Source of the DNA: Pachysolen tannophilus NRRL Y-2460
Lineage: Eukaryota
Direction of reading: 5' to 3'
Assembly (NCBI GenBank): GCA_001661245.1
Contig: KV454015.1
Coordinates: 1,104,924-1,152,060 of the forward strand
Length of the DNA stretch: 47,137 nucleotides
The first letter of the stretch is position 1. Every line of letters begins with the position of its first letter. Under the pieces are notes generated by a model. It saw only the letters and a list, made by a program, of their open reading frames with translations, searched no databases and was not told where the DNA came from. Below are positions 1-47,137 of the stretch, in pieces. The position numbers and the translations under genes were made by a program.

Positions 1-1131
1 TTGGAGCAGATGAAATACGTGGCGACGCATAGGATTGTCTTGGAGGTTGCTGTTGTTGCTGCTGCTGGAATGTGTGTATCGATGCTTGATGCGGAGAGTT
101 GGAGGCATACTGTACGGTCTGCTGTTGTGGTGGTTGGTACTGGGAAACATTTTGAGGTGCTCCTTGGATAGAGCCAGGGAATGAAGAGTGTTGTTGCTGC
201 TTAAATGACTGTGGTACAGAAACGGTTCTTTGATTTACAGCAACATTTTGAATACTACCCTGAGAGTGACGGTTACGGTCGATATTCGTATCAGGTAGTT
301 GTAACAGAGATGCAGACGTTCTCAGCGGTTGTTGATTGGGATATACTTGTTGATGTTGTGCAATAGGAGTTTGTGCAGGACCTGGAACGTTATTTGTATT
401 ATTATTTTTTGGATAAGGTGCTGCGCCATTCAGTGCTGTGCCATTGTTTGTTGGATATGGCGCTGGTGGATACGTAGTTCGATTATTATTACTGATGCCG
501 CTAATGCCGCTAATACCGTTGTTGTCGTTGTTCGTTTTATATCTATCAACGCTAACATCCATTAAATCGTTATAAATTCTTTCACTATTGACCAATTTTT
601 CATTCAATAAAATCAAATCATCTTTTTTACTTGAATATTTTTCAATTAAATTACCTAATTTTGGCCTAAGCATTACCACATCATTATAAATTTTAAAAAT
701 TTGCTGATTCTCTAATAAAGAATTTAATTCATCACTAGAAATCTTATTTGCCAATAATCGTGATTGGAAATTTGAAAGTAACGATAATAATTTTTCAATT
801 TGTGTTGACTTATCCAATATTTCCTGTTCTTTTCTTAATTCTTCAACTAATTCCTCCATTGTAGGCTCTTTTAAAGGTGTCACATAGTTTAGTGGGAATA
901 TACCAATTTGACCACGTAATGAACCTCTCCACCAATCTCTATAAACACTTTCTATAACAGTAATAACATCTCCTTTCCGGAAGGATAATTCATCAGGTTC
1001 ATATGATACTAAATCGTATAACGCACGAACACGAGAAACTGTGGCTATATTTGAACCTGAATTCTTGGTTTCACTTATTGGTACATTTTGCTGTTGTTGC
1101 TGTTGCGCCTGTTGCTGCTGAACAGGTTCAG

Positions 1132-1168
<37 letters not shown>

Positions 1169-1952
1169 GCTGTTGTTGTTATTATTGATAGTTGCTGCAG
1201 AAGAATATGGATGTCTTGAAGATTGTGCCAGGTCTTCAACTCCTTGTGGTAAAGAACCTGGATTTCTCCAAGTCTTGTGTTGTTCATATTCTTGTAAGGA
1301 CAACTTTAAAGCCATATTTAATTCTTCTTCTTCTTTCAAACGATCCATATCGGTGATTTCATGTTTCAAAGGTTTTGCTGGTTGAGTTCCACCAACACCC
1401 AGTTGATTTATTAAATCTGGCCTACTATGTTTTAAATCGGTATATGTATCTGAAATAATCCTTAAACTTGGATCTTTTGCAAACGATTGAGACAATTGAT
1501 CAATCATTTCAATGATCTTAATCTTGATCTGTTGATGGATAGTATTATCATTTATCAAACTCATCAATACATTAACAAATCTTGTAGTGGCAATTTCTTG
1601 CTTCATCTTTGAGCCGCAGTTCTCGGCAAGCGCAGTTATCAATGAAAGTGTCCTTAACAAAACATTACCATCTTTTATCTTCAATCGTTTTTCAATCGAT
1701 AATATTGCATTATGAGAACCATTTTCTGGGTCACAAGAAACTTGATCACAAGCATCTAATATATATTCCCAATTATCTGCTGTTAAAGTTTCATCCGTTG
1801 CCTTCCCTATAATTATCATCATTTATAGTTAGTAAAATAAACACACATATAGAATAAATCAAAATGATTTTTACAAAAAAATTTTAATTTAAATTAAATT
1901 ACTTACTGATTATCGGATCCAATGGATTGGGTCTTTCTGAAGATCCAAACAT
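1..1952 (-). CDS. HSE1: ESCRT-0 subunit Hse1/STAM (VHS-UIM-SH3), 3'-partial. Exon1 1952-1907, intron 1906-1807, exon2 1806-<1
   Basis: Manual minus-strand translation: MFGSSERPNPLDPII|RKATDETLTADNWEYILDACD (VHS), EEELNMALKLSLQEY (UIM), RVRALYDLVSYEPDELSFRKGDVITVIESVYRDWWRGSLRGQIGIFPLNYV (SH3). The intron GTAAGT...TACTAAC...TAG joins in frame. Absent from the ORF track because the stop lies outside the window. Confidence 0.93.
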
Positions 1953-2235
1953 ATTCTATTCTATCTTTGATTTATATTGAATTATCAGTTATGATCAAAT
2001 ACGATTTAAATTTATTCAAAAAAAAAATAAGAAAAACAAGTGCAAATTTTTTTTTTTTTTTTGTTTTTTTGTTTTTCCAAACACTTGTTAAATTAGAAGC
2101 AAAAATTTGTTCGTTTATTTATTATTATATAAATTAAGTAAAAAAGTATTAGTTAGAAGATGTTTTGTTCACCTATAATACCTCGATTGGATCTATATAT
2201 TAGGGTAAAATCTAGCTTCTTCTTTCTTTCTTTTC

Positions 2236-3459
2236 TCATTGATCTTTTTTTTCGTTTTCATCTTCTGATTCATCATCACTACGTTCATCTTTAGTAATAT
2301 CTAAAAAGACGTATCTGTACAGGATTCTAAAGATCAACAGTAACCAGTAAGCGTTAACCAAATGTAAAGCAAAAATCAAAGTGAATACGATTATTTGCGA
2401 GATCCAGCACTTGTATTGTTCTGTAGCAAAGTTTAATGTATAATCACCAACTTGGCTAAATTCTGTCAAGACCGACCATAAAATCCTTAAATTAATATAA
2501 TGTCTAAGATAAATCCAAACACCGCTAAAGAGGAAGAAAAATGGACCAATCAAGATAGAATCCATATAGCTTAAAGTCTTGGACATTGCCAAGAAGAAGT
2601 CACTAACATCCATGGTGATATAAATTTCTAAACCCATCCAAGTAAAATGAAATCTATAACTTAAAGAAATAAGTAGTAAAGTAACAATATGATGTAAAAC
2701 TAATTCTTTAAAATCTTTACGTGGTGCTTCCAATTGCAACATAAGTACAACAGATTGTTGAGCCCAGAAAGCAGCTTGACCCAAATAGTAGGCTTTAAAT
2801 AACCATTCATGAGTCTTGTGTGGGTAATTTAAATAAAATGGACGCGTTTCAAAAAACCATAATGGTGTATGATACATAATGTATAAACCAACTGGTCCTG
2901 TTATCCCATAATATACCATCGAATAAGTCTGTTCCATAAATCTTTTAACTTTTGATTCTTTAGACATACCACATTTTATAGCTAAAGGTCTTAATACTAC
3001 TTGCATTAAAAATTCCCTGAAAAAAGTGAAAAAAATCATATAATAGAAAACAAACAATATATCTTTTAAACCTTTACCATACATTGGAGGTTCTGTACCT
3101 GGTATCTTATAAGAAACAGTAACAAAAGCATGTAAAATATTAGATTCTGTATAATTACCTGAAATGAAATAAGCTGTATACGTCAGAAATAAAATTAAAA
3201 ACGGAGCCAACCAAGTATGTCTAGAACATAATTCAATAAATGAAAGCCAAATCTTAGTAACTAAACCTCTATCAGATTCAATTTTTTCTTCTAATTTAGT
3301 TAATCTTGTCTGCTTCCATAATTCCTGTTTATCATTCGAAGGCATCGTTGTTAAAGATGGAGCAGTATTATCTCCAAGATTAAGTTTTCCCAAAGAAGAA
3401 GTACGGCGACGTCTTCTTTGCGGAGATGCTGCTGTTGATGCTGCTGTTGCTGGTGCCAT
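2236..3459 (-). CDS. LAG1: Ceramide synthase (Lag1/Lac1, TLC domain)
   Basis: Lag1 motif [22 protein letters not shown]...[10 protein letters not shown]-terminal [16 protein letters not shown]-terminal DERSDDE. First ATG at 3459. Confidence 0.93.
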
Positions 3460-3944
3460 AATAACAAGTAACAATCTATTTGAATCTAGGCTTTTAGCTC
3501 GCCACCTTATCGAACAAGTGCTGATATAGCTTGAAAAGAAAGAGACAAGAAGGCAAAAAAAAAGAAGAAAAAATTAAATAAAATTCAATATAATAAATAA
3601 ATAAAAAGAAAAAAATCAATATATATATATATATAAAAGGTGGTTTTTCAAAAAATTTTCAAAATACGTTTTTGAAAAACAAAGGCAAAAGACAAAACAA
3701 AAAACATTTAAGAAGAAAGAAACACCAAAACTTTTAATTTCTGGAAGTGTTTCTGATTGACTGATGTAGAGATTCTTAGCAAATAATTGGATTTAGTTAT
3801 TATTCAATTGACTTTGTTTTCCATTACAAGTTTCATATTTAATGCTCTATATACAGTTTAGCAGCAATTTTCTGCGAATAAATAGATAAATGGATGCTAT
3901 ATACTAAAAACTTTTTTTTTTTTTTATTATTATTGTTTGTTTTA

Positions 3945-5927
3945 TCAAACTAACTCTTGTTTCCAGTAAAAGTTTGGATAAGCGGCCTGGTTTTCTGTGA
4001 CTGGATCTATTAATTGGATTTGTTGATAACTGTCTTCAGTTTCAGGTAAGTATGTCTCATCTGCAAAAACTTCCACTGCGTGTTCAACATTTTCTGGAAC
4101 TACGTATAGACTAGAAATTATTTTTTTGTTATTGGGGATTTTTTTCAATTCTGTTACTCCTCTTTTAACAATATTAGCTTTTTTCAATTTGTTACCTGTA
4201 TTATCGACGGAACCTTTTGTTTTGTAAATATAATTGAAGATCTGTTCTCTAATGCAAACTTTGATACCTTTTGGGACCCAAATCTCAAAGATTTGGTTCT
4301 TGTTGTTATTTTGTAATTCCGACTCCAGTTTCAGATCAGATATCGAAGTTTTCTTTCCAGTTGGAGTTATCGTTACATATCCAACTCCGCCAATGACAAT
4401 ATCCACATTACCATAAAAAGGAGGAATCGCATAATGAATCAATTCATCGCAACTATGTTCATTTAATAGGAAAACCTGTTTTGGTTTAATTGCCTCTGGT
4501 CGCGTTCGACACATTTCCTTTGCCTTTTCAAGATCATGAAAAGCATGGGGTATTCCTGGGACTTGTACTCTGAATTTACAAATAGTATCGACAGGAGGTT
4601 TTAAATAACAAAAACCACCAAATGTAACAACTCTTCTACCATTATATTTACCTTTGAAAGTTATCTTACTTATATTGTTTTCACCATGAAGAAATTTCTT
4701 GGGACTATATCTTAATGGTCGAGCAAAGACATCAGAAATATGATCAACTTCGAGGTATTTGAAGATATCTTCATTTTCCTGTGTATAACCTGGTGTATCA
4801 ATTACGTTAATATTATTTTTTAATTTATAACGAATATCTGCTCTTGTAAACGATGGTAATGATGAGATACCTGGTCCAAAATTCCCAATTTTGGTCAATC
4901 TTTCATTATCCCGATATAATAATGATCTAATTAATGTGCTCTTACCAGAATTAACTTCTCCAATAAAATAATTATCACCTTTGGGTAAAATTTCCAAAAT
5001 TTTCGAAGTCCAATTCAATTTCCCTGAAGAAAGATAAATTTTATTTGGATCTGCTTGACATAATTTAACTAACATTTCCCGGAAATAAGGCATTGCAGTT
5101 TTCTCCAGTTGTTTCTCATTTTCAAATAATAAATCTAATTTTGTAATCACATAATAAACTTTTGATGGGTTGGAAATATATTTCAAAAAATCTTTATTTA
5201 TCGAAAGTGGGAAATCATGAGCTGTGACAACATGAACTAAATTTGCATTTCTTGGTATCTTACTGAAAACATGATCTAATGGCGGTGTTTTGTGTTCATC
5301 TTTTTTATATATATTTTGATGTAGCGCATCATGACATCTTTTGCATTTGATTCCTTTAACTACAGTATGATTTGGTTCTAATTCCACTTTCTGATGTGAT
5401 GATGCCTTCAGTGATTTCAATTTCTGTTTTCGCAAATCAGGTATAAACGTAAGTTCTCTTGGAATTTCTGATTTATCTTTATAAGCACTATTTTCGTTAA
5501 TTAGTAAATCTCTATCTTCATCAGGTAAATCGTCTAGTATATCAACATATTTTTTATCAAGTTCTGTCCTAAGTTTAACACTAGCAGTTGATTTATTCTG
5601 TTCAACTTTGGTATTGTTCTCTAATGGATAATACCCAAGTTTATTTGGATCTTCATTTTGTAAAAAAATACCACACGCGGAACACTTGTGAGCCAAACTA
5701 AAATGAACCCTTGAATCTGGACCGGAAACATCAGATAAGTCAACAAATGATTTAGGATGGATTTTCTTTATACTAGAAGCAGATTCATATTCATAGTTAT
5801 TATAATGTATTAGTGATTTTCGAATAAGTACGTGTGATGAGCTAGAAAGTGGTTTTGTTAAAATCAAACACAAACCCTTGGCCTTTAACCTTGGCATAGA
5901 AGCTCTAACTTGCCTAAACACTGACAT
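3945..5927 (-). CDS. GEP3: Mitochondrial circularly permuted GTPase Gep3/Mtg3 (YqeH/NOA1 family)
   Basis: CSACG and CKRC zinc ligands. TKLD (G4) precedes GEVNSGKS (G1) and DTPG (G3). Basic presequence-like N-terminus. Confidence 0.85.
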   Translation of the reverse strand: MSVFRQVRASMPRLKAKGLCLILTKPLSSSSHVLIRKSLIHYNNYEYESASSIKKIHPKSFVDLSDVSGPDSRVHFSLAHKCSACGIFLQNEDPNKLGYYPLENNTKVEQNKSTASVKLRTELDKKYVDILDDLPDEDRDLLINENSAYKDKSEIPRELTFIPDLRKQKLKSLKASSHQKVELEPNHTVVKGIKCKRCHDALHQNIYKKDEHKTPPLDHVFSKIPRNANLVHVVTAHDFPLSINKDFLKYISNPSKVYYVITKLDLLFENEKQLEKTAMPYFREMLVKLCQADPNKIYLSSGKLNWTSKILEILPKGDNYFIGEVNSGKSTLIRSLLYRDNERLTKIGNFGPGISSLPSFTRADIRYKLKNNINVIDTPGYTQENEDIFKYLEVDHISDVFARPLRYSPKKFLHGENNISKITFKGKYNGRRVVTFGGFCYLKPPVDTICKFRVQVPGIPHAFHDLEKAKEMCRTRPEAIKPKQVFLLNEHSCDELIHYAIPPFYGNVDIVIGGVGYVTITPTGKKTSISDLKLESELQNNNKNQIFEIWVPKGIKVCIREQIFNYIYKTKGSVDNTGNKLKKANIVKRGVTELKKIPNNKKIISSLYVVPENVEHAVEVFADETYLPETEDSYQQIQLIDPVTENQAAYPNFYWKQELV

Positions 5928-5941
5928 CTTCAATCAATATA

Positions 5942-5943
<2 letters not shown>

Positions 5944-5976
<33 letters not shown>
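5944..5976. repeat. (TA)n microsatellite
   Basis: Uninterrupted TA run just upstream of the GEP3 ATG. Confidence 0.9.
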
Positions 5977-5978
<2 letters not shown>

Positions 5979-6038
5979 ATCAATACTTGACATTCTTGTA
6001 AATTTCAATTTCCATAATTATGCGGTACTATTGTTTAG

Positions 6039-6056
6039 GCGATGAGTGAAAAATTT
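6039..6056 (+). promoter_or_regulatory. Adjacent PAC (GCGATGAG) and RRPE (TGAAAAATTT) elements
   Basis: gcgatgag-tgaaaaattt about 140 nt upstream of the TRM10 ATG. This pair is typical of Ribi-regulon promoters. Confidence 0.75.
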
Positions 6057-6196
6057 AAAAAAATTTTCCAAAATTTCAATTATTTTTTTAATTTTTTAGC
6101 TTTTTCATTTTCATATTCATTTTTTTTTACTTTAAATATTATCAAAATCATCGTTTGTTCAAGAGATTAGAAACTATTTTAGAGCAAGTCAGAGTG

Positions 6197-7126
6197 ATGT
6201 CAGAAGTTTCCACGAGTCTGGAATTGCAGACTGAGGCTAAAGCTGGTTGTAAAAGGGCAGCTTCTGTGGTTGAAGAATCTGAGAATGAGAATGGAAATGA
6301 GAATCAAGAGAGTAAGAGAATAAAATTAAACATTCCAGAAGGTATATCGAAGAAAGAATGGAAAAGACAGCAACGTAGATTGAAATATGAGGCACAGAAG
6401 GAGGAATATAAGGAACAACGTAGGGAGAAGAAAAAAGAACTGAGACATGCTAGGAGTGAATTAATAAGGAAATTGAAAGAGAATGGTGAGCCATTACCAG
6501 AATCAACAAAGAGAGAAAGGACTTTGAAACCAGAGGAGCAAACACATTCAAAGAGTAGAATTGTTATTGATTGTTCCTTTGATGACTTGATGAATGATAA
6601 GGAAGTTATATCTTTATCATCACAAATCACAAGAAGTTATGCTGCCAATAAGAGATCGAAAACACCAGTAGATTTAATAATTACATCTCTTGATAAACGT
6701 TTAAAGCAAAGATTTGATAAAGATTTAAGTCATTATAAGTATTGGACTCAAAATGTTGAAATTCACGAGGAAAATATAGAAAAATATTTACAAGAGAATA
6801 TTGATGATAAACAAAGAGAAAATGTAATTTATCTTTCTGCAGATACAGATGAAATCTTGGAAACTTTGGAACCAAATTTCACATATGTTGTTGGGGGTAT
6901 TGTAGATAAAGGTAGACATAAGCATCTTTGTCTGAATAAAGCTAAAGAATTGGGACTTAAGATGAGAAGATTACCTATAGATGAGTATATTAAACTTAGC
7001 GGCAGAAGAGTTCTTGCCACAAGTCACGTTGTAGAATTATTATTAAAATGGTTTGAATTCAAAGATTGGAAAACTGCATTTGAAATGGTGTTACCAGAAC
7101 GTAAGCTACTTCAGCTGGATAATTAA
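6197..7126 (+). CDS. TRM10: tRNA (guanine-9-N1)-methyltransferase
   Basis: PEGISKKEWKR, IVIDCSFDDLMNDKEVISLSSQITRSY, YLSADT, YVVGGIVDK, RLPIDEYI, RVLATSHVV. Confidence 0.95.
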   Translation: MSEVSTSLELQTEAKAGCKRAASVVEESENENGNENQESKRIKLNIPEGISKKEWKRQQRRLKYEAQKEEYKEQRREKKKELRHARSELIRKLKENGEPLPESTKRERTLKPEEQTHSKSRIVIDCSFDDLMNDKEVISLSSQITRSYAANKRSKTPVDLIITSLDKRLKQRFDKDLSHYKYWTQNVEIHEENIEKYLQENIDDKQRENVIYLSADTDEILETLEPNFTYVVGGIVDKGRHKHLCLNKAKELGLKMRRLPIDEYIKLSGRRVLATSHVVELLLKWFEFKDWKTAFEMVLPERKLLQLDN

Positions 7127-7228
7127 ATAAAATAGATGATAAAGGGGAGCCAGCCGTGGGAGCCGGCAGCTTTTTGGCGGAAGTTTTTATTTCTGCAGAG
7201 CCGATTTTAGGCGGAGGGGGGGGGCTCT

Positions 7229-7277
7229 TGGCTCACAGAATGGCTCACAGAATGACCCACCAAAATGGCCCACAAAT
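7229..7277 (+). repeat. Four tandem 12-13-bp units in a GC-rich island
   Basis: tggctcacagaa / tggctcacagaa / tgacccaccaaaa / tggcccacaaat. Confidence 0.7.
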
Positions 7278-7500
7278 TGGATCGAGAAACGAGGGCTGTG
7301 CTGGAACGTCATTGTGCGAAGAAAAATGTTTATGACCTCTGCGCCTATAATAATATTATGCAATGAATATATATAATATTAATATATTTATTTTAATTAT
7401 TGAATATATATTTATAGAAGGTATTTAAACTGTATATAAATAATTGTACAATTAGCTAATAGAATTAATTAATTATTAATTATAATTAGATTTTAATTTG

Positions 7501-7970
7501 ATGTCGGAAGTAAGTATATTAAAAAATAAATTTTAATTTTTTCTTTTTTTTTTTGCAAAGTTTATTAAAATATTGATATTAACAAGAAATTATAGAAACC
7601 ACCTCCTAGTTACGTAAAAGACGACAGAAAAAGTTCTGGAAGAGGAGCAGCTGCAGAATACTATAATGGATCTTCTAGCCATCTGAATTATTATCCTCCA
7701 CAACAACCTCAATATAACCAGCAATTCCCAAATTCAAGAGGTTATCCAAGTGGCGGGAATCAGCAGGGCTATTACCAACAACCACCTCAGGGTTACTATC
7801 AACAACCGGGATACTACCCTCAGCAGCCACAGTATCAACAGGGTTATTACCAACAGCAACAGCCGGTATACGTGCAGCAGCAAGAACCAAGAAGTGGTAT
7901 GAATGAAGGTTGTTTGGCATCTTGTTTGGCGATGTTATGTGTTTGTTTTACTCTAGATATGTTATTTTAA
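7501..7970 (+). CDS. CYSTM-domain tail-anchored protein (YDL012C/YBR016W-like), 127 aa. Exon1 7501-7509, intron 7510-7595, exon2 7596-7970
   Basis: ATG TCG GAA|GTAAGT...TATTAAC...TAG|AAA CCA CCT CCT AGT TAC. P/Q/Y/G-rich body ending [36 protein letters not shown]. Missed by the ORF track. Confidence 0.88.
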
Positions 7971-8535
7971 AAAAAAAAGATCAAAATTGGGGGAAGAGAA
8001 AAGGACACAACTTGATTCAAGGACGGATCAAGATTATGTTTTCATGATTAATTATTTAGTTCTTTTTAATGTTTTTTGTTTTTTTTTAAAAAGTAGGTAG
8101 TACTATTTTTTTTTTGTTATTGTTGTTGTTGTTTTTTATTATCAATTAATTAAAATTGTTATATATCTTGTCTATAATAAATCCAACATTCATCCAGAGT
8201 TACTACATCTATAGAATCTACTATAAAATATATATATATATATATATGAATAATATTTGTTATTATGCTCGTATTCGCATTAATTCGCACCTTTATCGGT
8301 TGACTTTGAGAATGTTAACCTTTTTACTGCCTGTAAAAAATAAAAAAAGATGCTGCTTCAAATTTAGTAAGTTTAAAAGAACAACAGTTTTAAAAACTTA
8401 TTATTATTTATTAATTTTCCAATTATTTTAATTATTTTTTAATTATTTTTATTATTTTTGGAATTAATCTTTATAATCTTTATAAGGTTGTTATGATTTT
8501 TGTTGGGATAATAAATAAATTTTTATAATAAAAAA

Positions 8536-10173
8536 ATGACATTTGATTTAGTTTCTTCTGTTTCCTTTATGAGGAATTTTGCGCTTAAGACCAAGAAGAC
8601 TATTTTAACTGATGAAGGATTAATAATTAAAAATGAACAAAAAGATTTTGAACAAAACGCTGATGGTTCAATTTTAACTATATGTTCCCCAGCTCCATCA
8701 TCTGAACATAGACATGGTATGTATTGGTTAAATTCAAATACATGCGCGTGTTTTTAAAATTTTATTTAGTACTGACAGTTTATTTTTTTTTTTGGCAATT
8801 GTGAATATAATTCACAATTGATTAATTTTTTATATTTAGTGCCTGAATTTATATCGTTTAAAAAAATATTATGGGTTCAAAAAATTGATGATGAAGTATT
8901 AGAAATTAGTTATGTTGTTTCTAAGAATCATAAACTTATACCTGCAACATTACTTACTATTATTGAAAATCCACCTATTGCAAATCTTGATGCATTAGTT
9001 GATAGATTGATGAAAAAATCATATGAAAATTCTTCACCTGCTAAGAATATGTTAATTATTATTAATCCTCATGGTGGTCAGGGGAAAGCTTTAAGGTTAT
9101 TTAATGATAGATGTAGACTGATTTTAGATGCTGCTCATGTTAATTATGAAGTTATGGAAACTAGTTATCATCGTCATGCAGTTGATATTGGTAAAAATTT
9201 GGATATTAATAAATATGAAATTATAACTTGTGCTTCTGGGGATGGTATACCTCATGAATTTATTAATGGGTTATATATGAGAGAAGATAGAGATGAATGT
9301 TTTAATAAATTGATTATTACACAACTTCCTTGTGGTTCTGGTAATGCAATGTCTATTTCATGCCATGGATCATTAGAACCATCAATTGCTACACTTTCAA
9401 CTTTGAAAAATAAAGTTGTAAAGACAGATTTAATGGCTGTTACGCAAGGAATTGGTTCTGAAGAAGTTACAAAATTATCTTTTGTAAGTCAAGCATATGG
9501 AATTATTGCAGATTGTGATGTTGGTACTGATTGGTTAAGATTTATTGGACCTTCTAGATTTGAATTAGGTGTAACGTTAAAAGTATTATTCCGTTCTAAA
9601 TATCCTTGTGATATTGCTATTAAATATCTGGCAAAGGCAAAACATGATTTAAATGAATATTATTCTGATCATGTTAATAAAAATAATTTAAATAATCAAT
9701 CACAAAAAGATGAAACTATTACTAAAGAAAATTTTAAAATTAAATTCCCAAAACTTGATGATCTGGTACCTTCAGATTGGGAAATATATGATCATGAATC
9801 TTCTAAAAATTTAGGAGTTTTTTATGTTGGTAAAATGCCATATGTTTCAAAAGATACAAATTTTTTCCCAGCTGCATTACCAAACGATGGAACAATGGAT
9901 CTAGTCGTAATGGATTCACGTACAAATATCCTCTCGACAGCTTGCGCTCTATTATCAGTAGAAAAGGGGACTCATGTATTACGGAAAGAAGTTCAACATT
10001 CAAAAATCTTAGCTTACAGACTTGTACCAAAAGCACTGAAAAGTTATATTTCAATCGATGGTGAAAGTTTCCCATTTGAACCTTTCCAAGTAGAAATTTT
10101 CCCAGGAACTTTGAAAACAATCATGAACGATGGCTCTTATATACCCACAGGATTTTCAGCAACCGTCAAATAA
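8536..10173 (+). CDS. LCB4: Sphingoid long-chain base kinase (Lcb4/Lcb5). Exon1 8536-8716, intron 8717-8839, exon2 8840-10173
   Basis: IINPHGGQGKA, ASGDGIPHEFINGL, LPCGSGNAM, FFPAALPNDGTMDL, ISIDGE. The intron GTATGT...TACTGAC...TTTAG joins the two ORF-track pieces in frame (G|TG = Val). Confidence 0.9.
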
Positions 10174-10659
10174 CTACACATTCCCTTTTTTTTTTTGACT
10201 TTTTTTTTTTTTGGCTCTGTCTCTCGTCGGTTTATATACTATCTATCTATCTATTATACCTTTTATCAAATCAATTTACTATTTAAATCATTTTTGTAGT
10301 GTACACAGTGGTCAAGTTCCAAATTAGGTAATTTTTTAATTTTTCACTTTTTTTTTTTTTTTTTTTTGTCCTTTTCTTTTATGTTAAAAGAAAAAAATTC
10401 TCTTCGTCGAAGGAAAGGAAATATAAGGTAAAGAAGAGATAGGTATTAAGATAAAATAATTATTTTTAATTTTAATTTAGAATAGATTTCATTAATCTTT
10501 TTCTAATTTCAGGCTTCTTTAATTCATAAAAATCTCTTTTTTTTTTCTTCTTCTTATTCTGATTCATATAGATAAAGAAAGAAAGAGAGAAATTTATTTA
10601 AAAAAAGAAAAAAATTATTATTATTATTTTTTATTATTATAAAATAAAGATTGGAAAAG

Positions 10660-12825
10660 ATGTCAGGTGCTGGAAATGGTCAACAGTATAACGGCGATGA
10701 CTTGTCGAAAGATTTGGAAAGATCTTCATTGAATGGTGGAGGTTCGGGTTCTCGTTTTAATCCAAGCAATGTTCAAGGTTTTCAACCAAATTTTGGTTCT
10801 CAGTCTTTTGTGCCAGGGCAATTTCAGCAACAACAACAAGCATATGCTCCATATCAGCAACAACAACAACCGCAACAACAGCAATTCCAGCAATTCCAGC
10901 CGCAGCAACAACAACAACAGCTGTCCTATGGTCAATACGGTTATAATAATGCTCCTTATAATAACAATTATAATCAAAACTACAATAATTTCAATAACAA
11001 TAATAAAGGTAATAATAATTTTAACAATTTTAATGGACAGCAACAGTCATATCAGTACCAGCCACAACAACAGCAATCCCAACAACCTCAAGCAATGTCC
11101 TTGGAGGATTATCAGAAACAGCAGAAGGAGAAGATGGCTTCTTTGAATAAGCCAATAAAGAAATCTTTAAAGCTTGATCTTAGTAGTAGCTCTGGTATTA
11201 AAATAGGTTCGGGTACTAGTACTGCGGCAAGTACTGCAAAGAAAGTAGATTCTGCTTCGGTTCCTGCTTCTACTTCAGTTTCTGCTTCAGCTTCTGTTAA
11301 TGAAAAGAAAGAAGAGCAACTGCCCCTGAAAGCGGAATCACAACCTCAACAACAACAACAACAACTGCAACCTGCTCTGGAGAAAAAGAAGGAATCAAAA
11401 GAAACTACCACTTCTTCTAACAAAAAAGATTCTTCAAAAACAGCAGCTTCACAAGCTGAATCAGCAGTTTCAAATGCAGATGCATTGGTCAAAGAACAAG
11501 AAGATGAAGTTGATCAAGAGGTTGTTAATGACATGTTTGGTGGTAAAGATCATCTTTCAATTATATTTATGGGTCACGTTGATGCTGGAAAATCCACAAT
11601 GGGTGGTAATATCTTGTATTTAACTGATGCTGTTGATAAACGTACAGTCGAAAAATATGAAAGAGAAGCTAAAGATGCTGGTAGACAAGGTTGGTATTTA
11701 TCATGGATTATGGATACCAATAAGGAAGAAAGAGCAGATGGTAAGACTATTGAAGTTGGCAGAGCATATTTCGAAACAGAAAAACGTCGTTATACAATCT
11801 TGGATGCTCCAGGACACAAGATGTACGTTTCAGAAATGATTGGTGGTGCTTCACAAGCAGATGTTGGTATCTTGGTTATATCTGCTAGAAAAGGTGAATA
11901 CGAAACAGGTTTTGAAAAAGGAGGTCAAACTAGAGAACATGCATTGTTGGCTAAGACTCAAGGTGTTAATAAACTTATTGTAGTTGTCAACAAAATGGAT
12001 GATGCAACAGTTCAATGGTCAAAAGAACGTTATGATGAATGTACCAATAAATTGGCAGTTTTCTTGAAAGGTGTTGGTTACCAAAAAAATGAAGTCATTT
12101 TTATGCCAGTATCTGGTTATACCGGTGCTGGTTTGAAGGACCGTGTCAGCAAGGAAGAATGTCCATGGTACGATGGACCATCTCTTTTAGAATACTTGGA
12201 TAATATGAAAACTGTTAACCGTCTTATCAATGCTCCATTCATGCTTCCTGTCTCTGGTAAGATGAAAGATTTAGGTACAGTTGTTGAAGGTAAGATTGAA
12301 AGTGGACATGTTAGAAGTAACCAAAAATTAATAATGATGCCAAATAGAACAAATGTCGAAGTAGTGACAATGTATAACGAAACCGAAGCTGAGACAGATG
12401 TTGCATACTGTGGTGAGCAAGTTAGAATCAAATTGAAAGGTATTGAAGAAGAAGATATTTCAAATGGATTTGTCTTGTGTTCTCCAAAATTCCCAGTCAA
12501 GACAGTTACCAAATTTGAAGCTCAAATTGCCATTGTTGAATTAAAATCCATCTTATCGACAGGATTCTCCTGTGTGATGCATATACATACAGCAATTGAA
12601 GAAGTCACTTTTTCTCTGTTGTTACATAAATTAGAAAAAGGTACTAATAGAAAATCAAAGAAACCACCTGCATTTGCCAAGAAGGGAATGAAAATCATTG
12701 CCATCTTAGAAACAGCAGACCCAGTATGTGTTGAGACATACGAAGATTATCCTCAATTAGGTCGCTTTACATTGAGAGATCAAGGTACAACCATTGCTAT
12801 TGGTAAGATCACCAAATTATTATAA
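10660..12825 (+). CDS. SUP35: Translation release factor eRF3 with Q/N-rich N domain
   Basis: GHVDAGKSTMGG, DAPGHKMYV, NKMDD, GRFTLRDQGTTIAIGKI. Q/N/Y-rich N domain followed by a charged M domain. Confidence 0.98.
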   Translation: MSGAGNGQQYNGDDLSKDLERSSLNGGGSGSRFNPSNVQGFQPNFGSQSFVPGQFQQQQQAYAPYQQQQQPQQQQFQQFQPQQQQQQLSYGQYGYNNAPYNNNYNQNYNNFNNNNKGNNNFNNFNGQQQSYQYQPQQQQSQQPQAMSLEDYQKQQKEKMASLNKPIKKSLKLDLSSSSGIKIGSGTSTAASTAKKVDSASVPASTSVSASASVNEKKEEQLPLKAESQPQQQQQQLQPALEKKKESKETTTSSNKKDSSKTAASQAESAVSNADALVKEQEDEVDQEVVNDMFGGKDHLSIIFMGHVDAGKSTMGGNILYLTDAVDKRTVEKYEREAKDAGRQGWYLSWIMDTNKEERADGKTIEVGRAYFETEKRRYTILDAPGHKMYVSEMIGGASQADVGILVISARKGEYETGFEKGGQTREHALLAKTQGVNKLIVVVNKMDDATVQWSKERYDECTNKLAVFLKGVGYQKNEVIFMPVSGYTGAGLKDRVSKEECPWYDGPSLLEYLDNMKTVNRLINAPFMLPVSGKMKDLGTVVEGKIESGHVRSNQKLIMMPNRTNVEVVTMYNETEAETDVAYCGEQVRIKLKGIEEEDISNGFVLCSPKFPVKTVTKFEAQIAIVELKSILSTGFSCVMHIHTAIEEVTFSLLLHKLEKGTNRKSKKPPAFAKKGMKIIAILETADPVCVETYEDYPQLGRFTLRDQGTTIAIGKITKLL

Positions 12826-12829
12826 GTAG

Positions 12830-12864
<35 letters not shown>

Positions 12865-13263
12865 CGAAATTGAAGTAAAGTAAAGTAATTAATCATTGCT
12901 TTATTTCTTTTTCAATTATTTTTGTCCTTGCTATCTAATTTTTTTGCGTTTTTGATTATCTTATGTTTTATTTATCAAGATTAAATTCAATATATGAATG
13001 AATATACATACCATAGTATAAACTGAATTGTAGAATTGTAGAAACCTTCAAATAATATTAAATTTACATCTGCAATTAGATGCACAAATTCAGCCCAAAT
13101 TTTGATGTACGCGAAATACAACTTTTGTACTACTAAAAGTTGAACATGAACAGTTTAATTATAAGAAGGTTCTTTTGGAAGGAATAACGTTATTGGGTTC
13201 TCTGGTTTAGTTTTTGTGGTAAATAACGAGATATTTGATTGCTTGGATGGGAAAATATTGAGA

Positions 13264-14787
13264 ATGTCAAAGGAGGCGCATTTGTTTGTTTTGATTCATG
13301 GTTTATGGGGAGGTCCTAGTCATTTAGATGTTATCGAACATACGATTAAGGATCTATTGGATGATGAAAATGTTTATACTTTAAAACCCAAGAGCTTTGC
13401 TTATTTCAAGAGTTATGATGGAGTTAAAGTATGTGGCCAAAGAGTTATCGAAGAAATTTTCAAGAAATTATTAGAGTTAAAATCTGAAAAAGATGTCTTG
13501 GTTGTGAAGATTAGTTTTGTTGGTTATTCATTAGGGGGTTTGATTGCAAGATATTGTATTGGACAATTAATGAAGTTGGATAATTTCTTTGATCTCATAG
13601 AACCTACTTATTTTACAACTTTTGCAACACCTCATTTAGGTGTGAAATTTTTTAAGCAGAATGCATTGGATCGTATTTTAAATTTCTTGGGAACAAGATT
13701 TATTGGTCAATCTGGTAAAGATTTATTTATAGTTGATGATGATCAACTTTTATTGAAATTGAGTAATCCAGATGAAGTTTATTATAACGGGTTATTAAAA
13801 TTCAAGAAAAGGATTTTATTAGCAAATGTTCGTAATGATAGAACAGTTCCATTTTATACGGCATTTATTACCCAATATCAACCTTTTATTGATTGGGATA
13901 ATATTGTCTTAAAATATCATGAAAACTTACCGGAACTTTGTATTGGTAGAAAGAAACAATTTAGTGCTAATATTGTAAATTTAAAAGAATCAAAAAGAGT
14001 AGATGATGAAAATATGAGAGCTTATTCTTTTGATAGCATTATTCGTTATAGTATTATCACTCTTATTGTTTTCTTTGTCTTTCCCTTTTGGCTTCCACCG
14101 ATAATTATTGCTTCCTCAGTTGCCACTATTCAGTCATATTTTAGAATACGTTGGACTCCAGAATATAATCTTTCTCAAAAATGGGAAGAAACTCGTCAAC
14201 AATTATTTCAAAGCCTGAAAATTGTGGAAAATTCAATTGACAATGACAATGCTAGCGCTACAACTCTGACAGCTGAATTTTCTGAACTTACTGGTAACGC
14301 TGTTGAAGGTGTATTGGCAGCTGAAGAAAAATTCAATTCAAGAACGCTGAAAGAATCAAAGAAATCTACTTCTAGAGATAGCTCCAAGACTAGAAGTGAA
14401 CTAGAACCCAAGCTTCCAAAATACTTTGATGGGAAAGTTTCATACAACTATAAACGTGTCGCTTCTCTTTTGGCCAAAAAAAATGGATCTTCATCTTTTA
14501 AAGAAGACAATTATATTGATTTTACTACTAAATCACTAGATCAATTAAGTGATACTTATAAATTATTAAGCAATCCTGAAACTTTGGTGCAGTTTGATTC
14601 CACAAGACTAACTATTTTGAAAAATCTTAGCTCTATTCCATTCATAAAAATTCCGGTTTACATAGACGCAATTAATTCACACGATTCTATTGTCTCCAGG
14701 AGAGGTCTTCAAAGTAGTCCTAGAGGCTCCTCAGTTATTTTCCTATGGGGTTCTATGTTGAAATATTTTGAAGAAACTACTGCATAG
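13264..14787 (+). CDS. DUF676 lipase/serine esterase, Lpl1/Rog1-like
   Basis: HLFVLIHGLWG, SFVGYSLGGLIARY (GxSxG), TFATPHLG, NDRTVPFYT, and a hydrophobic segment as in the lipid-droplet phospholipase Lpl1. Confidence 0.85.
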   Translation: MSKEAHLFVLIHGLWGGPSHLDVIEHTIKDLLDDENVYTLKPKSFAYFKSYDGVKVCGQRVIEEIFKKLLELKSEKDVLVVKISFVGYSLGGLIARYCIGQLMKLDNFFDLIEPTYFTTFATPHLGVKFFKQNALDRILNFLGTRFIGQSGKDLFIVDDDQLLLKLSNPDEVYYNGLLKFKKRILLANVRNDRTVPFYTAFITQYQPFIDWDNIVLKYHENLPELCIGRKKQFSANIVNLKESKRVDDENMRAYSFDSIIRYSIITLIVFFVFPFWLPPIIIASSVATIQSYFRIRWTPEYNLSQKWEETRQQLFQSLKIVENSIDNDNASATTLTAEFSELTGNAVEGVLAAEEKFNSRTLKESKKSTSRDSSKTRSELEPKLPKYFDGKVSYNYKRVASLLAKKNGSSSFKEDNYIDFTTKSLDQLSDTYKLLSNPETLVQFDSTRLTILKNLSSIPFIKIPVYIDAINSHDSIVSRRGLQSSPRGSSVIFLWGSMLKYFEETTA

Positions 14788-15193
14788 ATTTATTCATTAC
14801 TCAGTGGCTAAAAGGGGTTTATTTGAGTTTTTAATTTAATTTCATTTTCGCAATATAAGGAAGGGGTAACATTTTTGTTTTTAACTGCTTTTAATTTATA
14901 CACAAATACATATAAATATATATATTTATAAAAGTAAAATATTTATTTAGTTTCTAACATTTTAAAACATTTAAAAAAGTTGTAATTTATTCGTTAAGAT
15001 ATACAAAACGATCAAGAGAAAAAAAAAAAAAAAAGGAAGATAAGAAACTATTTTATAATGATAATAATAATAGCAGTACTAATACCAGTTAACTGAATTC
15101 TTGATTAGAAATAAAGAAGAAGTATAAAAGTTTGAATTTTCAGTTTTATTTTTTTTTTGTAGGTGATTTTCTATTTTGATGAAGTTTTTTTCT

Positions 15194-17092
15194 TTACTCC
15201 TTTAAAGTGACATAATTTGCAGGAAATAATTTTCTGTCGGCACCAAATGTACCCAACCACCAATCTTCGTCAATAAATTCAATATCAGTAATCAAATCGC
15301 CTTCTTTGAAAGTCAATTCATTGTCTTCAGTGGCATCATAATCATAGTCGGCAATGGCATCTTTACCACTAGAGACTCCAGGCTCATGGCTTTCTTCTGT
15401 TTTTGGTTCCTCTTTTGCAGACTCAGCATCCAGTAATTTGACATATGAAGATGGGAATAATCCTGTTTCGCCTTTGGAATTGGTACCTTTCCACCAATCT
15501 TCATCTGCAAACACTATATTAACTATCAATTCACCTTCTTCAAAAGAGATTTCGTTATCTTCATCTTTATCGTAGGAATATTCTGCAATGGCCTTATGTT
15601 GTGAAGTTTCATCCGGTTCTTGTCTAGCCGGTGGTGGAGGTACTGCTCGTTCTTCTTTTACTCCATCTTGTGCATGTTCAGCCAAAGGTGGTCTACTAAA
15701 AGTTTCCTGTTGTGGTTCAACTTTTTCTTCATTCTCTTCCTTCTCTTCATCTTCAGAAGGTTTGGTAAAGGAAGATGCAATATTGTGTCTTGCCGCTACT
15801 GGAGGTGGTGAAAATTCATTTTGTTCCTCTTCACTTTTCTTAGATTCTTGTGCTAATCTCAGTTTAATATCACCAATATGCACATTCTTTGTTTCTTCCG
15901 CTTCATCTTCTGCTTCAGTTGAAACATATTCAGTTTTTTCTTCTGGTTCTACAAAAGACTTGGTTGAAACATTGTTATCTTTTTCTTCTGGTTCTACAGA
16001 CTTGAATTTACCATGTTTCTCGGCCCAAATTTGTGCTGGAGTCTTTCCATTTTCAGCTCCAAAATCACGGGATGCACCACCAATAACTTTATTGTCATGT
16101 TTACCAGATAAAGAGTAAGGAGTAGGTGGTTTGGTACCGAATGAAGGAGCTTTAACTTCATGATATCTTGAACTAACAGTATGCGAGGTACTTGGTCTTG
16201 GTAAAGAAGTTAACCTTCCATTTGATGAAGTATCATTGTCTTTAATTGAGAATGATTTTATTCTTTCATTTAAAGACTCAGGTTCTAAGTTTTCTTCTTT
16301 CTTGGTTGATACCTCATCATCTCTTGATTTAGTCACTGGAGTCGAGGAAATAGTATCATTTTTACCTTTTCTCAATTGTTCAATATTTACCTTTGTTGGT
16401 TTATAAGCAGAAGGTAAATTTTCTAAAGGTTTTTTATTAAAATCTCTAACTTCAGTTTCTGCTTCACCATCCCATTCATCGGCATCTTCTTTAGATACAA
16501 TTTTCCAATCATCTTCAATTCTTGAAGAAGGCTTCAGTTTCGTAGGAGGTGCCGGCTTTGAAGCAGAAACAGGTTTAGAAACAGAAGATGAAGAAATAGG
16601 TGTAGGAGCAATCTTCAGTTTTGGTGAAGAAGATTTTGAAAATAAATTTGACGCAGTAGATAATGATTGAATTGAATATCTTGCGCCTGCAGCATCACTT
16701 ATAGTTTTCAAGATATCATTAACATCCAAATCATCCGCATCTCTAGCAGTGATTTGAACATGATAACCTCTCAAGACTTTACTAACTTCACCAAAATTGG
16801 CTCCAAATGAAATCTTAGATTTTAAAGGACAATTTTCAGGACACCAACCTAATAACAACAATTTCTTAACATCGGAACCAGGAGCGGTAACCTTGGCTAA
16901 CCCAAACTGAACTTTACCATCCTCAAATTCAGAAACAAAATCAGCAATGCCACCAACATCCCCACCGGTTGGTTTTAAAGCAGAATTGGCATCCACAGTG
17001 AACACCGTATACGAATCTTCCGAACTTGTAACAACTCTGTTATAGTCTTCCTTAATTTCTTTTGAAAAAGTGGCCAAATCCAACTTCTCCAT
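15194..17092 (-). CDS. ABP1: Actin-binding protein Abp1 (ADF-H domain plus two SH3 domains)
   Basis: ADF-H (GSDVKKLLLLGWCPE, GYHVQITARD, AAGARYSIQ), GKTPAQIWAEK, two C-terminal SH3 domains ending GLFPSSYV and LFPANYV. Confidence 0.95.
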   Translation of the reverse strand: MEKLDLATFSKEIKEDYNRVVTSSEDSYTVFTVDANSALKPTGGDVGGIADFVSEFEDGKVQFGLAKVTAPGSDVKKLLLLGWCPENCPLKSKISFGANFGEVSKVLRGYHVQITARDADDLDVNDILKTISDAAGARYSIQSLSTASNLFSKSSSPKLKIAPTPISSSSVSKPVSASKPAPPTKLKPSSRIEDDWKIVSKEDADEWDGEAETEVRDFNKKPLENLPSAYKPTKVNIEQLRKGKNDTISSTPVTKSRDDEVSTKKEENLEPESLNERIKSFSIKDNDTSSNGRLTSLPRPSTSHTVSSRYHEVKAPSFGTKPPTPYSLSGKHDNKVIGGASRDFGAENGKTPAQIWAEKHGKFKSVEPEEKDNNVSTKSFVEPEEKTEYVSTEAEDEAEETKNVHIGDIKLRLAQESKKSEEEQNEFSPPPVAARHNIASSFTKPSEDEEKEENEEKVEPQQETFSRPPLAEHAQDGVKEERAVPPPPARQEPDETSQHKAIAEYSYDKDEDNEISFEEGELIVNIVFADEDWWKGTNSKGETGLFPSSYVKLLDAESAKEEPKTEESHEPGVSSGKDAIADYDYDATEDNELTFKEGDLITDIEFIDEDWWLGTFGADRKLFPANYVTLKE

Positions 17093-18032
17093 TTTTCTCT
17101 ATAAATTTTCTGCACTTCCTCAATTAAATTTCTCGCCTTTCAATTGATTCAATTAATTCAATTAATTTCACTTGATTCTAACTAAACCTATTAATCGTTA
17201 CAACTATCTTCAACCTGGTTGGTTTCATTGAAATTTTGCGAGAACGACAATTTGAACCACCCAAACCGGAAATCATGTGACTTTCCGCCCGTGTCACTCC
17301 TCTTTTTTTTTTCTTCTTTCTTTCTCTCTCTCTCTGTGACATGACACTCTTTTAATTTTTTTTGTCCATTTTTTTTGTTTTTGCCCCCTTTTTTTTTTTG
17401 TCCACTTTTTTTTGTCCGTTTTTTGGCGACACGAACAATTAAATAAAAAAAATAAAAGGTCGTGTGTATTGATACATAAATATATTTATATACATACATA
17501 TTTCAACTATCAGTAACTGAATTAACTAACTAACTAAACTAAACTGCCTTTAATACCGGAAGGCGCGAAAAAATCAAAAAAAATCAAAAAAAATGTCAAG
17601 TCTGCGCGCGGATGCAATGTTTTTGCCTAATTGGGTAATGGTGGTAGTAATAGCAACAATCCAGATTTGTTATCGGGGTGCATATGTTGCAGCGATTTTC
17701 GACAAATTTATCCCAAGATTGGTTAAAAATATAAGGTTGGATAGATAAAGGAATATTGGTTTAGGACATTGGAATTAGGTAAAGTTAGGGGGTTGAATTG
17801 ATTTAATTATATTATTGAATGTGTCTTATTTTTTTGAAAAAAAAAAAGAATGTTTTATTGTTTTCCCCGATAACCGTTCTAAGCTATGTTTCAGTAACTG
17901 ATTACAATTTTTTTTTTATTTTTCTTTATTTTTTTTAATTTTTTTATTTTATGTTTCAGTGAGTGCATTGAGTAGCGTAGCATAAACGGGTTTTATGGGA
18001 ATTGTACAAAGATTAAAAGATAGGAGGCTACT

Positions 18033-19727
18033 ATGGCGTCTAAAGCTTTAACTGTGGTGGTTAAAAAGAAAAAGACAAAGACGTATTCTGGATGTTGGAC
18101 TTGTCGGGAACGAGGTTTGAAATGTGATGAATCAAGACCAAGCTGCTTGCCCTGTATAAAAAGTGGTCTTAACTGTGCTGGATATTCTGCTAGATTATGT
18201 TGGGATCATAATCATACTGATAATTTGAGAAGATTGATAATTTATAATCATGAGAAATATCTGTACATGATGAAAAATGATGTTGAAATTAATTCACTCT
18301 TGGAAGGCATTGATGCATTAGATGAAAATGAATTTGATTCATCTATGAATCTTGAAAGATTTTTACCCTTTGGTGTTTTCCCAATTAAAAATTCTAATAC
18401 ACAACTGGATTTTTCCGAAAAATTGCCATCGGAAACAATTTTATTAGAATTTTGGGAAAAAAAAGTATTACCATTGTATATGCCATTTGGAGAAGATTCT
18501 AAAATTTTTGGAAAAATTGTACAGTACTATTTATCTTGTACTCACAATAATGATGTTTCTGAAAAAATTTTGAAAAATAGTTTATGTTCCTCATCGTTAT
18601 TGGTAATGTCACTTAACAGTAACAATAACAAGTCTGAGAAATTGCAAAGTTATTATCATTCTTTAGCAATTGGTTTTAGAAACAAATCGTTTAATGCTAT
18701 AGTTGAGATTTTAGAGAAAAATATAACTCCAGAAGATCAATACATAATAATGGTTGCCGAACTCAATTTTCTTTTAACAGAATCAATTGCAAGATTTGGT
18801 GATAATGCTGTTAATTGGTTTGATCATCTCAAATATTCAGCAGAAATCTTACAAAAGATAAAATTTGAAACATCAACTATTGATAGTGATTATAAAAATG
18901 TTTATTTTATGAGTCAATATATAAAATTTCTTTGTGCAACTTCATTTACAGTAAATTATTTTATGGATATAAATCCTTCTATTTTAATCATTGATGAAAA
19001 TGATTTAATATTTGATAAAAAAAATGGATTTATTCTTGATAATTATGGGATTAATAGATGTGCATATTATTGTTTTTCAAAATTGGTAAGTATTGCCAAA
19101 AAAAATTATAATTATGATAGGCTGAAAAAATTGAAAAATAACAATATAAGTTTATTTGCCAATTGGAAATCAATGGAATATTATTTAGAATCACAATTGG
19201 AAGTTTTCCAAATTGAGGCTACTTTATGGCATGAAAAGGAAAGATTTATAGTTAAAGATAAAGGTGATTTAGTATATGAACGGTCTTTTATTTTTTATTC
19301 AGGATTATACGTTTATTTTTTAAGAGAATTTTATAGTACCAATCATTATGAGAATTCAACTCAATCAGTTATTGATGAATGTTTAGTACATCTTGAAGCT
19401 TTTTTAAAAATAATACAAGAAAAATCAAAATCATCATTAAAGGAAAAAAAAAATTTTGAAGATAATAATAATTTTTTCGCAATTGGGTTAATTTGGCTGC
19501 TTTTAATGATTGCATCAGAATCAAGAAAACCAAAATCTCAGGAATCTTGTTTAAAAATATTTAAAACTTTAAAAGAATCAAATAAAGTTAAAGTCACATC
19601 TATAAATTGTTGCATTGATATAGTTAAAGAGTACTGGAGAAAAAGAGATCAAGGGTTAAACAACAGTAAATTACTTATTAACACCATTATAAATGAATTA
19701 CAAGTATATGACATCTTACTATACTAG
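18033..19727 (+). CDS. Zn(II)2Cys6 transcription factor (Arg81-like cluster, probable Fungal_trans_2 C-terminus)
   Basis: KTYSGCWTCRERGLKCDESRPSCLPCIKSGLNCAGY six-Cys cluster followed by RLCW. Confidence 0.85.
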   Translation: MASKALTVVVKKKKTKTYSGCWTCRERGLKCDESRPSCLPCIKSGLNCAGYSARLCWDHNHTDNLRRLIIYNHEKYLYMMKNDVEINSLLEGIDALDENEFDSSMNLERFLPFGVFPIKNSNTQLDFSEKLPSETILLEFWEKKVLPLYMPFGEDSKIFGKIVQYYLSCTHNNDVSEKILKNSLCSSSLLVMSLNSNNNKSEKLQSYYHSLAIGFRNKSFNAIVEILEKNITPEDQYIIMVAELNFLLTESIARFGDNAVNWFDHLKYSAEILQKIKFETSTIDSDYKNVYFMSQYIKFLCATSFTVNYFMDINPSILIIDENDLIFDKKNGFILDNYGINRCAYYCFSKLVSIAKKNYNYDRLKKLKNNNISLFANWKSMEYYLESQLEVFQIEATLWHEKERFIVKDKGDLVYERSFIFYSGLYVYFLREFYSTNHYENSTQSVIDECLVHLEAFLKIIQEKSKSSLKEKKNFEDNNNFFAIGLIWLLLMIASESRKPKSQESCLKIFKTLKESNKVKVTSINCCIDIVKEYWRKRDQGLNNSKLLINTIINELQVYDILLY

Positions 19728-19842
19728 CGATGTGTTTATATATATACATATATATATAGAGAGTATAGATAGATCTTGAGATTACGAATACAAATCTCTC
19801 TTAGTGCATTTTAGAAATGGAAATTAAATAAAAAAAAAATTA

Positions 19843-19915
19843 TGGACGAGATCGGAATCGAACCAATGACCTTCTGCTTGCAAGGCAGACGCGCTACCAA
19901 CTACGCCACACGCCC
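19843..19915 (-). tRNA. tRNA-Ala(UGC)
   Basis: GGGCGTGTGGCGTAGTTGGTAGCGCG-TCTGC-CT TGC AA-GCAGA-AGGTC-ATTGG TTCGATT CCGAT-CTCGTCCA. G3:U70 Ala identity pair. T-run terminator downstream. Confidence 0.96.
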
Positions 19916-20159
19916 AGTATTTATTTTAAACACGGAGACAAAAACAAACTACTGCAGCAGCAGATTGATTGATTGAAATCATATCTTCTTTCAAATTAAC
20001 ACCTTTTAAACATCAATGAAGAAAATAGTGAATAAGTTCTTGGGAAAATATGATTAAGAGCATTTGAATTAGAAAAGCCAAAATAAAAAGAAGAGAAATG
20101 AATTTTGATTTTTTTGTCCTTTTTTTTTTTTTTTTTTAATTATTTTTTTTATTGTTTAG

Positions 20160-20746
20160 NNNNNNNNNNNNNNNNNNNNNNNNNNNNNNNNNNNNNNNNN
20201 NNNNNNNNNNNNNNNNNNNNNNNNNNNNNNNNNNNNNNNNNNNNNNNNNNNNNNNNNNNNNNNNNNNNNNNNNNNNNNNNNNNNNNNNNNNNNNNNNNNN
20301 NNNNNNNNNNNNNNNNNNNNNNNNNNNNNNNNNNNNNNNNNNNNNNNNNNNNNNNNNNNNNNNNNNNNNNNNNNNNNNNNNNNNNNNNNNNNNNNNNNNN
20401 NNNNNNNNNNNNNNNNNNNNNNNNNNNNNNNNNNNNNNNNNNNNNNNNNNNNNNNNNNNNNNNNNNNNNNNNNNNNNNNNNNNNNNNNNNNNNNNNNNNN
20501 NNNNNNNNNNNNNNNNNNNNNNNNNNNNNNNNNNNNNNNNNNNNNNNNNNNNNNNNNNNNNNNNNNNNNNNNNNNNNNNNNNNNNNNNNNNNNNNNNNNN
20601 NNNNNNNNNNNNNNNNNNNNNNNNNNNNNNNNNNNNNNNNNNNNNNNNNNNNNNNNNNNNNNNNNNNNNNNNNNNNNNNNNNNNNNNNNNNNNNNNNNNN
20701 NNNNNNNNNNNNNNNNNNNNNNNNNNNNNNNNNNNNNNNNNNNNNN
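20160..20746. other. Assembly gap (587 N)
   Basis: Run of N. Confidence 1.
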
Positions 20747-20880
20747 TTGTAAATTTTAAATTTTTTTTTTTTTTTTTTGTACCTATTATTTCTTTTTTTT
20801 AAGATGCCTCTATATAGATAACACAATAAATAACATCATTTATTATATATCAACTAGAATTTTGAGTATTATATATTAAA

Positions 20881-21162
20881 ATGGCTCAAGGACTGTTGAA
20901 ATTAAAGAGCAAGAAGCCAGCCAGGTTGACGAAGAAACAACAAAATCCGAAAAAGGCTGCACCAAAGATCTATAAACCAAAGAAAAATCAATCTACGATA
21001 ACAACATCGTCTTTGAATAAATTCCATTCATCATCTTTAATATCAAATACAGAAAAACTTATTGCTAGTAGAGTGGGTCATTTAGAACTTATAAAAGGAT
21101 CAAGAAGAGAAATAGAAAAAATTGAAAAATTACAAAATCAAAAGCAAGCAACAAAAAAATGA
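20881..21162 (+). CDS. UPF0390/DUF2462 small basic protein (YDL085C-A-like)
   Basis: MAQGLLKLKSK...KKAAPK...TEKLIASRVGHLELIKGSRRE matches my recollection of this family. Confidence 0.8.
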   Translation: MAQGLLKLKSKKPARLTKKQQNPKKAAPKIYKPKKNQSTITTSSLNKFHSSSLISNTEKLIASRVGHLELIKGSRREIEKIEKLQNQKQATKK

Positions 21163-21380
21163 ATGATAAAATTGATAACGATATCTTGAAGAATTTTCCT
21201 ATTAACAATAATTTTAATGTTATTGCTAAAAATATCAATACAAATGCTATAAAAGGTCCACAAGATGAAATTCAAGTAAAAACTGATTATACTCATTCAA
21301 AAGAGATTATTGTTTTACCCGAGTTAAAGGCCCTTGATCCAAAAGAAGAAGATTATACAACTTGGAAGCATTCTAATTAA
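21159..21380 (+). CDS. Small hypothetical protein (73 aa) overlapping the upstream stop codon (ATGA)
   Basis: ATG-initiated, with protein-like composition (KTDYTHSKEIIVLPELKALDPKEEDYTTW) unlike the flanking intergenic DNA. Family not recognised. Confidence 0.5.
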   Translation: MNDKIDNDILKNFPINNNFNVIAKNINTNAIKGPQDEIQVKTDYTHSKEIIVLPELKALDPKEEDYTTWKHSN

Positions 21381-21462
21381 TGAATTTCCAATATTTTACT
21401 TGATTTATAGAAGCCAAAAATAAAAAAGAAAGAGGAAATTTTATTAATTTCACTGAATATCG

Positions 21463-22050
21463 TTATTGCCCTTTTCTAAATTTACTACTAAAAGTTCCCA
21501 TCTTTGACAATATATTTTGTTTCCTTTCATCATCTAGATTATCTTGTAAGTTAATTTTTTTAGTTTTAAAATCTTCATTTTTACCATTCTTTGTAGCCAA
21601 CCTTGCCTTTTTCATAATCACTTGATGTTGTTCTAATAAACTCATGGAATTTTCACTATTATTGAAAGGATTATCATCTTCATTTGTAGAATTTTGGAAA
21701 ATTTCCTCTGATACTCTTTTCCTCTGATTTTTTTTATCATCATCTTGCGGCCTTAGTCTCATCCATTCCGCATGTTTCAAATCATTAGCATTACCATACT
21801 TCTCAACATACTCTTTATCTTTCAACTCTTGAAATTTCATCAACCTTTCCCGTGCTTTAAACTCTTCTTCTTCTTCATTAATACCAATAAAATCTTTCAA
21901 TGAAGGTCCCATTATATCATCATCACTTTCATTATCGCTTCCACTTTCATTTCCTAAAACCAAACCATTGGGCACATCCCTATTCAACCTCTTATTCCTC
22001 ACCTCCTGAATCTCAACAGGAACCACTGGACCAATCATCCTTGTATTCAT
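21463..22050 (-). CDS. DUF3752/GPALPP1-like protein
   Basis: IGPVVP and MGPSL repeats, HAEWM, SLLEQHQ, C-terminal FSSKFRKG. Confidence 0.65.
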   Translation of the reverse strand: MNTRMIGPVVPVEIQEVRNKRLNRDVPNGLVLGNESGSDNESDDDIMGPSLKDFIGINEEEEEFKARERLMKFQELKDKEYVEKYGNANDLKHAEWMRLRPQDDDKKNQRKRVSEEIFQNSTNEDDNPFNNSENSMSLLEQHQVIMKKARLATKNGKNEDFKTKKINLQDNLDDERKQNILSKMGTFSSKFRKGQ

Positions 22051-22230
22051 CTTTAATTATAATATAACTTGACTTTAAACTGTTAATAAAAACACAGTCG
22101 TGTAATTTTTCAAATTCATCTTTTCGACAGGTCAAAATGAATTTAATTTTTATATTGGAAATATTAATACTTTAAAAGTTGTAAATTATTAACAAGTTAA
22201 CAATTTCATGAAATTAATGCTTATTAAAAA

Positions 22231-23691
22231 ATGAATTTGTTGTCATTGATTTCATTAGTGACTTTTCTATCATCTTTGGTAGAATGTGTTAATGTGAATA
22301 GCAATAATATTGCTGTTTTCAGTTTCCCAATTAAGGAGAATAAATCAAGTGCCGTCGGTGACGTGCCAATTTTAAAAGACGACCAAGCTATTTTAAAATT
22401 AGCTGATAAGTTTGGAATATCAGACAATTATAATTTAAATTACGATGTAAGTATTTGCAGTATTAATTTTTGCTTTTTTTTTGCTTTTTGCCTTTCCAAT
22501 TTGTTGTTCATAAATACTAATATTGTTAATTTTTAAATTTTTATTGATGTATGTATGCAGTCGTTGGATAATTTGGCGCTAATTCTTGGTCAAGATGAAA
22601 TAGAAGAAAATGTCGATAAGATTGATAGAACCAAAGTTATATTAATAGTTAACGGTATAGATGATCCATCTAATTTTTTCAGTAAAGAGAAGGATAAAAT
22701 TGAGCCATTTTTTGAAATTAAGAAAATTGATAAAAAAAATCATAAAGATAGACATGATTTTGTAAAATTTTTACAAGAAATTCCATCTGATTATGAAAAT
22801 TTATATGATTTAACTCCAAATATGTTATCAAATCAATTTAAGATTTTGCAAATTGAAGATAATTCTTTTTTAAAAAAAAATTGGTTTAATTATTTTGGAA
22901 TTAAAAATTTAAATTCAAATGATAAATTGAGATCAATTTGGGAAAGTTTAAAAGATTCATTTCATTTAGAAAATTCAGATTCTTCTTTACTGAAAAGGTC
23001 AATTGATAGAATTACAGATGAATCTTTTATTAATGAATTATCACAACTTAATTTCTTACTTGATAATGTTCATAATAACTATAATCAACAAGATATTGTT
23101 ATTGTTAATTTAAAATCAATCACCTCAATTTTTAAAAAAACTGGATTAAATTCAAATACTTATGATATGTCAAAGAGAATATTATCGAATTTAATCAACA
23201 AGAGCTTGAACAAAAATTTTAACAAATTTGATTCTACAATAATTGTATTACCAATTGATCAAGAATTGACTGATTTTAAAGAATATCATAAGATAAATGA
23301 AAAAATTAAACACTCTTCTCATTTAAAGAAAAGATCTTTGTCATCATCTTCATCTTCATCGAGCTCCTCAGACCTGTGTTTTTTATCTGAAGAATCATGT
23401 TTGTTATCAACTTCATCTTGTTCCAACCACGGTGTTTGCTCTAAAGTAGGCAATTGTTATTCATGTGTTTGTTCTGCTTCTTATAACAAAACTACAAAAT
23501 CAACAACTTACTGGCAAGGTTTCAATTGTTCAAAGAAAGATGTAAGTGTCGAGTTTAATTTGTTCTTGTGGTTCACCATATTCATGACTATTGCTTTAGT
23601 TGCAGGTATAAAATTGATGTTTAGTATCGGAAATGAAGAGTTACCAGGTGTCTTAACTGCTGCAACCATTGCTAAGAAATCTAATGTTTAG
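22231..23691 (+). CDS. Type I membrane protein with C-terminal DUF3844 (Vps3844-like). Exon1 22231-22446, intron 22447-22560, exon2 22561-23691
   Basis: Signal peptide. Cys-rich CFLSEESC...CSNHGVC...CYSCVC...WQGFNCSKKDVS followed by a TM helix and EELPGVL. The intron GTAAGT...TACTAAT...GCAG is phase 0. Confidence 0.8.
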
Positions 23692-23988
23692 AAACTCAAT
23701 TCTTTTCTTAAAATATATATATATATATATATATTTCTCTCTTCTTCCTCCTTTTAAAACAAAAAAACATAATATAAGATATTACTTTGAATTCTTCTTT
23801 AAAAGAGAAAAAAAAATATATATATTTATATAATAATTACTGCTAATTGAGTAGTATTTGATTTATAACCACTGTAGTTAGTTAGTTAAGTACTATTAAA
23901 AAAAAACAAAAAAATACAAATATATTTCCCCTTATTTAATTAAAAATCTACAATTTATGGAATTCATAAACATTTCAAGCAATATACA

Positions 23989-24416
23989 ATGAATTCTGAA
24001 AGACGTAAGTATTTTCTTCTTTATTATATATGATATATTCTATTCATATTGTATTTTGTTTGGTCTTTTTTTGGTTTCACTAACATTTAAATAATTGTTC
24101 TATAGCAAATAATGTATTACAACAAATTCCATTAACTTTGAAACAAAACAGTCTTACAAACAACAAGGCAATAACACTACCATTCGAATATCAACAAATC
24201 ATTCCTTATAGAAAGATCGATTCAGGAGATTATCAAAAGAAATTGGACAGTTTACAATTGGAACTTGAAGGTTTTAAAACTGAACTTGAGGAAAAATCAC
24301 TTCAATTACAACAGAAAAGAGAAATTTTTAATACTTGGAAAAATAGTACTGTAAATAAATTACTGCCGGGATACTTGGATAATACAGAACACATTTTAAA
24401 ACCAAAAGAGAGATAA
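23989..24416 (+). CDS. Small coiled-coil hypothetical protein. Exon1 23989-24004, intron 24005-24105, exon2 24106-24416
   Basis: ATG AAT TCT GAA AGA C|GTAAGT...CACTAAC...TATAG|CA AAT joins in frame with the track ORF at 24138. C-terminus is KL[CTG]PGYLDNTEHILKP. Confidence 0.72.
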
Positions 24417-24713
24417 ATTTTAACAATTAGCTCTATACTTCAACTCTTTAATCTCTCTCATTGATTGACTTATCATCATCACCAGATCAATCGTAGTCGT
24501 GTATTAAAAGGCCACTTGTGGTATTAAAAGACGCTCAATTAGAGAAAAAAAAATTTGATAATAATTTTTTTTTAAAAGAAAGAAAAAAACTGGTGAACTT
24601 TTTGATGAAGAATAAGTCATAAATATATATATAGATAGAGATTAGTTGAATTCATTGAATTGATTGTCAGGTTTAATTATTAACATTATTTTTTCATCTT
24701 TTTTATCTCGGTT

Positions 24714-27017
24714 ATGTCATTTGAACTATTTGGTGAGAAGGGTGGTTCCATTTTGTCAGTGGTCAATAATTTAAAGATTGCTGTGGCTTCATCTATTTTC
24801 TTACCTTCGTTGAAATTAAAATTTGATGAAGATCAAGAAAAATTGGCTTTAAAAGATAAAAAGTCTGAATTTAGGTTAATAGAGCCAAATGCTATTGTTA
24901 AATACTTGGGATCAATTAGTAATAATAATACTAAATCTTTTTTCCAAAAATCATCATTGATTGAATATGAAGAATCTGAAATTTATTCTAGCTTGGTAAA
25001 TAATAATTTTGAAAATATAAATTTTTCTAAAATCAATATTGATAAAGTTGATTCTAAATCAGTTGAACAGATAATTTTATTTTCATCGTTATATCCTTTT
25101 GTATCAAAATTAAATGAAAATGAACAACCATTATGGTTTAAAGAATTTAGTAAAATTCCTGAAGTTTCTCAAAATATAGCATTGATTACTTCCACAATTA
25201 AAGTTGAAAGGTTAAAAGATGTGAATGATGGTCATGTAAATGTTGAACCTGGTTATGAGGTTAAAACTTTTGATGGTGAAATTTTACCAAAAGAAGGTGA
25301 AAAAAATATTTTAATTACTTCTGCTTTACCATACGTTAATAATGTTCCTCATTTAGGTAATATTGTTGGTTCAGTCTTATCAGCTGATATTTATTCAAGA
25401 TATTGTAAATCTAGAAATTATAATTCTTTATTCATTTGTGGTACTGACGAATATGGTACTGCTACTGAAACAAAAGCTTTAGAAGAAAAAGTATCACCAA
25501 TGGACTTATGTACAAAATATTTTAAAATTCATTCAGATGTTTATAAATGGTTTCAAATTGGATTTGATTATTTTGGAAGAACTACTACTGATAAACAAAC
25601 TGAAATTGCTCAAGAAATTTTTTTAAAATTGAACGAAAATGGGTTTTTGGAAACACAAGTTATGAAACAATTATACTGTCCTGAACATCAAGGTTATTTG
25701 GCTGATAGATATGTTGAAGGTGAATGTCCTAAATGTCATTATGAAGATGCAAGAGGTGATCAATGTGATCTTTGTGGTAATCTTTTAGATCCTTTTGAAT
25801 TAATAAATCCTCGTTGTAAATTGGATAATTCAAGACCAGAACCAAGAAATTCAGAACATGTTTTCTTATCTTTACAAAAATTAGAACCAAAATTAAGGGA
25901 ATGGGTTGAAAAGGCTAGCGCAGAGGGAAATTGGTCAAAAAATGCTAGAACTATAACAAACTCATGGTTAAATGAAGGTTTAAAACCTCGTTGTATTACA
26001 AGAGATTTAAAATGGGGTACACCTGTTCCATTAGAAGAATTTAAAGATAAAGTTTTGTATGTTTGGTTTGATGCTCCAATTGGTTATATTTCAATTACTG
26101 CTAATTATTCAAATGATAATTGGAAGAAATGGTGGAAAAACCCAGAAAATGTCCAATTGTATCAATTTATGGGTAAGGACAATGTACCTTTCCATACTGT
26201 GGTTTTCCCATCAACAGAAATTGGTACTGGAGAAAATTGGACTCTTTTACATCATTTGAGTACTACAGAGTACTTACAATATGAAGGTGGTAAATTTTCC
26301 AAGTCAAGAAGTATAGGAGTATTTGGTGATAATGCCGAGGCTTCTGGTGTTCCTCCATCTGTTTGGAGATATTATTTAAGTTCTATTAGACCGGAAACAT
26401 CAGATTCACAGTTTTCATGGGCTGAATTTGTTTCCAAAAATAACAATGAACTTTTAGCAAACTTGGGTAATCTTGTCAATAGATTAGTTAAGTTTGTTAA
26501 TGCCAAATACAATGGTGTTATCCCAAAGACACAAATCAATGTCACTTTAATTGAAGGTCACGAAGCAGTCATGGCTGATATTAATTCTTTATTGAAACAA
26601 TATGTTGAAGAAATGGAGGCTGTTCATTTAAGAAAAGGTTTAGAAATTGCAATGGCAATATCTTCTAGAGGTAACCAATTTTTACAAGAAAATAAATTGG
26701 ATAATTCCTTGTATGAAAACTCTCCTGCTAAATGTGATGCTGTTATTTTAGTTGGGTTGAATATAATATACCTTATCAGTGCTATAATTTCACCATATAT
26801 GCCAGAAACAACAAAACAAATCTCAGAAATGTTGAATGCTCCATTACTTAAAATTCCAGATGAATTCAAAATTTTGTTAAAAGAAGGACACTGTATTAAC
26901 AAGGCCCAATATTTGTTCAAGAGAATTGATGAAAAAAAAGTTGATGAATGGAGAGGTAGATACGGTGGTAAGCAGGAAAAGGAGAAAAAGAAGGAAGATT
27001 CAAAGAAGAAAAAATGA
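24714..27017 (+). CDS. MES1: Cytosolic methionyl-tRNA synthetase
   Basis: TSALPYVNNVPHLGN (HIGH-like), GTDEYGTATE, zinc knuckles, YVWFDAPIGY, KFSKS. Confidence 0.98.
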   Translation: MSFELFGEKGGSILSVVNNLKIAVASSIFLPSLKLKFDEDQEKLALKDKKSEFRLIEPNAIVKYLGSISNNNTKSFFQKSSLIEYEESEIYSSLVNNNFENINFSKINIDKVDSKSVEQIILFSSLYPFVSKLNENEQPLWFKEFSKIPEVSQNIALITSTIKVERLKDVNDGHVNVEPGYEVKTFDGEILPKEGEKNILITSALPYVNNVPHLGNIVGSVLSADIYSRYCKSRNYNSLFICGTDEYGTATETKALEEKVSPMDLCTKYFKIHSDVYKWFQIGFDYFGRTTTDKQTEIAQEIFLKLNENGFLETQVMKQLYCPEHQGYLADRYVEGECPKCHYEDARGDQCDLCGNLLDPFELINPRCKLDNSRPEPRNSEHVFLSLQKLEPKLREWVEKASAEGNWSKNARTITNSWLNEGLKPRCITRDLKWGTPVPLEEFKDKVLYVWFDAPIGYISITANYSNDNWKKWWKNPENVQLYQFMGKDNVPFHTVVFPSTEIGTGENWTLLHHLSTTEYLQYEGGKFSKSRSIGVFGDNAEASGVPPSVWRYYLSSIRPETSDSQFSWAEFVSKNNNELLANLGNLVNRLVKFVNAKYNGVIPKTQINVTLIEGHEAVMADINSLLKQYVEEMEAVHLRKGLEIAMAISSRGNQFLQENKLDNSLYENSPAKCDAVILVGLNIIYLISAIISPYMPETTKQISEMLNAPLLKIPDEFKILLKEGHCINKAQYLFKRIDEKKVDEWRGRYGGKQEKEKKKEDSKKKK

Positions 27018-27376
27018 AAACAACAGATTTTTTTTTTTTAAAAAAGAAAAATCTTTTCACCTATATAGCAACCTATTTTTATTAGTATTAACAATTTGTT
27101 TTTTTTTCTCTTTAATTAACAACAACCAATTCTTTATATATTGCCCCTTTAGAATCTATATATGATTTTAAAATAAATTTTGGACTTGTATTATATAAAT
27201 CGCTGTTGTTGATCAACGATTTGTCAATTTTGAAATTTTTTTTTTTTTTTTTGCTTTTCATCACCACTTTAAAGCAGGAAATGAAAAAAAAAAAAAAAAA
27301 AGGCAAAAATAATTTAAAATGAAAAATTAATTATAATTCTGTAATTCATATATGGTATAGTTTAATAAATAATAGC

Positions 27377-28189
27377 ATGAGTTCCGAAATCATAGCAGAG
27401 GGGGAAAAGCATCTTAAGAATATTCCTTTGGAGGTAATATCTCAAGGAGCAGAAGCACTTATTTTTCGGACAAGTGTTCATCCATACTTACCAGATGGAA
27501 TCAGTCCTGCATTGTTTAAGAATTCTTCATCATATATCATTAAATATAGACCCAAGAAAAAATATAGACATCCAATCTTAGATGTACAGATTACAAAATC
27601 CAGAACGATATCGGAGGCCAAGTTTTTACAAAGATTATTTCAACTTAATATCAGAGCTCCTAAATTGATCTCAGTTGATCTGGCTAATGGTATAATATGG
27701 ATGGAAGATATTGCTGAAAAATTACCAAATGAGAATCCTAGTTCTTTGAAAAATTGGCTTTGGTTTTTAGAACAGAAATCAGAGCAAGATGGTTCTGGTT
27801 GTAGTACAGATCTTGTTGTTGAACAATTGATGATAAATGTTGGGAAATCAGTGGGTGAAATACACTTGAACGATATTGTACATGGAGATTTGACTTCTTC
27901 TAATATACTTTTGGTAGCAGATGATGATGGGGTATGGAATCCAACACTAATAGACTTTGGGTTAAGTTCTGTCTCAGCATTGGTTGAGGATAAAGCAGTT
28001 GATCTATATGTTTTGGAAAGAGCATTGCTTAGTACTCATCCTGTTTATTCTAAATTGTATAATGAATGGTTATTAAAAGGTTATGAGGAAATATATAAAG
28101 AAGGAAACAAGGCAAAGAAGTGCAAAGAAGTTTTCAGACGATTAGAAGATGTCAGGTTAAGAGGAAGAAAGAGAAGTATGTTAGGTTAA
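27377..28189 (+). CDS. BUD32: KEOPS/EKC kinase Bud32
   Basis: ISQGAEA, YRHPILD, HGDLTSSN, LIDFGL, EDKAVDLYVLERA, VRLRGRKRSMLG*. Confidence 0.97.
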   Translation: MSSEIIAEGEKHLKNIPLEVISQGAEALIFRTSVHPYLPDGISPALFKNSSSYIIKYRPKKKYRHPILDVQITKSRTISEAKFLQRLFQLNIRAPKLISVDLANGIIWMEDIAEKLPNENPSSLKNWLWFLEQKSEQDGSGCSTDLVVEQLMINVGKSVGEIHLNDIVHGDLTSSNILLVADDDGVWNPTLIDFGLSSVSALVEDKAVDLYVLERALLSTHPVYSKLYNEWLLKGYEEIYKEGNKAKKCKEVFRRLEDVRLRGRKRSMLG

Positions 28190-28325
28190 TTTGAAAAGTG
28201 AAAAATTGGTAAATATGTAATTTTATAGCGCGCATTTTATACATAATATACTTATTTACTTAACTTACCTGGTTTTATATTGTAACAACACTTAAAGAAT
28301 AAATGTCAAAGATTTATTTATTTAT

Positions 28326-29254
28326 ATGACAATGGAGAATAAGAATTACGATTTCATCTTGAAAGCCGAGCAGGATTTATATCCAATTATTGTTCGAAGG
28401 TTATTAATTTCCAAGAGGCATTTGAATAAGACGTACTCTAAAGATAAATTGAATTTATTGGAATTAGACAATTGGAAGAATTATAAACTTCCTGAGTTGC
28501 TTTATGAAAGATATAAGATAAATAAAGGAAAACTTTGGTTAGAGAAAGATGAATTGGTTAAATTAGTAGATTGGAAACTGTAAGTATGAGATTACAATTA
28601 AAATGTTTAAAATTTTGAAAGCTTTATATGATTAACAAATATTTTAGAGCAAAAGGTAAATTTAGACCAACATTGAAGAAATTAGTATTTTCTAATGATT
28701 CACAATTGATAATAAAAATCACTAAAGAAGCATTTGACATACAGTTTTGTGAGGAAATTTGTCAAGATAACTACGAACAGTTTTTGAAAAAAGCTTTAGA
28801 GAAATTATGTGAATTGAGAGGGATTGGACCAGCTACTGCTTCATTGATACTATCTTTAACTAATGAAATAGAGATGAAAAATTCAATTGTACCACCTTTT
28901 TTCTCAGATGAATCTTTTCTTTGGTTTAACGGGAAAACAGATTCAAAAATCAAGTACAATTTGAAAGAATATTTTGGATTGTTTTTAAAACCCATGGAAA
29001 AGATTGCTGCTGATTTGAATATAAAAGATTTGAATATTATAGAAAAGGGTATTTGGTCTTTAAAAATGTATGATATTTTCTATAAAAATGGGGAATTAGA
29101 AACTTTAGAAACTTTAGACACTTCAGACACTGATGATATTAGAAAAATGAGTTTTACAATTGAAGATTGGATGTTGAGTTATTCAAAACCTACTTCAGAA
29201 ATTCCCGAAATCAAGGAAAACACAGACAGTAATAAACGACGTAAAATTAAATAA
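28326..29254 (+). CDS. Uncharacterised helix-hairpin-helix-like protein. Exon1 28326-28579, intron 28580-28647, exon2 28648-29254
   Basis: Splicing GTAAGT...GATTAAC...TTTAG gives LVDWKLAKGKFRPTL. Also LCELRGIGPATASLIL, PFFSDE and KIKYNLKEY. Confidence 0.8.
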
Positions 29255-29303
29255 TGTATATTGACATGAATATATATAGATATATATACAAGAACATTTG
29301 ACT

Positions 29304-30341
29304 CTATAAGTTTTTAATTAATGGAACTGAACCTTCTGCAGCTTTTTTAAAACTCAGATTTGAATATGGAGAATAGCTCAAGGGTAAAAATTTATCCATT
29401 AAAATATTCTGCAACAATGAAAACCCATTTGAACTAATCCAATATAGACCTAATGCTGCTGGAGCTTGAGTAGAGACAGCAATGAAGAAAGCAATAGAAA
29501 ATCTTGATAAATTGGTCAGCATATCAAATATTGTTGGTCTAAAAGACAATTTTTTCCCCTTATTAGTGAGATTCATCAATTGAATATTTTTGTAATTATA
29601 TTCAACATTTGAAAGTGCCATTAATCCTAATAAAAATGGTAATAAATTATAAGGATCTGGCAAAGTTAAATCAGTAATCCATTGGAAACCTTCTGTGCTC
29701 AATGTTGGGTCAATAGGTTTAACGTTATAACCCAAGACATCCAGTCTCCAACCTGTTAAATTTCTAAATGTTAAACTCAATGATATCCATAATGGAATTT
29801 GTAATAATGGTAAAGTGAAATTTTTCCATATTTGACATTTATTCTCTTTAAAAATTTTCTTTTGTCTTTTCCTAACTTCTTTTGTTGATAATAACATAAT
29901 CTTTTCATAACTCAAATCGGGAGCAGCAAGTAAATCTGTAGCAGCTTTCTGCTGCTGCTGTTGCTGCTGTCGCTGTTCCTGCTGATAATGTTTATTTCCT
30001 AATCTGTGTCTTATTACTGGACCCATTGCGTTTATTAATGGTCTTAAAGAATTCTGCCTCTGTAATCTTTTCCTATTTAATATTGCTAAAGGCAACGTTA
30101 GCACCGACCTAAGCACAAAAGTCGATATAGGAATAAATATGTACCATGGTAAACCACTTATCTGATGAACATATTGAAGTGAATCCGTTAACGAATGTAA
30201 AGTTGATACAAATGGTTCAAATGAAATGGTTCTTCTCTGCTGAAATGACTTCAAATTCCCCCTATTAATATTCACATTAACCGATGCTAGTATCCCACCC
30301 GGCAAAGCTTTACCACACCTGCCTGCTATTACCAAGAACAT
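29304..30341 (-). CDS. COX18: Mitochondrial Oxa1/YidC-family insertase Cox18
   Basis: VHQISGLPWYIFIP..TFVLRSVLTLPLAI, LPLLQIPLWISLSL, DLTLPDP, AALGLYWISSNGFSLLQN. Confidence 0.9.
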   Translation of the reverse strand: MFLVIAGRCGKALPGGILASVNVNINRGNLKSFQQRRTISFEPFVSTLHSLTDSLQYVHQISGLPWYIFIPISTFVLRSVLTLPLAILNRKRLQRQNSLRPLINAMGPVIRHRLGNKHYQQEQRQQQQQQQKAATDLLAAPDLSYEKIMLLSTKEVRKRQKKIFKENKCQIWKNFTLPLLQIPLWISLSLTFRNLTGWRLDVLGYNVKPIDPTLSTEGFQWITDLTLPDPYNLLPFLLGLMALSNVEYNYKNIQLMNLTNKGKKLSFRPTIFDMLTNLSRFSIAFFIAVSTQAPAALGLYWISSNGFSLLQNILMDKFLPLSYSPYSNLSFKKAAEGSVPLIKNL

Positions 30342-30541
30342 TATTCCATTTATTATAAAATATTATAATAAATACTTGTATTTTCTATATATTGAAAAAA
30401 AACATGGAAAAAATAGAAAAAAAAAAAAAATAGAAAAATAAGAAAAAATTTAATAATTGGAAAAAAAAATTGATAAATTTATAATAATTAAATAATTTCA
30501 AATTAATTATAATCATTTAACAAATTCAATAGAGATAGAAG

Positions 30542-30877
30542 ATGTCAACGAGATCTGAAAGAGCGTGTATGTTATGTGGAGTGATTCAGACGTATAGGGA
30601 GTTTGCTAATCATGGATGTCCCAACTGTGAAAGTGTGTTAAGGTTTACTGATAATGATGAAAGTTTTATTAGAGATTGTACATCACCTTCATTTGAAGGA
30701 TTAGTTAGTATAGGTGAACCAGAAGAAAGTTGGGTTGCTCGGTGGTTAAGAGTTGATAATTTTAAGCCAGGATTATACGCTGTCAAAGTTAATGGTAAAT
30801 TGCCCAGTGATATTGTTTCAAGTTTATACGATCAAGGTATACAGTATAGACCAAGAGATGGAAGTATTGTAGATTAA
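30542..30877 (+). CDS. SPT4: Transcription elongation factor Spt4
   Basis: [51 protein letters not shown]. Confidence 0.97.
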
Positions 30878-30894
30878 GTATTATTATTATTCTT

Positions 30895-31530
30895 TCATAT
30901 ACAATCTAATATAATATCTTGAATGATTTTCCCTCTTGGAGGTATTAATTGTTTTAAACCGTTGTTATTAGATAAAGCTTTATTTATGCATTTAATTAGT
31001 TCTTTATTATTGTAATTATCTTTACAATATATTAATAATTCTTTTTTTTCAAATTCATTTATAATATCTAATTGATGAGAATCCAGTAATTCTTGATTAT
31101 TTAAAACAATTAATTTTTTATTTAATCTTAAAGAATCTAAAATCGATCCTGTTCCTCCATGAGATATTATTAATGAAGATTTAGAAGAATAATTTAAAGA
31201 TAAATCTTTATCAAAAGATATTCCTTCCACTATAAAATTACCAATTTTTATTGGTAAATTATACAAAATTGTTATTTTGGATTCATCATTTGAACTAAAT
31301 TCTTCCTTATAGTGAAATTCATTTTTTCCAAAATCTTTACTTAAAGAATTATGTAATGTTTCTAATTCTTTTAAATAAAAATCTTTTGAATTTGAACTAT
31401 TACCAAATTGAATAATTAATTTAGTAAAATTTAAATCAATTAAATGATTGACAAATTCTAATGATAATGATAACTTGATCAATGGCCTGAAAGTTACTGT
31501 AGCACCTGTGGTAACCAATACAAACTTCAT
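30895..31530 (-). CDS. ALG13: UDP-GlcNAc transferase catalytic subunit Alg13
   Basis: VLVTTGATVTF, LIIQFG, LIISHGGTGSILDSLR, NQELLDSHQ. Confidence 0.92.
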   Translation of the reverse strand: MKFVLVTTGATVTFRPLIKLSLSLEFVNHLIDLNFTKLIIQFGNSSNSKDFYLKELETLHNSLSKDFGKNEFHYKEEFSSNDESKITILYNLPIKIGNFIVEGISFDKDLSLNYSSKSSLIISHGGTGSILDSLRLNKKLIVLNNQELLDSHQLDIINEFEKKELLIYCKDNYNNKELIKCINKALSNNNGLKQLIPPRGKIIQDIILDCI

Positions 31531-31755
31531 CTTATCTTATCAGAAAAAAAGAAAAAAAAGCATAGATTTTGGAAACCGTCTTTTTTTCAATCTATTGCCA
31601 GAGTTTGATAAATAAAACTTGAATTATTAAAACTATCTCTGTTTCTATCTGTCTATATCTATTTATTTATTTATTCATTCAACTTTTAAGTATGGAGATT
31701 GGGCCCACCGTTTACCTATGAGTGTAAAACCAGCAGTACGCCTTCCAGTTTACGA

Positions 31756-31827
31756 GGGCGTGTGGTCTAGTGGTATGATTCTCGCTTTGGGTGTGAGAGG
31801 CCCTGGGTTCAATTCCCAGCTCGCCCC
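31756..31827 (+). tRNA. tRNA-Pro(UGG), intronless
   Basis: GGGCGTGTGGTCTAGTGGTATGATT-CTCGC-TT TGG GT-GTGAG-AGGC-CCTGGGTTCAATTCCCAG-CTCGCCCC, followed by a poly-T terminator. Confidence 0.96.
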
Positions 31828-32069
31828 TTCTAAACATTTTTTTTTTTTTTTTTTTTTACTTTCTTTACCAAATAATTTTTTTTAAAATTACTTAACAACT
31901 TACTTATTATCTCTACATCTCTTTCTCTTTGGGTATTATTGTCTACATTAAACTAGATAAATAGTTAAATTTGAATAAAAAAGTCTTATGTTCTCTTTTT
32001 TTTTTATTTTTTTTCTTCTTCACATACACACATATATGAATTTATTTATTTATTTTTTTATGCGAATAA

Positions 32070-33542
32070 TTAATCTGCCTTATCACCCATCACTTGTTTC
32101 ACAGGTTCTTTATCATATAAATACAAACCATGTTCTTGGATATACCGTATCACAGAATTTGGTAACAAATATTGAACACTCATTCCTCTTCTTATAAAGA
32201 GTCTAACTTTTGTAGAAGAAATATCATTATAAATTAATTGTGTTATAACTAAGATATTTTTCCTATGTTCATACATGATGTCATGTGACAAGAGGAAACT
32301 TCTAACATCTGAACCAGTACGTTCAACTATTAAACAACCATACCTACCTAATATATGATGTAAATCTTGATCTGCCCATACGTTTGGTTCTCCCATTGAT
32401 TCAATCAAATCTCCACCTGCTAATAACATAATCTTTACACCTCTATAATTACCATCAACATCTTTAATACCACCTCTCTTGATATTTATTTCTTCATTAA
32501 AATGATCAAGGACTAAAGCAGTTCTAGTATATCTAGGTTGTAAAGATTCCCATGCATCAACCATAAGCCAACTTGAAGTTCTTTCACAAGCTAATTCACA
32601 CATTCTAACTCTATGATGAGAAGGGGCTAGCCCTTGTTTTCTATAATTATCACTTACAGGAGAATAATAACCACCAATTACTTCAAATCTAGTACTTTCT
32701 CTTATAGAATCAAGAGCCATTTCAAACATTCGAAGATGCAAATAAGTGATTGGAGAAAATGAACCACACGCCACTATAACCAATGGATATTTCGAAGAGT
32801 CTTGAAGTGTTGTAGCTAATCTATGAGTTGGAAATTTATAAGATTCCAATTTTCTTGATTGACGAATAATACCATGAGGTAATTCTTCTAAATCTGCAAT
32901 TTGAAAAGAATGGACTCTAGGTACTGTTGTATGATTTATGAATAATGCTTCTGATTCTGTGCTTTCACTTTTCTTCATCTTTTCACTATTACTCACATTA
33001 CTATTCTCCTTCTCACCATCATCATTATCAACAACTGCCACCTCAGTATTAAGTTGATTTCCATTACCATTTCCATTGGCATTGCCATTACCATTACTGA
33101 GTTTGTTATCCTGCAACAGTTCAGATACTTTTCCTTCTATAAATTTCTCTTGATTCTTAATATTATTATTATTGCTTTGCAAATTATTATTATTATCTTC
33201 GGAATCACTCGAAGACGACAGCGGTTGCAATTGAGTAGCAGCCCTTGGTATCTTATGATGTTTTATCTTTTCACCACCATTAATATTAGGTAAACCTATT
33301 GGAGATGAAGAATTTCTGCTTCTATTATTATTAATATTATTAGTAGTGGTTGAAGTATTATTATTGTTGTTGTTCTGCATTGTTGCTGGATGAGGCGATG
33401 GCGCATCGATTGAAAAACAAGAATCAGCCAATACGTATGGTTGCACAGTAGGATTATTCGGTATCACCGAAGATGAAGCAGTCGGTGTGATATTTGGATT
33501 TGATAAAGGCGGTATGAAATTTGGGTCTTGGGTTGGATCCAT
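32070..33542 (-). CDS. NMA1: Nicotinamide/nicotinate mononucleotide adenylyltransferase (Nma1/Nma2)
   Basis: MDPTQDPNF start, ACGSFSPITYLHLRMFE, WLMVDAWESLQ, LLAGGDLIESM, NDISSTKVRLF. Confidence 0.95.
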   Translation of the reverse strand: MDPTQDPNFIPPLSNPNITPTASSSVIPNNPTVQPYVLADSCFSIDAPSPHPATMQNNNNNNTSTTTNNINNNRSRNSSSPIGLPNINGGEKIKHHKIPRAATQLQPLSSSSDSEDNNNNLQSNNNNIKNQEKFIEGKVSELLQDNKLSNGNGNANGNGNGNQLNTEVAVVDNDDGEKENSNVSNSEKMKKSESTESEALFINHTTVPRVHSFQIADLEELPHGIIRQSRKLESYKFPTHRLATTLQDSSKYPLVIVACGSFSPITYLHLRMFEMALDSIRESTRFEVIGGYYSPVSDNYRKQGLAPSHHRVRMCELACERTSSWLMVDAWESLQPRYTRTALVLDHFNEEINIKRGGIKDVDGNYRGVKIMLLAGGDLIESMGEPNVWADQDLHHILGRYGCLIVERTGSDVRSFLLSHDIMYEHRKNILVITQLIYNDISSTKVRLFIRRGMSVQYLLPNSVIRYIQEHGLYLYDKEPVKQVMGDKAD

Positions 33543-34288
33543 TTATTAAATAAAATAAAGCTGCGCACACAAGCAATTTTAAAAAAAAAAAAAATTTTCT
33601 ATCAAAAAAAGAGAGAAAAAAAGAAAAAAGAAAAATGAATTCACACAATTCTCTCAACACAAAAGAAAAGAATGAATTAATTTAAAATTTTAAAAAAAAT
33701 CAACAACTTTTTATTTATTTTTATTAATTAATAAATTATAATTGAATTTTCTTAGTAGATTCTTTTTGATATATCAATTGAATTTACAATTTAGCCAGTT
33801 TATCACTATTAATTATTGGTACAAAAAATTTTCTTTTTTTCTTTGGTTTTGGTTTGTTTTTGTTTGTAAATCGGAGATACTGGATAAACTGGGTAAAAAG
33901 GAAGATCAACTGACGCTTTTCCGTTAAAGGTACAAACGGTACTTTTTTTTTTTCAAACTGATTTTACATATATTATTAACATATAAATAAAGTAGTACAC
34001 CTCCTCGTTTCCCCTCTTTAAAATAAGCCTTTTTTTAAAAAAATAAAATGAAGGTTGAGGCTGAGGATTTTTTAATTAATCTCTAATTTCAATACATAAA
34101 ATTAAATAATAGTTGTTTAAATATGACTAGGTTTAAAAAAAAAAAAAAATTAATTTTTTTTTTAAAACCAATTGGAATGATTGATCAATTCCTCTTTAAT
34201 TTTTTAATTTTTTTAATTTTTACTGAGAGTGAAGGTCCAACCTAACCTAACCCATTTATAAAATTTTCATACTATTAATTATTACTAT

Positions 34289-36660
34289 TTAATGTTCTAA
34301 ATATCTGTAAAGAAAATTGGCAGCAAGGCTTATTGCTAAACAAGCGCATATTATTCTTGGACCAATTTGGTCGTCGTACCTGACAGCCCTTTTTTTCCGT
34401 ATATTAAAGACTCTCCATAAGTACATGCACATGGCGTAAAAAATGGTGGTAAAAGCGGTAATGAAAAAACCTATGCTTCCCAATAATGAGACTGTGTTAC
34501 CGTAATTTAATAATGTTGAAGCAGTAGCACCTAATAACATACCGATTGTAGTCCAATTTAAATAGGTACGTTCTGTGGCAAAGTAAACTTTTGGTTCAAC
34601 TCTTACTGGAACTGCAATTTTTTTACCTGGTGGAGCGGTAATTTTTGTATCAAAAGATGTACCTTGAGGAACCTTGTTAAAACGATGGTCTGGTTTAATG
34701 ATTTCTTGGATATATTTTTCTATTTTTTGTAATAGTGAAAGATTGTTGTCTTCACCAAGACCGCTGAAACCATTAAGACCTCCAACACCATTGCCCTGTT
34801 TAGACAGTCTTCTACTTGAAAGTAACGGTGTATTTTCGGAATCGTAGCTATCGCCACGTCTTGTACCTGGTGAAAATTGAACTACTGGCAGTCTACTACC
34901 GCCACCAGTACCAGTACCACTAGCAATACCACTGTTATTGCCAGAGCCGCTTCCACTTCCGGAAGCGGACCCGGTACCGGAAGCATTGCTACCTGGACCA
35001 CTACCACTACCGCCGTGCAAACTTTCCTCTCCAGTATCATTTGTAGAAGAATAACTTCCAGTTCCTGTAGTTGCACTTCCAATAAATTCTTCTTCATCCA
35101 TTTCACCATAACTACTACTACCTGCAGTTAATGAATGATTATTTTGTCTAATAATACCAAATTCTTCATTTTTTTTCGGTTTCCTAATATCTACATCCAT
35201 TTGTGGTAACCAAAATGGAATAAGATTAATTTGATTTGGTAATAAAGAAGCACAACCATGAATAAATTTAGAAAATTTTGGAACAGCTTCAACAAGATGA
35301 GAACTAACCAATTCTCTAACCCAAGTTGGAGGTTCTTGACCCATTTGAGTTTGAAGTTTAACTTCCAATACTGCATATGGAAATCTACAAACATCCTTTT
35401 CAGGTAAATTTTCAAATGGATAATCAATACCAATATCCATTCTACGCCAATTACCTCTAGTACGATCAATACCATCAAAATTATCTTCTCTAACCATGGT
35501 TAATTCAGTATCTAAAGAAATTCTAACTCTTGCATCACCTGGAAGTTGGAAAGCTGTTCTATTATAAAAAGAACGCATAACAGGTCTCATTTTATCTTTA
35601 ATGACTCTATATTGAACTTCATTAGCTAATCTTTCTAAACTTTCAATTTCTTGTGGAGATTTTTTTTTTCCTTTCTCATTTTATCAAAAGCCATTGGTAC
35701 AGTAAATTTACCTTTCATAAAATCGTTTACATTTTTTTCTTTTAAAGTAAATCTTGCTTTTACAGATTTTTCACCAGTCCAATCTTCTCTATGAGTTTTC
35801 CTTTCAACAAAAATTGTATCAGTAGACATACCACCATACCATCTTAATCTTATAGCTTCTGCACCTTCATCTTTTAATAATCTACCATAATATAAATCCA
35901 TATTTTTATTATCATAATAAATTGAAGTAATAGCACTATCTTCTTTTTCAAATTCTTTTGATGCATTGAAAACTAAAACAGGTAAATGTTTTAAAATAAT
36001 TAATTTCAATTCAGTAATATTATCTGGATGAACCCAATATTTTGTAGTTTGTCTAACAAAATTTTGTTGAGATCCACCAGCTGATGAATCACCTTTTACA
36101 GGATTACCACGAGTTCTAACTAAATCATAAAGTTTAGAAAGTTTAACAATTAAATCATCATAATTATCTTTATAAAAAGCTCTTGCATCCAATCTAGCTT
36201 GAAAAATTGGTTTTAAAATATATTCATTATTAGTTTGTTTATCATGTTTTTTCAAAATTTTTTGAAATCCAATATAATTTAATCTAGAAAATTTTGCTAA
36301 ATCATGAACATCAGCAATAATATCACTTAATTCTTCTTCTAAATCTTCAAAATCTTGTTCAAAAAGTTCCAATTCTTGTTCATTTGAACAACTTTTAGAA
36401 TTTTCAACAGTTTGATAAACTAGCAGTTCAATATTTTTAATTCTTCTTAAAATTTCTTCATGTTTCATATGAACAAAATTGAAAACTTTATTCAATTCTT
36501 TCTCTAAAATAGAAACAAAATCTTCTTCTAATTCATTTGTCCATTGATTATTACTAACTGATAAACCTTTTTTTAATCGATGTTTTAAATCATCATACTG
36601 AATATAATAATAATTATAATCTGGTATTAAAGATGATTTTAAAGTTTCTCCAAACTTCAT
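34289..36660 (-). CDS. VTC4: Vacuolar polyphosphate polymerase Vtc4 (SPX-VTC-TM), split by a 1-nt frameshift at A10 (35660-35669)
   Basis: MKFG SPX start, [20 protein letters not shown], then in a shifted frame [17 protein letters not shown]...[39 protein letters not shown]. Confidence 0.93.
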
Positions 36661-36909
36661 TCTTTAATCAATAATAAATCTAATTCAAGTTCTTTTCTTC
36701 TCTCTTTGGTTTAATACCACCAACCTTTTCTTATTTTACACTATAACAATAATAGAGGTATTAAAGATTTAAACCCTTTTTTTTTTTGTTTTTCAAGGCC
36801 AAAAACTTTATTGTCCGTTAGATTCTTTAGTACTCTCTCTTCATTTCACTGGATCAAAGAAAAAAACAGCAGAAAAGAGAAAAATTAAAAGAAAAAAAAA
36901 AATAGCTGT

Positions 36910-36918
36910 GCACGTGGG
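36910..36918. promoter_or_regulatory. Pho4-type E-box GCACGTGGG
   Basis: About 250 nt upstream of the VTC4 ATG. VTC genes are PHO-regulon targets in S. cerevisiae. Confidence 0.65.
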
Positions 36919-37280
36919 AGACAAATTATAATGAGAAAAAAAATATAAAAAAAAAAATATTTTTAAATGATTAAATAGATAAGCGAAAGGGGCGGCAGGA
37001 ACACCAGGGGCGGTGGTCAAATTCCAAGAAATTCAAAAAAAAAAAAAAAAAAATTAAGAAAAATAGAGTACACAGTAGTAGTGCTAAACAACACTAAAAC
37101 TCTGTAAACGGAAATTTCTTTGATTTTTTATTTTTATACTAAAAAAGAAGAAAAAATAGTTTTATGTTTCCGCTTACCACCGAGAGCCCTATTTAATTTT
37201 TAACTTTTTTTTTCATGGAAGCAAACAAGGGCTCTATTGATTACCGAAAGAGGAAACAAAAAAAAAAAGTGAAAAAAAAA

Positions 37281-37286
37281 ACGCGT
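37281..37286. promoter_or_regulatory. MCB element ACGCGT
   Basis: About 180 nt upstream of the CDC45 ATG. CDC45 is an MBF-regulated G1/S gene in S. cerevisiae. Confidence 0.65.
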
Positions 37287-37467
37287 GTGAGTGAAAGCGT
37301 GTGAGAAGTATACAGTGAGAAGTGAAAGCAAAAGAGTAGATAGCTTCTATATATTGTGATTGAACTTTTTATCAATTTTTAAATTTTTTTCATCTTTTTT
37401 CATTTACATCGATTGATGGATATATATATGAATCTGGACAAAAGTGTTTGAATTTGAATTTCCGGTT

Positions 37468-39669
37468 ATGTATTTAAATCCTTCAGAATTTTCCAAAGCT
37501 TTTGAAGATATCAAATCCACGTCTCTTTCACATTCAACTTGCAAATTAGTAATATTTGCTTCGTGTTTGAATGTTGATGCCATATGTGCTTCAAAAATCC
37601 TCACTCTGGTGTTGAAGAAGAACTTGATTTCGTTTCAGTTGATTCCAGTTGTTGGGTATAGTGATTTGAAATTGAAATTTAGTAATTTGGATATGGATAT
37701 TAGAAATGTGGTAATATTAGGGTGTGGTGCAATGGTTGATTTAGAAACATATTTGGAAATAGATAATGAAAGTACTGATGAAAGAAAGATTTATGTTATT
37801 GATGGACAAAGGCCTTGGAATTTGGATAATATCTTTGGATCGCATACTATAGTTTGTTTTGATGATGGGTTAATAGAAGAGAAATTGGAAAAAGAGAAGG
37901 CAGCATATATGGTTTTGGTTAGCATTGATAGTGAAGCTGAGGAAGAAGATGATGATGAGGAAGAAGAAGAAGAAGAAGAAGAAGAAATTCAAGATGATGA
38001 TGAGAATTCTTCACAAGGGAAACGAAAGATACAATCAACTAATGGATCATCTTCAAAGAAAAGAAAGTTATTTCTAGATGAAAATGAAAAAATAATTGAA
38101 AATTATTATAATATGGGTACTACCACTATAACTTCCATATCATTACAAATTTATACTTTATTATCAACTATTGGTGAAACAAGTTTAGAACCTTTATGGC
38201 TTACAATTGTGGGTACTTCAACATTTATTCAACAGTTCCCCAATATATATGATCGTATTTTCCCAGTCTTGAAAGATGAAGTGATAAGATTAGAACAAAG
38301 TAATATACAAAATCGTCAAAATACAGATTTTTATAATGGTAATAATATGAATAATACAAATAATACAAGAACTCCAGATACAAATAATTTAATAATAGAT
38401 AAAGATTATTCTCTTTTTCTATTAAGACATTGGAATTTATATAATTCATTTTTTTATTCAAATTTAGTAAATTCAAAATTACAATTATATACAGTTGAAG
38501 GAAGGAAAAATTTAAATAAATTATTTGCAAAAATGGGGATATCATTAAGTCTGGCAAATCAAAATTGGAAATATTTAGATATAGATTTGAAAAAAAAATT
38601 AAACTTCATTTTCCAAAAATATTTAAAATTTTATGATTTAGAAAAAATAATTAAAGATGGATTTATTAAAAATTTTGGTTATAAAGGTAGTATTTCAGCA
38701 AATGAATTTGCTGAAGCAGTTACTGCGCTTTTAGAATATAATCATGATATTAAAATTAACAAAAATAATTTAGATCTGGAAGTAACGAAAAATGGTATTG
38801 GAGAACATCATAATGAAAATAAAAGGAAACAGAATGGTACTAATAATGGCAATTATGAAGAAGAAAATGATGATGCAGATTCCGACGCTGATAACGTAGA
38901 AACTGATGATGATGAAGCACAAAAAGTCACTAGATTAACACTGAAACGAGAAGCACAATATATTACAAATTTTTGGAAATCTTTTGATTCATTATCAAAT
39001 TTTGAACTTATCTTGAAAGGTTTAAAAATTGCCAAAATTCAACAAAAATTAATTTTTGATAAAGGTTTTGAAATTTTTGAAAAAAGATCAATTAAAAATT
39101 TAAGAGTTTTCAGATTAGTTGTTTTAAAAGATGATTTGATTTCTATTAACAATAATAATAATAATTATGGCAATGTTAATGGACACGGTAATGTGAAAAC
39201 TGCTAGTGGTTCTGGTGGTAATGATGAAGATGAAGATGAAGATGATTCTAGCTTTATTAAACTATACAGTGCAAATAAGAATTTCTTTCAAAACCCATTA
39301 ATGTTAACAAAATTAGGTAATTGGTTATTAGAATGTTGTTCTGAATTAGATTCTCAGAAAAATAAAGATTTACCATTGATTATAGCAGCTTTAGACCCAG
39401 AAACTGATACTTATTTATTATGTGGTTTATCATCATTAAATAGAAAAAATGATAATGACGGAGATACTAAACGTGAAAATCACGATAAAAACGAAAATAT
39501 TGAAGAAAATAATGATGAAAATTTGAGAATTAATAAATTTTCTCAAAGTTTCCAAAAAATAGTTCAAAGTACAGGTGTAGCTGCAAAGATTGATAGCTTT
39601 GATGGAACAGTTATAACTATTAAAAAAGAAGATTTACAACCTTTTTTAGAAAGATTATGCTTTGTATAA
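37468..39669 (+). CDS. CDC45: DNA replication initiation factor Cdc45
   Basis: SLSHSTCKLVIFASCLNVDAICA, IYVIDGQRPWNLDNIFGS, YSLFLLRHWNLYNSFFYS, NPLMLTKLGNW, DLQPFLERL. Confidence 0.96.
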   Translation: MYLNPSEFSKAFEDIKSTSLSHSTCKLVIFASCLNVDAICASKILTLVLKKNLISFQLIPVVGYSDLKLKFSNLDMDIRNVVILGCGAMVDLETYLEIDNESTDERKIYVIDGQRPWNLDNIFGSHTIVCFDDGLIEEKLEKEKAAYMVLVSIDSEAEEEDDDEEEEEEEEEEIQDDDENSSQGKRKIQSTNGSSSKKRKLFLDENEKIIENYYNMGTTTITSISLQIYTLLSTIGETSLEPLWLTIVGTSTFIQQFPNIYDRIFPVLKDEVIRLEQSNIQNRQNTDFYNGNNMNNTNNTRTPDTNNLIIDKDYSLFLLRHWNLYNSFFYSNLVNSKLQLYTVEGRKNLNKLFAKMGISLSLANQNWKYLDIDLKKKLNFIFQKYLKFYDLEKIIKDGFIKNFGYKGSISANEFAEAVTALLEYNHDIKINKNNLDLEVTKNGIGEHHNENKRKQNGTNNGNYEEENDDADSDADNVETDDDEAQKVTRLTLKREAQYITNFWKSFDSLSNFELILKGLKIAKIQQKLIFDKGFEIFEKRSIKNLRVFRLVVLKDDLISINNNNNNYGNVNGHGNVKTASGSGGNDEDEDEDDSSFIKLYSANKNFFQNPLMLTKLGNWLLECCSELDSQKNKDLPLIIAALDPETDTYLLCGLSSLNRKNDNDGDTKRENHDKNENIEENNDENLRINKFSQSFQKIVQSTGVAAKIDSFDGTVITIKKEDLQPFLERLCFV

Positions 39670-39775
39670 AAATTAAGATAGAAATTATTATTAGCTTGTG
39701 AATAATATAAAGTATCATCTATTCATATTTATTTATTTGTCTTTTTTTCTATATTTTTCTATATAAAACCGAAGA

Positions 39776-41296
39776 TCAAACTTTTTTAAGTCCTTTTAAT
39801 TTTAGACAGCATCTCAGAGCCCTTAATGGAGGAACAGTTATAAACAACTCCGCACCAGTATCTTCACCTGCCTCTTCATCTTCTTTCTCAATTTCCATTA
39901 AAATTTCATCCCTAGCAATTAACCATCCTCTTAATACAAATAACGATAAACATGCTCCAAAATACGAAAATCCAACAAATAATGAAGGATGTAAATATTG
40001 ACTTGGATCAACTTCGCCACTACTTCTTGTTTCTCTTAGTTTTACCCCAATTACTGGAGAAACAATTCCAGCTATACCAACTATGGTCCACAGAGTGCTC
40101 ATACAAGCACCCATTTTTTGTAAACCAGCAATTCTTGTAGTAATAGTGGCCATAACAACCCAAATACTCCCCATTAAACTACCAGCGATCAATGCAAAAA
40201 TCAACGCAGTAGCAAAATTTCTTGCTGGAATCCACATAGCAAATGTGAAGATGGTAACTAATAAGTGAACTATTACATTGACAGTCACTGCACCAAAAAG
40301 ATCACATAATCTACCAACAATAGGCCTAACAACCATTGCCCCTACAGAAACCATAGTGGAAACAATCGAACCTTGATAGGATGTATAACCTAAACTAATA
40401 GTGAAGTCGCTCAAATTGTATAGCAACACTACATACCCTAAAATTGTCCAAATAAGCCATAACAGTAAAACCAAGACTCCAAAATTTCTTAAACATAACT
40501 TATCAATGAATTTAAACTCTGCCTTAATCTCCTTCAGTCTTGTTCTTATTAGAGCTAAAGCTACACCAGAGCAAACGATACAAATTATAGCTTCTGCTCT
40601 TAAAGCCCATTCATAAGACCTAATTTCTATTATATGCTGCATACCTAATCCAAAGCATATACCTCCACAACCAGAGCCGCTAGCGGATATACCAATGGCC
40701 AAACTTCTTCTTCTTCTAAACCACTGAGGCAACACAGCAATATTTGGAATGGCAATAGTAGCCAACCCAATCCCTAACATCACACCTTGGGTCATATATA
40801 ATTCCCATAGCTTTGTAGAATAACTAGCTAACATCAACGCTACAAATTGAAGGACAATACCTATACCTATAGTGATATGTAGGCCCAAGATACCAGTTAT
40901 TAAATTTATAACAGGACCAAAGAGAAGACCACTTCCAAAAGTAAGTCCACCTATAGCACCATAATCAACACTTGTAGCTCCATGAAATACATCGTAATTC
41001 AAATAATGGGCCAAATAAATAGCGTATGCAGAATTTGCTCCCCACGTAGAAAAATTAAATAAAAATATCGCTAAAACAACGAACCACCCATAACCACCAT
41101 CTGGAACATCTATGATATTTGCCAGCTCTCTTCTAATTTCAACAACTGGTTCTCCTTGTGGCATTTCTGCCTCCATCAGTTCTTGATTTTGCATCTTCGA
41201 ACCTTCTGCACCAGTTGTCCCATGATTATCTAGACTCTCTATATCGTCATTAACCGAATTACTAGAACTTGAAACTTTCTCAATTCCTTCACTCAT
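39776..41296 (-). CDS. MFS monocarboxylate-permease homologue (Mch2/Esbp6-like)
   Basis: PDGGYGWFVV, STWGANSAYAIYL, QWFRRRRSLAIGISASGSG, many TM segments. First ATG at 41296. Confidence 0.88.
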   Translation of the reverse strand: MSEGIEKVSSSSNSVNDDIESLDNHGTTGAEGSKMQNQELMEAEMPQGEPVVEIRRELANIIDVPDGGYGWFVVLAIFLFNFSTWGANSAYAIYLAHYLNYDVFHGATSVDYGAIGGLTFGSGLLFGPVINLITGILGLHITIGIGIVLQFVALMLASYSTKLWELYMTQGVMLGIGLATIAIPNIAVLPQWFRRRRSLAIGISASGSGCGGICFGLGMQHIIEIRSYEWALRAEAIICIVCSGVALALIRTRLKEIKAEFKFIDKLCLRNFGVLVLLLWLIWTILGYVVLLYNLSDFTISLGYTSYQGSIVSTMVSVGAMVVRPIVGRLCDLFGAVTVNVIVHLLVTIFTFAMWIPARNFATALIFALIAGSLMGSIWVVMATITTRIAGLQKMGACMSTLWTIVGIAGIVSPVIGVKLRETRSSGEVDPSQYLHPSLFVGFSYFGACLSLFVLRGWLIARDEILMEIEKEDEEAGEDTGAELFITVPPLRALRCCLKLKGLKKV

Positions 41297-41793
41297 GTAT
41301 AATATTGAAAAATCATTCAGTATTTTCAAACAAACAAATTATAAGTCGGATCTCAATATATGTTTATATATTACTTTCGGATAACACTAAGACTTAAAAC
41401 TAAGACTTAACCTAAAGTTATAATGACAAAGAGCAATAGTCATAAATATTAGTAAACCTTAAAAAAAAAAAACCATCGTTTTACGGGTTTAATACTTATT
41501 TTTCACTCATCAAAACATCCCCAATTGGGAAATAGGTTCGCCGGTTTGATTTTGATAGAAATAAATGAAGAAAAGACTTTAAGACAGGTCCTAGAAAAGA
41601 TTGAATACTTTGGTGCTAAGATTTTGGTTACAAATATGAATTATAAGAATTGGTTTCCATATTCTTTAGTAGTTGAAAAAACTTTTTGTAATATTTAGTG
41701 CTCTTTTGTAAAAGAAAAATAGTAATAAAAAAAAGACAAATTTTAATATAAAGTGTTTAAAGATTAATTATGAATGTAAAAATATTTTGATGA

Positions 41794-44700
41794 CTAACGT
41801 CCTGACAAATTTGCATGATCTGTATATAACCTTGGAGCAATGTTCATGGCCATCAATTCTTGGAACAATAATTTAGCAGCATATGGAATATGTAATTGGT
41901 AAATATTTGTCTTGTTTTTACATGACCGACATTCAAATTGATTCTTTTTCAAATTAGCAATGACACTCATCAAACCGCACATACCACAAACATGTACTCT
42001 GAATGCATCTGATGCCTCCATTAATCTTTCTTTTAAGAAACCTGCTGTACCATGTGCAATCATACAATCTCTTTCCATCTCCCCGAAACGTAAACCACCG
42101 TCTCTTGATCTACCTTCAACAGGCTGTCTAGTCAACATTTGAACAGGACCTCTAGCTCTTGCATGGATTTTATCGTCAACCATATGTCTAAGACGTTGGT
42201 AGTAAGTAGGGCCAAAGAAAACTTGGGCCATTAATTTTTTACCAGTGTGTCCATTATACATGACTTCAAAACCTCTGGAATGGTAGCCATTTTCTCTCAA
42301 CAATTTTGAAACCTGTTCAACTGTCAAGTCAGTGAATGGTGTTGCATCACCCTCCATACCAGTCATCGAAGAAACTTTTGATAACAAACATTCAATTAAA
42401 TGGGCTACAGTCATACGAGATGGAATGGCATGTGGATTTATAATTAAATCTGGTACAACACCTTCACTACTAAAAGGCATATCTTCATGTCTATAGGTAA
42501 TACCTATTGTACCTTTTTGACCGTGACGAGAAGCAAATTTATCTCCAATTTGTGGTACTTTTGTAGTTCTGGTTCTAACTTTAACAAACTTTAAACCCTC
42601 TTGGTTGGTGGTTAACAAAACTTGATCCACAATACCATTTTCTGTTGTTCTTAATGGCATCGAAGCATCTCTCTTAGTATGATATTTAGTTCTTTGTCCC
42701 AATTCTTCAGAGTCAGGTTGAATTGGTATTGTTTTTCCGATAATAATATCGGCACCTGATACTCTAACACCTGGTGCAATCAATCCATCGTCATCCAACT
42801 TTTCATATGTTCCTTGTTTAAAACCTAAAGTATCACTTCTATGAGGTTTCTCAAATTCTGCTAATACTGACATTCCTGATCTTGTTTCTTGATCACTATA
42901 AGATCTGAAAAATAATGATCTAAATAAACCTCTGTCAATCGAAGATTGGTTCATAATCATAGAATCTTCTTGGTTATAACCTGAATAACATGAAATCGCA
43001 ACAATAGCATTCTGACCTGCTGGTAATTCTCTAAATCTTAAAAATTCCATCGATCTCGTGGTACCTAAAGGCTTTTGAGGATAGTACAATATATTAGCCA
43101 TGGTATCCATACGAACATTGTAATTTGTTGCAAACACACCCATAGCTTGTTTACCCATCGCAGACTGATATGTATTACGAGGAGATTGATTATGATCTGG
43201 GAACGGAATAATCGAGGCAGCAACACCCAATATCATCGCCGGATGAATTTCACAATGTGTGAAAGTATGTGTTGTACCACTTAAACTTGGCTTAATTCTT
43301 TTTGCAGCATCAATATCATCACCATTGTTCAACTCTTCAACTTCACGCTGTATATTATGTTCCTGGTTATGCTTTGCTGCAATCAAATCATCAATTTGCA
43401 TAGCAATCATTATAGTTTCTTCTTCTTCTGCATCAACATATTCGATTACCCCATTATTCACCAAAGATGACCATCCATATATTGCTCCTTCATGTTCTTC
43501 TTCATCTCCGTTTTCCATATAATCATCTTCATCTACAGGATTCAATAATTTGTTGACGTGTGATTTGCGCAATTTTAATTCACCTTTATGTTCACTATTC
43601 TCATCATCTTCAACAACAAACAAAGGTCTATAAACTCTTCCTGCATCAGTGAAAATCTTAAATTCTTTTTCTCTAATGTCTCTAACGATGGAAACTTCAG
43701 GTGAAATATCACCTTGTCTACGTAAATCTTTAATTGCTTTTGTCAAGTCTGCTGGTTCTCTATGTGTACCAACCCAGACACCGTTAACAAAAATTCTTAC
43801 AGCTTCTGGTGAATCATGAGGTACAAAATCTTCAACTGGTTCCATACCCCATTCTTCTAAATATAACAATATGGCATCAGATGGAGTACCAACAGAAATA
43901 CATGACATTAATGACAAGTTTTTAACCAAACCACAAGCTTGACCTTCTGGTGTTTCTGCCGGACAAACAAGACCCCAATGGGTGTTATGCAATTGACGTG
44001 GTTTAGCTAATTTACCATCTCTACCAATTGGAGTATTTGTTCTTCTTAAATGGGATAACGTTGATGAGTATGTATAACGGTTCAAGACTTGAGAAACACC
44101 TGCTCTCGAAGACATTGCCTTTTTCTGTTCACCCCAATTACCAGTAGCCAAAGAATATTTCAAACCTGCAGTTATTGTATTTGATCTGACTGCTAATGTC
44201 AAGTTAAAATCTCTATTTGTTTCCACACACTTTTGCATATAACGGAAAATATCTTTTGTTAATTTTCTAAATAAAATTCTAAACAAGTTAGCCATCAATG
44301 GACCAGCTAAATCCAATCTTTTCTTACCAAAATGATCTCTATCATCAGGTTCTTTTCTTTCCAATGCACATAACAATAATCTGTTAACCATGTATCCAAG
44401 GAAAAAAGCTTTTCTAGTTTCAAAACCTTCATCTTGTGTAATATGAGGTAAAAATTCTTTTTGTAAAATATCTTTTGCATATTGAATACGTTTTTCTCTT
44501 CTTATACCTAAAGCATTACCTCTTCTACCAATGAAATCCAAAGCAGTTTCTCTATCTTGAATAACAAAAGCTTCTTCAACACAAGGTTTCAACATTTCCA
44601 ACATTTGCCAATCATTTTCATCATAACAAATATGTTCTAAAATATCACCATCTGGAACAACACCTAAAGCTCTAAATACTATAACGATTGGAACATCTTG

Positions 44701-45522
44701 TTTAATATATGGTAATTTTGCCTTTATAGTTCTTTCAGTAGTACCTTTATCTTCTCTACCATATAATTTTAATTGCATAGCACTAATTAATCTCGAACCT
44801 TTTTCTAAAGCAGATCTTATTTCTGCAACATGAGATATTGGAGAAGGTGCAGCTTTTTTGAAAACTTGAACAATATTTGCAGCACTACGTTCTTGAGCAA
44901 TCAAAACTTTTTCAGATCCATTTATGATGAAATAACCACCCATATCATAAGGACATTCTTTTAATTCATAAAATTCAAGTTCATCTAAATCTCTTAATAA
45001 ACAAAACTTTGATCTTAACATAATTGGAACTCTACCTAAATTAATTTGTTCAATTGGTTCTTCAACCACTTTCCCATTTTCATCTGTCTCTGGTTGCCAA
45101 ACTGTCTCTCCAGTAGAAGGTCCTTCATTATCATCTATATTTATTAAAATTCTCTTAGACATTTCAACTTGTAAAGTTGCACTATAAGTCAAATTTCTTA
45201 ATCTTGCTTCTTGAGGAAACATAGCATGAGCAGTACCATCAGATTCAGTCATGGTTGGTGTAGTAAGATAAGTTTTACCAAATTGAATTTCATACCTTCT
45301 ATTGATATTATCATCTGCAGTCGTATGTTGAGCTGGTTGTTCTAAAATTAAAGTACTATCTTCTAAAACTAAATCTTGTATAGTAGTAGATATAAATTCA
45401 TCAAAAGAATCCAACTGCTGAGAAACTAAACCTTTTTCTTGGAAAAAGGAAGATATAACTGTCCAACAATCTTCCGCTGTTATTTGTTCATCCAAAGAAT
45501 ATGGATCCGAGTATTCTGACAT
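41794..45522 (-). CDS. RPB2: RNA polymerase II second-largest subunit
   Basis: [55 protein letters not shown]-terminal zinc ribbon. Confidence 0.99.
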
Positions 45523-46313
45523 GATTGATCAAAAAGCTAAAAAAAAAAAAAAAGGCAAAAAAAAATAAAGAAAAATAAAATAAAACAACGATAAACTTAT
45601 GACTTTGTTTATTACAAATGAATGGATTTTCTTTTTAAAATACGAAAATAAATGACAAAATTTATAATACAATGATGTAAATGAATTAAAACGAAACAAC
45701 AATAATAACAAAAATAATAATAATAATAATAAGAATAATATAAAAAAAAAAAAAAAAATAAAAGTAATGAAATCAAATAGGAATGAATGATTTCACCTAA
45801 TGAATTTCAATCAATTTAAAAAAAAAGAGCGATTAACTTAATATAATCTAATATATCAATTAACCTCCTTTAATTATATTTATATATATCTATTAACGAT
45901 ATATATAAATTATTGAATAATAATCAATAATTCTTTATATGTTTCTTCTCTCGCCTTCAGCTTTTTTTTTACTTATTTTTTTTCTTCTTTTTCTTCCTTT
46001 GTTGTTGAAGAAAAAAAAAAACAAAAAAAATTTTGGTGAAAAAAGAGCGTTACGAAGCACTGTGTTAATATAGGCACGACTTGCACGACTATTTAGAAGC
46101 TTCAAGGGACAAGACAAGACAAGACAAGATTAAAGAGAAGTATTAGTTAAAAGTCACTGGTTAGCTAGGTAAATGTTTGGATCCAATAATCATATGATTA
46201 TAACTCGTTTCAATATATTATATACAAAATAACGTCTTGGGGAAAGAAAGAAAAAAAAAAATTAAAAATTAAACAAACAAAACTCATAATGGTTAAATCA
46301 TTTATTAAATTTC

Positions 46314-46912
46314 CTATGCTTTTTTATCATTTCTCAGATTAAATTCTTTTAAAATTTTTGTATTATGATCTAGTTTTGCCAATTTTTCATCAACTTGAGG
46401 TTTTTGATCAGCAAATGCTATAATGTTTTGCTTGTAAGGATGATCACTTCCATCAAATACTTTTAATCTTTCTAATCTTGGAGTTCTTAATTTATTTTTT
46501 GGTAACATTCTACTCACTGCTTTTTTCAATACTTCTCCAAAACCTTGATCAGCAGCAATCTTAGCCATAGGAACAGCTTTACCTGAACCAGGCCTTCCAG
46601 TATGTTTCCAATATGTTTTTTCTGTTAATTTATTACCAGTATATTTCAAATGTGAACAATTTGAAACTACAACATAATCCCCCGTATCCTGTGTTGCATG
46701 GTATATCGGTTTATGCTTGCCCATAAGTGTTATTGCAATTTGGGACGCTAATCTCCCAAGAGTCCTTGGATCTTCTGCAACATCAACATGATGCCAAACT
46801 CTTGCAAATGAAAGAGCAGTCTATATAAAAGGAAAAGTTAGTATAATAATAAAACAACAACAGTAATAAAACAAATTGTAATATAACTTACGTTTCCTAC
46901 TTTACTCGACAT
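46314..46912 (-). CDS. MRPL23: Mitochondrial ribosomal protein uL13m. Exon1 46912-46892, intron 46891-46821, exon2 46820-46314
   Basis: [48 protein letters not shown]...[10 protein letters not shown]...[13 protein letters not shown]. Intron GTAAGT...TACTAAC...TAG. Confidence 0.94.
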
Positions 46913-47137
46913 TGCTTTCTATTATTATTCAAACAACGTTTTTTTTTTAAATTCAATGATTATTGTTTGTTTTAATTCATTCCAAATAGCTATAAATTTT
47001 TTTTTTCCATTTTTTTTTTTCACCTTCAACACATATATATATAGACAAGAGAAGTAAAGGTATAAAAAAAAAAAAAAAAAAAAATTTATAGGGGTAGTGC
47101 AGGCGCGTATTAAAACCCCAAAAACGGAAATTTCTTT

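Follow-up and report, generated by a model that had tools for sequence, protein, structure and literature searches.

The order Alaninales, also called the CUG-Ala lineage, comprises the budding yeasts Pachysolen, Nakazawaea and Peterozyma, and their nuclear genes are translated with NCBI table 26. The change in CUG's meaning from leucine to alanine was published in 2016 and defines the order. For Pachysolen tannophilus, the available part of PMC4937558 reports that 80% of genes contain CUG (16,824 CUG codons in 5,288 genes), and that LC-MS/MS gives 97.2% alanine at fully supported CUG positions. In the spectra described there CUG is as unambiguous as AUG, and the tRNA(CAG) has G3:U70 and A73. 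Here we analysed a 47,137-nucleotide stretch of DNA (the window) that very probably comes from a budding yeast of this lineage; by inference, the genus is most likely to be Pachysolen. An earlier note on this DNA had proposed that CUG is read as alanine, or possibly as serine, adding that such a code is already established as NCBI table 26. Both points stand. The alanine reading is correct, and it is not new, as public records of these very genes already translate all 19 of the 19 CTGs that could be compared as alanine.

The window is AT-rich and of budding-yeast character, with a genome GC content of 30%. Its 22 open reading frames (ORFs) of at least 150 amino acids contain 59 in-frame CTG codons among 10,934 codons, an average of 2.7 per ORF, and 18 of the 22 (82%) have at least one. 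Despite the AT bias, CTG (59) is commoner in these ORFs than CTA (42) and CTC (14). The nine codons singled out in the earlier note proved to be CTG at their coordinates and in the peptide contexts described. For eight of them the ORF can be assigned clearly to a protein family: 9628 in an Lcb4/5-type sphingoid base kinase, 10921, 11320, 11326, 11365, 11377 and 12616 in Sup35/eRF3 (10660..12825, plus strand; the first five in the N/M region), and 38551 in Cdc45. The ninth, 24363, belongs to a putative coding frame 110 codons long (24084..24416, plus strand), which contains no ATG and gave no match in a Pfam search at E ≤0.001. A hand scan had found RPB2 (41794..45522, minus strand, 1242 codons) and the methionyl-tRNA synthetase MES1 (24714..27017, plus strand, 767 codons) to be free of CTG, and we count zero in both. 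RPB2 also has no CTC and no CTA, so its lack of CTG is largely explained by codon bias. The codon is otherwise spread along the window. There are five in an Hse1-like ORF with VHS and SH3 domains that leaves the window edge (2..1822, minus strand; first bases at 1402, 1231, 433, 325 and 307), three in a DUF676 putative serine esterase (13264..14787, plus strand; 14215, 14266 and 14347, none inside the Pfam domain), four in a Zn2Cys6 transcription factor (18033..19727, plus strand; 18261, 18405, 19122 and 19497), and two in a Vps3844-C domain protein (22555..23691, plus strand; 22990 and 23374).

The meaning of CTG was assessed by a test of the Codetta kind, applied to four sets of homologues with 16 CTG sites, in which log-odds in nats were summed for each amino acid. 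Each of the 34 other codons represented by 16 sites or more was called correctly in 96–100% of 16-site subsamples, and CTG was the sole codon without a call. Leucine scored −7.4 at CTG, and the top values were Q 0.9, T 0.7, A 0.4, E 0.0 and S 0.0. In 16-site samples the leucine score was +14.7 (minimum 5.9) for TTA/TTG and +15.4 (minimum 9.3) for CTT/CTA/CTC; leucine controls matched for column information gave +7.0, with a minimum of 1.7 in 500 draws. The mean leucine fraction in the homologue columns was 0.13 for CTG versus 0.37–0.58 for each of the five other leucine codons (p about 3e-5 against the 36 CTT/CTA/CTC sites), and the LIVMF fraction was 0.38 versus 0.76–0.84 for CTT/CTA/CTC. CTG does not behave as leucine. 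Its sites lack the conservation pattern of leucine codons with one exception, residue 380 of Lag1, which stands in a column that is 78% leucine.

The same test does not name the new amino acid. Ordinary alanine codons scored +13.7 and information-matched alanine controls +8.2 (minimum 3.2) versus +0.4 for alanine at CTG, and ordinary serine codons scored +12.3 versus 0.0 for serine at CTG. Alanine is in the majority at one of 15 alignable CTG sites (Lcb4 aa207, 57%). No CTG of the window falls in any of the 38 columns of Lcb4, MFS and Lag1 with at least 60% alanine, or in any of the 38 columns with at least 60% serine. Alignment by itself cannot tell alanine from serine. The tally of CTG columns advocated earlier thus rejects leucine but leaves alanine and serine unseparated, and the site-by-site case for alanine is less strong than it appears, alanine being on a par with S, T, Q and E. 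As a lesson in method, as few as 16 sites are enough for a validated alignment test to reject leucine as the meaning of CTG; the replacement is not nameable in this way, because codons with a new meaning are recent and occupy positions under little constraint.

The residues found opposite CTG are varied. In the kinase (9010..10173, plus strand, the downstream part of the gene) the sites are 9118 (aa37), 9628 (aa207), 9763 (aa252) and 10036 (aa343), and the 120 homologues have P in 120 at aa37, A in 68 at aa207, P in 60 at aa252 and L24/I20/V19 at aa343. The motif KYAAKSK, given in the earlier note for Lcb4/5, is present in S. cerevisiae Lcb4 and in the S. cerevisiae paralogue P0062, which we take to be Lcb5. 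The eRF3 site (Sup35 aa653, CTG 12616) had been given as K, E or A; S. cerevisiae and S. pombe alike have K, and E and A are not seen there. A small residue had been expected at Cdc45 aa362 (37468..39669, plus strand; CTG at 37606 (aa47), 38551 (aa362), 38776 (aa437) and 38941 (aa492)). S. cerevisiae does have T, but E (50) and Q (45) predominate among 133 representatives, in which aa47 is S26/T24/A15/L7 (serine fraction 0.20), aa437 is nearly all gaps, and aa492 is 55% occupied (A12/S10). The note's own counter-examples hold where they could be aligned. In Trm10, the tRNA m1G9 methyltransferase (6197..7126, plus strand), the CTG of LCxNKA faces L in S. cerevisiae; aa82 (6440) and aa246 (6932) are both L in S. 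cerevisiae Trm10, and aa8 (6218) and aa307 (7115) fall outside the alignment. In the Lag1/Lac1 ceramide synthase (2236..3459, minus strand), the CTG of YWLxLI is opposite F in the Lac1 of S. cerevisiae, as it is in 85 of the 119 homologues. The Lag1 columns are A32/V30/I17/L11 at aa92 (3186), F85/V14/A7 at aa374 (2340) and L93/A14 at aa380 (2322). Alanine is thus the second commonest residue at aa380 and occurs at aa374, Pichiales relatives included, which suggests that it is tolerated at both. The two sites of the Nma1-type NMN adenylyltransferase (32070..33542, minus strand; 33221 and 33119), QPxS among them, are in a low-complexity N-terminal region that aligned to no solved structure.

In the Mch2-like MFS transporter (39776..41296, minus strand; 41179, 41125, 40537, 40465, 40093 and 39817) the column at aa494 is L/F/I, and that at aa40 has a serine fraction of 0.28. 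S. cerevisiae has P at aa102 of the Bud32 kinase (27377..28189, plus strand; CTG 27680) and M at aa149 of Alg13 (30895..31530, minus strand; CTG 31086). In the Oxa1-like insertase (29304..30341, minus strand; 29744, 29519 and 29357) aa275 is opposite M in a weak alignment to human OXA1L only. Vtc4 (34289..36660, minus strand) is covered here by two ORFs (35635–36660 and 34289–35590) with CTG at 36426, 34891 and 34807, the last two in a linker of the C-terminal part without alignment. The 16 sites with a single aligned homologue residue include L at four, P at three, M at two, V at one and S at none. Since L, P, M and V have codons one base change from CTG, these residues fit CTGs that arose as tolerated point mutations.

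Alanine is named by the public records and the literature, not by the alignments. For four proteins of this locus the public records show alanine at every one of the 19 CTGs: six of six in the MFS transporter (P0121), three of three in Lag1 (P0243), and all sites of Sup35 and of an Abp1-like ORF with ADF-H and two SH3 domains (15194..17092, minus strand; CTG at 16618, 16537, 15862 and 15433). The exact table-26 translations of Sup35 (six CTGs; P0241) and Abp1 (four CTGs; P0242) are present in NCBI/UniRef/nr and in NCBI/UniRef/nr/MetaClust, respectively. By exact look-up, Sup35 and Abp1 as translated with table 1 (leucine), and Sup35 and Cdc45 as translated with table 12 (serine; two of two), were absent from the public protein collection. 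Exact matching gave no hit for a GTPase ORF (MMR_HSR1; 3945..5927, minus strand; CTG at 5411, 5108, 4334 and 4328) with table 26 or table 1, and none for Cdc45 under any code tried; the public gene models of these two probably differ. The alanines in the records show the choice of annotators, not the behaviour of ribosomes.

The phylogenetic position was examined in a single-gene tree of Lag1. There the window and one relative form a pair (SH-aLRT 93) that belongs neither to Ser1 (support 100) nor to Leu1 (99) nor to the Pichiales sampled (91), with a polytomy at that place. The clade labels were assigned from the accessible part of PMC5951914 and from recall; the sampling included no Ascoideales among the best 120 matches and no named Alaninales sequence. 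Named Alaninales were likewise absent from every homologue search. The nearest named relatives, with 58–66% identity, are Komagataella, Ogataea, Brettanomyces and Kuraishia, which the same part of PMC5951914 places in the Leu2 clade that splits from the Ala clade. Matches in the Ascoideales are more distant (Saccharomycopsis Lcb4, 52%; Ascoidea MFS, 43%). P0002, the closest Lcb4 relative outside the named species, has L at three of the 16 columns with at least 60% alanine, and the other 119 homologues have it at no more than one; aa207, a CTG site in the window, is likewise L in P0002. Judged from sequence, this is the pattern that proteins of a CUG-Ala species would show if the standard code had been used to translate them.

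Serine, as in the CUG-Ser1 yeasts (Candida/Debaryomyces, table 12) or the CUG-Ser2 yeasts (Ascoidea/Saccharomycopsis), is the alternative that the alignments leave inseparable from alanine, and the serine-rich columns at MFS aa40 and Cdc45 aa47 would suit it. An earlier study that used alignment only, with similar reasoning, assigned Pachysolen a serine code, as seen in the available part of PMC4986446. The records decide otherwise, with table-26 Sup35 present, table-12 Sup35 and Cdc45 absent and alanine throughout the public copies. The absence of window CTGs from the 38 columns with at least 60% serine, the lack of S among the singly aligned residues, the place of the window outside the Ser1 clade and the distance of the Ascoideales all argue in the same direction, and we regard a serine code as very improbable. 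That CUG is ordinary leucine, odd only as a rare codon of a 30% GC genome at poorly conserved sites, is scarcely credible. It can draw on the four singly aligned leucines, on Lag1 aa380 and MFS aa494, and on RPB2, where codon bias alone accounts for the missing CTG. However, the other rare leucine codons, CTT, CTA and CTC, stay at leucine positions, information-matched leucine controls never approached the CTG score, CTG outnumbers CTC and CTA, and the table-1 proteins are missing from the collection.

Ambiguous decoding, in which CUG would give alanine and a second amino acid, has a precedent in Ascoidea asiatica, where CUG is decoded stochastically as Ser or Leu (PMC6041473, in the part available). 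CTG sites that fit no single amino acid's conservation pattern, some of them hydrophobic or proline positions where alanine seems costly, could be taken in its favor. Sequence alone is unable to show ambiguity, and the nearly uniform alanine in the P. tannophilus spectra, together with the alanines found naturally at Lag1 aa380 and aa374, makes this reading extremely doubtful. We also think it very unlikely that decoding depends on the site, with a near-cognate or second tRNA giving another residue at some CTGs. Some CTGs do stand at fixed or preferred residues, namely Lcb4 aa37 (Pro in all 120 homologues), Bud32 aa102 (where S. cerevisiae has Pro), and Lag1 aa380 and aa374 (Leu in 93 and Phe in 85 of 119, respectively); the plainer reading is that CCG, TTG or CTN codons became CTG here by point mutations that were tolerated.

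With CUG read as alanine, a route to the present code may be proposed. The ancestral tRNA-Leu(CAG) would have been lost and CUG usage would have dropped in the lineage; a duplicated tRNA-Ala, its anticodon mutated to CAG, could then have captured the codon. Such a capture works because alanyl-tRNA synthetase reads G3:U70 and A73, not the anticodon. Most present CTGs would then be young point mutations at tolerant positions, and this would explain why CTG avoids conserved leucine columns and matches no amino acid's pattern. No tRNA(CAG) was found in the window, whose tRNAs are tRNA-Ala(UGC) and tRNA-Pro(UGG) only. The former (19842..19916, minus strand; 5' GGGC, G3 opposite U70, A73) is the window's only alanine tRNA; it is an ordinary one and not the CUG decoder. 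The tRNA mechanism and the actual incorporation of alanine we infer or take from the literature. The significance of the reassignment is here practical rather than one of discovery: the standard code would mistranslate 18 of the 22 larger ORFs at 59 positions, so an automatic ORF track for this genome must use table 26.

Among the described codes, CUG-Ser2 (Ascoideales) likewise reassigns CUG in an AT-rich budding yeast lineage, but to serine (or stochastically to serine and leucine, in A. asiatica) rather than alanine, and its members are more distant matches here, with 43–52% identity. The CUG-Ser1 code (table 12, Serinales) reassigns the same codon, with CTG also depleted at conserved leucine positions, and by the same general route, in which tRNA-Leu(CAG) is lost and the codon is then taken over by a tRNA that its synthetase recognises without regard to the anticodon. 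It differs in meaning, serine as opposed to alanine; the window is excluded from the Ser1 clade in the Lag1 tree and has no CTG at a conserved serine column. From the P. tannophilus code we found no difference, as compared by sequence and annotation. The share of genes with CTG is about 80% there (PMC4937558, in the part available), as in the window, and the window adjoins, yet lies outside, the Pichiales sampled in the Lag1 tree (cf. PMC5951914, likewise in part). In both, CTG stands outside the leucine conservation pattern, and the alanine that table 26 assigns to CTG is the residue in the public records of the window's genes.

The window has a GC content of 29.7% over its 47,137 bases and contains 22 ORFs of at least 150 aa. 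Most of these were identified by Pfam as Hse1-like, Lag1 (2236..3459, minus strand), an MMR_HSR1 GTPase, Trm10, an Lcb4/5-type kinase (9010..10173), Sup35 (10660..12825), a DUF676 esterase, Abp1, a Zn-cluster factor, a Vps3844-C protein, MES1, Bud32, an Oxa1-like protein, Alg13, Nma1, Vtc4 (two ORFs), Cdc45 (37468..39669), an Mch2-like MFS transporter (39776..41296, minus strand) and RPB2. CTG occurs 59 times in the 10,934 codons of these ORFs (5.4 per thousand), with at least one in 18 of the 22. Despite the AT-rich genome, it outnumbers both CTC (14) and CTA (42). The earlier note had named nine in-frame CTG codons and proposed that CUG is read as Ala, or possibly Ser, and not as Leu. Position and peptide context are correct for all nine, and the codon count bears out its hand scan of RPB2 and MES1 (0 CTG in each). 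The coding status of the frame that holds the CTG at 24363 is putative: it has 110 codons, no ATG and no significant Pfam match.

ARAGORN and Rfam agree on two tRNA genes in the window, tRNA-Ala(UGC) at 19842-19916 and tRNA-Pro(UGG) at 31756-31827, and on no others. The tRNA-Ala(UGC) gene is about 240 bases away from a run of 587 N (20160-20746), possibly an assembly gap or sequence that was withheld. Five sequencing runs from two studies contain the window's sequence, and no RNA run is among those listed. Two genes of less than 150 aa were also seen on the plus strand. The DUF2462 protein (20881-21162; E 5.7e-19) has CTG as its fifth codon (MAQG-x-LKLK). The CYSTM protein (7596-7970; E 4.9e-14) has one CTG and a Q/Y/P-rich N-terminal part, and the 11 CTGs in one antisense frame of its gene are complements of its CAG (Gln) codons. 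Just downstream of Trm10, a short and unusually G+C-rich stretch (7123-7400; the rest of the window is 30% GC) appears as Gly/Ala/Arg-rich open frames on both strands.

The meaning of CTG was examined in homologue alignments of four proteins, with every CTG in the search queries translated as X for neutrality. The sets comprised the 120 Lcb4 homologues listed; 108 of the 120 listed for the MFS transporter (left out were the record of the window itself and 11 rows, the most distant ones); 119 of the 120 listed for Lag1 (own record left out); and 133 of 150 Cdc45 representatives, after a length filter of 480-900 aa. The four proteins contain 17 CTG sites, 15 of them in columns that are at least 60% occupied. 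The mean Leu fraction at these 15 sites is 0.13, compared with 0.52 for TTA, 0.54 for TTG, 0.54 for CTT, 0.58 for CTA and 0.37 for CTC. The LIVMF fraction is 0.38, versus 0.76-0.84 for the other Leu codons. CTG deviates even from the three other CTN codons (36 sites; p about 3e-5), and codon rarity therefore does not explain the low Leu fraction.

We also applied a Codetta-like test, in which a profile HMM was built per homologue set with the query excluded, the query was aligned to it, and log-odds were summed over match states for each codon. As a control, each of the 34 other codons that have 16 sites or more was called correctly in 96-100% of 200 random 16-site draws (mean 99.8%), and the method can be relied on with samples of this size. 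CTG (16 sites) was the one codon that received no call. Its summed log-odds were +0.9 for Q, +0.7 for T, +0.4 for A and 0.0 for both E and S, and L stood at the bottom of the listed range with -7.4. The value for L was +14.7 at 16 ordinary Leu sites (minimum 5.9 in 1000 draws), +15.4 for rare Leu codons (minimum 9.3) and +7.0 at Leu sites matched to the CTG sites by column information (minimum 1.7 in 500 draws). CTG is not an ordinary Leu codon here; this is the independently tested part of the claim, and it holds strongly.

The alignment does not show Ala. The log-odds for A at CTG, +0.4, compare with +13.7 for ordinary Ala codons and +8.2 for matched controls; those for S, 0.0, compare with +12.3 for Ser codons and +9.0 for matched controls. 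Only one CTG site, aa207 of Lcb4 (numbered by codon in the window ORF), lies in an Ala-majority column (A in 68 of the 120 homologues listed), and no window CTG lies in columns of at least 60% Ala (0/38) or at least 60% Ser (0/38). A single-residue comparison covered 16 sites, 12 from solved-structure searches and 4 in Lcb4, for which S. cerevisiae Lcb4 was the partner. The reference was S. cerevisiae at 15 sites and human OXA1L at one, weakly aligned; this weak human match was the only one that the Oxa1-like ORF gave among solved structures. In these searches none of the Nma1 and Vtc4 C-part CTG sites was aligned. In all, the comparison of CTG sites with homologues covered Lag1, Trm10, the Lcb4/5-type kinase, Sup35, Bud32, the Oxa1-like ORF, Alg13, Nma1, the Vtc4 C-part, Cdc45 and the MFS transporter. 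Opposite CTG we found L 4, P 3, A 2, K 2, M 2, F 1, T 1, V 1 and S 0. Thus 10 of the 16 sites face Leu, Pro, Met or Val, which have codons one base change from CTG (TTG/CTN, CCG, ATG, GTG), as would be expected of young codons that arose by point mutation. At conserved Ala positions CTG would hardly arise, because GCN is two base changes away. The difficulty has a precedent: in an alignment-only study of 2014, no CUG of Pachysolen was seen where Leu is highly conserved, and the Ser code was assigned, according to PMC4986446; in 2016, mass spectrometry revised the assignment to Ala (PMC4937558).

Two further measures were tried and rejected. The hydropathy of neighboring residues (±5, 59 CTG sites) showed that CTG contexts exceed those of every one of the 20 amino acids in polarity and differ from those of Ala (p=0.0004) more than from those of Leu (p=0.007); it was dropped because it measures where CTG is located and not what it means. 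The self-versus-background ratio of column frequencies did not discriminate (L 0.16, A 0.15, P 0.14).

What decides for Ala over Ser is annotation together with published proteomics, and not the window itself. The searched protein collection contains the locus's own proteins, on a contig of 1,269,836 bases. The MFS copy (P0121) differs from the X-translation only at the six CTGs, with A at 6/6, and the Lag1 copy (P0243) has A at 3/3. By exact-sequence look-up, Sup35 (6 CTG) and Abp1 (4 CTG) translated with table 26 (CUG as Ala) are present in NCBI, UniRef and nr, whereas the table 1 (standard) versions of both and the table 12 (CUG as Ser) version of Sup35 are absent. The same look-up gave no match for Cdc45 with tables 26, 1 or 12 or for the GTPase with tables 26 or 1, presumably because our ORFs do not coincide with the public gene models. 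In all, CTG is Ala at 19/19 positions in the public records of MFS, Lag1, Sup35 and Abp1, and CUG=Ala has already been applied to this genome by its depositors.

The homologue residues given in the earlier note are for the most part confirmed. KYAAKSK was read in S. cerevisiae Lcb4 and in the S. cerevisiae paralogue row, which we take to be Lcb5. For the eRF3 site, given as K/E/A, K was seen in S. cerevisiae and S. pombe. The Cdc45 site, described as a small residue, is T in S. cerevisiae but mostly E/Q among the 133 representatives. Its Leu/Phe counter-examples are real (Trm10 aa246 is L, Lag1 aa374 is F). Among the 119 Lag1 homologues, however, Ala is the second commonest residue at aa380 (14/119) and occurs at aa374 in 7/119, with Ala at both in Pichiales relatives such as Brettanomyces nanus, and these sites are softer as counter-evidence than they appear. 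Separately, CTG occupies Lcb4 aa37 (9118-9120), where Pro is invariant in all 120 yeast Lcb4/5 homologues listed, and Bud32 aa102 (27680-27682), where S. cerevisiae Bud32 has Pro. A change from CCG to CTG that is tolerated, or an error in the assembly, might account for either.

Vtc4 is split into two minus-strand ORFs (35635-36660 and 34289-35590), with the frame switching at a run of ten A (35660-35669) where no intron signals are present. One frame ends there (14 residues, not shown) and the other continues (22 residues, not shown), aligning with S. cerevisiae Vtc4 from residue 351 on. The split is either a homopolymer-length assembly error or a real frameshift. In the gene of the Lcb4/5 kinase, an upstream exon that starts with the ATG at 8537 precedes a probable intron (about 8727 to 8839; GTATGT ... 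TACTGAC ... TAG), and the 387-aa ORF is therefore the downstream part only. Its homologues have about 160 residues ahead of the start of this ORF, and the 120 matches listed include no copy of the window's own protein.

The reading of CUG as Ala is right: that it is not Leu follows from the alignment test, and that it is Ala from public annotation and published proteomics. As described in PMC4937558, loss of the ancestral tRNA-Leu(CAG) and a fall in CUG usage came first; in Pachysolen, a duplicated GCU-decoding tRNA-Ala then gained a CAG anticodon. This tRNA retains G3:U70, A73 and a short variable arm, and so is charged by alanyl-tRNA synthetase. The same source reports Ala by LC-MS/MS at 97.2% of fully supported CUG positions, with CUG as unambiguous as AUG. 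The window data agree with the consequence of this mechanism, namely that CTG codons form a young class located where substitutions are tolerated. Neither the code nor its use in the public records of these genes is new, and CUG=Ala now counts as diagnostic for the order Alaninales (PMC11182611).

Among the 120 matches listed, the closest named relatives are Kuraishia capsulata for Lcb4 (58%) and Komagataella, Brettanomyces nanus and Ogataea for Lag1 (65-66%). Three of these genera, Kuraishia, Komagataella and Ogataea, are members of the Leu2 clade, and the Leu2/Ala split is described as a deep division in the former Pichiaceae (PMC5951914). None of the searches gave a named Pachysolen, Nakazawaea or Peterozyma sequence. 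In a single-gene Lag1 tree (29 rows; clade labels assigned by us), the window pairs with a Logan-derived protein (SH-aLRT 93), and the pair lies in a polytomy outside Ser1 (100), Leu1 (99) and the sampled Pichiales (91). Apart from the named relatives, the closest Lcb4 match listed is also Logan-derived (P0002, 60% identity). Of the 16 columns with an Ala share of 60% or more, it has L in 3, whereas none of the other 119 homologues exceeds 1. L also stands in three more columns with an Ala majority, and in two of the six Ala reaches 117/120 and 105/120. The L residues include one within NFFP-A-ALPNDG (A in 117/120) and one at the window's own CTG column aa207. Judged from this pattern, P0002 is probably from a CUG-Ala yeast translated with the standard code. 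The published figures for P. tannophilus are CUG in 80% of genes and 16,824 CUG in 5,288 genes (PMC4937558), and the window, with CTG in 82% of its 22 ORFs and 2.7 per ORF, matches them in both share and density.
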